Of a DNA stretch of 64,000 bases, positions 1 to 64,000 are shown piece after piece. The translations under genes and the position numbers were made by a program. Every line of letters begins with the position of its first letter. Position 1 is the first letter of the stretch. The DNA comes from a virus. The DNA is taken from positions 46,271 to 110,270 of IMG/VR virus record IMGVR_UViG_3300021087_000857. One strand, 5' to 3'. The notes beneath the pieces are model-generated. The model did no database searches, was not told where the DNA came from, and worked only from the letters and a program-made list of their open reading frames with translations.

Positions 1-159
1 CATGCTAATCAATATTGTAAAACAATACAACGAAGTAGAAATACTGGAGCGTTTATTGTTCACATCAAAAAGAACAAAAGCAAAAAGAAAGAAGATACTA
101 AAGCAGAAAAGCCTAAAGTGGATTTATCTCCGTTGCTAAAAAAGTTCAATAGTCGTTGA
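1..159 (+). CDS. 3' end of a hypothetical protein (truncated by window edge)
   Basis: Frame 1 is open from base 1 to TGA at 157-159 (HANQYCKT...KKFNSR*). Confidence 0.55.
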   Translation, partial: HANQYCKTIQRSRNTGAFIVHIKKNKSKKKEDTKAEKPKVDLSPLLKKFNSR

Positions 160-195
160 CAAAACACATTATTATCATATAATATTATATAAATA
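156..195 (+). promoter_or_regulatory. sigma70-type promoter with overlapping T4-type late promoter
   Basis: TTGACA 156-161, 16-nt spacer, TATAAT 178-183. TATAAATA at 188-195. Confidence 0.65.
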
Positions 196-219
196 TTAAT
201 TATAGACGGAGTAGTATTT

Positions 220-384
220 GTGATAAATGTTGACGCAATTAAAGAAAAGATTTACGGCAAAACTAAGATAGAGTTAGAAAGAGATAAACGATATGAATCT
301 AGGTGGGTTTGGTATCATACATTTCTTGCCGCAGAAATACTTGTTACTAATATTTTGTTAGTAATTATTATATTTAAACTATAA
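220..384 (+). CDS. small membrane protein (54 aa, not in ORF track)
   Basis: GGAG RBS, GTG start, MINVDAIKEK...WVWYHTFLAAEILVTNILLVIIIFKL*, with a C-terminal hydrophobic helix. Confidence 0.6.
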   Translation: MINVDAIKEKIYGKTKIELERDKRYESRWVWYHTFLAAEILVTNILLVIIIFKL

Positions 385-402
385 AAAGAGGAACCATATA
401 GA

Positions 403-1056
403 ATGCAAGTGAAACTAATATCACATAGTACAGCGCCTGCTGACACAGGGCTAGATAACTTACAAGAACTAATTGCCTTTTGTGCCAAAGTAAGTAACCC
501 TAACAATCAAATCAACAAAGAAACCAGTGAGAAACTAATTAGATATTTAATTAAGCATCAACACTGGAGCCCACTTGAGATGGTAAGTGCATGTTTAGAA
601 ATTGAAACAACTCGCGACATTGCACATCAAATAGTAAGACATAGAAGTTTTGCTTTTCAAGAGTTTAGTCAACGTTATGCTAACCCAGAAGAAATGGGCG
701 AGCAGTTTGTAACACGCGAATGTCGTTTACAAGATACAAAGAACAGGCAAAACAGTATTGATACTGATAATGATTATCTAAAAGAGCGTTGGGAAGATGA
801 ACAACTAAAAGTTATTATGCAGGCCGAAAAAGCATACAATTGGGCTATTAGTAATGGTATTGCTAAAGAACAAGCCCGTGTAGTATTGCCAGAAGGTAAC
901 ACTAAAACAAGATTATATATGAATGGCACAATTCGTAGTTGGGTACATTACATTGAATTACGTGGTGCAAATGGCACACAAAAAGAACATATGGAAATTG
1001 CACATGCTTGTGCTAAAGTAATTGCTGAAATATTTCCATTAGCAAAAGAACTTTGA
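403..1056 (+). CDS. thyX: flavin-dependent thymidylate synthase
   Basis: HWSPLE, QIVRHRSFAFQEFSQRY (RHR-x7-SxR motif), AKEQAR, QKEH. Confidence 0.95.
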   Translation: MQVKLISHSTAPADTGLDNLQELIAFCAKVSNPNNQINKETSEKLIRYLIKHQHWSPLEMVSACLEIETTRDIAHQIVRHRSFAFQEFSQRYANPEEMGEQFVTRECRLQDTKNRQNSIDTDNDYLKERWEDEQLKVIMQAEKAYNWAISNGIAKEQARVVLPEGNTKTRLYMNGTIRSWVHYIELRGANGTQKEHMEIAHACAKVIAEIFPLAKEL

Positions 1057-1772
1057 TGAGAATAAACAAAAAAATAACAGATGATTTAGCAAACTTGATA
1101 CAAGAGCGTTACGGTATTGATGTTAAAGATTATCAATCTTTTTTACAATTACAATATGATATAGACGAAGCAGTTTTGGCTCGTTACTTTGGAGATACTA
1201 AAGAATCTGCAGATGCAAAAAAATACTGGAAACAACATCTAAAGTTTGAAACTCGTAAAACAGGCAGACAACTACTAGATAAGATTAATGCTTTGCAAGA
1301 ACAAAGTAAAGATCCATTTGAAATACTAGATGTTGGTTGTGGAGATAACGGATGGAAAGAGCATTTTGGTGAACAACTACTAGGAATTGATCCATTTAAT
1401 AAAAATGCTGATGTTCAATTAGGTATAGAACAATTTGCAAAAGAACGCCCATTTGTATCATGGGATATTGTATTAGTACTAGGCAGTATTAATTTTGGTG
1501 ATCAAGCAACAATTGAAGCTCAACTAGTATCTGCTGCCGGTCTAGTAAAACCGGGCGGTAAATTGTTCTTACGTGCTAATCCAGGTATCACACATATAAA
1601 TGAGTATGCAAAATGGGTTGATTTCTTTGATTGGACAGAGGAATATATAAAAGATGTTGCTAAACGACTTGGATTTACAGTAAACGAAATAGATTGGGAC
1701 CACCCACAAAGCGAGTTGGATGTTCCAAATGGCAATAGATATTACAGCGAATGGACTAAACATAGTGTTTAA
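1053..1772 (+). CDS. class I SAM-dependent methyltransferase
   Basis: ILDVGCG motif I, GIDP, LVKPGG. Confidence 0.8.
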   Translation: MMRINKKITDDLANLIQERYGIDVKDYQSFLQLQYDIDEAVLARYFGDTKESADAKKYWKQHLKFETRKTGRQLLDKINALQEQSKDPFEILDVGCGDNGWKEHFGEQLLGIDPFNKNADVQLGIEQFAKERPFVSWDIVLVLGSINFGDQATIEAQLVSAAGLVKPGGKLFLRANPGITHINEYAKWVDFFDWTEEYIKDVAKRLGFTVNEIDWDHPQSELDVPNGNRYYSEWTKHSV

Positions 1773-1800
1773 CTAGTGTTTAATAGATTACAAATCGTGG

Positions 1801-1862
1801 TAAATACATATAGTTTCCTATAGAGTTAATCTTAGGATTCTACTTTAAAAGGAAACTATATG
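1801..1862 (+). promoter_or_regulatory. late-type promoter core plus RBS/ATG-sequestering hairpin
   Basis: TAAATA at 1801-1806. CATATAGTTTCCT (1807-1819) is the exact reverse complement of AGGAAACTATATG (1850-1862). Confidence 0.7.
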
Positions 1863-3122
1863 AAAAAGTCTAACCTCATCACGTTCTTCAAGAAACCATT
1901 AGTAAGAACAATATCAATAATCACAGTAGCATTCGTACTCAGCGTAGTAACAAATTCATATTATAGAGAAATACAAGAAAAGATACATGATGGCATTGGC
2001 TATGTGTATGATAAAAATGAAACTGTTGGGCAAGCAATATATGATGTAAATTCATTTCTATTTAATGGAGATGGATTTGATCAAGAGCGTAGAGCAAAAG
2101 AAACAATTTACGGAAACTTTGGTAAAGTAGTTGTACTAAGTGTATTTGCTCCAGATAATCCAGAACTTAATGGAATGTCAGGACGTGGCACTGGTTTTAT
2201 AATTGATGTTGACGATACTTCAGCAACAATTGTTACAAATCATCACGTAGTAGACTCATATATTAAACAACCAAGCATATTTAAAGTAAATGTACAAACT
2301 GCTATGCAAATGTGGTCTTATGAAGCAGAAGTTATTGGTCACGACATAGTAACTGATATAGCAGTTATTAAAATTTACAAGAAAGAAAATGAAGATTGGG
2401 AAGCTATAGAATGGGGCACCAAAGACGACTATAACACAGGAACACCTGTTGTTGTAATTGGACACGGTATGAGCATGTCTTGGACAAGTACACAAGGACA
2501 TGTTGTATACAGAGATAGATTTGGTATGCGTCCATATAACTTAATGTTACAAGTTGATGCAGTTATTAACCAAGGTAACAGTGGCGGTCCTATATTTAAT
2601 GACCGTGGACAAGTTATTGGTGTTGCTCAAAGTATTTACAGTCCGGGTAGATCAATTCCAGGTTGGGACGGTGTAGGAATGGCAGTAAGTGTGGAACAAG
2701 TAAAAAGAAGTGTTGACTTTATTCTAAGTCCACAATACCATGCTAAGGGTTATGTACCATATGCAGAGTTTCCATTTAGTCTTGGATCTTTCTTATTTGA
2801 AGAAATAAAGCATATACCAGACGAAGATAGACATTATGCTTATTTTGATTATACAAAGAAGAAACCAGATGCAGAACCTAATGTAGGTGAATTAGCAGGA
2901 CTCAAACAAGGCGATGTTCTAATAGAATTAAATGGTGAAAAGGTTGTTAACAGTTTTTCAGTATTACGTGAAACACTAAAAGCATTTCCAGGAGATGTTT
3001 GGTATGTTACTGTATTAAGAGGTGAAGAAGAATTAACAATAGAAGTAGCACTAAGTGAAATGGATATACAATCACTTAGAGATATCATTACTCAACGAGA
3101 AAAGAATCGTAGCGGCAAATAA
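1860..3122 (+). CDS. HtrA/DegP-family serine protease with PDZ domain and N-terminal membrane anchor
   Basis: GTGFII, TNHHVV (His), DIAVIK (Asp), INQGNSGGP (Ser), C-terminal AGLKQGDVL PDZ. Confidence 0.92.
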   Translation: MKKSNLITFFKKPLVRTISIITVAFVLSVVTNSYYREIQEKIHDGIGYVYDKNETVGQAIYDVNSFLFNGDGFDQERRAKETIYGNFGKVVVLSVFAPDNPELNGMSGRGTGFIIDVDDTSATIVTNHHVVDSYIKQPSIFKVNVQTAMQMWSYEAEVIGHDIVTDIAVIKIYKKENEDWEAIEWGTKDDYNTGTPVVVIGHGMSMSWTSTQGHVVYRDRFGMRPYNLMLQVDAVINQGNSGGPIFNDRGQVIGVAQSIYSPGRSIPGWDGVGMAVSVEQVKRSVDFILSPQYHAKGYVPYAEFPFSLGSFLFEEIKHIPDEDRHYAYFDYTKKKPDAEPNVGELAGLKQGDVLIELNGEKVVNSFSVLRETLKAFPGDVWYVTVLRGEEELTIEVALSEMDIQSLRDIITQREKNRSGK

Positions 3123-3134
3123 CCTTTAAACAAG

Positions 3135-3163
3135 TTGACAACATAGTCAACATATCTTATAAT
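3135..3163 (+). promoter_or_regulatory. sigma70-type promoter with TTGAC-N6-GTCAA inverted repeat
   Basis: TTGACA-17-TATAAT. GTCAA at 3146-3150. Confidence 0.75.
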
Positions 3164-3186
3164 AATATAAACAATAAGGAGTAATT

Positions 3187-3540
3187 ATGAATTGTTTAGC
3201 ACTATCATTAGCAGTAACAATGCACCTTGGACTAGCAGGTGATTATAACTCATTACATCCACATGCAAGATGCGATGTTGATAATACAGTAGCCGGAATT
3301 TATTATAATAGTGAAGAAAACATAAGTGGTTACGTTGGATATCAATTTCAAATGCCACATGATATAGAGATTGAACTAGGTTGGGTTACAGGATATAATA
3401 TGGATAACAAGTATAATATATCCCCTATGTTTAGAATAGTCAAAGATAATTGGTTTATTACACCAGCATATGAGTCAGGACCTGATGAAAAATGGGGTGT
3501 AGCCATTGGTTTTGAAATACCTATTTACAAAAATAATTAA
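3187..3540 (+). CDS. secreted or outer-membrane beta-rich protein
   Basis: Signal-like N-terminus; alternating aromatic beta-strands (AGIYYNS, ELGWVTGY, VAIGFEI); AGGAG RBS. Confidence 0.55.
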   Translation: MNCLALSLAVTMHLGLAGDYNSLHPHARCDVDNTVAGIYYNSEENISGYVGYQFQMPHDIEIELGWVTGYNMDNKYNISPMFRIVKDNWFITPAYESGPDEKWGVAIGFEIPIYKNN

Positions 3541-3548
3541 ATTAAGTT

Positions 3549-3629
3549 AAAAACCCTTGTAAAATAAGGGTTTTTTTATGGCTTTTTTACCTATAAAAGG
3601 TTGACAGGTAAGACGTCTTACTGTATACT
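3549..3629 (+). promoter_or_regulatory. terminator + early promoter cassette (copy A)
   Basis: AAAACCCTT-loop-AAGGGTTTT hairpin with T-tract, then AAAGGTTGACA-17-TATACT. The spacer holds the palindrome GTAAGACGTCTTAC. Confidence 0.8.
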
Positions 3630-3661
3630 GTAAGTATAGTTAATAAAAAAGGAGACGCAAA

Positions 3662-3865
3662 ATGAATACATTTTTAAACATATTAGGCGGAATTTTGTTA
3701 TTTGGTGGGCTTATGGCTATAGCTGGTTCAGGTAACGATTGTGACGGTAAGTGTATGGAAACTGCAAATACCTTGGGTGAAATGCTAGTAGTAGCATTTT
3801 TTGGATTAATAGCAATGGGAGTAGGTGGTTACTTATTTGCCATAGCAAACGGAAAGGGTAATTAA
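3662..3865 (+). CDS. small two-TM membrane protein
   Basis: Two hydrophobic helices flanking CDGKC; AAGGAG RBS. Confidence 0.7.
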   Translation: MNTFLNILGGILLFGGLMAIAGSGNDCDGKCMETANTLGEMLVVAFFGLIAMGVGGYLFAIANGKGN

Positions 3866-3868
3866 ATA

Positions 3869-3897
3869 TTGACTATTATACAGAGTTGTATTATAAT
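3869..3897 (+). promoter_or_regulatory. sigma70-type promoter
   Basis: TTGACT-17-TATAAT. The spacer contains ATACA-N4-TGTAT. Confidence 0.65.
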
Positions 3898-3961
3898 AGT
3901 AATATAAGTTATGCCAAAGAAGAAACAAATTTTATCACCATTAGAAGAAGGAAGTGAAAAT

Positions 3962-5086
3962 ATGAAAACTGCGATAAGTGAATCAAGAACTGTAAAAATT
4001 AGTGAGGCAACTACCCTCATTACACGAGCTTTTAAAAAGAAGCGTCCTGTATTTTTATGGGGTCCTCCAGGAATTGGTAAATCAGAACTAGTTAAAGAAA
4101 TTGGCGACTCGGGTGCATTAGGTAAAACTCATGTAATTGATATGCGTCTTGCATTGTTTGAGCCTACTGATTTGCGAGGCTATCCTGTACCAAATGTTGA
4201 AACAGGTGTTATGCAATGGTTACCACCTGCAGATTTGCCAAGTAAAGAATTGGCTAAGAAGTATGATACAGTTATTGTATTCTTAGATGAAATGAACTCA
4301 GCGGCACCTAGTGTGCAGGCGGCGGGTTACCAGTTAATCCTTAACAGACGTATTGGACAATACGAACTGCCAGACAATGTTGTAATGATTGCTGCAGGTA
4401 ATAGGGAAACTGACAAAGGTGTTACTTACAGAATGCCTAAGCCACTTGAAAATCGTTTTGTTCACTTTGAACTTAGAGTTGATTTCCAAGATTGGTTGAA
4501 CTGGGCAGTAATGCACGAAGTTAATCCTGATGTAGTTGGTTACTTGTCATTTGCAAAAGGCGACTTATATAACTTTGATCCTCAATCAAGTTCAAGAGGA
4601 TTTGCTACGCCAAGAGCTTGGACATTTACTTCAGAACTACTTGAAGGTGAAGACGACTTGTCAGATAGTTTACAAACTGATATGGTAGCAGGTTGTGTTG
4701 GCGAAGGTATTGCAGTTAAGTTTATGGCACATAGAAAGATTGCAGGAGACCTTCCTGTTCCAGAAGATGTGCTAGATGCTAAAGTTAAAAAGATTGATAC
4801 TACTGAAGTATCGGCAATGTATGCATTGGCTACATCACTATGTTATGAACTACGTGATAGATTTATTACTGGTGAAAAAGCAGGTGCTGATAGCAAGCAG
4901 ATGGAAAAGTACCACAAGAGCTTTTCAAACTTTATCAGCTTTATGATGGATAACATGGAAACTGAAATGGTTGTTATGGCATCAAGAATTGCAATGCAAC
5001 AATACAAGTTGGTTCCTAAGCAAAAGAAAATTGAACGTTTTGAAGAATACTTTAACCGTTATGGACGTTTGGTACTTGACGCTTAA
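3962..5086 (+). CDS. MoxR/AAA_5-type AAA+ ATPase
   Basis: Walker A GPPGIGKS, Walker B VFLDE, AAGN, ENRF, TPRAW. Start placed at ATG 3962 after GAAGGA (track start 3911). Confidence 0.9.
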   Translation: MKTAISESRTVKISEATTLITRAFKKKRPVFLWGPPGIGKSELVKEIGDSGALGKTHVIDMRLALFEPTDLRGYPVPNVETGVMQWLPPADLPSKELAKKYDTVIVFLDEMNSAAPSVQAAGYQLILNRRIGQYELPDNVVMIAAGNRETDKGVTYRMPKPLENRFVHFELRVDFQDWLNWAVMHEVNPDVVGYLSFAKGDLYNFDPQSSSRGFATPRAWTFTSELLEGEDDLSDSLQTDMVAGCVGEGIAVKFMAHRKIAGDLPVPEDVLDAKVKKIDTTEVSAMYALATSLCYELRDRFITGEKAGADSKQMEKYHKSFSNFISFMMDNMETEMVVMASRIAMQQYKLVPKQKKIERFEEYFNRYGRLVLDA

Positions 5087-5106
5087 TTTAACAGTAGGAA
5101 AATAAA

Positions 5107-6279
5107 ATGAACAAAACAGCAGAAGAAAGAATTACCCAGTCCAGAGTTAGGTTGCTATTAACTAAACCTTTCTTTGGGCAACTAGCGGTAAGATTAAAAA
5201 TTGAAGATGCAAGTTCATATTTGCCTACTGCGGCAACAGATGGTAGAAGGTTTATGTTCAATAGAGAGTTTGTTGATTCTCTAAATGATGAGATGCTTGA
5301 CTTTTTAGTAGGACATGAAGTATTGCATTGTGTGTTTGATCACATGCAGGCACGTGGTGATCGTAAGCCTCAACTATTTAATGCGGCGGCTGACTATAAC
5401 ATTAACATGACGCTTGTAGAACAAAACATAGGTAAGCCAATTACTGAAGATAAACTAGAAGGCGGCAAGATTTGTTTGGACTGGAAATATCAAGGTTGGA
5501 ACAGTTATGAGATATATGATGACTTGCTAAAGACTCAGCAAGATGCTAAAGGCATGGATGTGCATATGGACGAAATACAACCCGGTGACGAAGATGGCGA
5601 AGGTGGTCAAGGTGTTGAAATGTCTGAAGAAGAAAAGAAAGCATTAGCAGACGAAATTAAGCAGGCTACTATCCAAGCGGCACAGGCGGCAGGTGAAGGT
5701 GTACCAGATGTAATTAAACGTATGATCAGTGAATTAGTTGCACCTAAAATGGATTGGAGAGACATACTAAGAACTCAATTAGAAAGTTCACTTAAAAATG
5801 ATTTTACTTTTATGCGTCCTAGTAAAAGAAGTGGTGAAGTTATTTTTCCAGGTATGAACAAAGACGAAGAACTTAATATTGCAATTGGACTTGATACTTC
5901 AGGTAGTATTAGTCAAGATATGTTACGTGATTTCCTTAGTGAAGTACAAGGCATTATGGATCAATATCAAAGTTACAATGTACATATCTTTCAATTTGAT
6001 ACAGATGTGTATGGTGCAGATGACTTTACTAGTGATGATGGTCGTACAATGGATGAATACCAACTTAAAGGTGGAGGTGGTACAGACTTTGATGTAGTGT
6101 TTAATTACTTAGAACAGTATAACATTGAACCCGATCAACTTGTTATGTTCACAGACGGCTATCCTTGGGGTAGTTGGGGTAATGCAGATTACTGTGATAC
6201 ACTTTTTGTTATTCACGGTGATAAGCAAAAAAGAATTCAATCACCATTTGGAGTTACAGTACATTATGAAGCAGCTTAA
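5107..6279 (+). CDS. metallopeptidase-like + VWA domain protein (DUF2201-type MoxR partner)
   Basis: TAATDG, HEVLH (HExxH), DTSGS MIDAS, GGGGTDF, FTDG. Confidence 0.88.
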   Translation: MNKTAEERITQSRVRLLLTKPFFGQLAVRLKIEDASSYLPTAATDGRRFMFNREFVDSLNDEMLDFLVGHEVLHCVFDHMQARGDRKPQLFNAAADYNINMTLVEQNIGKPITEDKLEGGKICLDWKYQGWNSYEIYDDLLKTQQDAKGMDVHMDEIQPGDEDGEGGQGVEMSEEEKKALADEIKQATIQAAQAAGEGVPDVIKRMISELVAPKMDWRDILRTQLESSLKNDFTFMRPSKRSGEVIFPGMNKDEELNIAIGLDTSGSISQDMLRDFLSEVQGIMDQYQSYNVHIFQFDTDVYGADDFTSDDGRTMDEYQLKGGGGTDFDVVFNYLEQYNIEPDQLVMFTDGYPWGSWGNADYCDTLFVIHGDKQKRIQSPFGVTVHYEAA

Positions 6280-7417
6280 ACTATTAGCAATACTACTTTG
6301 TATGGCACTTCCTGCTCATGCAAAAGTTAAATCTAACGATATTACTTTTCCAGGTAATTTTTATACAGATGATATAAAATCATGTGAAGCAGTACAACCT
6401 GTATCATTTACTAATAATAGAACTGTTAATATCATGGAAGGGTTAATTGGTTATGATTGGCATGCTGATCACTCAACAAATAGCAACTCACGTGATGTTC
6501 ATCATCGAAATATAACTGTACCAATGAATATGTTAATGGCGGCAACACATAAAGCACTTGGCAATAACATTCAGTCTGAAATAGAAAATGCTAAAAACTT
6601 GTTATTAGATTTAGCTAAAGCAGATACTTTGTACGATAGTATTGGCTATATTGAAGTAAAAAAGAAACCTGATTGCTATGCCGGTGGAGATGTAAATGCA
6701 CCTTGTTGGTATCATGAATATGAATTTGCAAGAAATGTATTTTCAAATTACATGATTACTGCATTGTGGCTAAAAAATGAATTAAACGAACAAGAATTTA
6801 AACTTGTAAACAAGTATATCAAAAAGATGTACAAAAAGTTTATAAAGCCAACAGAATTTAAAAGTCAAGAACAAGGTTTCTATGCTATGGCTAACGGTGG
6901 CACATCAGTATTAGTTTATGCATCTTGGACAGATAATAAGAAACTTGCCGCAAAAGAAATAAATTTTAGATTTAAAGAAATGAACAGGCTATTTTATGAA
7001 GATGGTTATATCAATAATAATTCATTTAGAGGATATAGAGCTCAATGGTATCATTCTTATGGGTTAGACATTGCACTTGGTTATGTTTATATTGCTGAGT
7101 TATGGGGTGCAGAAGTACCAACTAAATTACAAAACAAATTAGTTAAAGCATCTAAATTAGTTAATCTTGCAATAACTGATTGGGACAAGTTTAAAAGTAG
7201 AAAGTATATTGGTGAAAATCACAATGCACTTAATAATCCAGCAGATGCTATAAAACATACTCACCAATTTGCAATTGCAATAGATACACTAATGCTAGAA
7301 GTAACCAACGTAGAACTAGAGTACGATCCTAAATATCTTGGAAAAAGAAAGTATCAAATTACACAATCCTATGGAATAGATGAATTAATAGGATTTCCGT
7401 CAGGATGTATACAATGA
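6266..7417 (+). CDS. secreted alginate-lyase-like (alpha/alpha) protein
   Basis: Signal peptide MKQLKLLAILLCMALPAHA from ATG 6266. RGYRAQWYHSYGL resembles the R...Y-H-x-Y motif of the alginate lyase family. Confidence 0.5.
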   Translation: MKQLKLLAILLCMALPAHAKVKSNDITFPGNFYTDDIKSCEAVQPVSFTNNRTVNIMEGLIGYDWHADHSTNSNSRDVHHRNITVPMNMLMAATHKALGNNIQSEIENAKNLLLDLAKADTLYDSIGYIEVKKKPDCYAGGDVNAPCWYHEYEFARNVFSNYMITALWLKNELNEQEFKLVNKYIKKMYKKFIKPTEFKSQEQGFYAMANGGTSVLVYASWTDNKKLAAKEINFRFKEMNRLFYEDGYINNNSFRGYRAQWYHSYGLDIALGYVYIAELWGAEVPTKLQNKLVKASKLVNLAITDWDKFKSRKYIGENHNALNNPADAIKHTHQFAIAIDTLMLEVTNVELEYDPKYLGKRKYQITQSYGIDELIGFPSGCIQ

Positions 7418-7758
7418 CAGCACCGTTATATAAACTAGGACTAACACCTAAACTAGTAGACGAAGATACAATAGATATTAGCGAGTTTGATCCTAGGCAA
7501 AGAACAAATATTAGGTTATATGGATTGGAATGTAAAGATTGGACTCCATTAATGATTAGTGATTATAAAAGAAAATGGGCATCGACTAGTACACCAGTAG
7601 TAGTGTTTGACTATGATGGTGCTCTAAAGTGGTGCAAAAAACATTTATATCATCATACTTTTAATGTTATAAAGTGGTCAAATCCAGACGATAGCCATAC
7701 AGTACATTTTGAAAAAGAAGAAGATGCAATGCTATTTAAATTAGCGTTTAGTGGTTGA
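7405..7758 (+). CDS. hypothetical phage protein
   Basis: Coupled ORF; ends in FEKEEDAMLFKL, similar to the end of 37522..37773. Confidence 0.65.
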   Translation: MYTMTAPLYKLGLTPKLVDEDTIDISEFDPRQRTNIRLYGLECKDWTPLMISDYKRKWASTSTPVVVFDYDGALKWCKKHLYHHTFNVIKWSNPDDSHTVHFEKEEDAMLFKLAFSG

Positions 7759-7783
7759 CATAACCACTTTACTATCATATAAT
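7755..7783 (+). promoter_or_regulatory. sigma70-type promoter
   Basis: TTGACA-17-TATAAT. An AGTGGTT/AACCACT inverted repeat spans the -35. Confidence 0.7.
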
Positions 7784-7792
7784 AATACAATT

Positions 7793-8122
7793 ATGGGAAT
7801 GGTTAAAAAAGTGAAAGAATCAGAGAATAAAATAAAATTAGTTAATAATGGCGGAAGCCTAAGTGAAACAGACTTGCAATTAATTGCAGGTACAGAATTA
7901 GTTATAAACATGATGAGAAATAGATTATGTGTGGTAACTAATAACAATGACATAGCCTGGCAAGATCTAATGATAGATGTACAGGGCTTATATCATATTA
8001 GACCGTTAGATAAGTCTAAAAGAGTATATCAGCTATGGTTTGAATCCAAGCAAGATATAGAGCAATTTAATAAGAATCTTTATGTTAGTAAGTTAAGCAA
8101 TACCGCACACGAACCGGCATAA
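7793..8122 (+). CDS. hypothetical protein
   Basis: The start must lie after the promoter (ATG 7793 or 7799, or GTG 7811). Confidence 0.65.
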   Translation: MGMVKKVKESENKIKLVNNGGSLSETDLQLIAGTELVINMMRNRLCVVTNNNDIAWQDLMIDVQGLYHIRPLDKSKRVYQLWFESKQDIEQFNKNLYVSKLSNTAHEPA

Positions 8123-8125
8123 ATA
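8119..8125 (+). promoter_or_regulatory. late-type promoter motif ATAAATA
   Basis: At a gene boundary about 40 nt before the AAGGAG-ATG of 8166. Confidence 0.5.
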
Positions 8126-8165
8126 AACATAGTAGTTAATTATATTCTACAACAAGGAGAAAACA

Positions 8166-8438
8166 ATGGCAGAAGAAGAAACAAAAACAGTTGAAGTCGA
8201 AGCGCCTAAAGATGCAGGCGAAATGGTAGGACTAGCCCTACAAGATATCGTTCTTTCAGCTAACATTATTGACCTAGCAACACAACGTGGTGCTTTTAAG
8301 GCAGCAGAAGCAGGTCAAGTAGGTGCATGTTTTAACAAGTTAGTAGCTTTCATTAAAGCAAATACACCTAAACCAGAAGAAAAAGAAGAAGATAAAGCAC
8401 CAGCAGATGCAGATGCAGACTCTTCTGATAATTCCTAA
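8166..8438 (+). CDS. hypothetical protein with acidic termini
   Basis: Strong RBS; IIDLATQRGAFK core. Confidence 0.8.
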   Translation: MAEEETKTVEVEAPKDAGEMVGLALQDIVLSANIIDLATQRGAFKAAEAGQVGACFNKLVAFIKANTPKPEEKEEDKAPADADADSSDNS

Positions 8439-8453
8439 CAAGGAGAAATAATT

Positions 8454-9080
8454 ATGAGTATGAACATAAAACACGTGGGTAAGACTCACACAGGAAAAAA
8501 ATGTGTAGTGGTATTCAGAGAAGTACCAGAAGAGCCACATAACTGCTTAATCGTAGATACAGATGCACTTCCAGATTGGATGCATGATGATATCATGAAT
8601 GCAGTAGAATCACCAGGCGCTCAACAAAGCAATGACTTTTATGAGTATGCAGAACGAACAGTTCTAACAGATGGTACTAATATGCTACAAGCATTGCACA
8701 CCACAGGTAGACTACAAAAATTACCTACAGATCAAATCACACTGACTCCAAACAATGAAGTAGCAGTTGGATTAACTGAGATTAATAATATTGTACGTGA
8801 AAATACTGGTGATAAAACAGTAGTTGCTCCATCAACTGAACAGGTTGGTATGGCAGGAAAAGATACAGCACCTACTCCAGTAATGGAAAGTGCAAGTGCT
8901 CCTAGCAACAACGACGGTATTAGTGATACTGATTTAGCTAAACAATTCTTAGCACAAGCAAAAGGATACGAAACAGAAGCAAAGAGTTTAAAAGCTCAAG
9001 CATATGAATTAGCTCCTGGATTAAAGCCTGGGCCTAAGAAACCAGTTGCTAAAAAAGAATCTGAAGCAGTTTCAGAATAA
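8454..9080 (+). CDS. hypothetical phage protein
   Basis: Strong RBS, 208-aa ORF with typical codon use. Confidence 0.8.
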   Translation: MSMNIKHVGKTHTGKKCVVVFREVPEEPHNCLIVDTDALPDWMHDDIMNAVESPGAQQSNDFYEYAERTVLTDGTNMLQALHTTGRLQKLPTDQITLTPNNEVAVGLTEINNIVRENTGDKTVVAPSTEQVGMAGKDTAPTPVMESASAPSNNDGISDTDLAKQFLAQAKGYETEAKSLKAQAYELAPGLKPGPKKPVAKKESEAVSE

Positions 9081-9099
9081 TACTAATTAAGGGAATAAC

Positions 9100-9396
9100 A
9101 TGCCAATAGAACGAAAAGACAGGTCTTTCGATCTGATCTTTGACCAAGTATCTATGGATCATGTTCCAGCTGAATATATCAAGGAAGTTAGAGTAGATCT
9201 AGGTACAGGTGAAAGAATAACACTAACAAAAGAAGATTTGCAGATGATTAAAAACAAGTCTGCAGATGAAATTATTAAAGCATTAACAGTAGACTCAATG
9301 TCTAATATCAGTTTAAAGTTAGATTACACTGCTATTAAATCAGATGTTATGCGAGGTGTCTCGGGCTTTTTAGGAAAACACTTTGACGACAAGTAA
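9100..9396 (+). CDS. hypothetical protein
   Basis: RBS, in operon. Confidence 0.75.
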   Translation: MPIERKDRSFDLIFDQVSMDHVPAEYIKEVRVDLGTGERITLTKEDLQMIKNKSADEIIKALTVDSMSNISLKLDYTAIKSDVMRGVSGFLGKHFDDK

Positions 9397-10087
9397 CATA
9401 TGGTTTTGTGGAATACCAGGAAGTAGGTGGAGCGGTATCGATATACAGATGCGTTCCATTTTACCCTGTGATCGCACAGACGAAACTCCAGAAAGAACAC
9501 AATATCACAGAGCGTTTGATCCAAACGATGCTAATAATGGTCATCGTGGTAGCTATTGGGGTCCTGGCATGGGATGTGGTAAAGACTGGGTAGACTTTAA
9601 TTTTTTAACAAAAAACAAATTGCAAGATGATATTAATAATGTATTCTCTGGTACAGGATATAGAATAATTAAGAGTCATTTTTTTGCAAGAAAATTTAAC
9701 TTAGACTTTATATGGAATAACTTTCCAGGTGATCGTATAGTGCTAATATATAGAGAGCCTCAAAAAAGTTTTGCGTGGTGGAGTGAAGTAATGGATATGG
9801 CACCAGAACATTATCCAGACTATAGACCAGGATATACTGACTATAACACCATGCGTGAATTACTATGGAAAGAGTCTGCAATTATAACAGACTTTGCCAT
9901 ACGTAAAGGATTAACATTCAAACCTTACAGTACACATGAATTTTCCTCTTGGAAAGGTTTTGACCATGCTAGTGCATTTCAAATAGACTTTGAAAAGATA
10001 AATAATACTAAGCACAAAGATGTTTTTATAACATCGTGTCAAATACCAAATCAAAGGAATAATGTTCATGACTTTCCAAAATCTTAA
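9383..10087 (+). CDS. sulfotransferase/P-loop-like protein
   Basis: N-terminal FCGIPGSRWS loop, IIKSH, IVLIYR; TTG start. Confidence 0.5.
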   Translation: MTTSNIWFCGIPGSRWSGIDIQMRSILPCDRTDETPERTQYHRAFDPNDANNGHRGSYWGPGMGCGKDWVDFNFLTKNKLQDDINNVFSGTGYRIIKSHFFARKFNLDFIWNNFPGDRIVLIYREPQKSFAWWSEVMDMAPEHYPDYRPGYTDYNTMRELLWKESAIITDFAIRKGLTFKPYSTHEFSSWKGFDHASAFQIDFEKINNTKHKDVFITSCQIPNQRNNVHDFPKS

Positions 10088-10162
10088 GAACATACAGTAT
10101 ATTGATAAAATTAATACTGAACGTTATCTTGCGATTGGACAAAATAAAATATAGAGAATAAT

Positions 10163-11590
10163 ATGTCAGATAGTAAATTACCAAGCGATACTTTTTGTAT
10201 ACTTCCGTGGATACATTTAAGTACTAGACCAGATGGAAGTATGAGAGTATGTTGTACTGCTAACGCATCAAGTGTAGGAGCAACAAATGATAAAGCACAC
10301 GGTGGAAGAGTAGGTATTGTTAAAACAGAAGATGGCAAGCCTGCTAACCTAAACAACAGTGATCTTAACAGTAGTTGGAATAACAGCTATATGCGAAGTG
10401 TTAGACAAATGATGCTTAAAGGCGATAAGCCAGCAAGTTGTTTAAAATGCTACAAAGAAGAAGATGCAGGACACAGATCAAAGCGTCAATGGGAAACAGA
10501 CTATTGGATGCGTGATGGTATTGATGTTGACGAACTAGTAGCTCAAACATACGAAGATGGATCAACAGATAGTAAACTACGTTATATTGATATTCGTATG
10601 GGAACTAAATGTCAATTAGGTTGTGTTATGTGTAGCCCACATGATAGTTCAGGTTGGGTGAAAGACTGGAACAAGTTATATCCAAATATTACAAATGAAT
10701 CTCTAAAAGAAACTATGAATTGGGATTCTAAAGGTAAAACGTTTGGTGCTAGTTATAATTGGCACAAAGACAATCCAGTATTTTGGGATCAGTTTTATGC
10801 ACAAATTCCATACATTAGACAGTTATACTTTGCAGGCGGCGAAAGTACAGTTATTGAAGAACATTATAGTATTTTATCTAAAGTTATTGAAATGGGGTAT
10901 GCACATCAAATTGAAGTACGTTATAATTCAAACGGAATTGAACTACCAGATAGACTATTAGAACTATGGACACATTTCCAAAAAGTACGTTTCCATTATA
11001 GTATTGACAGTATTGGTGTAATGAATGATTATATTCGTTACCCAAGTGAATGGGACCATCAACTTAAAATGTTTGAACGTTTAGATAAAGAAACATCTAA
11101 CAATGTAGAAGTTACAATTGCATGTGCCGTTAACGCTCTTAACATTCATTATATTCCAGACTTCCTTAAATGGAAACTTCAGGATAGCGGACTAAAGAAA
11201 ACAAATATGTGGCCATTTGGTGCAGGCGGTATTAACTATCACTTTGTATACTGGCCAGGACATTTGAATGTTAAAGTACTACCAGATGAATTCTTAGATA
11301 AGACTGAAGCTAAGTATGAAGAATTTATTGAATGGTGGAAAGAAAATTGGGAACTAGGTGTTCCAAGTTGGCATAAAGGTAAAGTAACCAAAGAACAATG
11401 GCTAGATGCGAGTTATGGAATTAAACGTTTACGTGGTATGATTAGTTTTGCTCGCAGTGAAGATTGGAGTAGACGCTTACCAGAATTTAGAGAATATATT
11501 AATAAACTAGATGAGTTACGTGGAACTGATTTCCGCAATACATTTCCAGAAATGGCATACTTACTAGATGAACCGGAGAATGATAAATGA
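10163..11590 (+). CDS. radical SAM protein with N-terminal twitch/SPASM-like domain (#1)
   Basis: CILPW...VCC...CLKC, then CQLGCVMC and FAGGE. Confidence 0.9.
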   Translation: MSDSKLPSDTFCILPWIHLSTRPDGSMRVCCTANASSVGATNDKAHGGRVGIVKTEDGKPANLNNSDLNSSWNNSYMRSVRQMMLKGDKPASCLKCYKEEDAGHRSKRQWETDYWMRDGIDVDELVAQTYEDGSTDSKLRYIDIRMGTKCQLGCVMCSPHDSSGWVKDWNKLYPNITNESLKETMNWDSKGKTFGASYNWHKDNPVFWDQFYAQIPYIRQLYFAGGESTVIEEHYSILSKVIEMGYAHQIEVRYNSNGIELPDRLLELWTHFQKVRFHYSIDSIGVMNDYIRYPSEWDHQLKMFERLDKETSNNVEVTIACAVNALNIHYIPDFLKWKLQDSGLKKTNMWPFGAGGINYHFVYWPGHLNVKVLPDEFLDKTEAKYEEFIEWWKENWELGVPSWHKGKVTKEQWLDASYGIKRLRGMISFARSEDWSRRLPEFREYINKLDELRGTDFRNTFPEMAYLLDEPENDK

Positions 11591-12162
11591 AATATTTATT
11601 AGTCGCACTTGAAAATGAAGTGCCAAATATCGATTTACCCGATGATTATACACTAATGATTACAGGTGTAGGTAAAGTAAATGCTACTGTAATGGCTACT
11701 ATTGCCGCTAGACAACCAGACTGTGAATGTATTATTAACTACGGAACAGCAGGAACTTTTAATCCTAAACTAGTTGGTAAACTACACAGAATTGGAATAG
11801 TAAAACAACGCGATATGGATGCAAGACCACAAGCACCATTAGGAACTACTCCATACGAAGATACAAAATTCAGCAGTGATTTGCAACTTTATAAAGGAAG
11901 TAAATTTACATTAAGCACAGGCGATAACTTTGTAAAAGCCAACCCCGAAATGCAAAGTGACTTTGTAGACATGGAAGGGTATGCTATTGCAAAAGTGGCA
12001 GGTATGTTTAATAAGCCATGTATGATGTTAAAATATGCAAGCGACTTAGCTGACGATAAAGCACCAGAAGAATGGGAAAAGAATCAAGCCAAAGGCAAAG
12101 ATATGTTCCTAAAATGGCTAGATGATTTAGAAAAGAATATCCAAGAAATAAACGATGAGTAA
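11587..12162 (+). CDS. MTA/SAH (5'-deoxyadenosine) nucleosidase-like protein, PNP_UDP_1 family
   Basis: TGVGKVNA, INYGTAG, STGDNFV, VDMEG, SDLAD. Confidence 0.85.
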   Translation: MKYLLVALENEVPNIDLPDDYTLMITGVGKVNATVMATIAARQPDCECIINYGTAGTFNPKLVGKLHRIGIVKQRDMDARPQAPLGTTPYEDTKFSSDLQLYKGSKFTLSTGDNFVKANPEMQSDFVDMEGYAIAKVAGMFNKPCMMLKYASDLADDKAPEEWEKNQAKGKDMFLKWLDDLEKNIQEINDE

Positions 12163-13414
12163 TTCGGGCTTTTGTGCATTACCATTTGTTCAATATAGTA
12201 CTTACAACGGAGGACGTTTTAGACTTTGTTGTATGGCTAAAGAACCTAAAGAACTAGTCAATCAAGAAGAACTAGGAATTGATGGCACTTGGAATCACAA
12301 TTATATAAAAGACGTAAGACGCAGAATGACTGCTGGTGAGAAATTATCAGAGTGTATTGAATGTCATCATTTAGAACGTAACGGAATAATGAGCTCACGC
12401 CAATGGGAAAATAAAGTGTGGGCAGACGTAATAGATGATGTAGTAGCAGACGCATCAGCTAATGATTGGGAGATTGACCAGCCTCTACAATTTGATTTTA
12501 GACTTGGTAACTTATGTAATTTGCAGTGTCAAATGTGCAACAAAGAAGCATCTCACTTAGTGAGTGTGGAAAGAGCCACAATGGTACAAAGCGGACTCGG
12601 AGCGAACCATCCTGATTGGGACGGCAATATTGCAAACAAAAAACAAGCATTACTTCAACCTGGAATAGAGTGGGAGAGCTTTGAAAGAATGTTACCATAT
12701 GCTCGCAAAATAAAACTAATAGGTGGCGAGCCTACAGTTGCTCAAGACATGTTTAAATTGTTAGACATTGCAACTGCAAGTGGTCATGCAGAACATATAG
12801 AATTAAGTTTTTATACAAACATCACTAACATGCAAGATAAATGGTTAGACCAACTATCTAAGTTTGAGAAAGTGATTGTTAACTGTTCATTGGAAGGAAT
12901 GGAAGATATGAATGATTATCTTAGGCCTCCAAGTAAGTGGGCAAGTGTATGGAAGAACTTTGATAAGTTAGTTAAGTTCTCAGATACAAAAGAAGGTAAA
13001 CGTATAAAGGTACGAGTTACTACAGTAAACCAAATAACCAATGCATTGCATACTGCTACATTTTGGAAGTTTATGCATGATTATCAGATGACTAGTAATA
13101 GAGGCATTGGTATGAGTACTAACCAATTAGTAGAGCCAGCATACTATAGTATGGCACATGCTCCTGAATGGTTGAAAGAAGAACAACGTGAACAGATTTT
13201 GGAATTTCTCAAAAGCATTGGCAACAGTCCACATTTTGAGCAATACGAAGAACCTCTTATGGAACTTGTTAATTTTAGTTTGGATCCTGAGCATAAGTAT
13301 GATGCTGACATCATGCGCCAGTATGTCAAGATCACCGAAAACTACGACAGATTCAGAGGACACGACATTATTCAAGTGTCGCCCGAATTTAGAAGAATTA
13401 AAAGAGACCTCTGA
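12155..13414 (+). CDS. radical SAM protein, N-terminal twitch (#2)
   Basis: CALPF...LCC...CIEC; CNLQCQMC; IGGEP. Confidence 0.9.
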   Translation: MSNSGFCALPFVQYSTYNGGRFRLCCMAKEPKELVNQEELGIDGTWNHNYIKDVRRRMTAGEKLSECIECHHLERNGIMSSRQWENKVWADVIDDVVADASANDWEIDQPLQFDFRLGNLCNLQCQMCNKEASHLVSVERATMVQSGLGANHPDWDGNIANKKQALLQPGIEWESFERMLPYARKIKLIGGEPTVAQDMFKLLDIATASGHAEHIELSFYTNITNMQDKWLDQLSKFEKVIVNCSLEGMEDMNDYLRPPSKWASVWKNFDKLVKFSDTKEGKRIKVRVTTVNQITNALHTATFWKFMHDYQMTSNRGIGMSTNQLVEPAYYSMAHAPEWLKEEQREQILEFLKSIGNSPHFEQYEEPLMELVNFSLDPEHKYDADIMRQYVKITENYDRFRGHDIIQVSPEFRRIKRDL

Positions 13415-13472
13415 TTTAACTAAAGCAGAAACCTATCATCGATGGGATTGTAAAGTAACTGTAGACTTTTAA
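13236..13472 (+). CDS. putative lipoprotein overprinted on the 3' end of radical SAM #2
   Basis: +1-frame ORF (TTG 13236 or GTG 13188) with an h-region and lipobox LTSC. It fills the gap to the convergent gene and shares TTAA with it. Confidence 0.55.
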   Translation: MSNTKNLLWNLLILVWILSISMMLTSCASMSRSPKTTTDSEDTTLFKCRPNLEELKETSDLTKAETYHRWDCKVTVDF

Positions 13473-14299
13473 AACTTTTTAATACGTTCTGCCATACATA
13501 GCTCAGGCTTGAGCAAACTTTCATTTAATATATCAGCTTCAAAGCATTGTAACTTTGTGCCAAATACAATTTGGTGAGTAATCCATTGTGCATTAAAGAA
13601 CCAAATATCACCTGGATCAAAAGTAATATAATGTAATGGGTGGTGAAACTGATCCCATTTTTCTTCATTCCATACACATCTATCACGCATTCCAGTAATA
13701 AATGTATGTATGTTGTTTTTATCTAGTTCACCTAAGTTAAACTTATCTTTGTACATGTTATACATTTGTTGTAAGTCTGGACCACACGATAATACTCTAG
13801 GACGCTTTTTATCTAATTGAACAAACATACGTATCTGTTGTTCTAGTCCAGTGTGTTGTTCATCTAGTTCGTCCAAGTGTAGTTTATTTTCTACTAGTGT
13901 ATTATATCTATGACTAAGCATACGTTCACTTGTTTTGTAATGTGGGAATAACATATCAAATACTTCGTTCCATCCATTGTTAGCTTGTTTGTGTTTTTGA
14001 TGAAATACATTAATTTGCTCGTCATTCCAACCACGTTCTATATGCATACGTGATCTATTTTTAATATGACTGTTATACCAAGGCATAATCCATTTGTTAT
14101 CTTTAATAGTCCAGTCTGGTAAGTCGTCATAGTAATCATAATCTAATTGTGGTATAGTTAGATTTTTAATAACCACCGGCCAGCCACTTTCAAATGCTTC
14201 GTATAGTTTAAAATTGTCTTTTAGGTCGTGTTTATTAGCGTCGAAAACATTGACAATGAAGTCGTTTCCTGCTATAATATCTTTAGCGATACGGGTCAT
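13469..14299 (-). CDS. Kdo-hydroxylase (KdoO)-like Fe(II) dioxygenase
   Basis: LHLD, IRMFVQLD..RPRV, FDPGDIWFF...ITHQIVFG. Start ATG 14299 after GGAG. Confidence 0.6.
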   Translation of the reverse strand: MTRIAKDIIAGNDFIVNVFDANKHDLKDNFKLYEAFESGWPVVIKNLTIPQLDYDYYDDLPDWTIKDNKWIMPWYNSHIKNRSRMHIERGWNDEQINVFHQKHKQANNGWNEVFDMLFPHYKTSERMLSHRYNTLVENKLHLDELDEQHTGLEQQIRMFVQLDKKRPRVLSCGPDLQQMYNMYKDKFNLGELDKNNIHTFITGMRDRCVWNEEKWDQFHHPLHYITFDPGDIWFFNAQWITHQIVFGTKLQCFEADILNESLLKPELCMAERIKKF

Positions 14300-14328
14300 G
14301 TTGTATAAAACTCCATTTGTGTGTATAG

Positions 14329-14348
14329 ATAAATACATATATATTTAT
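14329..14348. promoter_or_regulatory. overlapping bidirectional late-type promoters
   Basis: ATAAATA-CATATA-TATTTAT lies between two divergent genes. Confidence 0.55.
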
Positions 14349-14404
14349 GCAAGTAAAAATCCAAGTTCAACGCATATTGAACAAACATCATATGAGAATA
14401 AAAA

Positions 14405-15490
14405 ATGACAAAATCAGTTAATGTATGGAGCGAATTTCAGCCCCTAAAAAGAGTAGTGCTAGGAGCACCGTTTCCACCTGAAACATTTGATTGGCACGAG
14501 GACGAAGAAACACGCAATGTAATGCGTCAAATCTTTAAAGAAACAGCCGAGGACATAGCAGTGCTGGAGGGAATATTAAAGGACAGAGGTATTGAAGTAG
14601 TACGTCCTAAAAATATATTTACAATCACAGGTGAAGAACAAATTAAATTACCATGGATGCATTGTGGGTTTCCTAACCACCCATTAATGCCACGTGATAC
14701 ACTTATGCCGTATGGCAATAGTATATTTGAATGTTTTACAGGTAGCGATAATCGTTACTTTGAGAATCTCGCATATTACGATCATTGTAGTAAATGGTTT
14801 AGTGAAGGTGCAGATTGGGTTAGTATGCCAGGAGTATTAGTAGAAAGTGGTAAAAAATATGACCACTTTGTAGATAATCATCGACTGCTTTATCATGCGG
14901 CTAACATGATAAAGTGTGGACGCCACGTTTTGTTTAGCCAACCCTATGAGGGAGACAATAAACGAGGCAGAGGTACGGAGCTGGGCCGTGAATGGATTCG
15001 TAGAGAAATAAAACTACGTTATCCAGATACAAAGTTTTTGGACATTCCAGTAGGAGGACATATCGATGGTAAAATAGCATTGCTAAAACCTGGTGTGCTA
15101 ATGACCTGGAATGCAAATTGGGTTCCTAAAGAAATGGAAGGTTGGCACATTATTGAAGTAGATGATGATTTTGACATGCCAGAAGATTTCCAACAAACTC
15201 GTAAGAAAAGATTCCACAAAGAATATGTAAGCAAGTGGTTAGAGCATTGGGTAGGTTGTCCAGACGAAAGTGTGTTTGATGTTAACGTACTATCACTAGA
15301 TGAAAAGACGGTAATTTGTACAGGTAAAAATGAACAAGCATTTGCTGAAATGGAAGCACATGGCATTGAACCAATATACTGGAACTTTAGACATCAGTAT
15401 TTTTGGGATGGTGGCATACATTGTTTAACAAGTGATATTGTTAGAGAAGGTGGGCAGGAAGATTATATAACTAACAAAAGGTACTATTAA
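14405..15490 (+). CDS. amidinotransferase (glycine/inosamine-phosphate amidinotransferase family)
   Basis: WSEFQPLKRVVLG, PRD, GHIDG, GGIHC (Asp-His-Cys catalytic set). Confidence 0.85.
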   Translation: MTKSVNVWSEFQPLKRVVLGAPFPPETFDWHEDEETRNVMRQIFKETAEDIAVLEGILKDRGIEVVRPKNIFTITGEEQIKLPWMHCGFPNHPLMPRDTLMPYGNSIFECFTGSDNRYFENLAYYDHCSKWFSEGADWVSMPGVLVESGKKYDHFVDNHRLLYHAANMIKCGRHVLFSQPYEGDNKRGRGTELGREWIRREIKLRYPDTKFLDIPVGGHIDGKIALLKPGVLMTWNANWVPKEMEGWHIIEVDDDFDMPEDFQQTRKKRFHKEYVSKWLEHWVGCPDESVFDVNVLSLDEKTVICTGKNEQAFAEMEAHGIEPIYWNFRHQYFWDGGIHCLTSDIVREGGQEDYITNKRYY

Positions 15491-16539
15491 TGAGTTGGTA
15501 CAAGAACCTACATAAATTACAACTTGACCCAACAAGTCATTGTAATGCAAGATGCGGTGCTTGTGCTAGAAATATATACGGTGGTGAAACTAGACACGAC
15601 TTGGAATTAAAACATTTTGACTTAGAGTTATGGAAAAGAATAGCAATCGAAGACACTAAAGAGTGCTACATAAATCATTTAAGTCTAAATGGAAATTGGG
15701 GCGATGCTTTAATGCACCCAGATATAATAGAAATAATTGAAATTTGGAATACATATCATCCAGAAAGTGAAATGGCAATAGCAACAAATGGAAGCCTACG
15801 TAGTACAGAGTTTTGGAAAAAGTTAGCCAACGTACTAAGAAACACTCCTCGACATAGTCTTGAATTTTCAATGGATGGAATGGAAGATACACATCACATT
15901 TATAGAAGAAAAACATCACATTCAAAGTTAGTAGATAATATTAAAACTTTTGTAGATGCAGGTGGAACTGCAAACATATATATGACTTTATTCGAACACA
16001 ACAAACACCAAATTAAAGAAGTAGCAAACTTATCTAAAGAATTAGGTGCTGATGGATTTTATATAAGGCATAGTCATCGTAGTAAGATGAAAATTATAGA
16101 CGGTGAAGAACGATACGATATAGAAGGTTATTTTCCAAAAATAATAAAAGGCTCTTTTACTTTTCCAAAAAATAAAAAAATAAATAGTGATGCAAGAGAT
16201 AGTAAAATACACATACAAAATAATGAAAAAATTAAACCAAATACAACAAGTAAATGTCCTTGGAAACAACAACACAAAGTACAAATTGATCCATGGGGAA
16301 TAATATGGCCTTGTTGTTATGTAAGTAAGTATGGTGGTGGTGGGTCAATGACAGGTTTTAATATGGACGAAATTTTTTCACCAGGCAATGATAATATTAT
16401 TAATAATGTATTTGAACAAAATGATGTAAACAAGTATACCTTAAAAGAAATATTAGAAAATAAATGGTTTAATACAACAGTAGATAATGCAATAGCAAAG
16501 TCTGAATGGAATATTTGCAATGAAACTTGCGGAATATAA
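15490..16539 (+). CDS. radical SAM protein with C-terminal SPASM/twitch (#3)
   Basis: CNARCGAC; NGNWGD; CPW...WPCC...CNETC. Confidence 0.9.
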   Translation: MSWYKNLHKLQLDPTSHCNARCGACARNIYGGETRHDLELKHFDLELWKRIAIEDTKECYINHLSLNGNWGDALMHPDIIEIIEIWNTYHPESEMAIATNGSLRSTEFWKKLANVLRNTPRHSLEFSMDGMEDTHHIYRRKTSHSKLVDNIKTFVDAGGTANIYMTLFEHNKHQIKEVANLSKELGADGFYIRHSHRSKMKIIDGEERYDIEGYFPKIIKGSFTFPKNKKINSDARDSKIHIQNNEKIKPNTTSKCPWKQQHKVQIDPWGIIWPCCYVSKYGGGGSMTGFNMDEIFSPGNDNIINNVFEQNDVNKYTLKEILENKWFNTTVDNAIAKSEWNICNETCGI

Positions 16540-16548
16540 GGAATAACA

Positions 16549-17649
16549 ATGAATTGGTATAGACAGATACATAAATTACAAATAGATATAACAAGTCATT
16601 GTAATGCTAGATGTGGTGCTTGTATAAGAAATATAAATGGAGGTGCAACTCATCCAGGTTTAAAACTAACCCATTTTGATGTAGATGTTTGGAAACGTAT
16701 GGCTACCGAAGACACTAGAGGTTGGTGGGTTAGGCAGCTAACACTAAATGGAAATTGGGGCGATCCAATGATGCATCCTCATTTAGTAGAAATGTTAGAA
16801 ATATGGATTACTGCTCACCCGGAAACTTTTATATCTATTGCAACAAATGGAAGTATGCGTAGCACTAAGTTTTGGTCAGACCTTGCTACAATATTACGTA
16901 AAGGATCTCATCACAAAGTTGATTTTGCAGTAGATGGAATGGAAGACACGCATCATATATACAGACGAAAAACTGTGTTTTCTAAACTAAAAGAAAACAT
17001 AAAAGCATTTACAGATGCAAAAGGACAAGCAATTGCAGTAATGACAATGTTTGAACATAACAAACATCAAATAGAAGAAGTAAAAGAATTGGCAAGAGAA
17101 GTAGGTTGCAAACACTTTATTGCAAGAAGAAGTCATAGTGATCATATGCTTATCGAAGACGGTGACGAACAATACGAAATAAAAGGTTGGTATCCAACTG
17201 GAAATGGCGAGCATGTAATTGATAACGATACTCCGGAACTTGAACAAGACTTTCCCGAAAACGAACATCCACTAAGTGTAAATAGAGACAGAATATGGAT
17301 GAGAGCTAATGAACGTTTTGAAGAATTAAATGATAATCATATACCAAGTAAATGTCCTTGGAAAGATGAAGGGGAAGTACAAATAGACCCATGGGGTGTT
17401 GTATGGCCTTGTTGTCATGTAAGTTTATATGGCGGTGCTGGAGCATCAGAAAATATGTCTATAAAATTAAACTTTAATGAAGAAGCTGAACAAACTAATT
17501 TTATCGAAGAAGGAAAAGAATCAAACAGTTTGCATAATAGATCGTTAAAAGATATATTAAATAATCAATGGTATAATGATACACTTAATCATGCTATAAA
17601 AAATGCAGATTATGATGTGTGCAGACGTAGTTGTGGGATATGTAAATAA
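16549..17649 (+). CDS. radical SAM protein with C-terminal SPASM/twitch (#4), tandem paralog of #3
   Basis: CNARCGAC; NGNWGDP; DGMEDTHHIYRRKT shared with #3. Confidence 0.9.
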   Translation: MNWYRQIHKLQIDITSHCNARCGACIRNINGGATHPGLKLTHFDVDVWKRMATEDTRGWWVRQLTLNGNWGDPMMHPHLVEMLEIWITAHPETFISIATNGSMRSTKFWSDLATILRKGSHHKVDFAVDGMEDTHHIYRRKTVFSKLKENIKAFTDAKGQAIAVMTMFEHNKHQIEEVKELAREVGCKHFIARRSHSDHMLIEDGDEQYEIKGWYPTGNGEHVIDNDTPELEQDFPENEHPLSVNRDRIWMRANERFEELNDNHIPSKCPWKDEGEVQIDPWGVVWPCCHVSLYGGAGASENMSIKLNFNEEAEQTNFIEEGKESNSLHNRSLKDILNNQWYNDTLNHAIKNADYDVCRRSCGICK

Positions 17650-18899
17650 TGTACGTTAATCCAATGTTAAATGATACACGCTATCCAACGTGCTTGGCAC
17701 CTTGGAATGCACTCACTATTAAATGGGGCGGTAATGTATTGCCTGACATTATATATAATGGCAAGTTTGGTAATATTACTAAACAAACATTACCAGAGTT
17801 ATTGAACAGTGAAGAAGCAATAGCATTAAGAAAATCACATGCAAGTAGAATAGTACCAGAGGCTTGTTTGGCTTGTACTAAAAAAGAGCAAAGTGGTAAA
17901 AGTCGTAGAATGTATTTTTGGGATAAACTAGACGAAGATGTAAAGCGTGGTAGTATTAAAAACAGTGTAGACAGTAAACCTGATATACGCTACTTAGACT
18001 TTACTATCAGTAACAAATGTAACCTAGCGTGTATACATTGTAATCCATTTGTTAGCACAGGTTGGACTAAAGATGGAAAGAAACTAAACAAAGAGAAGCC
18101 TGATTACTGGAAGCAAGCACAAATCGGCTATCATGGAGTTGAAGACATGTCATTCCTTGATAACTTGTTTGCTGATCCAGAATACTTTCGTAATTTACAA
18201 TGGGTAGCATTAAGAGGTGGAGAACCTTTATATGATGAAAGTTGTAAAGCAATATTACAATGGTTTATTGATCAAGGATTAGCAAAAAACATTATGCTAG
18301 ATATTAGTACAAATGCAACTGTATTTGATAACGACTTCCAAGAAATATTTAAACATTTTAAACATATTGAATTGCTTATTAGTATTGAAGCAGTAGATGA
18401 ATTATACAGTGTAGTACGTGGCGGATCGTATACATTTGAACAGTTAGAAGAAAACATAGAAAAGTTTTACACATACAATAATATTGAAGTTGTGTTTGCA
18501 GTAACAGTTATGCTAACAAATGTATTTGGATTAGATAAAGTATGGAACTGGTTTAAAGAAAAACACATGCATAGAGCAAGTATAAGCATGAGCAACGTAG
18601 TAGTAAATCCTACATACCTCAATATTGCATACATGCCGGAGGTGTTAAAGTATATTATGTATGATAAATTACTACAGATACCAGATCAAAGCATTTGGCC
18701 TAAAGGAAGTTATCATGCAGATGAGATACATTATCAAACAGGTATCCATGCTATTAGAGATGGATTACAAGTCGAAGTAGATGAAGTAGAACAAGAAAAG
18801 CAATGGAAGTGGTTTGTTAAGTATACGAAAGACTTAGACAGATTACGTGGCACAGATACATTTGCACTAATAAAGGAATTAAAATTATACAATGAGTAA
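17649..18899 (+). CDS. radical SAM protein, degenerate N-terminal twitch (#5)
   Basis: CLAPW...LPDII (no CC)...CLAC; CNLACIHC; RGGEP. Confidence 0.88.
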   Translation: MYVNPMLNDTRYPTCLAPWNALTIKWGGNVLPDIIYNGKFGNITKQTLPELLNSEEAIALRKSHASRIVPEACLACTKKEQSGKSRRMYFWDKLDEDVKRGSIKNSVDSKPDIRYLDFTISNKCNLACIHCNPFVSTGWTKDGKKLNKEKPDYWKQAQIGYHGVEDMSFLDNLFADPEYFRNLQWVALRGGEPLYDESCKAILQWFIDQGLAKNIMLDISTNATVFDNDFQEIFKHFKHIELLISIEAVDELYSVVRGGSYTFEQLEENIEKFYTYNNIEVVFAVTVMLTNVFGLDKVWNWFKEKHMHRASISMSNVVVNPTYLNIAYMPEVLKYIMYDKLLQIPDQSIWPKGSYHADEIHYQTGIHAIRDGLQVEVDEVEQEKQWKWFVKYTKDLDRLRGTDTFALIKELKLYNE

Positions 18900-19797
18900 C
18901 CCAGATTTTGGAAAGACAGGAAACAGTGTATGGAACCAACCATACATGGATCACCTCAATGAAACATTCTTTCCTAACATAGATATATCAACACTGGCAG
19001 ACGAATCTAACATAATGTTAGACAGATATCAAGGCTGGATTGAAAGCAGTAAACTAAACAACTTTACTGGACTAGATGCATTTCCTTATAGGTTTGCAAG
19101 TGTAGGTACTACACAAACGCTAGACTGGTGGCACTACTATTGTTCAGTGAACAACCTTAACCTCAAAACATTTAGAGGTGAGTATCCATATAACAGAGAC
19201 GCATTGTTACACACAAATTTAGAATGGGGCGACAGTATTGATGACAAAGGATTAACACAAGGCGATGCAGTATTAGTAAGTGTACCATTCAGTGGTACTG
19301 GTAGAGTTCCAGAGCGTTTTGATGATATGATTAAAATATGTAATCAACTAAACATTCCAGTGTTGGTTGATTGTGCATGGTTTGGTACTTGCTTTGACAT
19401 AGATATAAACTTAGACGAGCCTTGTATTAAAATGGTAGCATTTAGTACTACCAAAGGATTAAGTTGTGGTAATTGGCGTGCGGGTATTACATTCTCACGC
19501 ATCAACGAAGGTAGCCTAGAAGTGCAAACAGATTGGAATCATGGAAACCATCTCAACACTGCAATTGCTAATAGGCTTATGGAAAAGTTTTCACCAGATA
19601 CTATTCCTAAAAAGTATATGGACTCACATGTAGCAATATGCGATCATTATGGATTTGAAATGACAAACACCATACACATTGCACTAGCACCTAGACATAC
19701 AGAATATGATGAGTTTCACAGAGATGGAATATACAACAGAATTAATATTTCAAAAGCATTAAAGCGTTATAAAAACAAAGGAACCTTTTATGAATAG
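18892..19797 (+). CDS. PLP-dependent fold-type I enzyme (aminotransferase-like)
   Basis: VLVDCAW; FSTTKGL (putative PLP lysine) followed by RAG. Confidence 0.7.
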   Translation: MSNPDFGKTGNSVWNQPYMDHLNETFFPNIDISTLADESNIMLDRYQGWIESSKLNNFTGLDAFPYRFASVGTTQTLDWWHYYCSVNNLNLKTFRGEYPYNRDALLHTNLEWGDSIDDKGLTQGDAVLVSVPFSGTGRVPERFDDMIKICNQLNIPVLVDCAWFGTCFDIDINLDEPCIKMVAFSTTKGLSCGNWRAGITFSRINEGSLEVQTDWNHGNHLNTAIANRLMEKFSPDTIPKKYMDSHVAICDHYGFEMTNTIHIALAPRHTEYDEFHRDGIYNRINISKALKRYKNKGTFYE

Positions 19798-20932
19798 GCT
19801 ACCTGCTAACGCATGTGCTTATCCATTTAAAGCAGAAATGCTTATGCATGGACAACCTGCAACTCCGTGTTGTAGATTCCATACAAGATTTTTGCCAGAC
19901 GATAAAAGTTTTACTGAAATACGTGAAACTATGATGCGTAATGAATGGCACCCAGGTTGTTATAAATGTAAGTCAGATGAAGAAGTAAAAGGTAGCAGTA
20001 TGAGAACTGATGCAGATGAATTCTTTGATGACTTTACAGATACAGTACGTTTAGAGTATTTAGAAATAACTGTAGGTAGACTTTGCAACTTAGCATGTTT
20101 AAGTTGTGGAGCAGAGTTTAGTCATACATGGGACAAGGATGAACTTGCATTGGGTATAAGTGACGAGGCCAAAATTGAGAAGTTAAAAGAAGTACAAGAA
20201 TATGATTTAGATAATTTAGATTTAGACAAACTAAAGCATGTTAAGTTTATTAAAGTAACAGGTGGCGAGCCGTTCTTACATAGACAGTTTTTAAACCTAG
20301 TTGTTAGACTAGCAGACAGTGGAATAGCAGAACAGATTGACTTAGAGATATTTACGAACTGTACATGGTTTCCAAAGAAACTTGAGCTTGATGCATTGTT
20401 AAAATTTAAGCGTATACAACTAAGTCCTAGTATTGATGGTGTAGGCACTACAAACGACCTTCTACGTTACCCTAGTAAGTGGGAAAATATAGAAGCTACA
20501 CTTGACAAGTGGATAGAAGTAAAAGACGCTACAGGACGCTTAAAAATAGCTACAGCCACCACTGTAAGCGTTATTAACGCTCCACAGCTACATGAGTTTA
20601 TACATTGGGCAAGAGTGCATAAAGGCATAGGAGTAATGCTACAAACAGTATATGAACCTCATTATTTAAGTGTAGAGCATTGGGGCAACGCATATAGGAA
20701 ATTATTAAAATTAACAGTAGACCAACAATACATGGGTTTTAATAAAAATGAAAGTAAATTTAGTGCTAGTTATAAATTATTAAATAACTTATGTTCAGTA
20801 GTAACTAACGCACAACAAGATAAGACAAAAGATTATATTGTGGAATTAAAAAGAATATTAGCACACAGAGGCCAAGACATAAGCATGGCTCCTAAGTTTG
20901 CAAATATATTAAGGCACATGAATTATGATTGA
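19790..20932 (+). CDS. radical SAM protein, N-terminal twitch (#6)
   Basis: CAYPF...PCC...CYKC; CNLACLSC; TGGEP. Confidence 0.9.
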   Translation: MNRLPANACAYPFKAEMLMHGQPATPCCRFHTRFLPDDKSFTEIRETMMRNEWHPGCYKCKSDEEVKGSSMRTDADEFFDDFTDTVRLEYLEITVGRLCNLACLSCGAEFSHTWDKDELALGISDEAKIEKLKEVQEYDLDNLDLDKLKHVKFIKVTGGEPFLHRQFLNLVVRLADSGIAEQIDLEIFTNCTWFPKKLELDALLKFKRIQLSPSIDGVGTTNDLLRYPSKWENIEATLDKWIEVKDATGRLKIATATTVSVINAPQLHEFIHWARVHKGIGVMLQTVYEPHYLSVEHWGNAYRKLLKLTVDQQYMGFNKNESKFSASYKLLNNLCSVVTNAQQDKTKDYIVELKRILAHRGQDISMAPKFANILRHMNYD

Positions 20933-22163
20933 TAAAGAAAAATTAAAACAAAGTAGCACATTTTGTATGTTACCGTTCATGCACATTTACGGAACAGCAG
21001 GAGGTGACATAGTGCCGTGCTGTGAAGCACAAGAAGTACCATTGAATGATCCAGGTGAGACAGCTCTTGAAAGCTGGAACAATGAAAACTATAAAGAGCT
21101 AAGACGAGCTTTGGCCAAGGACGAAAGACCAGAACGCTGTGCAGTGTGCTGGCATAACGAGGATAGTGGGATAGTAAGCAATCGTCAACAATGGGAACAA
21201 GACAACTGGAATGAATTTGCTGATATTATTGAAGTGAATGATGACTACAGTGTAAACAATCCACCTATATGGATTGAACTTAAAGTAAGTAATTTTTGTA
21301 ACTTAAAGTGTATAATGTGTAGCACACATAGTTCTTATAAACGTGTAAAGGACTTAGACATTATAACAAAGTACCAAGATAGTGGACACGAAACAAGATT
21401 ACTTAGACCAACTACTTTGTTTGACTCTTTAAATGAGTGGCCAGAATTATGGGAACATGTACACACCTTACAGTTTACAGGTGGTGAGCCTATTATTAAT
21501 CAAGAACACTATGATTTGTTAGAGTCAATTCCACAACATTTAAAGCATAAAATAAAATTACGTTATGCTAGTAATTTAAGTCATATAAAATTTAAAAAGT
21601 ATGATCTAGTTAAAATTTGGAATGAATTTAAAACTGTTAATATTAAAATAAGTATGGACGGTGTAGGAGATGTGTATAACTTTATCCGTCAAGATGGTGA
21701 TTGGGATAATGTATATGCTAACATGATGGTACTTGACAGTGAGCCAACAATAGACGTGGCAGCTGGTATTACAATTCAAGCTCATAATATATACCATATG
21801 CCTGAGTTCTATGCTTTTTGGAAAAACAGTGATGTTAAACTTAGGTTCATTACTGCTAATATTTTACAAACACCAAGATACTTAGCACCAAGTGTATGGC
21901 CAGAAGAATACAGAGAAGCCATTATTAATAAACTAAAGGGTGCTTTAGATGAACATCCTGAAATGCAAAAATTCATTACGTATATGGAAAACAATCAACC
22001 TAATATACGTGACTATGCAAAGATGAGAAAGTATAACAGAGATATAGAAGCACGATATCCAAAAGAAGTAACGTTAGCATCAATGCTTGACAAACACTTA
22101 AACATGCAACCAGAGAATATGGAAGCAGTGCATAATAGATTATTGAAAGCAGAAAATAAATGA
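20925..22163 (+). CDS. radical SAM protein, N-terminal twitch (#7)
   Basis: CMLPF...PCC...CAVC; CNLKCIMC; TGGEP. Confidence 0.9.
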   Translation: MIDKEKLKQSSTFCMLPFMHIYGTAGGDIVPCCEAQEVPLNDPGETALESWNNENYKELRRALAKDERPERCAVCWHNEDSGIVSNRQQWEQDNWNEFADIIEVNDDYSVNNPPIWIELKVSNFCNLKCIMCSTHSSYKRVKDLDIITKYQDSGHETRLLRPTTLFDSLNEWPELWEHVHTLQFTGGEPIINQEHYDLLESIPQHLKHKIKLRYASNLSHIKFKKYDLVKIWNEFKTVNIKISMDGVGDVYNFIRQDGDWDNVYANMMVLDSEPTIDVAAGITIQAHNIYHMPEFYAFWKNSDVKLRFITANILQTPRYLAPSVWPEEYREAIINKLKGALDEHPEMQKFITYMENNQPNIRDYAKMRKYNRDIEARYPKEVTLASMLDKHLNMQPENMEAVHNRLLKAENK

Positions 22164-22336
22164 ATCGTAAATTAAAAATTAGTGGCGCTGAAGTGCCTGC
22201 ATACGACATAGCAATTATATTAAAAGTAGCGACTAAATGTCCTGGAAAATGGAAACTAACAGACATGGAAACTGGAGAGGAATATATTGGACAATTACCC
22301 ACTGAAGAAGATACACATCACTGGAAAAAAATATAG
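22160..22336 (+). CDS. small hypothetical protein (58 aa, not in ORF track)
   Basis: MNRKLKISG...TKCPGKWKLTDMETGEEYIG...WKKI*; fills the gap exactly. Confidence 0.7.
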   Translation: MNRKLKISGAEVPAYDIAIILKVATKCPGKWKLTDMETGEEYIGQLPTEEDTHHWKKI

Positions 22337-22621
22337 ATGATTAAAGTTTTCTTTATAGCAAAAATGAAATCACCAATGCCAAGTGAGTATTTACAGATGA
22401 GTAAAAAGATGAGAGAACTAGCAGAAGCTCATCCTGGCTTTATAGATATTACTAGTGAAGAACATGGTGACATTGAGATTACTATTAGTAGTTGGCGTAG
22501 TAAAGAAGATGTAATGGATTGGGCCAATAACCCAGAACATATGAAAGCAAAACAAAGATCAAAGGAATGGTACGAATGGGTACGAGGAATACATGTAGAG
22601 GCAGTAGATGAAAAAAGGTGA
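22337..22621 (+). CDS. antibiotic biosynthesis monooxygenase (ABM) family protein
   Basis: PGFI, ITISSWRS, WANNPEHMKA, WY. Confidence 0.8.
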   Translation: MIKVFFIAKMKSPMPSEYLQMSKKMRELAEAHPGFIDITSEEHGDIEITISSWRSKEDVMDWANNPEHMKAKQRSKEWYEWVRGIHVEAVDEKR

Positions 22622-23894
22622 AAAAGATTGGGATTATCAATTCGTAAGTGATTGCGAAATTGTAAATGTTTTTATACCAAAGAACACACATCTTAGTGGC
22701 TATGAAGAATTAAAACAAAAACTACAAATGCTACAACAAGTAGAATGTGATAATCACTTGACATCAAGTATAGTTAACTTGTATAATACTAGTAGCATTA
22801 GTTGGATAGAACATGTTAGAAAAATGGGACACAAGTATGTTGCATTTTGGTTTGATGGATGTTGGCCTAAAACAGATGGAATTGAAAAGAAAATATTAAC
22901 TTATATAAATCGCTTAGAAAAAAATGATTGGATTACAGCAGTACATCCAAAGTATGTGGATAGTTTAATGTTATTAAACATAGATGAATTCATAGCCTGG
23001 CCTGCCAAAGCACCAAACTTTGGAAGGTATGACTTTTGGGCTGAAAATTGGCTAGGAGATTCAACAGTAGAATTAAGTAAAACTATAGAAAGAAACATTG
23101 TAGTGGGTGCTCCAAGAACAGATCCAGTTAACTTTTTAAATGGATTAATGAACAAAAAGTATACTGATCATACGATAGCAAGAGGGGCCAGAGTTATTAT
23201 TAAACGTAAGAATATACCCAGTAGTCCTATCTATTTTGTTAATACAGAGCCCAGTAGTCCTACAGTAGCAGACCCTATAAAAAACAGTATATTTGAGCAA
23301 TATGTGGGTGCTACAGCCGGGTTTAAACTGCTATATTACGCTTATACGTACGGTTTAGATATAGACAGTACAAAGTTCGTATGGTACGATTTCGACGCTT
23401 ACAGCGTTAAATTTAAGCGTCTAATGGTGGAAAAATGGGACGGTTTTGACTATCCAGCGTTTGTTAAGCAGTTTTGTGAAGATAATCCAGATGCAAATAC
23501 ATTATTGCTAAAACAAGTAGACAAACAATGGTTAAATATAGTAGAACAGTTCGGTGGAATGGATAATTGGTTAGATTTTTGGGTACAAGTAAAGCTATGC
23601 AAACACGAGTTTTTGGAAGTAGATCTTGTAAATGATCATCAACAAATAACAGATTTATTAGATAATGAATCAAGTACTTTCTTTTGGGCAAGCAATATAT
23701 ACAGTTATGTATTGCTAAAAGTTATGAGTGAGCCTTTTAAACTAGAAACTAGTTTTGCTGACTTAATAATAAGATTGCAACAAATAAACAAGTGCTGGTT
23801 CTCTGGAACTGATCCAAATGATAACGATTTAACGTGTGATGTTAAATGGGTGCTTGGATACAGTACCAACGATAGTATAGGAATGGGAATATAA
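22608..23894 (+). CDS. hypothetical enzyme, paralog of 23894..25315
   Basis: YFVNTE, VWYDF, WDGFDY, WASNIY motifs are shared with the next gene. Confidence 0.7.
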   Translation: MKKGEKDWDYQFVSDCEIVNVFIPKNTHLSGYEELKQKLQMLQQVECDNHLTSSIVNLYNTSSISWIEHVRKMGHKYVAFWFDGCWPKTDGIEKKILTYINRLEKNDWITAVHPKYVDSLMLLNIDEFIAWPAKAPNFGRYDFWAENWLGDSTVELSKTIERNIVVGAPRTDPVNFLNGLMNKKYTDHTIARGARVIIKRKNIPSSPIYFVNTEPSSPTVADPIKNSIFEQYVGATAGFKLLYYAYTYGLDIDSTKFVWYDFDAYSVKFKRLMVEKWDGFDYPAFVKQFCEDNPDANTLLLKQVDKQWLNIVEQFGGMDNWLDFWVQVKLCKHEFLEVDLVNDHQQITDLLDNESSTFFWASNIYSYVLLKVMSEPFKLETSFADLIIRLQQINKCWFSGTDPNDNDLTCDVKWVLGYSTNDSIGMGI

Positions 23895-25315
23895 TGGGTT
23901 CACAATTAAGACTAACAATGAGAGAAAAAGAAATATGTCACTTATCAATGCAGGAAGTGATGTGTAGAGAAATTGAAGAACAAGCATCAGATAATTATAT
24001 ATCTGTGTTAAAGATGGGAACAGATTGGAATATCAATCTTGCTACAGATGGATCTTTTATACATGGAGTTAGACTAGATGACTTAGAACAAACATTAAAA
24101 GATTTAAAACATTTTGGATTTAAGGTAGCGGTTATTTGGGCAGAGGGCAGTTGGCCACATGACAGTGCTATTGACGAAGAAATATTAAAATCAGTAGAAG
24201 AATGGGATAAAGAAGACTGGGGATGTGCAGGGCATATCTTAGATAGACCAGGAAGACAAAATCCTATATTTCATCATCAATGTGTTATTATTAACTTGCG
24301 AAAACTTACAAGAATTATAGAATGTAGAGTACGTGAGTATGAAGCAAGTCCTGAACACTTCCATGATGATTATACTCCTAAATGGATTCAACCTGCATCA
24401 GAAAACTATATACCAAATAGTAGTTGGAAAAGTCACCAAGAAGCAAAAAAACCATATAACTTATTCAATCGTATATTACGATCATCGTTAGATGTAGGAC
24501 TAAAAGTTTTTAACTTAGATTATAACATAAGAAATTTTAAAGTATGTACGTATCCCGAAGATGATATTAAATGGACAGAAGGTGAGATAGTTAAAACATA
24601 CGAACATGCAGATCGTATATGGAATATAAAAGATCAATATGAGGATAAAGTTCCACTACTTGAATTTAAAATACAAGACTCATGTGTTGTATATATTCTT
24701 AATACAGAATCAGCACCACATGTAATTGTAGACGATATACAAGTAATGGTATGTCCATGTAGTGGATTGCATCAATTTAAATATATAGAAAAAAGTTTAG
24801 ATGTAATGGAACTAATAGTATGGGCAGATTATAGTCCTTTCGCTGTTGCTTGGATGGAAATTCTAGTACGAGAATGGGATGGAAAAGACTTTATGAAATT
24901 CTTTGAAACAAACAAACATAGATTACAGTTTGATGGTACATTTGAACTTGGAGAAAACACACATGGTCCAATTGGAACATGGGAAAAGTTTATGGCCAGC
25001 TTTGATAGTCAAGAGCAGTGGCTAGAAGTGTGGGGCAAGATACAAAATTTAGAACATCAATTTGAAGCAGTCAACCTAATAGAAGATTCTAATAAGATTA
25101 TAAAGTTGATACCACATAATAAAAATGTATTACTTCAATGTAGCAATATATTTTTATACGAATCAAATTACTTTAGTAAAGGGTTAGATACTTTATTTAA
25201 CGGTATTTCATACATAAGAAATGTACAGAACATTTCAAATAAAGTTTATTTTAATGGTGACATGAACGGAAGCTATTATAATATGGCAAATATGAATAGG
25301 CGAAAATTGATATGA
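23894..25315 (+). CDS. hypothetical enzyme, paralog of 22608..23894
   Basis: YILNTE, VWADY, WDGKDF, CSNIF. Confidence 0.7.
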   Translation: MGSQLRLTMREKEICHLSMQEVMCREIEEQASDNYISVLKMGTDWNINLATDGSFIHGVRLDDLEQTLKDLKHFGFKVAVIWAEGSWPHDSAIDEEILKSVEEWDKEDWGCAGHILDRPGRQNPIFHHQCVIINLRKLTRIIECRVREYEASPEHFHDDYTPKWIQPASENYIPNSSWKSHQEAKKPYNLFNRILRSSLDVGLKVFNLDYNIRNFKVCTYPEDDIKWTEGEIVKTYEHADRIWNIKDQYEDKVPLLEFKIQDSCVVYILNTESAPHVIVDDIQVMVCPCSGLHQFKYIEKSLDVMELIVWADYSPFAVAWMEILVREWDGKDFMKFFETNKHRLQFDGTFELGENTHGPIGTWEKFMASFDSQEQWLEVWGKIQNLEHQFEAVNLIEDSNKIIKLIPHNKNVLLQCSNIFLYESNYFSKGLDTLFNGISYIRNVQNISNKVYFNGDMNGSYYNMANMNRRKLI

Positions 25316-26061
25316 TACACTACAATAATTTAGCATGGTGGGAAGAGCCTAATGAAGAAACAATAGAATACTTTGAAACATGGGAAAATTTTAAAACAAA
25401 TCCTGCATCAGCGGATAGCAATCAACTAGATACAACAGATCTAAATAACATAATGGACAACACTAATGTTCCATGGGTTACTATGCCAGATATACCTGTG
25501 CCGTGGAAAGACATACATTCTGAAGCAATAGCATTATTAGAAACTGAATGTTTTTCATTACATAGAGCAGTAGGCAGTGGCGGCTGGTTAAGTCTGTGTG
25601 TGCATGGAATGAGTAGTGTGCATACAAATTGTCCAGAAGATTATAACTTACCAGATGAGGCTGAATATGAATTAAGTGATTGGACTGATATTAGTAAATT
25701 TACACCACGTACTAAAGAATGGATGCAAGATGAAATGTTGTATGAAAGATTTAGTCGTGTAAGATTTATGGCAGTATTACCAGGTGGTTGGATTATGCCA
25801 CATAAGGATACTGAAAAATTATCAGGCCTTGGTGCAACTAATGTTTCTATCAATAACCCAAAAGGTTGCGACTTAGTAATGGAAGAATATGGAACATTGC
25901 CATATGAGAATGGGCTTGTAGTAAAGATTAATACAGGACACAATCATGCAGTATGGAATCGTAGCAACGAGCCACGTATACATATGATATTTGACGGTGA
26001 TCCAAGCAAGCAATTTAAAAATAAAGTAAACGAAAACTATGCCAAGATGTTCAATATTTAA
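25312..26061 (+). CDS. Asp/Asn beta-hydroxylase-like 2OG-Fe(II) oxygenase
   Basis: RVRFM..PGGWIMPHKD; HAVWN; RIHMI. Confidence 0.8.
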   Translation: MIHYNNLAWWEEPNEETIEYFETWENFKTNPASADSNQLDTTDLNNIMDNTNVPWVTMPDIPVPWKDIHSEAIALLETECFSLHRAVGSGGWLSLCVHGMSSVHTNCPEDYNLPDEAEYELSDWTDISKFTPRTKEWMQDEMLYERFSRVRFMAVLPGGWIMPHKDTEKLSGLGATNVSINNPKGCDLVMEEYGTLPYENGLVVKINTGHNHAVWNRSNEPRIHMIFDGDPSKQFKNKVNENYAKMFNI

Positions 26062-27010
26062 AAACGGTGTAACAATAGGACCTACTGGAGCAGTAAGGCC
26101 TTGTTGTGCATTTCAGGTAAAAGAAGGAACAAATAATTTATTTTGGGATGATGATTGGGAAACACGTCATGCTGAATGGAGTAAGCGTAGCGAAACACAA
26201 TGGCTAGACGAATGTGCTGAATGTAAACTAAGCGAAGAACTAACAGGAAATAGTTTACGTAAAATATACAATAAGCAATTTGATAACGAAGTAGGCATTA
26301 AACATTGGGATTTAAAAATAAACAATACTTGCAACTTTGCTTGCAGAATGTGTAATCAAACAAGCAGTAGTACATGGGCAAAAATACTTAAAGAAAATCA
26401 ACAAGAGAATTGGCACCCTCAATTTGGAAAATTAAAAGATAGAAGTTGGGTAAAACAATCACTAGATTTTACTCATCAAATGTTAGATGCAAAGATTGTA
26501 AAATTTACTGGCGGTGAACCATTTATGATACCACAAGTAAAGAAGATCATACAACGATTAGTAGATGAAGATGTTGCACCTGCAATCGAATTACATTTAA
26601 TAACAAATGGAAGTTATGATATGACTACATGGAATCATTACTTTGAAAAATTTAAACAAGTTCATGTTAATATAAGCATAGAAGCAGTAGGTAAACGATA
26701 TGAGTATATAAGACCTGGATCTAGTTGGATTACAACTAGTGACAATGCAGTTAAATTTAATAAGTATAAACCAAAGAATACATATTTAAGTGTGTCTATA
26801 CTTCCTATGGTATTTAATAGAAACAATTTAGATGATGTAGCAACTTGGTGTAAAGACAATAAAATTAGATATGATGTTTCTACACCTGTAATAAAGCCTG
26901 CGTTCATGTCGCCAAATGCTATGGAAGATGAAATATTAAAAAAAGAATTAATAGAGCAGAGTGAAATTATGGATAAAATACATGGAACAGATTATCATGA
27001 CTTTATTTAA
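26039..27010 (+). CDS. radical SAM protein, N-terminal twitch (#8)
   Basis: C...RPCC...CAEC; CNFACRMC; TGGEP. Confidence 0.88.
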   Translation: MPRCSIFKNGVTIGPTGAVRPCCAFQVKEGTNNLFWDDDWETRHAEWSKRSETQWLDECAECKLSEELTGNSLRKIYNKQFDNEVGIKHWDLKINNTCNFACRMCNQTSSSTWAKILKENQQENWHPQFGKLKDRSWVKQSLDFTHQMLDAKIVKFTGGEPFMIPQVKKIIQRLVDEDVAPAIELHLITNGSYDMTTWNHYFEKFKQVHVNISIEAVGKRYEYIRPGSSWITTSDNAVKFNKYKPKNTYLSVSILPMVFNRNNLDDVATWCKDNKIRYDVSTPVIKPAFMSPNAMEDEILKKELIEQSEIMDKIHGTDYHDFI

Positions 27011-27011
27011 A

Positions 27012-27018
27012 ATAAATA
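27012..27018 (+). promoter_or_regulatory. late-type promoter motif ATAAATA
   Basis: In a short intergenic gap before the AAGGA-ATG of 27034. Confidence 0.45.
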
Positions 27019-27033
27019 TTAATAAGGAAAATA

Positions 27034-28251
27034 ATGACTAAAAAATTACCAAGCGATACATTTTGTGTATTACCATTTATGCACGCCGCAGTTAACCCTG
27101 GCGGTGGCTTTCGTGTTTGTTGTAACAGTAACCCTGCTAACAACAAAGTATTAAAAGACGATGGCAGTGGCAAAGCATATAGAATATTCAAAGATGATAT
27201 CAATGATGTATGGAACAGTGAATGGTATAAAAACATTCGCAAAGAGTTTATAGACGGAGAGCGTCCAGAAACATGTCAAAGATGTTTCCGTGAAGAAGAT
27301 GCAGGTATACGTAGCCCACGCATAGGTTACAATGAGAAGTGGTATAAAGACAATGTAAAAGTAGCAGAAGAAATACCATTGGATATTCGTTATGTAGACT
27401 TGCGTTTAGGTAACTTGTGCAACTTAAAATGTAGAATGTGTAACCCATGGAGTAGTAGCATGTGGGTTAAAGACTGGAATAAAGTAACTGGACTTGCAGA
27501 GCTTACACCCAATGAGCCACTAAACAGTGACGAACTAGACTTTATGGAAATTATGAAAGTATGGCCGGACCGTAAACAAACTGGATTAAACTTTGTAGAA
27601 ATAGCACATACAATTGAAGAGATTTACTTAACAGGTGGTGAGCCTACACTTGCAACTAGTCAATATGCATTATTTGATTACTGTATTGAAAATGAACTAG
27701 CAGGTAATATTAAACTAAAGTACAACACTAACCTTACAAATATCCCACAAAAGATGATTGATTACTGGAGTCACTTTAAAGGTGTGCAACTTAATTGTAG
27801 TATTGATGCAACTGGTGATAGAGATAGATATGTTAGGTATCCAAGTAGCTGGGGTAAAATAGTAGAAACATTTGATAAACTATTAGCACTACCTAATGTG
27901 TACATTCAGGTGCATTGCACAGTACAAGTATTAAATATGTGTGCTATGAGTGAACTGTTTGATTGGACACGAAGCAAAGGTATTCCTGACAAAGACATAT
28001 ATTTAAATATTCTTAATCACCCAGAAATGTATAACATACGTTCTCTACCTAAAGAACTAAAACAGCTCGCCGAGCAAAACTTACAACCTTATTTAGACAT
28101 ACCAAAAGTAGCAGACTGTATCAAGTATATGTGGTCCGAAGATTGGTACGAAAAGCGTTGGAAAGAGTTTGTAGACTTTAACACAAAAACAGATGATTTA
28201 CAAAAAGGTAACTTGTTAGATGTATGTCCGGAGTTTACTAATTATGTATAA
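27034..28251 (+). CDS. radical SAM protein, N-terminal twitch (#9)
   Basis: CVLPF...VCC...CQRC; CNLKCRMC; TGGEP. Confidence 0.9.
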   Translation: MTKKLPSDTFCVLPFMHAAVNPGGGFRVCCNSNPANNKVLKDDGSGKAYRIFKDDINDVWNSEWYKNIRKEFIDGERPETCQRCFREEDAGIRSPRIGYNEKWYKDNVKVAEEIPLDIRYVDLRLGNLCNLKCRMCNPWSSSMWVKDWNKVTGLAELTPNEPLNSDELDFMEIMKVWPDRKQTGLNFVEIAHTIEEIYLTGGEPTLATSQYALFDYCIENELAGNIKLKYNTNLTNIPQKMIDYWSHFKGVQLNCSIDATGDRDRYVRYPSSWGKIVETFDKLLALPNVYIQVHCTVQVLNMCAMSELFDWTRSKGIPDKDIYLNILNHPEMYNIRSLPKELKQLAEQNLQPYLDIPKVADCIKYMWSEDWYEKRWKEFVDFNTKTDDLQKGNLLDVCPEFTNYV

Positions 28252-28810
28252 GATATTATGTACAGGAAATCCAGAGTTTGGAGTAGCAAGTGCTATAGCA
28301 GAACGCTGGCCTGATACAACATTTGTTAATAGAACAGATTGGGGCTACGATTTAACGCAAAATGGCTATAAAACTAAGTTAGCCGAAAAGGCTCTTAATT
28401 ATGACGTCTTTATTAACTGTAGTGCATTATGGCAGTACCATCAAACTTTGCTACTAGATGTAGTCTATAAGAACGCCTTAAAGAACCTTAAACGACTGCA
28501 TATAGTGTCGTTGGGCAGTACAACAGACAGAGCTACCAAAGGTAGCGATTGGCATTATCAACAAGAAAAGAAGGCTTTGCGTAGTACAAGCAACGCATTA
28601 GGGTTAAAAAGCATTTGGGCTGGTGGACCTAAAGTAAGTTATGTTACATTCGGTACATTAGAAAACAATGCACACAAGCATCCAGGCAGAGCAGTAATGC
28701 AGTTAAATGATGCAGTAGACATGATTGAGTATGTAATTAATATGCCATATCATTTAAATGTAAATGAACTAAGTATAGACCCTATACAGACGGATTGGCC
28801 AAATGAATAA
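28244..28810 (+). CDS. short-chain dehydrogenase/reductase-like protein
   Basis: ILCTGNPEFGVA, DVFIN, YQQEK (YxxxK). Likely start MYKIL at 28244. Confidence 0.7.
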   Translation: MYKILCTGNPEFGVASAIAERWPDTTFVNRTDWGYDLTQNGYKTKLAEKALNYDVFINCSALWQYHQTLLLDVVYKNALKNLKRLHIVSLGSTTDRATKGSDWHYQQEKKALRSTSNALGLKSIWAGGPKVSYVTFGTLENNAHKHPGRAVMQLNDAVDMIEYVINMPYHLNVNELSIDPIQTDWPNE

Positions 28811-29975
28811 ATTTTGCTACATGCCTTGGCATGCAATTACGCTAAGTGCAAATGGTGACATTAAGCCTTGTTGTCAGTTTAGTAACAAAGGGCGTATGCC
28901 TAATACTGAACATGACACTATTATGGAAAACTTTAATAGTGAGCGTATGCAAGACTTACGCAAAGACTTTTTAAAAGGTGTACAACCTAGTGCTTGCAAC
29001 AGTTGTTGGGAGAGAGAAGATTTAGTAGGGCAAAGTAGACGCTTATGGTTTAATAAGAAGTTTATGAAATTTAATGCAGATTTTATAAACGGCAACCACC
29101 CTACAACATATGATGTTCCTAACCCTAAGTTCTATCAAGCAGACATTAACTTATCAAATGTATGTAACTTAAAATGTCGTATGTGTGGAAGTTGGGCAAG
29201 CAATAGTTGGTTTGACGAAGAATTAGCACTTGCTAAAATAGACAAACGCTACGAGAAAAATAGTAATCCTATTCCATTGCAACAATATGGATTAGAAGAT
29301 TTACGCAATATGCTACCGCATCTAAAAGATGTAAAACGCATAGACTTTAAAGGTGGTGAGCCCATGATGGCAAAACATCACAATCAATTCCTACAATGGC
29401 TCATTGAAGAAGGTATGACTGATGTAGAATTATTTTATACAACAAACGGCACAGTTGTTAATCCTAAAATATTAAACTTGCTAAAACAGTTTAAACATGT
29501 TAGTATATGTTTTAGTATAGAAGGCACAGGAGAGCTATATAGATACATCAGAGGTGGCAAATATCAATTAGAAGATTTTGAAAAAACACTAGCAATGTAC
29601 AATGAATTAGAAAATGTAAAAATTATGTTCAATGTAACACTGCAAAATTATAACGTTTTCAACTTGCCAGAATTGCATTTCTTCCTTCACGAAATGGAAG
29701 ATAAATATAGTAAAGTAAGTGCAAACAGTAGTTTCACTACTATCTGTAACAAACCAGCATATTTAAGTCCAATGAACTTACCAGATGATTTACGAGATCA
29801 AGCAATTAAAAACTTATCTCTGTTTGATGATTTTGACAAGCTAGTAGAGAGTATGAAGACTAGAACATTTAATCCTGAGCTATGGGAAACATTTATTAAC
29901 TTTACAAATGACTTAGATAAAATGCGAGGCGACAGTGTAAGGGATGCAGTGCCTCAACTAAAGGAATATTTTTAA
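28803..29975 (+). CDS. radical SAM protein, N-terminal twitch (#10)
   Basis: CYMPW...PCC...CNSC; CNLKCRMC; KGGEP. Confidence 0.9.
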   Translation: MNKFCYMPWHAITLSANGDIKPCCQFSNKGRMPNTEHDTIMENFNSERMQDLRKDFLKGVQPSACNSCWEREDLVGQSRRLWFNKKFMKFNADFINGNHPTTYDVPNPKFYQADINLSNVCNLKCRMCGSWASNSWFDEELALAKIDKRYEKNSNPIPLQQYGLEDLRNMLPHLKDVKRIDFKGGEPMMAKHHNQFLQWLIEEGMTDVELFYTTNGTVVNPKILNLLKQFKHVSICFSIEGTGELYRYIRGGKYQLEDFEKTLAMYNELENVKIMFNVTLQNYNVFNLPELHFFLHEMEDKYSKVSANSSFTTICNKPAYLSPMNLPDDLRDQAIKNLSLFDDFDKLVESMKTRTFNPELWETFINFTNDLDKMRGDSVRDAVPQLKEYF

Positions 29976-30691
29976 TGCTAGTAGCTTTAGAAGACAATCA
30001 CGCACCAAAAGACGAACTACTTAGAGTAGAATGGAACTTGGGTAAGCGTTGCAACTACAACTGTAGTTATTGTGGAAATGAATTACACAATAAGACTAGC
30101 GACCATATGAGTTGGGAAGTATACACTGCTACAATAGATAAAATAGTAGAAGCATCAAATGGTAAAAAGATTAAAATTAGTTTTACAGGTGGTGAGCCAT
30201 TTGTACACCCACAGTTTATTGACATGTTAAAATATGCTAAAGAGAACGGCGTATACAGATGTAGTGTAACAACCAACGGAAGTCCTCCACCTAAGATATA
30301 CAAAAAAGCATTGCCGTATTTACATTATGTTATTATAAGTTATCACTTTGAATTTGCATATCATGAGAAAGTAATTAATAACATTACAGGTATGTGGGCA
30401 GACATACAGGAATATAGAGCTAAAGATGACTACAAAGGAATGCATGTACATATTATGGCGTTGCCTGGACACATGGATAAATGGAAAGAAATTATAAACG
30501 AATTAAAAGAGTGTGGCGTTGAATATACAGTTCGTAAAATTAGGCCACGTGTTAATGAAAACCGTACAGGTTGGAATAAACCATATGCTGACGGTATGTT
30601 AGGGCAACATCCTATACATGAAGAAACTGAAAAGTTTGCTGGACAATATTATAGTGTAGAAGAAGAAAAATGGTTAACTGAAAATGTATGA
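29975..30691 (+). CDS. radical SAM core only (#11, N-terminal half of a split gene)
   Basis: WNLGKRCNYNCSYC, TGGEPFVHP; no auxiliary Cys domain. Confidence 0.85.
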   Translation: MLVALEDNHAPKDELLRVEWNLGKRCNYNCSYCGNELHNKTSDHMSWEVYTATIDKIVEASNGKKIKISFTGGEPFVHPQFIDMLKYAKENGVYRCSVTTNGSPPPKIYKKALPYLHYVIISYHFEFAYHEKVINNITGMWADIQEYRAKDDYKGMHVHIMALPGHMDKWKEIINELKECGVEYTVRKIRPRVNENRTGWNKPYADGMLGQHPIHEETEKFAGQYYSVEEEKWLTENV

Positions 30692-31874
30692 AGATAAAGT
30701 AAGAGAGTGGTTAATGCAACCCGGTAATAACTTTTGTGCGTTGCCATTTACACATATGGCAATAGAAGCCAACGGCGATATAAGACCTTGTTGTATGGGC
30801 GATGAATTTGATTTAAACATTAGAAATAAAACAATACAACAAGTATACAACGACCCAAAAAGACTACAATTTGTAGACAGTTTTAGACGAAACGAACAAA
30901 ATCCTGCATGTCATAAATGTTGGAAAGATCCAGAAATAAGAGCTAATTTTTCAACATCACCTCATGCCAGAGAAATAACAAAACAAGCAATGGACGGAAT
31001 AACACCTAAGCATGAATTAAAATGGTTAGAAATTAAACCAGGAAATAGATGTAATTTAAAATGTAGAATATGTGGAGTACATAATAGTAGTAGTTGGACA
31101 AAAGATACTGCGGCAATAGAAGAGCCCAAAGTAAAGTATAAAAACAGCGAAGCATTTAAATATACGCAATCATGTGATTGGATAGATGATCCAGAATTTT
31201 GGAATGATCTAAATCAACTAGAATCAATAGAGTATTTGCATTTTATGGGCGGCGAACCTTTTATGGTTCCTGAGCACTTTCAATTAATAGAACGTTTAGT
31301 AAACGATCCTAACATTGATACTAGTAATATTACAATCGGATACAATACAAATGGAACATACTTTCCTAGCAAAGAAAACTTTGAGCTATACAATAATTTT
31401 AAGCAAGTAAACTTTGCATTAAGTATAGATGATATTGATGAGAGATTTAACTACCAGCGTAAATTAGCTAATTGGGAAGAAGTAAAAAGTAATATTAAGA
31501 ATTTTCAAAAATTAAATAAAGACCAATATTTTGTACATTTGGATCCTACTATAAGTATATATAATATATTTTATTTAAATGAAATCACTAAAACATTTAA
31601 TGATTTAGGATATCATAATTTTATTAAACAACGACATTTTGTAAATAATGGGTATAACGCAATTCACATATTACCACAACATATAAAAAGTGTTATTGTA
31701 GAAAAGTACAAAGACACTGATAACATATGGATTAAGCGAGCAGTAGATTATATGAATAGTCAACCAACAGATAATAACTTATGGGAAATATTTAAAAAGA
31801 ATACTACTAGATTAGATTCATTAAGAAGCGAAAACTTTCAAAACACATTTAAGGAATTTTATGAGCACTTTTAA
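30684..31874 (+). CDS. radical SAM protein, N-terminal twitch (#12)
   Basis: CALPF...PCC...CHKC; CNLKCRIC; MGGEP. Confidence 0.9.
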   Translation: MYEDKVREWLMQPGNNFCALPFTHMAIEANGDIRPCCMGDEFDLNIRNKTIQQVYNDPKRLQFVDSFRRNEQNPACHKCWKDPEIRANFSTSPHAREITKQAMDGITPKHELKWLEIKPGNRCNLKCRICGVHNSSSWTKDTAAIEEPKVKYKNSEAFKYTQSCDWIDDPEFWNDLNQLESIEYLHFMGGEPFMVPEHFQLIERLVNDPNIDTSNITIGYNTNGTYFPSKENFELYNNFKQVNFALSIDDIDERFNYQRKLANWEEVKSNIKNFQKLNKDQYFVHLDPTISIYNIFYLNEITKTFNDLGYHNFIKQRHFVNNGYNAIHILPQHIKSVIVEKYKDTDNIWIKRAVDYMNSQPTDNNLWEIFKKNTTRLDSLRSENFQNTFKEFYEHF

Positions 31875-32187
31875 AAACATTATTGTACACTATGAAGATG
31901 GTACAAGCGAAGAAGATAACGTAAACAGTGTTATGGCACGTGATGAAAATGATTTTCGTGGATGGGAATGTTGGGCTGGTGTACAAAATATTACTATAAG
32001 TAACACAGGTGATGTGTATAGAGCTATATGTAAAGTGGGTGGCAAACTAGGAAACATTTATGATGGGTTTGAAATGCCTAAAGAAACTATTATATGTAAT
32101 AAGCCAAGATGTGTATGTGCTGCTGATGTACAGTTATCAAAAGCACTACCAGAACATGTGCATAAATTAAGGGTAGGAAATGAATAA
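31861..32187 (+). CDS. stand-alone SPASM/twitch domain (C-terminal half of #11)
   Basis: FRGWECWAG...GDVYRAIC...LGNIY...ICNKPRCVCAAD matches the C-terminus of #14. Confidence 0.8.
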   Translation: MSTFKNIIVHYEDGTSEEDNVNSVMARDENDFRGWECWAGVQNITISNTGDVYRAICKVGGKLGNIYDGFEMPKETIICNKPRCVCAADVQLSKALPEHVHKLRVGNE

Positions 32188-33508
32188 AGAATTTTGGAAC
32201 AGTGATAAAACAAATAAGTATGAAGCTTTTTATGAACATGCAGTAGATAAACTAAAAGGTCTAGATGTAAACATACATACTTTTTGCCCATTGCCTTTTA
32301 CTCATGTAAGTACTATGCCACATGGAGAAATAAAGTTATGTTGTAGAGCACAACCACCTCAACATGGACCTAACCCAAATGTTAAAGACAAAGATTTTAA
32401 TCTCAAAGAATACTGGCAAAGTGAATACATGAACGAAGTACGTGATGATCTTATATTAGGTAAAAAGCACTTCCAATGTAAAAATTGTTGGAAAATGGAA
32501 GACAATGAAATTGTTAGTTTACGTATGAATAGGCTTATGGATCTTATGGATAATGAGATCTATAGAAAGAATATAGAATATTATATAAGACATAGAGAAA
32601 TAGAATTTAAAATTCCACTCATTGAACTTAAATTAAGTAACGTATGTAACTTTAAGTGCAGAATGTGTTGGCCAAAAGACAGTTCAAAATGGGTTACTGA
32701 TTGGGATAAAGTAAAAGAGTTTTACAGTGTGGGTGATAAACGTTATATAGAAGAAATAGTAGACAGCAATGATTTACGTAAAACTCGTGTAATGAATTTA
32801 TATGAAAAGGACGAAGAATTTGTAGGGAACCTAATTGAGCTTATGGAACACGTAGAAGAACTTGAATTTGCAGGTGGCGAGCCTCTTATGGACCCAATTC
32901 ATTATCGTGTACTAGACAGTATTCCGCACCCAGAAAATGTTACATTAAAATATAGTACAAATTTAAGTATTATGAAAATGGGTAAACATAGCGTAATTGA
33001 CTTGTGGAAGAAATTTAAAAAAATTAAATTAACAGTTAGTATAGACGGACACCGAGAACTTAATCATATGATTCGTAGAGGATCTGATTGGGATTTATTA
33101 AAAAGCAATATTGAACTAGTTAAAAGAGAACTTGATAACTTAGATGTTATTAAAGGAACTACTTGTATAAGTGGTATGAATGCTGCGGAATTAGGCGAAA
33201 CAGCGGAAGCAATTGTATTTGAACTAGGCATACACTGGCATACAAGCCGTGTACAATGGCCTGATTTCCTACATGCAAATGTATTAAGCCCAGAGCAACT
33301 ACAAACAGGAATAGACGGCTTAAAACGGGTATTTGATAGCTTAAACACGCCAGAAAGATGCGAAACTCCTAGGCGTACTATGTTTGAAACACATTTAAAT
33401 GGTGCTATTAGTTGGTTAGAAACATGTATAAAAGATAATAAACATACAGAAAAATACGAAGCATTTAGTAAATTTAATGAAACAATAACAGATATGGATA
33501 AAGAATAA
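32180..33508 (+). CDS. radical SAM protein, N-terminal twitch (#13)
   Basis: CPLPF...LCC...CKNC; CNFKCRMC; AGGEP. Confidence 0.9.
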   Translation: MNKEFWNSDKTNKYEAFYEHAVDKLKGLDVNIHTFCPLPFTHVSTMPHGEIKLCCRAQPPQHGPNPNVKDKDFNLKEYWQSEYMNEVRDDLILGKKHFQCKNCWKMEDNEIVSLRMNRLMDLMDNEIYRKNIEYYIRHREIEFKIPLIELKLSNVCNFKCRMCWPKDSSKWVTDWDKVKEFYSVGDKRYIEEIVDSNDLRKTRVMNLYEKDEEFVGNLIELMEHVEELEFAGGEPLMDPIHYRVLDSIPHPENVTLKYSTNLSIMKMGKHSVIDLWKKFKKIKLTVSIDGHRELNHMIRRGSDWDLLKSNIELVKRELDNLDVIKGTTCISGMNAAELGETAEAIVFELGIHWHTSRVQWPDFLHANVLSPEQLQTGIDGLKRVFDSLNTPERCETPRRTMFETHLNGAISWLETCIKDNKHTEKYEAFSKFNETITDMDKE

Positions 33509-34677
33509 TGAGTGATAAAGATTTAAAATGGAGTGAATACGACTTTACAAAAACACCGTATGAAGATATAGTTCGAGTAGGACAACGTACTATGTTATAC
33601 AGAGATATGTTTACAGTAAGTTGGTTGCTAGGTAGATTTTGTAACTACAATTGTAGTTATTGTTGGCCTTATGCTAGAAGTAATAGAAAAGATCACAGAC
33701 CTACAGAACTTAACTTAAAAACAATCGATGAGATTAAACGTCAGGCACGTGAGCGTGGCTTTAATAGTTTCCACTTTAGTTTAAGTGGAGGTGAACCTAC
33801 GTTCCATCCAGGCTATTTAGATATGTTAAAACATTTAAGTGATGATTGTCATAACACCAATTATACAAGTGTACATATGACAAGTAACTGTAGTCGTAAC
33901 ATGAAATGGTTTAAAACTTATGTGGACTATGCTTCAAAGTTTCATAGAGCTAGTATTACTTGTAGTTTACATGTTGAGCATGTTGACACAACTGAGAAGA
34001 TGCAGGATCTTGCAGACAAACTTATACTATGCCAAGAACACGATGTACAAGTAACTATTAACATGGTTATGGTTCCTGAAGTTTTTGATCAATATTATGA
34101 TAATGCATTGTTTTTCCATAATCAAGGAATTAATGTTACACTTAAACCTCAATCAGACCCAACTGCAAGTAGAGTAGTTGATGGTTATACAGAGGAAATG
34201 AAAAAGAAATTACACAATGGTATGCCACAACGTGGATACACAGAAGCAAAAGCAAAACAAAAGAAGTTAGTAACTAGACCAGACCCAGCATTTAAAGTAG
34301 ACATAGAAGATGAATATAGAAAACAGACCGCAGCAGTTCCGTGGCATATGCAAGTAGAATTCAGAGATAGCAAAGGTGATCCTTATTACATGGATCAAGC
34401 AGAACGCTTTAATGCATTTGACTTTAACAAGTTCAAAGGTTGGGAATGTAGTAGTGGATACCGCAGTATAATTATACGTGAACCAGATGGTTCTATTAAA
34501 CGTAGTTATAGTTGTGGAGATCAACCGTTGGGTAATATTGAAACAGGATTTAAGTTATTTGACGGTCCTGAAATATGTACTACCAATGCTTGTGTAAGTA
34601 GTGCTGATAGTAAAATTCCAAAACGTGCACCAGGAACAAAAATGCCTCTATTTCCTGGTGATGAAACTTTTAAATAA
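33508..34677 (+). CDS. radical SAM protein with C-terminal twitch (#14)
   Basis: WLLGRFCNYNCSYC; SGGEP; FKGWECSSG...LGNI...CTTNACVSSAD. Confidence 0.9.
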   Translation: MSDKDLKWSEYDFTKTPYEDIVRVGQRTMLYRDMFTVSWLLGRFCNYNCSYCWPYARSNRKDHRPTELNLKTIDEIKRQARERGFNSFHFSLSGGEPTFHPGYLDMLKHLSDDCHNTNYTSVHMTSNCSRNMKWFKTYVDYASKFHRASITCSLHVEHVDTTEKMQDLADKLILCQEHDVQVTINMVMVPEVFDQYYDNALFFHNQGINVTLKPQSDPTASRVVDGYTEEMKKKLHNGMPQRGYTEAKAKQKKLVTRPDPAFKVDIEDEYRKQTAAVPWHMQVEFRDSKGDPYYMDQAERFNAFDFNKFKGWECSSGYRSIIIREPDGSIKRSYSCGDQPLGNIETGFKLFDGPEICTTNACVSSADSKIPKRAPGTKMPLFPGDETFK

Positions 34678-34935
34678 ATGTATAGTCAGAGTGGGCGTTT
34701 TGCAAATAGGTTGAAAATGGGAATAATACGAAGACCCAATACTGTTAAAAGAGTATTTACTTGGTTTCCAAAGCGTATGAGTAGTGGAAAATTAACAATA
34801 GGGCATTACTACGAAATGACAATATTTAAATATGGAGCTGATCCTAGACATGCTTTTTGGATTCAAAAAAAATACTCCGAAAAGGAGTATTTCTTATTAA
34901 AGCTACAAGGTGTAGCAGAATTTACACTAAATTAA
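34678..34935 (+). CDS. hypothetical protein
   Basis: Coupled ORF; shares TTAA with the convergent gene at the strand switch. Confidence 0.55.
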   Translation: MYSQSGRFANRLKMGIIRRPNTVKRVFTWFPKRMSSGKLTIGHYYEMTIFKYGADPRHAFWIQKKYSEKEYFLLKLQGVAEFTLN

Positions 34936-35384
34936 ATTTTTGTCCATTTGTGTTTAGCATATCCTTCTTTTTCTGCCCAACGTATAAACAATCCAACTTC
35001 TCTACCATTAGCTTCAATTTCCCAAGGTAAGTCCCAATAGTCTGTATTAGTAGGAACGAACTGATCTTTCCATTTATAGTACTTGTCTTCCTTATAAGAC
35101 CAATCATTCATTTCACGTCTAGCATATTGCTTAACATGTACCATTTCATGTGCAACAGTTTCTAGCATTTTTCTTAATGTCAGTGAACTATCTACTTCTA
35201 TTTCAAAATCTCTATTTGATTCACGCAAACAATATCCTTCTGCATCACCTGTAATACTAGTAACTTTAATGTCAATATTAAGAGAATTCATTCTAGGCAT
35301 AAGTTTCTTAATACAAAACTCTACCATAGAAGTAATTTTATCTTGTTGGCTTTTTTTACCACCTTTTATTGAAATATAATTCAT
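34932..35384 (-). CDS. HExxH zinc-metallopeptidase-like protein
   Basis: TVAHEMVHVKQ, PWEIEA. Confidence 0.75.
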   Translation of the reverse strand: MNYISIKGGKKSQQDKITSMVEFCIKKLMPRMNSLNIDIKVTSITGDAEGYCLRESNRDFEIEVDSSLTLRKMLETVAHEMVHVKQYARREMNDWSYKEDKYYKWKDQFVPTNTDYWDLPWEIEANGREVGLFIRWAEKEGYAKHKWTKI

Positions 35385-35390
35385 CTATTA

Positions 35391-35627
35391 TTATTGTCCC
35401 AAATAATCTGTTTTCAACACATCCAAACGATTTGCGGCTTGATTCAATTCAAACTGATCAGCCATGTCATTAAACCAGCTCAAGTAGTTTTCACCAATCT
35501 TATCAGCAAAACCATCTAAGTGCATATCTGCATCAACATAGTTCCAATTAACTTCATTGTTCTCATCAATGTTTTCTGGGTTTGTAGCGGCCTTTTCAAA
35601 TGCTTGGATAAATTTTGCGTCTAACAT
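35391..35627 (-). CDS. small acidic early protein
   Basis: AAGGAG RBS just downstream of cassette B. Confidence 0.75.
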   Translation of the reverse strand: MLDAKFIQAFEKAATNPENIDENNEVNWNYVDADMHLDGFADKIGENYLSWFNDMADQFELNQAANRLDVLKTDYLGQ

Positions 35628-35658
35628 ACAGTTCTCCTTTTGCGTTGTTTATGTATAT

Positions 35659-35727
35659 ATTATAACAAGATTTCTTGGTGTTGTCAACCTTTAAGGTCAT
35701 AAAAAAACCCTTGAAAAACAAGGGTTT
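35659..35727 (-). promoter_or_regulatory. terminator + early promoter cassette (copy B)
   Basis: AAACCCTTG/CAAGGGTTT hairpin with T-tract; AAAGGTTGACAACACCAAGAAATCTTGTTATAAT. Confidence 0.85.
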
Positions 35728-35745
35728 GTAAAATAAATTAATTTA

Positions 35746-36414
35746 TTATTCTACATTATTGCGAGATTCATATGCAGAACTATTGCCTTGAACAACATTA
35801 TCACCTACGCCTGTAAAAACATTGTTACTGCTAGATCCAAAACCTTGAGCCTGATTTTTAAAAGCAGAATCATGGTCTCTAGCAGTGTTTTCTCCAGTAT
35901 CTGGCTGATCGTGTATAGCATTTATAATACGTTGATCTACTCCATCACGCTTTAGTTGACTCTTTTTTGTTGGTAATGGACTTCTTTCTATATTATCAAA
36001 TTGTATTTCAAAACTTTTACTTTGATCTTTACGATCGCCATCTGCTTTTTTAAACTTGCCTTTTTCTGGTTTTCCTTTACCTGCCGCTTCGGCTAATTCT
36101 TGCATTTTTTTAGCATTATCTTCTGTGTACGGAATTCTGTAATATACTGGTTGTAGTTCTCCAACTGGTCTTACATTAAAATAGATATGTGGCTTTTGTA
36201 CTTCAACCCATATTACTTCTACTTGTTCTTCTGGTATACCATCAATTGGAGTACCTTGTAATGCAAGCATTGTATATCCTGAAAAAATACTTGATACTAA
36301 AGCAAGTGGAATTAAAAAGAATGTTAATGTATTATTTCTGCCTAATTGTATTAGTGCATATACTGTAAGTATTGCTAACCCAAGTAATAATCCTATTCCT
36401 GCATATATAATCAT
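35746..36414 (-). CDS. two-TM membrane protein with soluble C-terminal domain
   Basis: Two N-terminal hydrophobic helices; third gene of a membrane triad. Confidence 0.7.
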   Translation of the reverse strand: MIIYAGIGLLLGLAILTVYALIQLGRNNTLTFFLIPLALVSSIFSGYTMLALQGTPIDGIPEEQVEVIWVEVQKPHIYFNVRPVGELQPVYYRIPYTEDNAKKMQELAEAAGKGKPEKGKFKKADGDRKDQSKSFEIQFDNIERSPLPTKKSQLKRDGVDQRIINAIHDQPDTGENTARDHDSAFKNQAQGFGSSSNNVFTGVGDNVVQGNSSAYESRNNVE

Positions 36415-37052
36415 TGTCCTACTCCTGTTCCTCTAGTTGGAACAACATCTCTTACATGTTTAAATATTGACTTAACATTACCTTTACCGTCAACACTAAA
36501 TCCAGGCAATCGTTGTATTTCTCTGTTTACTATAAATTCACCTTGTATACTATATAGTTGTCTGAATGCATTAACTTTCATTACGGTTACTGTATAAGGC
36601 ACAACTGCCTCGCTTTGTCTTTTTGAATAGGCATGTACTGCCACATAGTAATCACCAGGAACAATGCCTCTAAGTGTTATTGTTTCTCTGTTTGTTCTAA
36701 GAAAAACATCTTGGCCATCTATTGTAATTTTATCATTAGATGTGCCTAAGTCATCTCTATCTAAGTGTAGTGGAGTATTTTCTCTATTACTAAAACCTAC
36801 TGGTCTGTCGTTGTTTAACTGTACCCATATGTCCAAATCTGTTGAAGATTCAGAGTCCCATTCTAACACAACCATAAACTCTGCTTTTACAGGTATGTCT
36901 GCCTTTTTTGCAATAGGATTGATAAGAAGAAATGCTATAACAAATAGCATAACAAAACCAATTAGTACATTAAATAATAAATCATTAAATGCTAAGTTAG
37001 ATCCTGTTCTCCTTTTCTTTCCTGCGAAAAAGTTTTCTTGATTTTTAGGCAT
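36411..37052 (-). CDS. MotB/TolR/ExbD-like single-TM protein
   Basis: AFNDLLFNVLIGFVMLF (Asp at the start of the TM), then a WD...DLDIWV...LDRDDLG...NRE beta domain. Confidence 0.6.
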   Translation of the reverse strand: MPKNQENFFAGKKRRTGSNLAFNDLLFNVLIGFVMLFVIAFLLINPIAKKADIPVKAEFMVVLEWDSESSTDLDIWVQLNNDRPVGFSNRENTPLHLDRDDLGTSNDKITIDGQDVFLRTNRETITLRGIVPGDYYVAVHAYSKRQSEAVVPYTVTVMKVNAFRQLYSIQGEFIVNREIQRLPGFSVDGKGNVKSIFKHVRDVVPTRGTGVGQ

Positions 37053-37485
37053 ACTCTTGCTCTTGTATAATTACTTGCACTTTCACAAATAAACTTGCAA
37101 TCAAACCACATAGTGTAGTTAGTAGTGCGGTACTCATACCAGAAGCCATATCGGTAATAACACGTTTCATACTGTCTACATTACTTGGATCAATTTCTGC
37201 AAAGCTACTTCCTAGCATAAGCATAAATCCAATAACAGTTCCTACCATACCCACTGTCATGCAGGCCTCACCTATAAACCAAGGTGTTTCAAAATCATTT
37301 CTATCTTTTAAACTTCTGTAACCAATGCTGGTTGTCGCAGTAATCCACATTGCTATAATTACGAAGCTCAATTTAGTTGAATCGTTTTCAAACAAAAAAG
37401 GGATAGCACCATAGTATATTGCTGTCCCTAAACCGATGATTTGCATAACAACAATCAACCACCAAACTAAAAATCTCTTATTCAT
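37045..37485 (-). CDS. MotA/TolQ/ExbB proton-channel family protein
   Basis: GMVGTVIG and GMSTALLTTLCGL signatures. Confidence 0.8.
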   Translation of the reverse strand: MNKRFLVWWLIVVMQIIGLGTAIYYGAIPFLFENDSTKLSFVIIAMWITATTSIGYRSLKDRNDFETPWFIGEACMTVGMVGTVIGFMLMLGSSFAEIDPSNVDSMKRVITDMASGMSTALLTTLCGLIASLFVKVQVIIQEQEYA

Positions 37486-37514
37486 TTAACGTTCTCTCTC
37501 TAATTACTTACTAG

Positions 37515-37521
37515 TATTTAT
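37515..37521 (-). promoter_or_regulatory. late-type promoter motif ATAAATA
   Basis: Intergenic, 30 nt before the MotA/ExbB-like ATG. Confidence 0.5.
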
Positions 37522-37773
37522 CTAAATTTTGTTAGATAAACGAAAAAGCATCGCTTGTTCTTCGTTGAACAAAAAATAAACCTGAACCCATCCTCCGGTA
37601 ACATAACCAAGGCTAGAGTTAAAGTCTTTATATCTACTTGTTTCAGTAAATATTACTTTTTTAGGTTGATATTCTTTTACTAATTGCTGAACTTGTTCTA
37701 TTGTTCCTGAAACTTTATATGATATTTGTTCACCATAATAGTCTAAACTTTTATCAATTTGTATCTGTCTCAT
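37522..37773 (-). CDS. hypothetical protein
   Basis: Coupled ORF ending EEQAMLFRL. Confidence 0.6.
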   Translation of the reverse strand: MRQIQIDKSLDYYGEQISYKVSGTIEQVQQLVKEYQPKKVIFTETSRYKDFNSSLGYVTGGWVQVYFLFNEEQAMLFRLSNKI

Positions 37774-38698
37774 TACACAATATATTCGTTAAAAAATCGC
37801 TTCCAGTAATTGTTTTCAATCTATCTTCGGTGTCAGCTTTAACAAATATATCGTGGAACTTCTCAAACAAATAAAAGTTCGCATAGATCTTTAAGCTGTC
37901 ACACATGTATTTATAGTATTCTTCACTGGTACTTCTATTGTCAGTTAATTGTGAAATGTCGAATATTGTGACACCTTTTTCTTCAATTTGAGGTAGTTTT
38001 GGGACTGATAAGAAGTCTTTAGTAAACTTACTTACGCCCTCTTCGATAGTATATTCAAGTCCATGTTCTAATGCCATATCTACTATTGCAATAGGTTTGT
38101 CCTTGATAAAATTAGAACCCCGGTCGGGATTCTGGGGGGATATTTTCTTACCCAGTTCAGATATAAACATATCGAACGATGTATCTTTATGCATATCATA
38201 ATGGAATTTTAATTTACGTATATTATCTTTATTGATAACTATAGTGCTTTCTAAGTTGGTTGCAACATTATAATCATATACATATAATTGTCTACATTGC
38301 TTTGCAAAGTATACAGGTTGGTCTGGATTGTTAACTAGTATATTACCTAAATCAACACTACCTGGTAAACAATACATAAAGTCGCTTTCCAATATAGGTT
38401 CATTTTCATTATTAGTGCAAGTGCTTAACAACTTTTCTAATGTTTGTATATAGTTGCTATCTTCTGGGCTAATATTATTACCATTCATTAACTTTGCAAA
38501 ATTAATAACTCTGGTACTGCCGCCAAAATCCATGTTCGGATTATCTTTGTATAAGTAACAACGTTGTTGTGAAATGCTATCTATATGTTGAGGGAATATA
38601 CCTGTGTTTTCAGAATAGGTTATTAAGTGTTGCAAAATACTTGATTGCCCACATATATTATTTACGTTTACGTTAAGTAAAAGATTACGGATTTGCAT
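37754..38698 (-). CDS. hypothetical protein
   Basis: 314-aa coupled ORF; no motif recognised. Confidence 0.65.
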   Translation of the reverse strand: MQIRNLLLNVNVNNICGQSSILQHLITYSENTGIFPQHIDSISQQRCYLYKDNPNMDFGGSTRVINFAKLMNGNNISPEDSNYIQTLEKLLSTCTNNENEPILESDFMYCLPGSVDLGNILVNNPDQPVYFAKQCRQLYVYDYNVATNLESTIVINKDNIRKLKFHYDMHKDTSFDMFISELGKKISPQNPDRGSNFIKDKPIAIVDMALEHGLEYTIEEGVSKFTKDFLSVPKLPQIEEKGVTIFDISQLTDNRSTSEEYYKYMCDSLKIYANFYLFEKFHDIFVKADTEDRLKTITGSDFLTNILCNETDTN

Positions 38699-39617
38699 TT
38701 AGTATTCTTGCAATTTCTACCATAGTAGCACTTAAATTAATCTCTGGATCTGCTACTTGAGTATGCTTAATCATACCTTCACGTATTGCTAATACACAAC
38801 TATCATATGTAAAATCATCTTTAGTATATAAATCTAAGTTTCTATACAACCATGTAAAGATTTCATTATATTCATCTGCTCTTGCGGCACCAACAATTAG
38901 TTTACGTGCATCTTGTATTTTGCCTTGCTTAAACAATTCTACCATTTTAACACGCCACTCAGCAGTACTACCACCTTCTTCTGGCTTAGTAAGTGCATTA
39001 TCAACAACACTCATTTGTACGGTATTAATAGTTTTACGCAAGTCTGGATAGTTAGCACGAACCATTGCATCTAATGTATCAATGTCAAATTGTACATTGT
39101 TGTCTGCACAGATTTCGCCAACTCTTACAGTAAATTCTGTTTGATCTAATTGTTCAATATGAAAACCTTGACATCTACTGTGTAATGCAGGAATAATCAT
39201 GTTAGGATAATTACAAGTTAAAATAAATCTTACGCTTGCATGATACTGTTCCATAACTCCACGTAATGCCGCTTGTCCTTCTGGAGAGATATGATCAGCC
39301 TCATCAAGTAGGATAACTTTAAAATCACCCCATGGCATAGTTTCACTGAATGCACTAATTTTCTTACGAATCATTTCAACGCCATTATCTCTACTAGCAT
39401 TGATATACAGTACATCTGCGGCTTCTACTTTAAGTTCAGCAATAAGTACCTTTGCTAGTGTAGTTTTGCCAGTACCTGGACTACCACTAAAAAGTAAATG
39501 AGGTATTCCACCATCATTAATCCAGTTTTGTACTTGCTTACGTTGTGCTTCATCTCTGAACACATACTCGCCAACATTAGTTGGTCTATACTTTTCTACC
39601 CAAAGGTCTTTTGCCAT
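38685..39617 (-). CDS. sliding-clamp loader AAA+ subunit (T4 gp44 / RFC small subunit-like)
   Basis: LWVEKYRP, GSPGTGKTT, INAS, LDEAD, TCNY, SRC. Confidence 0.92.
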   Translation of the reverse strand: MAKDLWVEKYRPTNVGEYVFRDEAQRKQVQNWINDGGIPHLLFSGSPGTGKTTLAKVLIAELKVEAADVLYINASRDNGVEMIRKKISAFSETMPWGDFKVILLDEADHISPEGQAALRGVMEQYHASVRFILTCNYPNMIIPALHSRCQGFHIEQLDQTEFTVRVGEICADNNVQFDIDTLDAMVRANYPDLRKTINTVQMSVVDNALTKPEEGGSTAEWRVKMVELFKQGKIQDARKLIVGAARADEYNEIFTWLYRNLDLYTKDDFTYDSCVLAIREGMIKHTQVADPEINLSATMVEIARILNANP

Positions 39618-39848
39618 TTAAATTACTCCGTTTTCCCAATTCTCTTGTAAATCTTCTGCATAGCGTCTACTGTGTCCATATACTGGTCTTTCTTCAGCTA
39701 ATTCCTCACCAACATACATTTTAACTACATAATGAGTTTCTTCAACAATCTCTGCTCTACGATTTTCTTTTTTAAACTGTGTTTTACTTTGTTCATTAAA
39801 CACTGCTTGAAGCTTACTTGATCTTTTACCTTTACGTCCTGTTGCCAT
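39618..39848 (-). CDS. hypothetical protein
   Basis: RBS, in operon. Confidence 0.7.
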   Translation of the reverse strand: MATGRKGKRSSKLQAVFNEQSKTQFKKENRRAEIVEETHYVVKMYVGEELAEERPVYGHSRRYAEDLQENWENGVI

Positions 39849-39849
39849 T

Positions 39850-40071
39850 TTATTTTCCTTTAAATAAATTTGGAAATGCTATATCGATTAATTCCATAAC
39901 TGCAATAATTAAAAGCACTGCCCAACCTACAGGACCAGCTACAAATAAAAATGTAAATATTTGCCATGTCTTAGCATCTTTACCAACAGTTTTCTTAGCG
40001 ACTAGCATTACAATTATAAACCATAATAGCATTATGCTTAAAATACATAATACACTAAATAATAATTCCAT
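39850..40071 (-). CDS. small membrane protein
   Basis: Two hydrophobic segments; RBS. Confidence 0.65.
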   Translation of the reverse strand: MELLFSVLCILSIMLLWFIIVMLVAKKTVGKDAKTWQIFTFLFVAGPVGWAVLLIIAVMELIDIAFPNLFKGK

Positions 40072-40082
40072 ATAACTTCCCC

Positions 40083-41048
40083 TTAAATCTTATGTGCAAA
40101 CAAACTGCTTACACTTTCTTCGTTTGATACACGCCTAATAGCTTCACCAAACATAGTTGATACACTTACTGCACGAGTCTTTTTGCAATCATGTGGACAT
40201 TTAAAATCTATACTGTCTGTGATTACAAGTTCTTCTAATACACTGTCTTCAACTTTCTGACATGCCTTGCCAGTTAATACTCCGTGTGTAATATATGCTC
40301 TAACACTTAATGCACCTTGGTCCATAATAGCCTGTGCGGCATTACACAATGTTCCGCCACTGTCAACAATATCGTCAACTAAAATAGCATGACAACCTTT
40401 AACTTCACCAATTATATTCATTACTTCGCTTACACCTGCTTTAGGTCTACGCTTGTCAACAATAGCGATGTCTCCGCCAAACATATCAGCAAAACGTCTA
40501 GCTCTTACAGTACCGCCTGCATCTGGTGATACAAAAACAGTTTCTACATCATGTACATCTTGTCCTTCTTTGTAGAATTGTTTTTTAATATCTTTTGCAA
40601 ATGCAATTCTGCTTGTTAAGTCATCTACAGGAATATCAAAGAAGCCCTGTATTTGTCCTGCATGTAAATCCATTGTAAGGATTCTATCTGCACCAGCTTC
40701 TGTAATTAAGTTTGCTACTAGTTTAGCAGTAATTGGTGTACGACTTGCACTTTTACGATCTTGTCGTGCATAACCAAAATAAGGAATAACTGCGGTAATA
40801 CGCTTGGCACTGCTACGCTTAGCCGCGTCAATCATAATCATTAATTCCATTAGGTTATCGTTTACTGGTGTACTTGTACTTTGTATAATAAAAACATCTT
40901 CACCACGGATATTTTCTAAAAATTCTACACTACTCTCACCATCCGCAAAAGTCTTAATCTCGGCAGGCACTAGAGTAGCAAAACAATGAGCGGCGATTTT
41001 CTCGGCCATTTCAATGTTACTATTTCCAGCTATAATTTTCATATGCAT
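40083..41048 (-). CDS. prs: ribose-phosphate pyrophosphokinase
   Basis: [44 protein letters not shown]. Confidence 0.97.
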
Positions 41049-41083
41049 TCAGAGTCCATTCTCGGTTAAAGTTTATTAGTATA

Positions 41084-41112
41084 ATAATACTATAATTTAG
41101 GTGGTTTGTCAA
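41084..41112 (-). promoter_or_regulatory. sigma70-type promoter for prs
   Basis: TTGACA-17-TATTAT on the - strand. Confidence 0.65.
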
Positions 41113-41121
41113 TAGAAATGT

Positions 41122-41514
41122 CTATAATTTTAACTTTATTAGTAATTGCATCATATCTAATACTTCACTTGGTTTGGCATAATATCCTTCTTCTATCCAT
41201 TCTTTTTTTACTGATATATCTGGACAAAGAAAACTATGATCTCCATTACCTACATTAAACGTGCAATAATTTGATAGTTTTGCAACTACTGGTAAGTGCG
41301 ACATGCCTAATCTTGGTGCTAAGTATATTCTATGATTGCCTGTTTCTAATCTAATATTTCTACTGTAAACTCCTATACCAAGTATTATGGGTTCTAGTAT
41401 GCCATTTTGCATTATATCTTCCATAAGTGCCAAATCATCATTTGGACTAGGTGTAGGACACTTCCATTGTTCTAAAAGTTTTACAGGCAGTTGCTCTACA
41501 AACGGCTCTAGCAT
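41122..41514 (-). CDS. ParB/Srx-like domain protein
   Basis: IMQNGILEPI, GNHRI, LPVV. Confidence 0.6.
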   Translation of the reverse strand: MLEPFVEQLPVKLLEQWKCPTPSPNDDLALMEDIMQNGILEPIILGIGVYSRNIRLETGNHRIYLAPRLGMSHLPVVAKLSNYCTFNVGNGDHSFLCPDISVKKEWIEEGYYAKPSEVLDMMQLLIKLKL

Positions 41515-42155
41515 TAATAGGTGTCTACGATAGCGTCTGCAATTCCGTGTTTAACTGCCTCTTCGGCTGTTAGCCACACATCTTCTGGTGGTAATAATAT
41601 TTCTTTAATTTTCTTTTCAGATAAGCCAGTACATTTTTTATAATGATTTAACATACGTTCTGATGATAATTCAAACTCTTTAACACGAGCAAATAGTTCG
41701 TGTTCTTTACCGCCTGAACCCCATGAATATTGATGTGATAAAATACTTGTGTTGTTTGTTAACACACGCTTGCCTTTAGTACCTGCCATAAATGTAAGTA
41801 CACCACATGATGCAATCATTCCTAATCCTACAGTTTTAATAGGCAATGCAGAACCTTTCATTACATCAATAAGACCAAATGCGGCGTGTACGCTACCACC
41901 TGGGCTATTAATAATAAGTGTAAGTTCTTTAGGACGCTCACTGTCTGGCAGTAAGTTCTTTTCAATAATCCAGTTTACTACTGGCTTTGTTGATTCATAT
42001 GTAAAGCCATCAGCAAAATAGTAAATACCTGATTCGTACAATACTTGTCCAGGTTGCTTTGGTGGACCCATAGGTGTTTGTGGATTTGCAGCACCTTTTT
42101 CTTCTAATGCTTGGCCCATTTCGCCAATTGCTTTTTGTAATTTTTCTAAGTTCAT
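41514..42155 (-). CDS. clpP: ClpP-family protease
   Basis: INSPGGSV, GMIASCG (Ser), SHQ (His), WLTAEEAVKHGIAD. Confidence 0.9.
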   Translation of the reverse strand: MNLEKLQKAIGEMGQALEEKGAANPQTPMGPPKQPGQVLYESGIYYFADGFTYESTKPVVNWIIEKNLLPDSERPKELTLIINSPGGSVHAAFGLIDVMKGSALPIKTVGLGMIASCGVLTFMAGTKGKRVLTNNTSILSHQYSWGSGGKEHELFARVKEFELSSERMLNHYKKCTGLSEKKIKEILLPPEDVWLTAEEAVKHGIADAIVDTY

Positions 42156-42533
42156 TTATAATCCTCTAGTTATGTCGCCTGACGGGCGTTGTGGAATTGC
42201 TTTGCCTAAAATCTGAATATTATTATCTTCCATTGGATTTTCATCAGACTCCATTAAACAATCTTTATTATCTAGCAAGTATAATTTAAGATCAGTATCT
42301 ACTTGCATTCCATTACTCCAACGTCCATGATCAACAAGGACGTACTTTCCTTTTGCAATCCAATCAATTTCTTCGCCTACACTATAAACTTTAAACCAAC
42401 GTGGTCTAACGGCAGATTCAGTTCCATCTTTTGACATGAGAATAATGCCGCCTGGTGTTGTTACTTCGTTACCAGGATTATCAATCATCTCTGCTAAGAT
42501 TTTATTACGTATTGCTTTTACTACTTTAGTCAT
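42156..42533 (-). CDS. groES: GroES-like co-chaperonin
   Basis: KAIRNKIL, mobile loop TTPGGIIL, VYSVG. Confidence 0.7.
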   Translation of the reverse strand: MTKVVKAIRNKILAEMIDNPGNEVTTPGGIILMSKDGTESAVRPRWFKVYSVGEEIDWIAKGKYVLVDHGRWSNGMQVDTDLKLYLLDNKDCLMESDENPMEDNNIQILGKAIPQRPSGDITRGL

Positions 42534-42544
42534 TTTGCCTCCGA

Positions 42545-42949
42545 CTATGTGTTAATATCTTCCATACTGCCATCACTGTACTCTACTTCAAAATATTGAG
42601 TACCGTCATCTCTAGTACGAGCTGTTCTACTTACTTCAGTAACAGCTGGTTGTTGTGTTTCTTTTGGTTGTGCTTTCTTTGGTGCAGGTTTAGGAGGTTC
42701 AACTGTAGTTTTCTTTTCTACAGGTGTTTCTTCTTCCTTAATACTTATATCTTCTTTTGCACCTGGAACATTATCTTTATAGAATTCCTTTTGTATTTTT
42801 TCTCTAGGAATTTCTACTTTACCTCTACTATCAATAATGTCTCCTCGAGCATTCATATTTAAATTACTTACTGCTCTTGTTTCTTCATTTTTTGCCGCTA
42901 AAGCTCCCATATCTAATGTACGGCCTCTAGCTGTTTTAACTGTTTTCAT
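42545..42949 (-). CDS. hypothetical phage protein
   Basis: TARGRTLDM...NMNARGD; coupled ORF. Confidence 0.7.
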   Translation of the reverse strand: MKTVKTARGRTLDMGALAAKNEETRAVSNLNMNARGDIIDSRGKVEIPREKIQKEFYKDNVPGAKEDISIKEEETPVEKKTTVEPPKPAPKKAQPKETQQPAVTEVSRTARTRDDGTQYFEVEYSDGSMEDINT

Positions 42950-43452
42950 TTTAAAAACTCCTTGATATCAAGTTCGTACTTTATACTGTCTATATGATGT
43001 ATACCCAGTAAGTACAGACAGTAACTAGCTACACTACTGCCCCTTCCTACACCTAATACAATGTTATGCTTGTCACATGTATCTACTAAGTGTAGCAAGA
43101 ATTTTAGCACAATAATCATTCCTCGTTTTTCGTATTCAACGAGTTCTGTATATACTCTATCACGTTGTTGTGCATTTGTACAACGTTCCATTAACCATTC
43201 GTGGATATTTAAATCCTTGTAACTGTCTGGCATATTCCATTTATTTAAACAATCCTCAACATATGTATCAGTTGTATTTTGTGGTTTTGCATCAATAAAT
43301 CTATCTAAATCAAATGTTTGACACCATTCGTTATATATATTTATGGGTTTTGTATCTTCAACAATTACATCTGTAACGTTATTTCCACTTAACCAACCTG
43401 TAACAATATCTTGCTCAGATACTACATATTGCTTGTTTTTATTCATCTGCAT
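42946..43452 (-). CDS. DNA polymerase III alpha (DnaE)-like fragment
   Basis: GVGRGSSVASYCLYLLGI...DSIKYELDIKEFL; ends before the PDID motif. Confidence 0.75.
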   Translation of the reverse strand: MQMNKNKQYVVSEQDIVTGWLSGNNVTDVIVEDTKPINIYNEWCQTFDLDRFIDAKPQNTTDTYVEDCLNKWNMPDSYKDLNIHEWLMERCTNAQQRDRVYTELVEYEKRGMIIVLKFLLHLVDTCDKHNIVLGVGRGSSVASYCLYLLGIHHIDSIKYELDIKEFLK

Positions 43453-43464
43453 CCCATTATTATA

Positions 43465-43764
43465 TTACTTTTCCTTGTAAAAGTCAAGTATTTCTTTAAT
43501 TGATTTATCTGGCGCCGGTCCGGTAATTTCACCAATATCTAATACAGAACCATCTTCTTTTTCATTTTTTGCATAAGTCTCAGACTGGGCTATTTGTCTC
43601 TTATGGTCTCTAATTAATTCAATAAACAAATTAATCTGGTCAACAAGTCCCTCGCCCATTTGAGCTTTATTGGCAGCTAACACTTTTTTAAGCATTTGCT
43701 TTTCAAACTCCATAGCTTCACCCATGGTTAATTCGCTAAGTGGCTTACCTTCGTAGTCAATCAT
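43465..43764 (-). CDS. hypothetical protein
   Basis: Coupled ORF. Confidence 0.65.
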   Translation of the reverse strand: MIDYEGKPLSELTMGEAMEFEKQMLKKVLAANKAQMGEGLVDQINLFIELIRDHKRQIAQSETYAKNEKEDGSVLDIGEITGPAPDKSIKEILDFYKEK

Positions 43765-44168
43765 AGATCGCCGTCTTGTCTATTTTCACTGTAGTATGCA
43801 TCAAATGATCCACCTGGATAACGTTTTTCTAGTTTGCTTACATTTTCTGCAATTACTTCGTTAGGGTCCAAGCCAAGTGCCCTACAAGAATTAACCCAAT
43901 ACCAAATAATATCGCCAAGTTCTCGTTTAGCATGAAATACAGTTTCATCGTCCATAGGTTTGCCTTGGAAGATACATTTTTTAACAATTTCTGCAAATTC
44001 GCCTCCTTCTGATGCAATTCCAATTGCACCTGTTAATAGTGTTGCTACATTAACACCGTTTCCTTCTAGCTCATACATTCTTTCTATCATAGGATGAATA
44101 TCATTAGATGCATCGCTAGTTACTTCTTCTACAAATTCTTTGTATTTGTTTAGATCAATATTTTTCAT
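43761..44168 (-). CDS. MazG-like nucleotide pyrophosphohydrolase
   Basis: SEGGEFAEIVKK, ELGDIIWY, KLEKRYP. Confidence 0.88.
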   Translation of the reverse strand: MKNIDLNKYKEFVEEVTSDASNDIHPMIERMYELEGNGVNVATLLTGAIGIASEGGEFAEIVKKCIFQGKPMDDETVFHAKRELGDIIWYWVNSCRALGLDPNEVIAENVSKLEKRYPGGSFDAYYSENRQDGDL

Positions 44169-44552
44169 TTATTCTACCTTTGGTAATTCTATTGCATTTG
44201 CGTTTGCTTCAACTTTTTCCATATCAAAGTTTACGCTCTCTCCACAACCACAACTGCTTGATGCTGATGGGTTTACTACTTCTAACATTGTTCCCATTAC
44301 GTCTTGTTTTAACTCAAGTGTGGTTCCAAATAAAAACATAATGCTAGAACTGTCAACGGCCATTTTTCTTCCGTTATCCATTATAATAACATGATCTGCT
44401 TTTTTGTCAAGTTCATTTTCTTCTTTTAATTTCCAAACATAACTGAATCCTGCACAACCGCCTCCTTTAAGGCCTAACACAGGAATTTTACCTTCGTTCG
44501 CATCGCTGATACCAGTTAGATGGTTCATTGCTTTTTCTGTGACTTTAATCAT
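44169..44552 (-). CDS. iscA: A-type Fe-S carrier (IscA/HesB)
   Basis: GGGCAGFSY, NP...CGCGES. Confidence 0.92.
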   Translation of the reverse strand: MIKVTEKAMNHLTGISDANEGKIPVLGLKGGGCAGFSYVWKLKEENELDKKADHVIIMDNGRKMAVDSSSIMFLFGTTLELKQDVMGTMLEVVNPSASSSCGCGESVNFDMEKVEANANAIELPKVE

Positions 44553-44749
44553 TACTTGCTTCCTATATAACCTGCTATGATTCCTATCAATCCAGTCAGT
44601 GCCATTTTCATTAAAGTAATAACACTTTCGTCTACTGGTCTATTTTCTTGTAATGCAACATAATAGTCGCCTACAATAATAATTCCTAATAGTGAAAGTA
44701 CACCTACTACTAACGCTACTATAATTAAGTCTTTTAAATTTTTGATCAT
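44552..44749 (-). CDS. small two-TM membrane protein
   Basis: Two hydrophobic helices. Confidence 0.65.
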   Translation of the reverse strand: MIKNLKDLIIVALVVGVLSLLGIIIVGDYYVALQENRPVDESVITLMKMALTGLIGIIAGYIGSK

Positions 44750-45273
44750 TGTTCTATCTCCAAAGCGGACAAGAGTTCTATCTCTTCTCCATTTAGGTAT
44801 TTTAAGTTAACTACTGTTATACCACCTAATACCATTGCACCAGTTTGTTCACATAACTTTTTACTAGCAGTCATGCTACCACCTGTTGCAACTAAATCGT
44901 CTGCTATTACAACTCTACTTGTATGACCCAATATACCTTCTTGCAATGTAAGTGTATCTGTTCCATATTCGAGTTCATAACTTTCTTCTAACAGCTTACC
45001 TGGGTATTTAGCACCTTTTTTGCGAATCATAACAAAAGGCACATCTAATTCTTGTGATAATGCTGCTCCTAGTACAAAACCTCTGCTTTCAATACCAACT
45101 ATATGTGTTGGCATAAACTCAACATGGTCACGTAACTCTTCTGCCATTTCTTCTACTAAACTTGTCCACAAATTACTTGCAAACAAACTGTTTATATCAT
45201 AAAAATTTACACCTTCTATAGGGTAATCTGGTACTGTTCTAATATAATCTTTTATGTTCATTATATATTCCAC
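44746..45273 (-). CDS. apt: adenine phosphoribosyltransferase
   Basis: PDYPIEGVNFYDI, GIESRGF, RKKG, YELEYG, DDLVATGGS. Confidence 0.93.
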   Translation of the reverse strand: MEYIMNIKDYIRTVPDYPIEGVNFYDINSLFASNLWTSLVEEMAEELRDHVEFMPTHIVGIESRGFVLGAALSQELDVPFVMIRKKGAKYPGKLLEESYELEYGTDTLTLQEGILGHTSRVVIADDLVATGGSMTASKKLCEQTGAMVLGGITVVNLKYLNGEEIELLSALEIEQ

Positions 45274-46175
45274 TCCTTGTTTATTTTTCCTTCACTTGGT
45301 CCATTGGCTTGTGTTATATTGGGAAGTTTTGGCGAAACTGTAAAACCTGCATGCAGTATCCATTCCATCCATAATGTATGTGCAGATGACATTACTGCTA
45401 TAGATCTACGATTAGCCATATAGCTCAATAGTAAGCTACTAAGTAATTCAATTGGATTATTTGCAAATATTTTGTTGTTGGGTTCGCTAAAGTCAAAAGC
45501 AAATATATGATCATTAACAAAAGGTACACTTGCAGCTCGTTCAGTAATAACACAATCATCTGCACTTAGACAAGTTGGACTATGAAACATATTTCCAAAA
45601 TCTACTTCATTATTAATCCAATCACGTAATTGATTTTTAAATCTTTCTTTATTTGTATTAACCCAATCTTCACCTTCAAAACGTTTGATCATTAAATCCC
45701 ATCTTAGCTTTATTACTGCAACATACTTATTAGGTGCAAGGTAAGGTTGTGCAAGTAAAAACGATTGATGTGCTGACCATACTTGCCCTACTGTTCCTTT
45801 TATTCTTTCTTTTGCAAAGTCAATATAACTTACATCTGAATTACCTTTAAGAATATCCATATAGTCAGACTTTCTATACCATAGATCTTTTGTTTGGAAA
45901 AATTGTTCCCATACAGGAAAGTATCCGTCATCATCGTATTTAAAATTTATAATATTATCCCAAATTATTTCTTGATCTTCACTCCTATATTCTTTAAACT
46001 TTTGTTTTACTTCGTCATGTGGATCTTCTTGATCTGCCCAAGTATGCCCAAACAAGTCACAATCGTATTCATCAAATAATTCAAGTATTTCATAAAAATC
46101 ATTTGTGTATTTTTCATTTTTATTAAAATGTCTTGTTTGCCCACTGACACAAATTGCTATTTTCTTTTTAGTCAA
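45261..46175 (-). CDS. hypothetical protein, possibly glycosyltransferase-like
   Basis: KIAICVSGQTR, HTW, KLRWD, NDHIF. Confidence 0.5.
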   Translation of the reverse strand: MTKKKIAICVSGQTRHFNKNEKYTNDFYEILELFDEYDCDLFGHTWADQEDPHDEVKQKFKEYRSEDQEIIWDNIINFKYDDDGYFPVWEQFFQTKDLWYRKSDYMDILKGNSDVSYIDFAKERIKGTVGQVWSAHQSFLLAQPYLAPNKYVAVIKLRWDLMIKRFEGEDWVNTNKERFKNQLRDWINNEVDFGNMFHSPTCLSADDCVITERAASVPFVNDHIFAFDFSEPNNKIFANNPIELLSSLLLSYMANRRSIAVMSSAHTLWMEWILHAGFTVSPKLPNITQANGPSEGKINKEWNI

Positions 46176-47361
46176 AACAAATCTCCGGTAAGTATTCAGT
46201 TATACTTTGCTTACGTATGCGATCTAAACTTCGTGTGTATGCTTTTGCTCTGTCCCATGCTATTGGATTATCAGGACCACTAAACATATTTTTTAATTCT
46301 TGTACTTTCCATTCTGGAAGAATATCACTTATTTGTTTATGAATATCTTCACGCATTGATTTCGGCAATACAGACGGACTTAGTATATCGGGATCATACA
46401 CATAGTTGTGATGTACCCATACTCCATGTTTATTATGGAAAAAGTCATAAAACTTTCCTAGTGTGCTATAATTCATAAAGCTCACAGTTTGTGCTACATC
46501 AAGTTCAAAGTTTTCTTCTTTTAAACGCAAGAAGTTTTTCATAACATCGTCCCATTTGGTTGGGTGTCGTATGTATTCATTGCGTTCAGCTAAATCATCA
46601 ATACTACAACTAATTTTAACTTTATCAAACTTACGCCATAACTCAATTATTTCTTCACTCATAAGAGTCATGTTAATATTGTACCATAATTTAACATCTG
46701 TTTTGCCCATTTCAACTAAACGTTCTAAGAACTTAAAATGTTGTTTAATCATAGTAGGCTCGCCGCCATTAATATAAAATGTTTTTACATCATTACAATG
46801 CTTGAATAGGTCTTCCCAAAATCCATCTCGTTCGGGCCATCTAAAACCTTGCATAGTATTGTAATTGGTTATATTAAATGGCAAGTCTGCTTGTAACTTA
46901 TCGTAATCATTACGCCATTTACTACTGCTTGCAGGGTTACAGGTTCTACATGCTACATTACAGGTATTACCTAAACGTAATTCTACAAAGTCTAATTGCA
47001 CATCTTGTATATAACCATCAGCATCAGTAACAGATTGTGCTACATCTTGTGTATAATTGGGATAGTTTTTTATCTCGCCCAGTCTTTTAGACTGCATTCC
47101 TTTATCTTCTTCATTATAGCAACGCATACATGCTTGTGGCTTTTTATTATCAAGTACTTCTAGCCTAGCCTTGCAAAAACTTTCACTGTTCATAGTATCA
47201 TGTACAGTATCTTGATTGAGATTGTAGTAGCGATGTCCATTTTCATTATTATCACGACTGCTACTAATTGCATCACGGTGATCTGCAATACAGCAATGTG
47301 TTACACCACCATGTGGGTGTGTAGCTAAATGCTGAAATAACAGTGGACAAAATGTGCTCAC
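46168..47361 (-). CDS. radical SAM protein, N-terminal twitch (#15)
   Basis: CPLLF...HCC...CMRC; CNVACRTC; NGGEP. Confidence 0.9.
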   Translation of the reverse strand: MSTFCPLLFQHLATHPHGGVTHCCIADHRDAISSSRDNNENGHRYYNLNQDTVHDTMNSESFCKARLEVLDNKKPQACMRCYNEEDKGMQSKRLGEIKNYPNYTQDVAQSVTDADGYIQDVQLDFVELRLGNTCNVACRTCNPASSSKWRNDYDKLQADLPFNITNYNTMQGFRWPERDGFWEDLFKHCNDVKTFYINGGEPTMIKQHFKFLERLVEMGKTDVKLWYNINMTLMSEEIIELWRKFDKVKISCSIDDLAERNEYIRHPTKWDDVMKNFLRLKEENFELDVAQTVSFMNYSTLGKFYDFFHNKHGVWVHHNYVYDPDILSPSVLPKSMREDIHKQISDILPEWKVQELKNMFSGPDNPIAWDRAKAYTRSLDRIRKQSITEYLPEICFD

Positions 47362-47366
47362 TGAAT

Positions 47367-47717
47367 TTATTCCTCGTCTGTAATATCTATAGGATCATCA
47401 AATCCTGGTCTATCCATAAGCCCCATGCCAGATGGGTCGCTCATATAATATGGATCGTTAAACATTGGATCGTCTTCGCTTGTTACACCTTTAATCTCTG
47501 GAACAAAATGCATAAGTGTAGATTCTACGCCCATTTGTAGAGTAGCAGTGCTACTAGCACAACCACTACAACTTCCGCTCATTTGTGTGTGTAATATTCC
47601 TGTTTCTTCATTAAAGTTTAGTATGTTTATTTGTCCACCGTGCATTGCTACGTTAGGTGCAACGTATTCTTCCATAACTTCATCTACTTGTTTAAGTATT
47701 TCTTCTTTAGTTCTCAT
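47367..47717 (-). CDS. NifU C-terminal / NfuA-type Fe-S carrier
   Basis: VAPNVAMHGG, MSGSCSGCASSTATL. Confidence 0.9.
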   Translation of the reverse strand: MRTKEEILKQVDEVMEEYVAPNVAMHGGQINILNFNEETGILHTQMSGSCSGCASSTATLQMGVESTLMHFVPEIKGVTSEDDPMFNDPYYMSDPSGMGLMDRPGFDDPIDITDEE

Positions 47718-47817
47718 AGCCTTGCTCCTTACGTGCTTTACCTACAATAAAGCCTGCTAAAAAACTTGCTGCCATTACTGAGCAGATTGCTAATAAGTGC
47801 CATATGATAAAACTCAT
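47707..47817 (-). CDS. small membrane peptide (36 aa, not in track)
   Basis: MSFIIWHLLAICSVMAASFLAGFIVGKARKEQGYEN*; AGGAG upstream. Confidence 0.5.
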   Translation of the reverse strand: MSFIIWHLLAICSVMAASFLAGFIVGKARKEQGYEN

Positions 47818-47818
47818 A

Positions 47819-47986
47819 TTATTCTCCTTGTTCTACCGCTTCTATACGGTGATGAGGATATGCCTTCGGGCGTACCTCTTTTAATTTTTCCATGTATTGT
47901 TGTGCTTCAGTTTCAGTTTCAAAACGTGCAACTGCTACCTCATCATGAATTCGAGGTGTATAAATTATTTCGTACATATTATTCAT
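47819..47986 (-). CDS. small hypothetical protein
   Basis: Likely start MNNMYE overlapping the ferredoxin stop. Confidence 0.55.
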
Positions 47987-48332
47987 CGCCCTTTCCTGGC
48001 TTGTAAGATAAATGTTCTCGTTTATCTTTAACTTTTGCCCATTCTTCTGCATCTGGCGGTACATCTTCTGGCCGTGCTAATGTAATATTAGGCCATTCCT
48101 CAGACATGTCTGCATTAAACTTATACCAAAAATCATAATCTTCTCCCTCTAATGCATTGTCTGGAACAATAGCATCTACAGGACATTCTGGTTCACATAC
48201 ACCACAGTCAATACACTCATCTGGGTTAATTACTAAAAAGTTTTCACCTTCATAAAAACAATCCACAGGACAAACTTCTACGCAGTCCATGTGCTTACAT
48301 TTAATACACTCGTCTTTAACTAAATATGTCAC
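47979..48332 (-). CDS. fdxA: FdxA-type ferredoxin
   Basis: [18 protein letters not shown]; [12 protein letters not shown]; WPNIT. Confidence 0.93.
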
Positions 48333-48333
48333 C

Positions 48334-48633
48334 TTATACTCCTAAAATTAATTTTGCTTCTTCACTCATCTTATCTGGACCAAAAGGCGGATCAAATGTG
48401 ATCTGAACATCACAAGTTTTTATGCCATCTACCATACATGCATCGTGAACGTCTTGTTTGATTTGGTCTGCCATTGGGCAAAACGCACTTGTTAACGTCA
48501 TTACAATAACAACGTTTGAACTTACTATATTTATTTCATATATTAAACCTAAGTCATATACGTTAATACTGATTTCTGGGTCATATACCTTACGTAAATT
48601 ATCAATAATTACTTGTCTAATTTCTTTAGTCAT
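48334..48633 (-). CDS. sufT: DUF59/SufT Fe-S maturation protein
   Basis: [25 protein letters not shown]. Confidence 0.9.
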
Positions 48634-48634
48634 A

Positions 48635-49996
48635 TTAGTAAGACATTTTTTCCTCTACTGCAAACCATACAAAACTGTCTGTATTGTTCACAATATTAAA
48701 CAGTGTTCTTACTCCAAATCCTGCAGCACCTTTTGGTGTTGTTGCTGAACCTTTTTTAGCCCAACACATACCAGCAATATCTAAATGTGCCCATGCAGTT
48801 TTTTTGTCTACAAACTTATATAAGAACTCAGCGGCAGTAGTCGACCCACCATATGGACCTCCAATGTTTTGCATATCTGCAATATCACTGTCGATCATCT
48901 TAGCCCAGTTTTTACCCATTGGCATACGATAAAAACCTTCACCTGCTAATTCACCATTTTTAATAATTGTTTTTTCTAATGTATCACTGTTAGTAAACAA
49001 TCCTGCCATTTCGTTACCTAGTGTTGCAACAATGGCTCCTGTTAGTGTAGCAAGGTCAATAATAGCACCTGGTTTATATTCGTCTTGTACAAATGTTAAA
49101 ATATCTGCAAGTACTAGTCTACCTTCTGCATCAGTGTTTAAATTTTCTACAGTTTGTCCACTTAATGATGTAACAACATCACCTGGCTTAATTGCAGTTC
49201 CATCCGGCATATTTTCTACTAAACCTACAATACCTATTACGTTCTTTTTTAATTTTTTACTAGCAATAGCATGCATGGCTCCAACAACTGCGGCACTACC
49301 GCCCATGTCGTATTTCATATCGCCCATGCCACGTCCAGGCTTTAAACTAATACCACCTGTGTCAAATGTAACACCTTTGCCTACTAGTGCAATTGGCTCC
49401 GCTTCGTTTGGTCCATGTGCCCATTCCATTACAACAACATAACTATCCTTTTCACTACCTTGTCCTACACTTAACAATAAGTTAAGACCCATTTCTTTTA
49501 GTTGTGCTTCGTGATAAATTTTTACGTTAACACCCAATGGTGATAGTTGTTCGTTAATACGGTTAGCATATTCTGATGGATATAAAACGTTTCCTGGCTC
49601 ACTAATCAAATCACGTGCAAAATTTATACTGGTTGATATGCCTGCCGGGTCTGCATCAAATTCTACTTGTGTTGGATCTGTTTTATATTTGTCAAAACTG
49701 TAACTTGCAAGTGCCATTCCTTCATTAATACTGTCCATGTATTTTGTACTAATATCAAATATAATTTCGTTTGCTAGTTTCTTATATTTACTGTACATGT
49801 TACCACCAAGTTCACGTGCTTCTTTTTCACTCTTTGGTGCTGATTTAATTACTGTAATATATTCATAATCTTTGTGTGCAAATCTCAAATCAACAGATTT
49901 GTCTTTCATTTCTTCGACTGCTTTTTTAATATTGCCGCCTAGTTTAGTTGCTTGCTTACTGCCTGCAATTACTATAATTGCTTTAGTTAAAGCCAT
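48635..49996 (-). CDS. pepA: M17 leucyl aminopeptidase
   Basis: VGKGVTFDTGG, MKYDMGG, NTDAEGRL, ATLTGA, HLDIAG. Confidence 0.95.
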   Translation of the reverse strand: MALTKAIIVIAGSKQATKLGGNIKKAVEEMKDKSVDLRFAHKDYEYITVIKSAPKSEKEARELGGNMYSKYKKLANEIIFDISTKYMDSINEGMALASYSFDKYKTDPTQVEFDADPAGISTSINFARDLISEPGNVLYPSEYANRINEQLSPLGVNVKIYHEAQLKEMGLNLLLSVGQGSEKDSYVVVMEWAHGPNEAEPIALVGKGVTFDTGGISLKPGRGMGDMKYDMGGSAAVVGAMHAIASKKLKKNVIGIVGLVENMPDGTAIKPGDVVTSLSGQTVENLNTDAEGRLVLADILTFVQDEYKPGAIIDLATLTGAIVATLGNEMAGLFTNSDTLEKTIIKNGELAGEGFYRMPMGKNWAKMIDSDIADMQNIGGPYGGSTTAAEFLYKFVDKKTAWAHLDIAGMCWAKKGSATTPKGAAGFGVRTLFNIVNNTDSFVWFAVEEKMSY

Positions 49997-50031
49997 AGTT
50001 TCTCCTTATTGAATAGTTGTTAGTAATATAT

Positions 50032-50060
50032 ATTTTACTTTATATTGACTGATTTGTCAA
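50032..50060 (-). promoter_or_regulatory. sigma70-type promoter with TTGAC-N6-GTCAA inverted repeat
   Basis: TTGACA-17-TAAAAT; inverted repeat at 50045-50060. Confidence 0.65.
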
Positions 50061-50064
50061 CGTT

Positions 50065-50808
50065 TTATTGTGGCAGAATTGAGGCCATCCAGTGCTTTAT
50101 TTCTTTATAATTAACACTGTTTTGAGGTACGTTAAGTACCCTATTATGATCTACTGATTTACGGAATATACTACTAGAAAACATTTTAGCATATATTTCT
50201 TTTTTAAATCTTTCTTCCATTTTAGGTTCGTAAAACTTCTTCTTTCTCTCAAATGCCCATACATCTGCTATACTTAAATCTTCTTTTCTAGTTTTTAATA
50301 TGTTTAAAAATGCTGAATATTCGTTATCTTTGGGAATAACATCATTATAATTATTCATGTCTATATCTGTGTTAGCAATTTCAATATAATTTTCTGTAGC
50401 AGAATTAGGTTCATGTATAATATTAATAATCAAACTATTAGGGAAATGTTCTAATAACTTATTAGGCATACTGTGTGTGCAATATATTACTCGTTGCCCA
50501 TTATTAATAATATCATCACCACCTGCTTGAGTGAATAGTTCATCAAATAATTTGTAATATTGTTTCTCATTAGGCATGTACTTTTCTACAAAATCATGTG
50601 TTGGTGGAAGTGTACCTTTTGATGTTGATCTATCAAAATAGTGTTTATTTTTATTATTTACTTTTGATATATTCCATGGATTAATTCCATTTACTTCAGA
50701 ACTGTACCAATACATACACGGCATAGTTGCAATTACTCTTGCTATTTTGTGACAGTTTGTTCCTGGCTCTGAGCTAATGAATATATGTTTGTCGTTTATT
50801 TTTCTCAT
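50065..50808 (-). CDS. hypothetical protein, sulfotransferase/P-loop-like
   Basis: N-terminal IFISSEPGTNCH loop, YCTH, LIINII. Confidence 0.45.
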   Translation of the reverse strand: MRKINDKHIFISSEPGTNCHKIARVIATMPCMYWYSSEVNGINPWNISKVNNKNKHYFDRSTSKGTLPPTHDFVEKYMPNEKQYYKLFDELFTQAGGDDIINNGQRVIYCTHSMPNKLLEHFPNSLIINIIHEPNSATENYIEIANTDIDMNNYNDVIPKDNEYSAFLNILKTRKEDLSIADVWAFERKKKFYEPKMEERFKKEIYAKMFSSSIFRKSVDHNRVLNVPQNSVNYKEIKHWMASILPQ

Positions 50809-50811
50809 AAT

Positions 50812-52182
50812 TTATTCAAATTCAATTTGTTCTTCTGGTGGCAGTTTTGAAACATAAAATATATATTGTTCATTATCTGCATATATAATATTTATCTTCT
50901 TTTTATGTACTTGCCAACCAGAAAATACATCAGGTCTTCCTTCTTTTAGTCTTTGGAAGAATTTTGAGGACTTATCTCTAGACCAAAATATAATTTTACC
51001 TCTTATGTATGTCATTACCCATCGTAGTTCTTCAAAATCGTCATTCTTATCTAGTTGTGTAGTACCATCTGTTTTATATTGATCAAAAGCAAAATATCTA
51101 GAAAATACTCGTACACTTGATTTGTTTACTGTTTGTACTCCACTGCAAAATACTGGTTTTTCTCCATCAAATACAAAATTGTACATAAACATTTTATCTA
51201 AATGTAATCCTTTTCTGCTATAGTTGTCTGCTAATCTATGTGAGTGTCTTTCTTTTTCCATTTGAAGTAACGCAACTTGACATAAAGTTTGATCACGTTG
51301 ACTTAATTCCATATTTAATTTACCTTTAAAAATATATGGTATAACTTTAAGTCCACATGGTAGTATTTCTGTTCTAGGAGGACCTGCTAATACACCAAAT
51401 TCACTATCCCAATTAGACCATTCTGGATTATCATCTTCCCATAACTTAATACAACTTACTATTCTGCGTCCACTGAATATATCAAGGTCTAATTTCCAAG
51501 AATCATATTCATAATATTTTTCTTTGTATAAATGAAGTTTATCTTCAATAGTGTTTAGTTCTAAATCTTCTCTCCAACATTCTTCTCTTTGATCTTTTAA
51601 AGGTTCTTGTATAATTGCATTATTGGCTGCATATGCTTTTTGCATATTATCAAAATACCATAAATGTTCTTCTGGTTCGTATAATAATACACCAGACCAT
51701 ATCATAACATCTACATCAAAGTTTACACCAAACTTCTCATCTTTATCTTTGTCTTTAAAATCATTCCAAGATAAAACTCTATACTCAATGTTATTAAATT
51801 CTTGCCATGTTTCGTTTGCATATTGAATTGGTTGCGTAGAAGTATCAAATCCCATATAACGATAATCTGTATAGCCTTTAGCATGCAGTATATCATTGAC
51901 AGGTCCGTGTCTACATCCAACGTCAATTATTCCTTTCCAACCATTTTTAATTATAAGATCTGCTTGCTTTTCAAATAGTGCATATGCTTCTGGCGTATCT
52001 AAATAATCCATAGACCGCATTGGGTAATCTTGTTGTAATGGAATTGATTGTGTATCTATTGTAACTGGAAGTCTTGGAAATGGTATACCATTAACATAAT
52101 TAGTTTCTATAAATTCATATGCAACTTCATCAGGTGAATGCTTTTTTGGTGTTTTTTCTACTTTTTCCACTTTTCTTCCCAT
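50812..52182 (-). CDS. class I methyltransferase domain fused to an unknown C-terminal domain
   Basis: IIDVGCRHG, YMGFDTS, SGVLLY. Confidence 0.7.
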   Translation of the reverse strand: MGRKVEKVEKTPKKHSPDEVAYEFIETNYVNGIPFPRLPVTIDTQSIPLQQDYPMRSMDYLDTPEAYALFEKQADLIIKNGWKGIIDVGCRHGPVNDILHAKGYTDYRYMGFDTSTQPIQYANETWQEFNNIEYRVLSWNDFKDKDKDEKFGVNFDVDVMIWSGVLLYEPEEHLWYFDNMQKAYAANNAIIQEPLKDQREECWREDLELNTIEDKLHLYKEKYYEYDSWKLDLDIFSGRRIVSCIKLWEDDNPEWSNWDSEFGVLAGPPRTEILPCGLKVIPYIFKGKLNMELSQRDQTLCQVALLQMEKERHSHRLADNYSRKGLHLDKMFMYNFVFDGEKPVFCSGVQTVNKSSVRVFSRYFAFDQYKTDGTTQLDKNDDFEELRWVMTYIRGKIIFWSRDKSSKFFQRLKEGRPDVFSGWQVHKKKINIIYADNEQYIFYVSKLPPEEQIEFE

Positions 52183-52766
52183 GTGTTATATGACTCTATC
52201 CATTTTTTAGGCATGTGCTTCCACCCATCATCTGTTTTAACTTCGTTAGGCATTACAGTATTAAATATTTCTTCTCGTTCTTTTTGCAACCATTCAGTGT
52301 TTCCAGGTACACATTGATTCCACCCATCATTCTTTACAAATGAGTTATAAACTATGCCACCCATTTTATCTTGTAGCAAATGTTTAGTCATTTCAAAATG
52401 TCTATCACCTGCATTTTTATAAGAGGGAGTAAATGTTATAACATATATTGGCTTGTTAAAAAATGCACCATCTTGTCCTAAATCAGCATTATAATTACTT
52501 GCACAAATTAACCAATCCATTGCATTTTTAAATCCTGAACTGTAATGTGCAGTCATTTCTGGAATAGCAAATACTAATATGTCTGAACCTTGTAATGCAT
52601 TAATAAAATTATGTACACTTGTTGGTACATTGCCATCTGCAATATTTACATCACACATGGGCATACTAAAATCGCTCATATCCCAAACATTATCAAGGTC
52701 TAATAATTTTAAACCTCGAGTGTTCATTGAGTTTTTTGCGTAACTAAAAGATATTCCTGTAATCAC
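52158..52766 (-). CDS. NAD(P)H-dependent FMN reductase-like protein
   Basis: GISFS..NSMN; FAIPEM...SGFKNAMDW; FFNKP. Likely GTG start at 52766. Confidence 0.8.
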   Translation of the reverse strand: MITGISFSYAKNSMNTRGLKLLDLDNVWDMSDFSMPMCDVNIADGNVPTSVHNFINALQGSDILVFAIPEMTAHYSSGFKNAMDWLICASNYNADLGQDGAFFNKPIYVITFTPSYKNAGDRHFEMTKHLLQDKMGGIVYNSFVKNDGWNQCVPGNTEWLQKEREEIFNTVMPNEVKTDDGWKHMPKKWIESYNTWEEKWKK

Positions 52767-53538
52767 TGGCAACTCTCCATAATAACCTATTATTGTCATA
52801 CACTGGTGTTCTTCTATGTAATGATGAAAATTGATCCATTAATAATAGATCACCTTCTTTGAATATGTGATGTGTTTGGTGTTTTGATTTAAATATAATT
52901 TTCTTTAAATCTTCTATAATTGGCTCGTAATCATCAACTTTTTTCTTACCTTCCCATATATCGCAAATAAAATGATATGGAAAATAAAAATATTCTTCAC
53001 CAGTGTGTGGATGTATACCTACTAACTTACGTATTGATCCTTTACTTGCACTCATAAATTCTAGTTCAGGATCGTCCTCTTCTAAATGATATATAGTATC
53101 ATTTTTAAATTTTAATTTAATAGTAAGACTTCTGTAATACTCTTTTTTCTCTTCTGATAATTCAGCAAATGGTCTAGTTGTATTACAAATAGATAAACAA
53201 GTATTGTCATCTTCTTTAACACAATATAACGCAATTAATATTTTGTCAACGTTGTGTCTTGAGTTACCGTTTGAATGCCAGCCAAGTTCAGTATCACCAA
53301 ACATGCCTAACTTCTTACCTTCTTCATCTTTCTTGCCTGTTACTAGAAAAATTTCAGGTGTTTCTTTTGGGTTCATGAATAAGTCTGGTGTTTCACATTC
53401 ACCTATACTTTTCATTACTGTAGCAAGTTCTTCTGCAGATAAATCTTGCTCGTGCCATATACTGTGTCCCACTATTTGGGTTTCAGTTAAGGCTTTCTTA
53501 AGTTCTTCTTTATTATAGTTCGATATTTTCAATGTCAT
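52744..53538 (-). CDS. TauD/TfdA-family dioxygenase
   Basis: LGWHSNG, HPHTGE, GDLLLMDQFSSLHRR, RLLWR. Confidence 0.8.
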   Translation of the reverse strand: MTLKISNYNKEELKKALTETQIVGHSIWHEQDLSAEELATVMKSIGECETPDLFMNPKETPEIFLVTGKKDEEGKKLGMFGDTELGWHSNGNSRHNVDKILIALYCVKEDDNTCLSICNTTRPFAELSEEKKEYYRSLTIKLKFKNDTIYHLEEDDPELEFMSASKGSIRKLVGIHPHTGEEYFYFPYHFICDIWEGKKKVDDYEPIIEDLKKIIFKSKHQTHHIFKEGDLLLMDQFSSLHRRTPVYDNNRLLWRVASDYRNIF

Positions 53539-54145
53539 CCTGTCCGTCCAAACTAAACATAAACGCTATACGTGTTTCGTCGCTTTCGTTAAATACTCCG
53601 TGAGCAAAGCCTGTATTAAAGAAATACGCTTTACCTGGCTCTAAATATGTTTCTACTTCTTCACCTCTAACTTTAAATTTATTCTTAACACCAGGATTTG
53701 AATATACTGGTATAATTACCCTAGTAGCATATGTTGGATCATAATCAATATGCATAGGTACATCAGTTTTAGGATCAAGTTTAGTAATTCTAACTCTCAT
53801 TTTATCACATTTAAATTGATCAACGATTTCTTCGAAGTAACTACCTAAGAGTTTATCGTTTGGTTTATTATATAGTTTCTCTTCACCTCTGCGAAGACGT
53901 TCTTTAATGCTATCAGTGTATGGCAACTCTTCACCGTTAAGCTCAGTTAAGTTTATTTGTTTAAAATTATCATAAACAGATTTACTTAATGCCATATGGT
54001 TATCACATAACATCTTATTAGCAGTTTTTACATCCACATATTCGTTAGCAAGTTTGTCTGTTGCGGCTTGAAGTTTCTCCAAGTCTATTTTAATATGTGT
54101 AAGTTCACCGTGTGTTGGTAATTTATACTTTGTTCTGGGTTGCAT
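53513..54145 (-). CDS. Asp/Asn beta-hydroxylase-like 2OG-Fe(II) oxygenase
   Basis: RVRITKL..HID; NTGFAHGVFN; RI. Start at 54145 after AGGAG. Confidence 0.78.
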   Translation of the reverse strand: MQPRTKYKLPTHGELTHIKIDLEKLQAATDKLANEYVDVKTANKMLCDNHMALSKSVYDNFKQINLTELNGEELPYTDSIKERLRRGEEKLYNKPNDKLLGSYFEEIVDQFKCDKMRVRITKLDPKTDVPMHIDYDPTYATRVIIPVYSNPGVKNKFKVRGEEVETYLEPGKAYFFNTGFAHGVFNESDETRIAFMFSLDGQDDIENIEL

Positions 54146-54836
54146 TTCTTTTCTCCTTTTTCTGGCCAACAATTGTACCAGGTATTGCCCAATACTTTTC
54201 AGCTAGGTATCCACCTAGATCATATTTTCCAAGTCTTAGTTTCCAAGGATATAAGTGATGTTGTCTGTGATATCCATCACCGCCTAGGATCCAATTCATC
54301 CATGGACCATCTAGTCCTTTGTTATCATCTCTATTCCAATGCCCAAGTATGTTTAACATTCCAAATCCTACTTTAGCAAACATAAATGGTAAGAATGCAG
54401 CACCCCACCATACATATGGACTAATTAAAAAGGTTACAATCCACCAACCTGCTAAGAAATGTTTCCAATACTTATGGCCCCACACTAAACGTGGGTTGCT
54501 GTATAAATCTCTTGCATATTTTATTGGTATTTTAGGAATATCCCAAATAGTTAACGCTACTCTCCAATAACCTAACTCTTTAAAATTATGTGGGTCTAGG
54601 GGTCCCTCTGTGTCTGCATGATGCATTCTATGGCTTGCTATCCATCCAATTGGAGTACGTACACAAGCGATTAAAATAAGGATTAAAAATCCCCATTCAT
54701 GTGCCGCAGTTGTTTTAAACTGCCTATGGCTAAAGTATCTATGTAATCCTACGCTTACTGCATAGTGAGTAATAATTTGGCACCAGATAAAACCTAAGGC
54801 AGTTGCCCACCAAAAATATTCCCAATTTATTGTCAT
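54123..54836 (-). CDS. membrane fatty-acid (delta-9-like) desaturase
   Basis: His boxes HRYFSH, HRMHH, HRQHH. Confidence 0.9.
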   Translation of the reverse strand: MTINWEYFWWATALGFIWCQIITHYAVSVGLHRYFSHRQFKTTAAHEWGFLILILIACVRTPIGWIASHRMHHADTEGPLDPHNFKELGYWRVALTIWDIPKIPIKYARDLYSNPRLVWGHKYWKHFLAGWWIVTFLISPYVWWGAAFLPFMFAKVGFGMLNILGHWNRDDNKGLDGPWMNWILGGDGYHRQHHLYPWKLRLGKYDLGGYLAEKYWAIPGTIVGQKKEKRNATQNKV

Positions 54837-54896
54837 TGTTTTTTCCTTTTAAATTAGAGCGTGGTTGTCTCTTAACTGCTCTTTTTTGTATGTATG

Positions 54897-54903
54897 TATT
54901 TAT
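54897..54903 (-). promoter_or_regulatory. late-type promoter motif ATAAATA
   Basis: Intergenic, upstream of the desaturase operon. Confidence 0.5.
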
Positions 54904-54966
54904 CTATAAATTTACATATAGTATTTAAACGCTCGATGGCTGGTCATTATCAAAGTACTTTACGAT

Positions 54967-55791
54967 TTAAAGTATTGTGGATATTGTGTCTGAGCCAGTA
55001 TTACGATGAACTTGTATTACCTTTCCTGTATGGTCAAAATCAAAACTAGTAGTTCCTATTTGTATATGATCATGTTGTAAATCTTGCCAAGCATCAATGG
55101 CATATGATCTCCACATATTTTTGTGTTCTAAAAATGTACTACCTTCACTAAATCTCATAAACTGCCAGAACTTATCAGTATGAATATGACTCCAATCCCA
55201 TTCGTGATCTTGTGCATGTGTTCTTATACGTTCTGCTTCTGTTTTAGGGAAAGCTGAATATGTTTCTACTTCTAGTTTCTTTGCTAATACTTGGTTTACA
55301 TGGAATTCTTTTTGAGCAGTTGCCCTGTCTTTGATAACAAAACAATCTCCTGGTGGTTGAAATCCTGGCTCATCAAAGTGTATATAAATTGTTTTTATTT
55401 TCTCATATCCACATAACCATAGTGCCATAAGTCTACCACTACCTGGGTGTACTCTGTATCGCTTATGCCAAGGTTCATGTATTATTTGAGGATGAAATAT
55501 AAGTTCATTGTAATTTATCATTTCGCACAAGTAAAATATTTTACTTACATCTTCTACAATATCTCTGTATTCCATTGAATTATCAGTAATACCTGCATCA
55601 CTAAAGTCCATTACTGCACCAAATGGAACACGTCTAAATTCTTCTAACTTGTGTACAACATCATGCAAAGGCGAATGTAATATGTTCCAATCCACATAAC
55701 TAGACGCAAGAAACCCACCCAATTTTTGGTGATTCTTTAGCCAGTGGTCAAACATGTATTCTCCTACGTATTGTTTCATATATGCAGACAT
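54967..55791 (-). CDS. hypothetical protein (possible ParB/Srx-like segment)
   Basis: PQII...RVHPGSGRLMAL. Confidence 0.55.
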   Translation of the reverse strand: MSAYMKQYVGEYMFDHWLKNHQKLGGFLASSYVDWNILHSPLHDVVHKLEEFRRVPFGAVMDFSDAGITDNSMEYRDIVEDVSKIFYLCEMINYNELIFHPQIIHEPWHKRYRVHPGSGRLMALWLCGYEKIKTIYIHFDEPGFQPPGDCFVIKDRATAQKEFHVNQVLAKKLEVETYSAFPKTEAERIRTHAQDHEWDWSHIHTDKFWQFMRFSEGSTFLEHKNMWRSYAIDAWQDLQHDHIQIGTTSFDFDHTGKVIQVHRNTGSDTISTIL

Positions 55792-55792
55792 C

Positions 55793-56497
55793 TTATGCCT
55801 CGCATATGATACCTGCTATATTAGTATGCCAGTCCTCGCCAGGATGATCGTTATCCCTTGCTGGCGGAAATTCTGACTTTGGTAAATCAAATATAGTTAA
55901 TTGATTTAGTTTAATGTTGTTAACCACACAATATGAAGTTAATAACATTTTATTCTTTTTAAAATTATATTCGTCTGCACTACTATTTGATAGCATTGCA
56001 TAATTGCTATTCCAAGTTGGGTTTTTAAGTTCTTCCTTGATAGCAGTTTCAGATAGACTTCTAAATTTATCTAGTCCACCATTTTCTTCAATATGTTCTC
56101 TGCGTTCTTTGAAGGTCCATAGTACATATATTTGTTCAGGCTTGAATGTTTTACAATATGTGATTGCCAGTCTTGCTATTTGATCGTTACTTGCACCATT
56201 TTGTCCAAGATTTACAATACCTAGCATACTTGGCCAAGTAAAGTTAACACCATAACCAAATGTGTAACTACACCCAAAGGCCGCGGTTGCTTCCATTTCA
56301 GGAACTCGTTTGCCTCTGTATCTCCAATCGTTAATAAAGTATTCTACACTGTCTTTGTTATATCCGCCGGCACACCCTAGTTTTTCTTCACCATCATCAA
56401 TCCAATTCCTTGTACCAGGATCATCATGTCCTAATGTGAAGGTACTGAACCAGTCAGATTCAGTATACCTTGCTTCTCTAAAATCTTTGTGATTCAT
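55793..56497 (-). CDS. SGNH/GDSL hydrolase-like protein
   Basis: FGCSYTFG, NLGQNGASND, DNDHPG. Confidence 0.7.
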   Translation of the reverse strand: MNHKDFREARYTESDWFSTFTLGHDDPGTRNWIDDGEEKLGCAGGYNKDSVEYFINDWRYRGKRVPEMEATAAFGCSYTFGYGVNFTWPSMLGIVNLGQNGASNDQIARLAITYCKTFKPEQIYVLWTFKERREHIEENGGLDKFRSLSETAIKEELKNPTWNSNYAMLSNSSADEYNFKKNKMLLTSYCVVNNIKLNQLTIFDLPKSEFPPARDNDHPGEDWHTNIAGIICEA

Positions 56498-57246
56498 TAA
56501 CTATCTTCCTTGTTTAAATTAATATCGCCGTTTTTACCAGCAGTTATAATCTTCTTATAATACTCAAATGCTTCATCAAACGTATCAAAATTAGCTCGAC
56601 AATAAGATTTTCGTTCCACAAACTTACTACCAAGTATTTCTTTGAGCACTGAGGTTACTTCAGGATAGTTAGAGAAGTCATTATCTAATGGTTTTCCTTT
56701 TAGTTCAACTTTAAGATCAAATACTTCTTTTGTTGACGTTCTTGTAGAAGTATTTCCACCTAGAATGATATTAAAATTTGAAAACATTAATCCTGAATAT
56801 GCCCAATTTCGACAAGCAATTTTAAACCATTCAGGATGTTCTTCTGTTTTCTTTTCAAAAAATTCTCTCCATTCAACCCAATCTTTTTCTTCTTTACGAA
56901 CCTTGTTTACATCTTCGTCACTATCAAGTCCTAAATCAACTTCTGGATATCCACTAACTGCCATAAACTTAGTTCCACGGGCTATTAAAGTTTGATCTTC
57001 ATTATCCTGATCAAACCATTCACCATCGAGTCTATTTGGAAGTATTGCGTGTAATTGTTTTTCAACTTTATTTGTGTCATCACCTGTTTCAAATGCTTTA
57101 ACAATAGTATAACCTATTGTCATTTTAGTATTATTAAGTTGAGATTCTCTTTGAGCAAGGTCAACAGTTCTACCTACTTTAATTTCATTAATATTGCTAA
57201 TATCTTTACCGTGTCTGTGAAAATACTTTCCAAAATAAATGTACAT
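56497..57246 (-). CDS. T5orf172/GIY-YIG-like nuclease domain protein
   Basis: YIYF, IKVGRT, RESQLN, EKQLH, GEWF. Confidence 0.75.
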   Translation of the reverse strand: MYIYFGKYFHRHGKDISNINEIKVGRTVDLAQRESQLNNTKMTIGYTIVKAFETGDDTNKVEKQLHAILPNRLDGEWFDQDNEDQTLIARGTKFMAVSGYPEVDLGLDSDEDVNKVRKEEKDWVEWREFFEKKTEEHPEWFKIACRNWAYSGLMFSNFNIILGGNTSTRTSTKEVFDLKVELKGKPLDNDFSNYPEVTSVLKEILGSKFVERKSYCRANFDTFDEAFEYYKKIITAGKNGDINLNKEDS

Positions 57247-57257
57247 TTAACCTCCTG

Positions 57258-57914
57258 TTAGTTCCATTTATAAAATATATGTGTTCCTACTGTTGTTACT
57301 TTCATCATTCCACGACTGTTTGCCCAATATGGTGAAACGTTAGTAGTATGATAATGTGTTGCACCTTCAGTAATATCAATTGCACCATTTTTTGCAAAAT
57401 CACTTAAAATAATGTGTGCAATTTCTGTTGCAACATTAACTGAGTGTTGGTCATACATATTATCTGCTTTCCCATCACAAAACCAACTAAATTGACATTG
57501 GTTTTTTACAGGATAAAATACACGATGTTCTTGAGCAACATTTGGATTGTCTCGTGTCTTCCAGCTTTCTCGAACTGGTCCTTGTTTAACAACTTCACAA
57601 ACTGAATTTGGATAACGATCGTCTAAAACACGATTCATTACTACCATGCTTGTTGCATACATACCTGCGTAGCCATCGCTACGTGCTTCAAAGTACATAT
57701 TTTCTGTTAAACAGTTTATATCATCTTGTGAATAAAGTTGTTCACTTATGTTTATATCTTCAATTGATTCTGCAACATCAAGAATTTGAATAGTTGGCTC
57801 AACACCAGTAGTATCTGCCGCAGTTGGCGGAGACGGATAAAACACAAACAAGCCTACAATTAGAAGGCCTATTAGTGTTAAACTATTAACTGTAAATGAT
57901 AAGATTCGTAGCAT
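57258..57914 (-). CDS. SleB-like cell wall hydrolase (Hydrolase_2)
   Basis: CLTENMYFEAR, VVMNRV, YPNSVCEVV, CQFSW, GATHYH, HIFY. Confidence 0.92.
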   Translation of the reverse strand: MLRILSFTVNSLTLIGLLIVGLFVFYPSPPTAADTTGVEPTIQILDVAESIEDINISEQLYSQDDINCLTENMYFEARSDGYAGMYATSMVVMNRVLDDRYPNSVCEVVKQGPVRESWKTRDNPNVAQEHRVFYPVKNQCQFSWFCDGKADNMYDQHSVNVATEIAHIILSDFAKNGAIDITEGATHYHTTNVSPYWANSRGMMKVTTVGTHIFYKWN

Positions 57915-57915
57915 A

Positions 57916-58122
57916 TTAAACTCCAGTTATTTCTACTTCTTCTGTCATGTAATCGATAACGTCATTAACATCATCAAAACCCATTAATGCCCAATTTTCA
58001 TCAGCATCTTGTATTTCTTTAATTGCTTGACTTTGTGTAATAAAGCCTTTTTGCAATCTTTCAGTAACTTCGTTTAGCTTATCTTCGGCTTTGTCCCAAG
58101 CCCATTGCATTGTTTTTGACAT
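57916..58122 (-). CDS. small acidic early protein
   Basis: Follows cassette C. Confidence 0.7.
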   Translation of the reverse strand: MSKTMQWAWDKAEDKLNEVTERLQKGFITQSQAIKEIQDADENWALMGFDDVNDVIDYMTEEVEITGV

Positions 58123-58156
58123 AAAGTACCTTTCTTTTTAGTGTTAATATAGTTAT

Positions 58157-58235
58157 ATTATAGCAAGATTTCTTGGTATTGTCAACCTTTTATTTAAGAA
58201 AAAACCCTTGTAAAACTGTTGTAATACAAGGGTTT
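58157..58235 (-). promoter_or_regulatory. terminator + early promoter cassette (copy C)
   Basis: AAACCCTTGTA/TACAAGGGTTT hairpin; AAAGGTTGACAATACCAAGAAATCTTGCTATAAT. Confidence 0.85.
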
Positions 58236-58262
58236 AGTTAGTAAATTGAAAAAACTTTACAT

Positions 58263-58484
58263 TTAGTCACGATCAAATAACTTCCACAGAATAGCTGCAG
58301 CGATTAGACCAGTAAGACCAGCTGCACCTAATTGTCCAACGATTCCAATTACAGTACCGATTACATCGCCACCTAAGAAAGGAACAGAACCACCGAATAC
58401 GATTTGTAGAACGATAGCAAGACCAATTAGCATTACGCCAATATCCATAGCACCATGAACGGCACCTTTGATTTTATCTAACAT
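58263..58484 (-). CDS. small Gly-rich membrane protein, probably highly expressed
   Basis: Hydrophobic 73-aa ORF; AGGAG RBS; GGT/GCT/ATC/TTC codon bias. Confidence 0.8.
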   Translation of the reverse strand: MLDKIKGAVHGAMDIGVMLIGLAIVLQIVFGGSVPFLGGDVIGTVIGIVGQLGAAGLTGLIAAAILWKLFDRD

Positions 58485-58503
58485 AGTTTTCTCCTATATT
58501 TTA

Positions 58504-58560
58504 TTTTTACGTGACCGACCAATTCTTCGTCATTGCTTCTGCGATCACATCAGAGCAATT
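58504..58560 (-). ncRNA. candidate structured 5' leader (hairpin + pseudoknot)
   Basis: Stem AUUGCUCUG/CAG(A)AGCAAU; loop AUGUGAUCG complementary to downstream CGGUCACGU. Confidence 0.4.
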
Positions 58561-58603
58561 AATTTCTTTAATCACTAGTATATTTAAGTGATTTTATCCC
58601 CTT

Positions 58604-58626
58604 TTAACAGTAAAGTTTACTGTTAA
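58604..58626. repeat. 23-bp inverted repeat (11-bp arms, 1-nt centre)
   Basis: TTAACAGTAAA-G-TTTACTGTTAA. Confidence 0.8.
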
Positions 58627-58635
58627 TAAAATTCT

Positions 58636-58794
58636 CTATGCGTATTGTTTTAATGTTGATTCTGCCGCCGCTTCGGCTAAAAGTTTAACTTCTGAATCTG
58701 TTAAACTAGGTGACATCTTTTTAATTTTAAATGTCCACTTTTCAAGTAAAGTTTCATAATCCATTTCTGGTTTAACTTCATTTGGTACTACCAT
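58636..58794 (-). CDS. small hypothetical protein
   Basis: ATG 58794 after GGAG, downstream of a promoter. Confidence 0.6.
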   Translation of the reverse strand: MVVPNEVKPEMDYETLLEKWTFKIKKMSPSLTDSEVKLLAEAAAESTLKQYA

Positions 58795-58815
58795 TTTACT
58801 CTCCGTATATTTAAT

Positions 58816-58843
58816 ATTATACATATGTCAACACTATTGTCAA
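58816..58843 (-). promoter_or_regulatory. sigma70-type promoter
   Basis: AAAGGTTGACA-16-TATAAT with a second TTGACA in the spacer. Confidence 0.6.
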
Positions 58844-58861
58844 CCTTTTGCCTTATCTTTT

Positions 58862-58972
58862 TTAACTAACAACTCCAAATAGCATTAACAAAAATGATAA
58901 AACTATTAGAAATCCAAATATTATAATCAGCCACTTAACGTAACTAACAACAAATTCAATTAGCAAATTCAT
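58862..58972 (-). CDS. small membrane peptide (36 aa, not in track)
   Basis: MNLLIEFVVSYVKWLIIIFGFLIVLSFLLMLFGVVS*; ATGA-coupled. Confidence 0.45.
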   Translation of the reverse strand: MNLLIEFVVSYVKWLIIIFGFLIVLSFLLMLFGVVS

Positions 58973-59151
58973 TTACTTACTACTTTCACTTGATTATAAA
59001 ATGTATGTATTGCATCATTGGCAAATGTCATTGCCATTTTATGTGCTTCTATTTGATCTTCTAATTTGCTTACCTTACCTGCTTCAACACTACTAATGAA
59101 TGCAAATATAATTGCGAATGTTATTGCTACTGCTATGATTATATTTTTCAT
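58969..59151 (-). CDS. small secreted or membrane protein
   Basis: Signal-like N-terminus. Confidence 0.6.
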   Translation of the reverse strand: MKNIIIAVAITFAIIFAFISSVEAGKVSKLEDQIEAHKMAMTFANDAIHTFYNQVKVVSK

Positions 59152-59570
59152 ATAGTCTCCTGAACTGCTTTTTTAACTTCAAGTGGATTGGGTACCATTT
59201 TAAATACTACAGTTTGTGATCCAGTTCCACTAAACACTAAGTCTCCGTAACCAAATATCCTGCCTTGTATACCTTGTACAACATCTACACCTTCAATTTT
59301 CTTTGTGTAAAGTTCGTCTGTTTTTCTTCGTATCCAACCAGTTTTAAACATTACTTTTTTATTAGTAACTCCATACTCTGTAGTCCATCTATAAAAGTGT
59401 GCCATAATTGGAAAAATAACAGTTAGTAAAGAAAGTCCAGCAGTTATTGGTGCCATAAAAATTCCTACTACTACAAATAGTATATATGGACCAACTAACG
59501 ACCATTTACTTACTTTTGGATTTGAAACTACTGTTTCGTTGCTAGATAATGTTTTATTTAAATATTTCAT
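59148..59570 (-). CDS. membrane protein with bacterial PH (bPH_2) domain
   Basis: TEYGVTNKKV, KIEGVDVVQG, GRIFGYGD. Confidence 0.8.
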   Translation of the reverse strand: MKYLNKTLSSNETVVSNPKVSKWSLVGPYILFVVVGIFMAPITAGLSLLTVIFPIMAHFYRWTTEYGVTNKKVMFKTGWIRRKTDELYTKKIEGVDVVQGIQGRIFGYGDLVFSGTGSQTVVFKMVPNPLEVKKAVQETI

Positions 59571-59571
59571 A

Positions 59572-59805
59572 TTAAGATTCCTTTTTAGGTTGATAATTTT
59601 TTGGTAAACGACCGCCTGCTTCTAAGCATTCGTCTAATGTTTCATATGCAGTAAAGTTCTTTGTTCTATTATAATAAGAACTATCTGTAGCATGACAAAT
59701 TTCACTTTTGCTCATTTTAACTGGTGGCTTAACATCATCAGCAAATGCCGACCCTGCCATAATTGTTAAACAAAACAAACTCATTAAAATTGTAAACTTT
59801 TTCAT
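59572..59805 (-). CDS. small secreted protein
   Basis: Signal peptide; KSEICH...YYNRTKNF...CLEAGGRLP. Confidence 0.7.
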   Translation of the reverse strand: MKKFTILMSLFCLTIMAGSAFADDVKPPVKMSKSEICHATDSSYYNRTKNFTAYETLDECLEAGGRLPKNYQPKKES

Positions 59806-59814
59806 AATATTTTC

Positions 59815-60102
59815 CTAGTTAAATGTGATACCAAAAAACTCATCAGCAATACCAATATCTTTTACTGATACTCTATCACAGCATTTTTCTTCAATACCAA
59901 ACAAATCATGTCCTGCTGGTATAATATCTTGTACTGCATACTCTAAATGATCAACTGCCGCATCTACTCTGTTCATAGCGTCTTGTAAGCCAAATGCTTT
60001 TACATAAACATTATCAACATGTGAACAATCTGCATCAATAGGGCGTATTGTAACCATATATTTTGTCTTAAAACTGTTTAAAAATGCTTTAGAGTTTTTC
60101 AT
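59815..60102 (-). CDS. small early hypothetical protein
   Basis: Follows cassette D; AAGGA RBS. Confidence 0.7.
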   Translation of the reverse strand: MKNSKAFLNSFKTKYMVTIRPIDADCSHVDNVYVKAFGLQDAMNRVDAAVDHLEYAVQDIIPAGHDLFGIEEKCCDRVSVKDIGIADEFFGITFN

Positions 60103-60131
60103 ATCTTTCCTTTATTGTTTAATATGTATAT

Positions 60132-60199
60132 ATTATAACAAGAGTTCTTGGTATTGTCAACCTTTTAGCCATGCTGAAAACCCTTATGTAGTAAGGGTT
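60132..60199 (-). promoter_or_regulatory. terminator + early promoter cassette (copy D)
   Basis: AACCCTTA/TAAGGGTT hairpin; AAAGGTTGACAATACCAAGAACTCTTGTTATAAT. Confidence 0.85.
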
Positions 60200-60217
60200 G
60201 TAAATTTATTTTGATTT

Positions 60218-60940
60218 TTATACTTTTATTTGGGTATTTTTAGAGCTTTTTGCTAGTATTTCGTGTGTTTTTTCTGTTGTCCAGCCTGTTACTTGTAGCA
60301 TAGGGCGGTTTTCCCAACCCATATTGCATGTAGCATGTGGAATATCACGCCATTCCCAAGTAATACATTCACCACGTTTCCATTGGTGCCAATTGCTGTT
60401 ACCTAATGAAAATACCTGTCCGTGTTTCCAATCATCTAACATGATTACAAAACGTCTCATCAGTTCTGGGTTTTTATCTGCGGCTATTTCTGTAAATGTA
60501 TTGCCACGTTCCTTGCGACCTGCAAAGTTATCAATGTGCCAGTTTAGCATTTGTCCTGTGCGTTGATTGTGGAATTTAATTGTATATTCTTCCATGCCAA
60601 AGTATGAGGCAATGTTTTGAAATACTTCAAAATCTTCTGCTTTTGTGCGTTGAAATACTTCCATTTTTGGATCAGCACCAGCACGAATTAAATCTTGTTC
60701 TTCTGCATCAGCAGTATATGTTCTATGATCATCATCTTTAGATAGTTGGTTACGACTAGACCATGAACTGTCAAGAACTCTACCTAAGCATTGTGTTACT
60801 GCATCATCCCAATCGCCTTCAAATGTGCATACGTTCTGGTAATCTTTATTACCTTCTTTTAAAGGATCAAAGTGCCATTGTGATTGAGCTTTGGTAAACT
60901 CCCAACGACTATCTCCCCAATTTTCATTTTTATTTTCCAT
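60218..60940 (-). CDS. 2OG-Fe(II) oxygenase-like (cupin) protein
   Basis: WHID, PHATCN, RPMLQVTG. Confidence 0.65.
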   Translation of the reverse strand: MENKNENWGDSRWEFTKAQSQWHFDPLKEGNKDYQNVCTFEGDWDDAVTQCLGRVLDSSWSSRNQLSKDDDHRTYTADAEEQDLIRAGADPKMEVFQRTKAEDFEVFQNIASYFGMEEYTIKFHNQRTGQMLNWHIDNFAGRKERGNTFTEIAADKNPELMRRFVIMLDDWKHGQVFSLGNSNWHQWKRGECITWEWRDIPHATCNMGWENRPMLQVTGWTTEKTHEILAKSSKNTQIKV

Positions 60941-60973
60941 GTAAGAACCTTTCTAAGTCTTTCGGTAATACAG

Positions 60974-60980
60974 TATTTAT
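60974..60980 (-). promoter_or_regulatory. late-type promoter motif ATAAATA
   Basis: Intergenic, about 35 nt before ATG 60940. Confidence 0.5.
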
Positions 60981-60992
60981 TTAAAAATGGGT

Positions 60993-61247
60993 TTAGCCCC
61001 AATCTTTGAAATCACCAGCTTCTTCGTTGTCTTTATAGCCGGCTTCATATGCCCTAATTTCTGCATCAGACATATCTTCTTGCTCTACTCTAGTACTATC
61101 ATGTGTAGCACCTATGTAATAATGTGGTTTACAACCTCGTCTATAGTAACTATCTGCACCACCTCTATCATATGGACCACCGTGTCTGTCGTCCCATTTA
61201 TTAAGTTTATCTACAGTTTTTTGTACATCAATTCCTAAGTCAGTCAT
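60993..61247 (-). CDS. hypothetical phage protein
   Basis: RHGGPYDRGGADSYYRR...KDWG; AAGGA RBS. Confidence 0.75.
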   Translation of the reverse strand: MTDLGIDVQKTVDKLNKWDDRHGGPYDRGGADSYYRRGCKPHYYIGATHDSTRVEQEDMSDAEIRAYEAGYKDNEEAGDFKDWG

Positions 61248-61256
61248 ACTATTTCC

Positions 61257-61823
61257 TTATGTTATCTTTTTATAGAAGTCTTTTTGATATAAACTTAACA
61301 TTATTGATTGTAGCAATCTTACATATTCTGGACCTTGTTCACTCCAACTTGCTAGATATAATGCTAAATTTATAGGCGTAACACTTTTTATTACTTCTCT
61401 TTGAAACTGCAATTCTTCTCTAAATTGCGAGTAAACAGGAAGTGTATCTAGTATGTGTAAGTAATGTTCTACACTTGCACACCAACTAGTATAAGTTCTT
61501 ACACCCCAAGGAGCATCAGGGGCCCCTTTTGCTTTTAGTTGTGGATCTTCTGGATTCCACGTTCTAATTCCAAACAAGTTATTTCCTTGTACTGCAAATC
61601 TACTATTACCCCATGCACTTTCATGTGCCGCTTGAGCAATAATAAGTTCTAGTGGAACTTGTTTGGTTAATGGATATTTTGTTTCATCTGCATACAGTGA
61701 GTTTACGCAACCTTTTACTTTATATGCAAATTGCTCGTTCGTTACTAATGTTTCTTCTGCTTTTGCATTTGTATAGAAAAATACACCCCATAAAATGCTT
61801 GCAACTATAATTAAGTATTTCAT
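61257..61823 (-). CDS. GH73 glucosaminidase-like peptidoglycan hydrolase
   Basis: IAQAAHESAWGNSRFA, NNLFGI; N-terminal signal/anchor. Confidence 0.85.
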   Translation of the reverse strand: MKYLIIVASILWGVFFYTNAKAEETLVTNEQFAYKVKGCVNSLYADETKYPLTKQVPLELIIAQAAHESAWGNSRFAVQGNNLFGIRTWNPEDPQLKAKGAPDAPWGVRTYTSWCASVEHYLHILDTLPVYSQFREELQFQREVIKSVTPINLALYLASWSEQGPEYVRLLQSIMLSLYQKDFYKKIT

Positions 61824-61861
61824 ATGTATATATTATAGCAAATACTACCCAATGTCAATAC

Positions 61862-62035
61862 CTAATTATCCGCAGTTTTGCTTGGTTTTTCAGTTATTTC
61901 TTCTATTATTTTCTTCTTAATTGGTACTGTAGCAATATCACCAGCAGTAACATTTACAATACCACCTACTGTAAACAATGTTGGACCACATGCAGTAAGC
62001 AATAAAGTAGATAATACTAAAAGAACACGAATCAT
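61862..62035 (-). CDS. small lipoprotein (57 aa, not in track)
   Basis: MIRVLLVLSTLLLTAC lipobox; coupled to the polymerase stop. Confidence 0.6.
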   Translation of the reverse strand: MIRVLLVLSTLLLTACGPTLFTVGGIVNVTAGDIATVPIKKKIIEEITEKPSKTADN

Positions 62036-64000
62036 TAAAACTCAAATAAGTTGTTAAATGTATTTTTGGCTGCCGCTTTATCTAAATCCCAATCTAGTAC
62101 ACCTAGTAGGTTTTCTAATTTTTTACTAACAACTACTGTTTCCATATGATCATCATCAAAAGGAAGATCTAAAAACCATTGTGGAAGACGTGTTTCATCT
62201 GTAGGATATCCTACACTTGTCATTCCAAGTGGATTATCTTTGAGTCTACAAACAACAGTTTTCATGCCATCTACTATTTCATTAGCATAATTATCACTGT
62301 TAATCTCACGCAACTTATTCCAGTTAAGTGCCGCAGTAACATGACCAGGCATTGCTGGCTTTTTAATATCAGCAGTTGTTTTATTATTGTTGTGTGCTAC
62401 TTTACGATCTCTTTCAAACTTTGACATTAGTCCACGATACTTTGTTAAGTTATTCACACGCTTAGGCGAACCTTTTTCCCAACTAGGCTTTTCTCTGTAG
62501 CTCTTACGAAACTCAATAATTTTATCAAGTATCTCTTGTTCTTCTGCACCAGTTAGTACTTCAAGTAATACATCTTTTAAAAAGTCTTGCATCCAAGGTG
62601 GTGTATCACTACGCTTTAAATCTAAGCCCATTGCTTTAATATAACCTGCACTACCGTCTACATCTTCACGTTTGCCTTCGTTATCAAACACTAGCATTGC
62701 ATAACGTTTCTTTGTAATAAACAAACCTGCACTTCCAACCATTTCTCTACCTGCGGCAATAATTGCACCTAAGTCTAATGTTGTATGGAAAGTCCTACTC
62801 ATAAAGCCAGGAAATGTTTTGTTTACTTCTTCGCAAATTGCATCATAGTAGTCAATGATAGTATCTTTGTCCCATTTGATTTCGTTGTTTTTAATTTGAT
62901 CTTTTAGCATAGGATACGAACTAAAATAAGTAGAGTCAGTATCACCATACACAATTGCTTTGCCTTGATGATCATATTCGCCTGCAATAATCTTATTAAG
63001 CTCTGCAGCCATATGTTTTGCAATACAACGACCTGTTAATGTAGTTGATTGTCCTAGCCTACTGTCAAAGAATCTACTGCCAGGATTAAGTAACGCACCA
63101 TACAAACTGTTCAAGTTAATCTTTTTAACTAGCTGTCGTTTGTCCCAAAACGCAAACTTATCTCCACCTTCTGCTCTAGCATCACGAGCCTTTGCTTGTA
63201 GTTCTTTACGCTCTGCATACCAACGCTCTAGTAGTCCAGGAATAATACCTTTTTTCTCGTATGTAAAGATAGTTCCGTTAGCACTAATAATCCAAGGTTG
63301 TCCACTGTTAAAGATAATTTCATATATCTCTGCACCAGTGGCATCAAAACTAGTTCCATCTTCAAAGTCTAAATGTAGCAATTCGTCAATGTTTTTATCA
63401 ATCACAAGTTCATATTCTCTACATGCAAACTTTCCTTCCCATGCTTCAGCAACTGTACGAGCATTTTGTATCATTTCTTTTGTATGTGTATGCCTTACTT
63501 GACCAATAATAGTTTCAGTACTCATATTACAACTACGAATAATACTAGGATATAGACTGTTCAAGTCAATACTTCCAACCCATTTGTGCATACCTTTTTT
63601 AGGTGTTGCAACATAGGCACCTGCGGCCTGTGTTGAATCTCTGTCGTAACGCTTGTCAGGAACAATTAAGCCTTTAGTATGTGCTTCGTTAATAATTGCT
63701 TGGTCTGTTTGTGCAACCGCACCCATTGTTGTTTGTAGCAACACTGTGTTAGAATGTGCTAACACATTTGCTAAGTCAATAAACTGTAGCTTCTTGTCTA
63801 AATTTACAAGCAAGTCAACATCTTGTCTCGAATAAGCAATAAACTTTTCAAAGTCATTGTTGTATAGTTGATCCAGTGTACCTTCATAATCTACTTTGCG
63901 ATCACCTAATTCATATTCACCAATTGCATCTAGAGAATAACTGTGCATTTCGTGATATGTATACTTTCTATACAATTGCATATAGTCCATGTGTACACGA
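62035..64000 (-). CDS. family B DNA polymerase (T4 gp43-like), 5' end outside window
   Basis: SLDAIG..ELG, YSRQDV (exo III), DLNSLYPS, KINLNSLYG, YGDTDS, KKRY. Confidence 0.96.
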   Translation of the reverse strand, partial: RVHMDYMQLYRKYTYHEMHSYSLDAIGEYELGDRKVDYEGTLDQLYNNDFEKFIAYSRQDVDLLVNLDKKLQFIDLANVLAHSNTVLLQTTMGAVAQTDQAIINEAHTKGLIVPDKRYDRDSTQAAGAYVATPKKGMHKWVGSIDLNSLYPSIIRSCNMSTETIIGQVRHTHTKEMIQNARTVAEAWEGKFACREYELVIDKNIDELLHLDFEDGTSFDATGAEIYEIIFNSGQPWIISANGTIFTYEKKGIIPGLLERWYAERKELQAKARDARAEGGDKFAFWDKRQLVKKINLNSLYGALLNPGSRFFDSRLGQSTTLTGRCIAKHMAAELNKIIAGEYDHQGKAIVYGDTDSTYFSSYPMLKDQIKNNEIKWDKDTIIDYYDAICEEVNKTFPGFMSRTFHTTLDLGAIIAAGREMVGSAGLFITKKRYAMLVFDNEGKREDVDGSAGYIKAMGLDLKRSDTPPWMQDFLKDVLLEVLTGAEEQEILDKIIEFRKSYREKPSWEKGSPKRVNNLTKYRGLMSKFERDRKVAHNNNKTTADIKKPAMPGHVTAALNWNKLREINSDNYANEIVDGMKTVVCRLKDNPLGMTSVGYPTDETRLPQWFLDLPFDDDHMETVVVSKKLENLLGVLDWDLDKAAAKNTFNNLFEF

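Follow-up and report, generated by a model that had tools for sequence, protein, structure and literature searches.

An uncultured giant-phage fragment carries 19 intact radical-SAM (rSAM) genes on its whole 110-kb contig, 13 of which are of the N_Twi type. Fourteen rSAM ORFs with a CX3CX2C motif are packed into an operon-like block of about 25 kb, at 9383-34677 of the window (the whole stretch of 64,000 nucleotides analysed here). Conservation at the sequence level supports the view that several enzymes of this array act in one modification or biosynthesis pathway, which has been maintained. Tentatively, and at slightly below even confidence, we read it as a cytoplasmic pathway that would edit a sugar-type scaffold and then hand this scaffold to an acceptor.

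Content and layout of the radical-SAM array

The ORF motif count agrees exactly with an earlier note on this DNA, which had listed 14 CX3CX2C ORFs in the block and a 15th outside it, at 46168-47361; the 15th is on the minus strand. All 15 match Pfam Radical_SAM, with scores above the cut-off of 29.5 bits except for 10163, which falls slightly short at 28.1 bits. The mostly translationally coupled arrangement described there is likewise borne out by the ORF coordinates, with 21 of the 24 same-strand junctions overlapping or abutting. The features are given below with their strands, and genes are named by their first coordinate.

9383-10087 (+): 234-aa conserved protein at the array head; orthologs 63-78% identical, dN/dS 0.13
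10163-11590 (+): N_Twi rSAM no. 1, core member common with Bdellovibrionota; NF033640, 418 bits
11587-12162 (+): MTA/SAH-type nucleosidase-like protein; Pfam PNP_UDP_1, 5.6e-14
12155-13414 (+): N_Twi rSAM no. 2; NF033640, 293 bits; dN/dS 0.05-0.08
13469-14338 (-): probable Fe(II)/2OG oxygenase, KdoO-like; sole minus-strand gene in the array
14250-14278 (+): perfect sigma70-type consensus, TTGACA-17-TATAAT with TG; consensus match only
14405-15490 (+): pentein-fold amidinotransferase-like enzyme; PDB sequence matches; dN/dS 0.07-0.10
15490-16539 and 16549-17649 (+): two tandem rSAMs, variable slot; Pfam Radical_SAM in both
17649-18899 (+): N_Twi rSAM no. 3; NF033640, 252 bits; dN/dS 0.04-0.06
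18892-19797 (+): short PLP-type, fold-type I aminotransferase-like protein; weak Pfam Aminotran_1_2, 1.7e-3
19790-20932 and 20925-22163 (+): N_Twi rSAM nos. 4 and 5; NF033640, 214 and 314 bits
22160-22336 (+): accessory 58-aa ORF
22337-22621 (+): accessory 94-aa ABM/DUF3291-like protein, only in the G002-type relative
22608-23894 and 23894-25315 (+): tandem paralogs, GT-A-like N-domain and class-I SAM methyltransferase-like C-domain
25312-26061 (+): AspH/LpxO-family Asp/Asn beta-hydroxylase, Fe(II)/2OG; Pfam Asp_Arg_Hydrox, 5.1e-10, above cut-off
26039-27010 (+): N_Twi rSAM no. 6, short, variable slot; NF033640, 182 bits
27034-28251 (+): N_Twi rSAM no. 7; NF033640, 382 bits; AF2 model pLDDT 80
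28220-28810 (+): SDR-like protein; TGxxxxG, Ser and YxxxK motifs; dN/dS 0.05-0.10
28803-29975 (+): N_Twi rSAM no. 8; NF033640, 321 bits
29975-30691 (+): short rSAM core, 238 aa, first half of a split enzyme; Pfam Radical_SAM, 3e-17
30684-31874 (+): N_Twi rSAM no. 9, variable slot; NF033640, 281 bits
31861-32187 (+): separate 108-aa twitch-like domain, rich in Cys; second half of the split enzyme
32180-33508 (+): N_Twi rSAM no. 10; NF033640, 297 bits
33508-34677 (+): rSAM with C-terminal twitch-like domain, core with Bdellovibrionota; Pfam Radical_SAM, 2e-13
40083-49996 (-): support module; Pfam and NCBIfam matches

The rSAM enzymes are accompanied by enzymes that handle amidino, amino, hydroxyl, methyl and sugar groups. 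Membrane segments are predicted in none of the array proteins, and all are predicted to be soluble. The small ORFs of the array encode 58, 85, 94, 98 and 108 aa, and one of them is the twitch domain.

The ATAAATA motifs reported at 8119, 14329 and 27012 are present. The motif is depleted and keeps to a consistent strand, as a promoter-like signal would. The array had been described as free of sigma70 promoters and late-expressed; the first statement is wrong and the second is not supported. Two perfect 12/12 consensus sites (TTGACA-N17/18-TATAAT) lie inside it, at 14250-14278(+) and 22758-22787(+). The first precedes the amidinotransferase gene by 127 nt and is followed by ATAAATA at 14329. 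The window contains only two copies of the full TATAAATA, neither of them within the array.

The radical-SAM paralogs and their relatives

Ten of the 14 array rSAMs, together with the 15th, exceed the 170-bit cut-off of NCBIfam NF033640 (N_Twi_rSAM), scoring 182-418 bits with nearly full-length matches to the 398-position model. In this architecture the Cys-rich twitch domain is N-terminal and precedes the CX3CX2C core. The 11 members have lost none of the SAM-cluster Cys, and they also retain the GGE motif and four Cys in the N-terminal part. NF033640 is a catalogue entry, for which no functional study was found in the literature searched; in this phage the family has grown to 13 copies within 110 kb.

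The rSAM paralogs are 22-32% identical to each other and retain their ligands in every case, as the earlier description of highly diverged enzymes with preserved SAM-cluster motifs had it. In related giant-phage contigs, gene order shows strict synteny and each paralog has orthologs of 70-98% identity, with lower values in the variable slots (only 44-72% for 15490 and 16549, 52-83% for 30684). The dN/dS of the paralogs against these orthologs, for which a value near 1 had been sought as a sign against the array reading, is 0.04-0.38, so that reading is not refuted. The close orthologs and purifying selection agree with the proposal of distinct, maintained activities in one pathway. Homologs of 27034 in metagenomes number 2279, and identity is 50-98% among the best 120 of the 2279.

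The remaining rSAMs differ in architecture. Both 15490 and 16549 have an N-terminal SAM cluster with the motif CNARCGAC, a C-terminal SPASM match being found in the second only. Both show about 28% identity to the rSAM-SPASM protein in a bacterial core trio. The short core 29975 has the motif CNYNCSYC in common with 33508, and its separate partner 31861 (dN/dS 0.04-0.08) shows 30-35% identity with the C-terminal end of 33508-type proteins. In Bacteriovoracaceae (L031:18025-19086), a 29975-type core is fused to a 31861-like domain, and this fused C-terminal part is 48% identical to 31861. The N_Twi gene 30684 (dN/dS 0.31-0.38) sits between both halves of the split enzyme.

The previous comparison with twitch/SPASM enzymes was apt as to class; the family is specifically NF033640 with its N-terminal twitch, and it has no close solved structure. 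The fold search gave generic rSAM matches only. BlsE is the second-best fold match (E 3.9e-6, 20% identity). BtrN and BlsE likewise carry one auxiliary 4Fe-4S cluster in a twitch domain, whereas their twitch is C-terminal, permuted relative to the one here, and sequence identity is at background level. The N_Twi Cys spacing, C-x17-C...C-x2-C, is one that we take to resemble the BtrN twitch pattern. The fold matches also include the peptide maturases SkfB, anSME and SuiB, as well as CteB, which favours protein or peptide maturation: rSAMs and oxygenases would modify residues of a phage (virion) protein or a RiPP-like peptide, with glycosylation of a hydroxylated residue afterwards. We consider this rather unlikely. 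The auxiliary domain is of the single-cluster twitch type, not a full SPASM, and no rSAM has a PqqD-type RiPP-recognition domain, Pfam giving only Radical_SAM, SPASM and Fer4_12. Moreover, a conserved short precursor-like gene is absent from the array, its small ORFs not being repeat- or Cys/Ser-rich precursors.

A homologous multi-gene cluster is found in chromosomes of Bdellovibrionota, among them free-living predatory bacteria. This occurrence and the predicted solubility of the array proteins single out neither the virion nor the host surface, the targets proposed in the earlier note. A Pseudobdellovibrionaceae genome contains a cluster of about 21 kb with a matching enzyme set. The core trio, comprising a 10163-like protein (57-64% identical), a 33508-like protein (57-65%) and the rSAM-SPASM protein (28-42%), occurs in 26-30 of 33 Bdellovibrionales loci, and the 33508 ortholog adjoins that of 10163 in 26/33. 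Homologs of the amidinotransferase, the PLP-type, SDR-like and KdoO-like proteins and the AspH-like plus GT-A/methyltransferase proteins are also present, and several N_Twi paralogs pair one-to-one with phage paralogs. In a FastTree tree, the 10163 phage clade is nested among bacterial clades, 17649 is sister to Bdellovibrionota paralogs (support 97), and 19790 and 20925 are each sister to one such paralog (support 97 and 99). The phage and bacterial clades of 33508 are reciprocally monophyletic. The bacterial clusters differ from the phage array in lying on chromosomes; the genomes measure 2-4 Mb, with a GC content of 40-51% in the true chromosomes sampled, as against 34.6% for the phage. They also differ in their gene order, in the fusion of the hydroxylase to the GT-A/methyltransferase protein, and in the GT2 and GT-C genes that flank two loci. 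Across the phylum, the family is carried by only 26/121 sampled genomes, and no description of these multi-rSAM clusters was found in the literature searched.

A smaller module of rSAM, amidinotransferase and GT-A genes has been known since 2010 from the cultured Campylobacter phage CP220 (PMC2853527). CP220 and CPt10 belong to the T4 superfamily and have 11-12 rSAM genes; Timms et al. 2010 described the module as interchangeable and of unknown function (PMC2853527). As here, each rSAM cluster contains an amidinotransferase and is adjoined by GT-A-type nucleotide-sugar transferases. The CP220 module is smaller, consisting of five rSAM genes, an amidinotransferase, two GT-A proteins and PAP2, and its amidinotransferase is only 24-26% identical. 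Its rSAMs, at about 290-340 aa, have an N-terminal SAM cluster, are not of the N-twitch type and were not found by tblastn with an N_Twi query. Nishimura et al. 2017 reported an environmental viral genome of a marine T4-like phage with 12 rSAM genes and Fe-S assembly genes (PMC5332604). By this description it resembles the present phage, being uncultured and having many rSAMs and its own Fe-S assembly genes, whereas PMC5332604 gives rSAM counts only and reports neither the family nor the neighbourhood of these genes, nor a counterpart in bacteria.

These recurrences bear on whether the array is a loose set of unrelated auxiliary metabolic genes that share no product, for example genes that replace host enzymes and work without oxygen. 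An N_Twi-like gene lies among heme-synthesis genes in Vicingaceae, as such a set would suggest, and the family therefore need not be sugar-specific. However, the overlapping junctions, the strict synteny and the recurrence of the enzyme-family combination in Bdellovibrionota and, N_Twi type aside, in CP220 make this highly improbable.

Partner enzymes and support genes

The amidinotransferase call is confirmed by PDB matches of 14405 to HsvA (8.8e-24), SxtG (2.9e-18), StrB1 (3e-17) and AGAT (1e-14). Equivalents of Cys340, His219 and Asp221 are invariant, and Asn occupies the position of AGAT Asp254. Motifs support the PLP-enzyme assignment of 18892: 15 homologs all keep D160-x-A162 and S185-x-x-K188, and a PDB profile search returned only aminotransferases (E ~0.5); bacterial homologs are 27-45% identical. 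The SDR assignment of 28220 is also supported by motifs, its bacterial homologs having weak adh_short matches.

Together these enzymes could oxidise, transaminate and amidinate, and with the StrB1- and SxtG-like matches they raise the prospect of a diffusible metabolite, a free guanidino-aminocyclitol or aminoglycoside-like compound directed, for example, against the host or competing phages, in place of macromolecule decoration. Twitch rSAM enzymes occur in aminoglycoside pathways and offer a functional precedent, and a homologous cluster is present in predatory bacteria. Such a product is nevertheless unlikely: the array contains no exporter, resistance gene, phosphotransferase or membrane protein, it has two copies of a GT-A-like transfer domain, and GT2 or GT-C genes flank the cluster in bacterial loci L031 and L047.

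The nucleosidase call for 11587 is confirmed at the family level (PNP_UDP_1; MtnN models at 1e-9 to 1e-18), its NCBIfam NF004168 nucleosidase score of 97.8 bits lying under the 129-bit cut-off. Its role is probably clean-up of 5'-deoxyadenosine. The ABM call (ABM/DUF3291) is confirmed as well, whereas the sulfotransferase-like label for 9383 found no match in Pfam, NCBIfam or PDB searches. Of the two Fe(II) oxygenases proposed, the AspH/LpxO-type 25312 is confirmed. Support for 13469 is weaker, as it has no direct Pfam or PDB match; its Bdellovibrionota homolog (31% identical) matches Pfam Kdo_hydroxy (E 1.1e-3, positions 5-259 of 275), and an HxD...H pattern, H154-x-D156 and H236/H255, is invariant.

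The paralogs 22608 and 23894 are about 20% identical. In the AF2 model of 23894 (pLDDT 78.6), residues 9-260 resemble GT-A folds (VIA-align Z 9-10.8) and residues 264-464 methyltransferase folds (Z 9-11.7), and the fold matches include the LH3 lysyl hydroxylase-glycosyltransferase. Foldseek matches are weak and all GT-A. Acidic DD/EDD motifs survive in the 23894 group alone, and the two paralogs have no invariant DxD in common. From fold matches at Z 9-11 to a model of pLDDT 79, both are putative GT-A plus methyltransferase-fold proteins. An AspH-like domain is fused to a 23894-like domain in Bdellovibrionota (L049, 808 aa; L026; L030), and AspH-family hydroxylase and GT-A-like fusions also occur in viral clusters. 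AspH-family enzymes are known best as hydroxylases of proteins, and in collagen-type systems a hydroxylase is followed by a glycosyltransferase acting on the hydroxylated residue. The likeness of these fusions to LH3, and the cytoplasmic location of all enzymes at the site of virion assembly, add to the case for protein maturation, but partners of the amidinotransferase, aminotransferase and SDR types indicate chemistry on small molecules.

The support module encodes Prs, an IscA-like protein, Apt, N_Twi rSAM no. 11 (46168-47361), a NifU-like protein, a 7Fe ferredoxin, a SufT-like protein and PepA. In addition, metK is located upstream of the window (G000:C1:39712-40779). That SAM, Fe-S clusters and ferredoxin each have dedicated genes suggests a high flux. 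The contig's heavy provision for SAM and adenine salvage and the solubility of the enzymes would also suit hypermodification of DNA or nucleotides, in which the array makes or tailors a side chain on phage bases; known thymidine hypermodification pathways use rSAM, PLP and transferase enzymes. We hold this to be improbable, as homologous clusters reside in bacterial chromosomes without phage context and none of the 13 non-rSAM array ORFs has a DNA-binding, nucleotide kinase or base-transferase match in the Pfam scan.

A possible sugar-type pathway

The sugar-type pathway is favoured because the 14+1 intact rSAM genes are each separately conserved, their non-rSAM partners are small-molecule/sugar-type enzymes, predictions place no membrane segment in any array protein, a similar enzyme set recurs in Pseudobdellovibrionaceae and the CP220 module, and SAM, Fe-S clusters and ferredoxin are supplied by dedicated genes. 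Twitch enzymes provide a further argument: BlsE acts on a sugar nucleoside, and single-cluster enzymes such as BtrN reportedly act on small molecules (Grell, Goldman and Drennan 2015, JBC, cited in PMC5332604). Several observations weigh against it. NF033640 has no known reaction and its fold matches are generic rSAMs, including peptide maturases; the GT-A call comes from Z 9-11 matches with no shared invariant DxD; a nucleotidyltransferase, a sugar dehydratase, a flippase and a recognisable acceptor are all missing from the array; and the missing AGAT Asp254 equivalent, the AspH family's link to proteins and the Vicingaceae heme context also count on this side.

Both the class of substrate and each reaction proposed for the sugar-type pathway are our inference. 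The scaffold would be of the carbohydrate type, a sugar, cyclitol or nucleotide-sugar. Each diverged rSAM would use its SAM cluster to remove one particular hydrogen, the single twitch cluster at the N-terminus serving as redox partner, and the step would differ between enzymes (oxidation, epimerisation, dehydration or C-C/C-methyl chemistry). The PLP-type protein could transaminate keto intermediates, and the amidinotransferase-like enzyme could turn the amines into guanidino groups, while the two Fe(II)/2OG oxygenases would hydroxylate and the SDR would reduce. The nucleosidase, Apt, Prs and MetK may return 5'-deoxyadenosine to SAM, with NifU, IscA, SufT and ferredoxin as the likely source of clusters and electrons. 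The GT-A plus methyltransferase-fold pair would methylate the unit and pass it to an acceptor. Our first guess for this acceptor is a glycan carried by a protein of the virion or of the cell surface.

Radical-SAM genes of the array

The array is a real, selected and very large radical-SAM (rSAM) tailoring cluster, located at positions 9383-34677 of the window. The window forms the final 64 kb of a 110,270-bp linear IMG/VR contig (completeness 32%, CheckV estimate), whose DNA polymerase shows 44-49% identity to the polymerases of jumbo phages of the T4 superfamily with 350-490 kb (for example Atu_ph07, Yersinia fHe-Yen9-04 and Serratia BF). Between 9383 and 34935, 26 ORFs are located on the plus strand and one on the minus strand, and 21 of the 24 same-strand junctions overlap or abut. 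No tRNA gene, and thus no tRNA-based hint at the host, was found within the 64-kb window, and a megablast search of the whole array against cultured phages gave no match. ThyX, a MoxR-type ATPase and further phage-typical families are encoded upstream of the array. This upstream region contains a serine protease of the DegP/HtrA type whose N-terminus bears a hydrophobic segment (1860-3122; NCBIfam degP_htrA_DO, 2.4e-45), a protein of 117 aa that weakly matches the PagP lipid A acyltransferase in PHROG (3187-3540; 3.9e-6), and a MoxR/CobS-like ATPase (phrog_1297) together with a phrog_1314 protein (3911-6279).

Genes are named here by their ORF start coordinates. The count of 14 CX3CX2C ORFs in the array plus a 15th at 46168-47361(-), made in the earlier note, is exact, and all 15 carry the motif. 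All of them match Pfam Radical_SAM (PF04055), 14 above the gathering score of 29.5 bits; the remaining one, 10163, scores 28.1 bits there and 418 bits on NF033640 (N_Twi_rSAM, hereafter N_Twi), the family with a twitch domain at the N-terminus. Ten of the 14 array genes and 46168-47361 belong to this family, with 182-418 bits over ~330-397 of the 398 model positions, the curated whole-protein cut-off being 170 bits. The whole contig harbors 13 N_Twi genes and six other rSAM genes, and none of 14 well-known control genomes contains a protein above the NF033640 cut-off. In the N_Twi proteins, a SPASM/twitch-like Cys domain precedes the rSAM core, and in eight of the 11 window members Pfam places SPASM at ~5-100 and Radical_SAM at ~115-340. 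The 11 paralogs are mutually 22-32% identical and have in common the three SAM-cluster Cys, the GGE motif and the N-terminal Cys, in line with their earlier description as highly diverged yet motif-keeping. CX3CX2C, C11, C81 and C84 show no variation in their alignment, and C29/C30 almost none.

The four other rSAM genes of the array (15490, 16549, 29975 and 33508) score 34-46 bits and are not NF033640 members. They are listed here with a detached Cys domain.

rSAM genes of the array outside the N_Twi family, and the detached domain
15490 and 16549: tandem rSAM pair, SAM cluster at the N-terminus; C-terminal SPASM match in the second only
29975-30691: 238-aa rSAM core, half of a split 33508 paralog; CNYNCSYC motif as in 33508
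31861-32187: 108-aa stand-alone twitch-like Cys domain, the other half of the split 33508 paralog
33508: 389-aa rSAM protein with a C-terminal twitch-like domain

The halves 29975 and 31861 are kept apart by one N_Twi gene, and in a Bacteriovoracaceae locus (L031:18025-19086) both are joined as a single 353-aa protein. Judged from sequence, 29975 and 31861 represent a naturally split enzyme, with the rSAM part in one gene and the auxiliary-cluster domain in another.

The nearest solved structures to an N_Twi model are SkfB, BlsE, anSME, viperin, SuiB and MoaA (E 2e-6 to 1e-3); as judged from the model, these fold matches are generic and do not discriminate substrate classes. The literature searched contained no study on the function of rSAM enzymes with an N-terminal twitch domain. 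A tblastn search of cultured phages with an N_Twi query returned only 20 records at no more than 25% identity (KVP40-like phages, RsoM2USA and Vibrio K566), so that collection includes no cultured phage with an N_Twi array of this type. One N_Twi paralog has 2279 homologs (E<=1e-5) in public metagenome data, Tara Oceans records among them, and the nearest ESM Atlas clusters are 90-100% viral. Moreover, Vicingaceae/Flavobacteriales loci (L083, L087-L092) encode, at around position 10000, a ~355-aa N_Twi-like rSAM protein 24-30% identical to 27034 of the array, with hemL, hemE, hemB and a ChaN-type heme-binding protein as conserved neighbours. This hints that some N_Twi relatives act in tetrapyrrole metabolism; the linkage may be mere shared synteny, because all those loci belong to one family.

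Conservation and promoter elements

Fifteen related loci were found in IMG/VR; the synteny of the array is preserved in five long relatives, with orthologs mostly 70-98% identical. The dN/dS values (Nei-Gojobori) are 0.04-0.38 and mostly below 0.15, amounting to 0.04-0.08 for the closest relative (dS 0.2-0.5) and being rough in many other comparisons because dS is near saturation there. These values lie clearly away from the dN/dS near 1 across paralogs that the earlier note named as refuting its proposal. Alongside this synteny and constraint, the slots 15490/16549, 26039, 30684 and 23894 vary between relatives, and the number of N_Twi genes per relative's contig ranges from 7 to ~18. An account of the array as a set of unrelated auxiliary genes is hardly credible to us. 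One related phage (G001, L016:11812-13020) has a second, divergent amidinotransferase paralog (24% identical) within its array, thus the amidino step can be duplicated.

In T4-type late promoters, TATAAATA precedes the start of late transcripts by about 10 nt. The full TATAAATA is strongly depleted in the 64-kb window (two copies found, 13.5 expected) and missing from the array. The motif ATAAATA is present at 8119, 14329 and 27012, as noted before; it is three-fold depleted in the window (16 found, 44.8 expected) and lies almost always on the coding strand, which fits a promoter-like element. The depletion of TATAAATA and ATAAATA suggests that they reflect a real promoter element, stray copies of which are selected against. 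Perfect sigma70 consensus sites are located within the array at 14250-14278 and 22758-22787 on the coding strand; the one at 14250 would imply transcription by the host polymerase. With these sites inside the array and TATAAATA missing from it, the earlier note's statements that the array lacks a sigma70 promoter and is late-expressed lose their support. A further perfect sigma70 consensus (TTGACA-17-TATAAT with TG) is found at 35659-35727(-), immediately downstream of a terminator-like hairpin with a 9-bp stem, at the start of a minus-strand gene block that meets the array head-on at ~34.9 kb.

Partner enzymes and the candidate substrate

The rSAM genes are accompanied by several candidate tailoring enzymes. 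14405 matches HsvA at 8.8e-24 (residues 19-355) and SxtG, StrB1 and AGAT at 1e-14 to 3e-18, which identifies it at the sequence level as a pentein-fold amidinotransferase-like protein. Its catalytic Cys (GGIHC) and His (GHxDG) are invariant across nine homologs. The catalytic triad of AGAT is Cys407, His303 and Asp254; at the position of Asp254 (in the AAD motif), the proteins from phage, Bdellovibrionota and CP220 have Asn, Cys or Gln, with Asn throughout the clade of 14405. 18892 has only weak profile matches; its D-x-A and S-x-x-K, both invariant, are characteristic of PLP enzymes of fold-type I. 28220 contains the TGxxxxG, Ser and YxxxK motifs and is SDR-like. Two putative oxygenases are present: 25312 matches PF05118 (AspH/LpxO family Fe(II)/2OG oxygenase) with 39.8 bits against a gathering cut-off of 22.6 bits, and 13469(-) has an invariant HxD...H, its bacterial homolog matching KdoO weakly. 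In addition, 11587 is a relative of MTA/SAH-type nucleosidases, and 22337 is ABM/DUF3291-like. The description of 9383 as sulfotransferase-like found no backing in any search. Nor is 9383 related to the 235-aa gene that neighbours the 10163 ortholog in Bdellovibrionota.

The tandem paralogs 22608 and 23894 have no annotation at the sequence level, and searches of profiles against PDB sequences gave nothing useful for this pair, 18892, 13469 or 9383. In the AlphaFold model of 23894 (pLDDT 78.6), residues 9-260 align with GT-A folds (VIA Z 9-10.8, 140-186 residues aligned), a match of modest strength, and the C-domain is class-I methyltransferase-like (Z 9-11.7). DD (158-159) and EDD (222-224) are conserved in the 23894 group only, whereas the acidic residue 84 is shared with the 22608 group. 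The Foldseek matches of the model are all GT-A or nucleotidyltransferase (E 2e-3 to 2e-2). DNA or nucleotide hypermodification is in our judgment very unlikely.

Taken together, the array could well be a soluble pathway editing a carbohydrate-type scaffold, a reading that we place somewhat short of probable. Its substrate class is inferred from four features: the partner enzymes, the twitch architecture with a single cluster, the folds of GT-A type, and the joint occurrence of rSAM, amidinotransferase and GT-A proteins in three genomic settings unrelated to one another. A large number of specialised twitch rSAM enzymes would perform radical H-abstraction steps on the scaffold, which would then undergo transamination, amidination, hydroxylation, reduction and methylation, and the GT-A-like domain would finally transfer the product. 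That the product is instead a free aminocyclitol-like metabolite seems quite improbable. Maturation of a protein or peptide is a somewhat better candidate and still an unlikely one: no precursor-like short ORF was seen among the small ORFs inspected in and beside the array. No array protein has a Pfam match to a PqqD-like RiPP recognition element at E up to 0.01, a search in which divergent elements are easily missed. Membrane action on LPS, suggested by the family names KdoO, LpxO and PagP, was given a low rank, since membrane helices are predicted in none of the array proteins. Further genes of the contig code for MetK, Apt, Prs, NifU-, IscA- and SufT-like proteins and a 7Fe ferredoxin, which would serve SAM regeneration and Fe-S and electron supply; radical-SAM chemistry and these supply lines take up about one fifth of the 110-kb contig.

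Counterparts in predatory bacteria and cultured phages

Phage modules combining rSAM, amidinotransferase and glycosyltransferase genes have been known, and unexplained, since 2010. For the Campylobacter phages CP220 and CPt10, Timms et al. 2010 (PMC2853527) described 11-12 rSAM genes, with an amidinotransferase in each rSAM cluster, and called the module interchangeable and of unknown function. The annotated CP220 locus contains five rSAM proteins, an amidinotransferase, two nucleotide-diphospho-sugar transferase-fold proteins and a PAP2 phosphatase. Nishimura et al. 2017 (PMC5332604) counted 12 rSAM genes in a marine T4-like genome. Compared with these modules, the present array is a new, N-twitch-dominated variant.

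When one genome of each prokaryotic species was scanned with 10163, orthologs, 57-64% identical, turned up in Bdellovibrionales and Bacteriovoracaceae, including complete chromosomes and the isolate Bdellovibrio sp. HCB2-146. A 33508 ortholog (57-65%) occurs together with the 10163 ortholog and an rSAM-SPASM gene in 26-30 of 33 loci, and these three form a core trio common to phage and bacteria; the rSAM-SPASM member of the phage contig is at G000:17591-18685. Many loci also have further N_Twi paralogs, an SDR, a PLP protein, an amidinotransferase (39-45%) and fusion homologs of the split enzyme, and in many an AspH-like hydroxylase is fused to a 23894-like domain. A Pseudobdellovibrionaceae MAG contains a ~21-kb cluster with 18 stretches that match proteins of the phage, and in 17 of these the matched protein belongs to the array. 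Two bacterial loci have GT2 and GT-C glycosyltransferases at their flanks. Each of five sampled genomes has 7-14 N_Twi genes, and at least one was found in 26 of 121 genomes sampled evenly across the phylum. The Bdellovibrionota cluster is a counterpart of the array in predatory bacteria, previously unreported in the literature searched. In some of these loci (L036, L040), a MoxR AAA_3 and DUF58 pair lies a few kb upstream of the 10163 ortholog; the presence of a MoxR-type gene near both phage array and bacterial loci is probably a coincidence.

A FastTree phylogeny of 88 N_Twi proteins places at least five phage paralogs each as the sister of a bacterial one, so paralog diversification is older than the sharing. 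In this tree the phage 10163 clade is nested among bacterial ones, whereas a FastTree tree of 33508 gives reciprocal monophyly of phage and bacteria; long-branch warnings attach to both, and the two trees agree on no direction of transfer. The GC content of the array (32-37%) fits the phage (34.6%) and not true bacterial chromosomes (40-51%), so the array was not imported recently. Outside IMG/VR, the homologs nearest to 10163 (64% identical) are on L027 (JAUHVL010000001.1, 349,524 bp) and L026, both with 33% GC; L027 belongs to a 4-Mb bin (MAG) with N_Twi genes on many contigs.

A bolder proposal, which we regard as doubtful, is that N_Twi enzymes are a new class of carbohydrate C-H editing catalysts, and that phages and Bdellovibrionota share an ancient modular cluster, a three-rSAM core with swappable N_Twi tailoring enzymes, making a guanidinylated sugar with multiple functionalisations that is displayed on the surface of virion or predator, with the variable slots diversifying its structure in a recognition arms race. 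Metagenomes contain relatives of the dominant enzyme family by the thousand, and no reaction is known for it. Cultured handles exist in CP220, with its smaller rSAM, amidinotransferase and GT-A module, and in Bdellovibrio sp. HCB2-146, with the core trio, so the question open since 2010 is directly testable. Should the product of the array be a decoration or metabolite of sugar type, carbohydrate biochemistry would gain many new radical reactions, and a trait common to two kinds of bacterial killers, giant phages and Bdellovibrio-like predators, would come to light.
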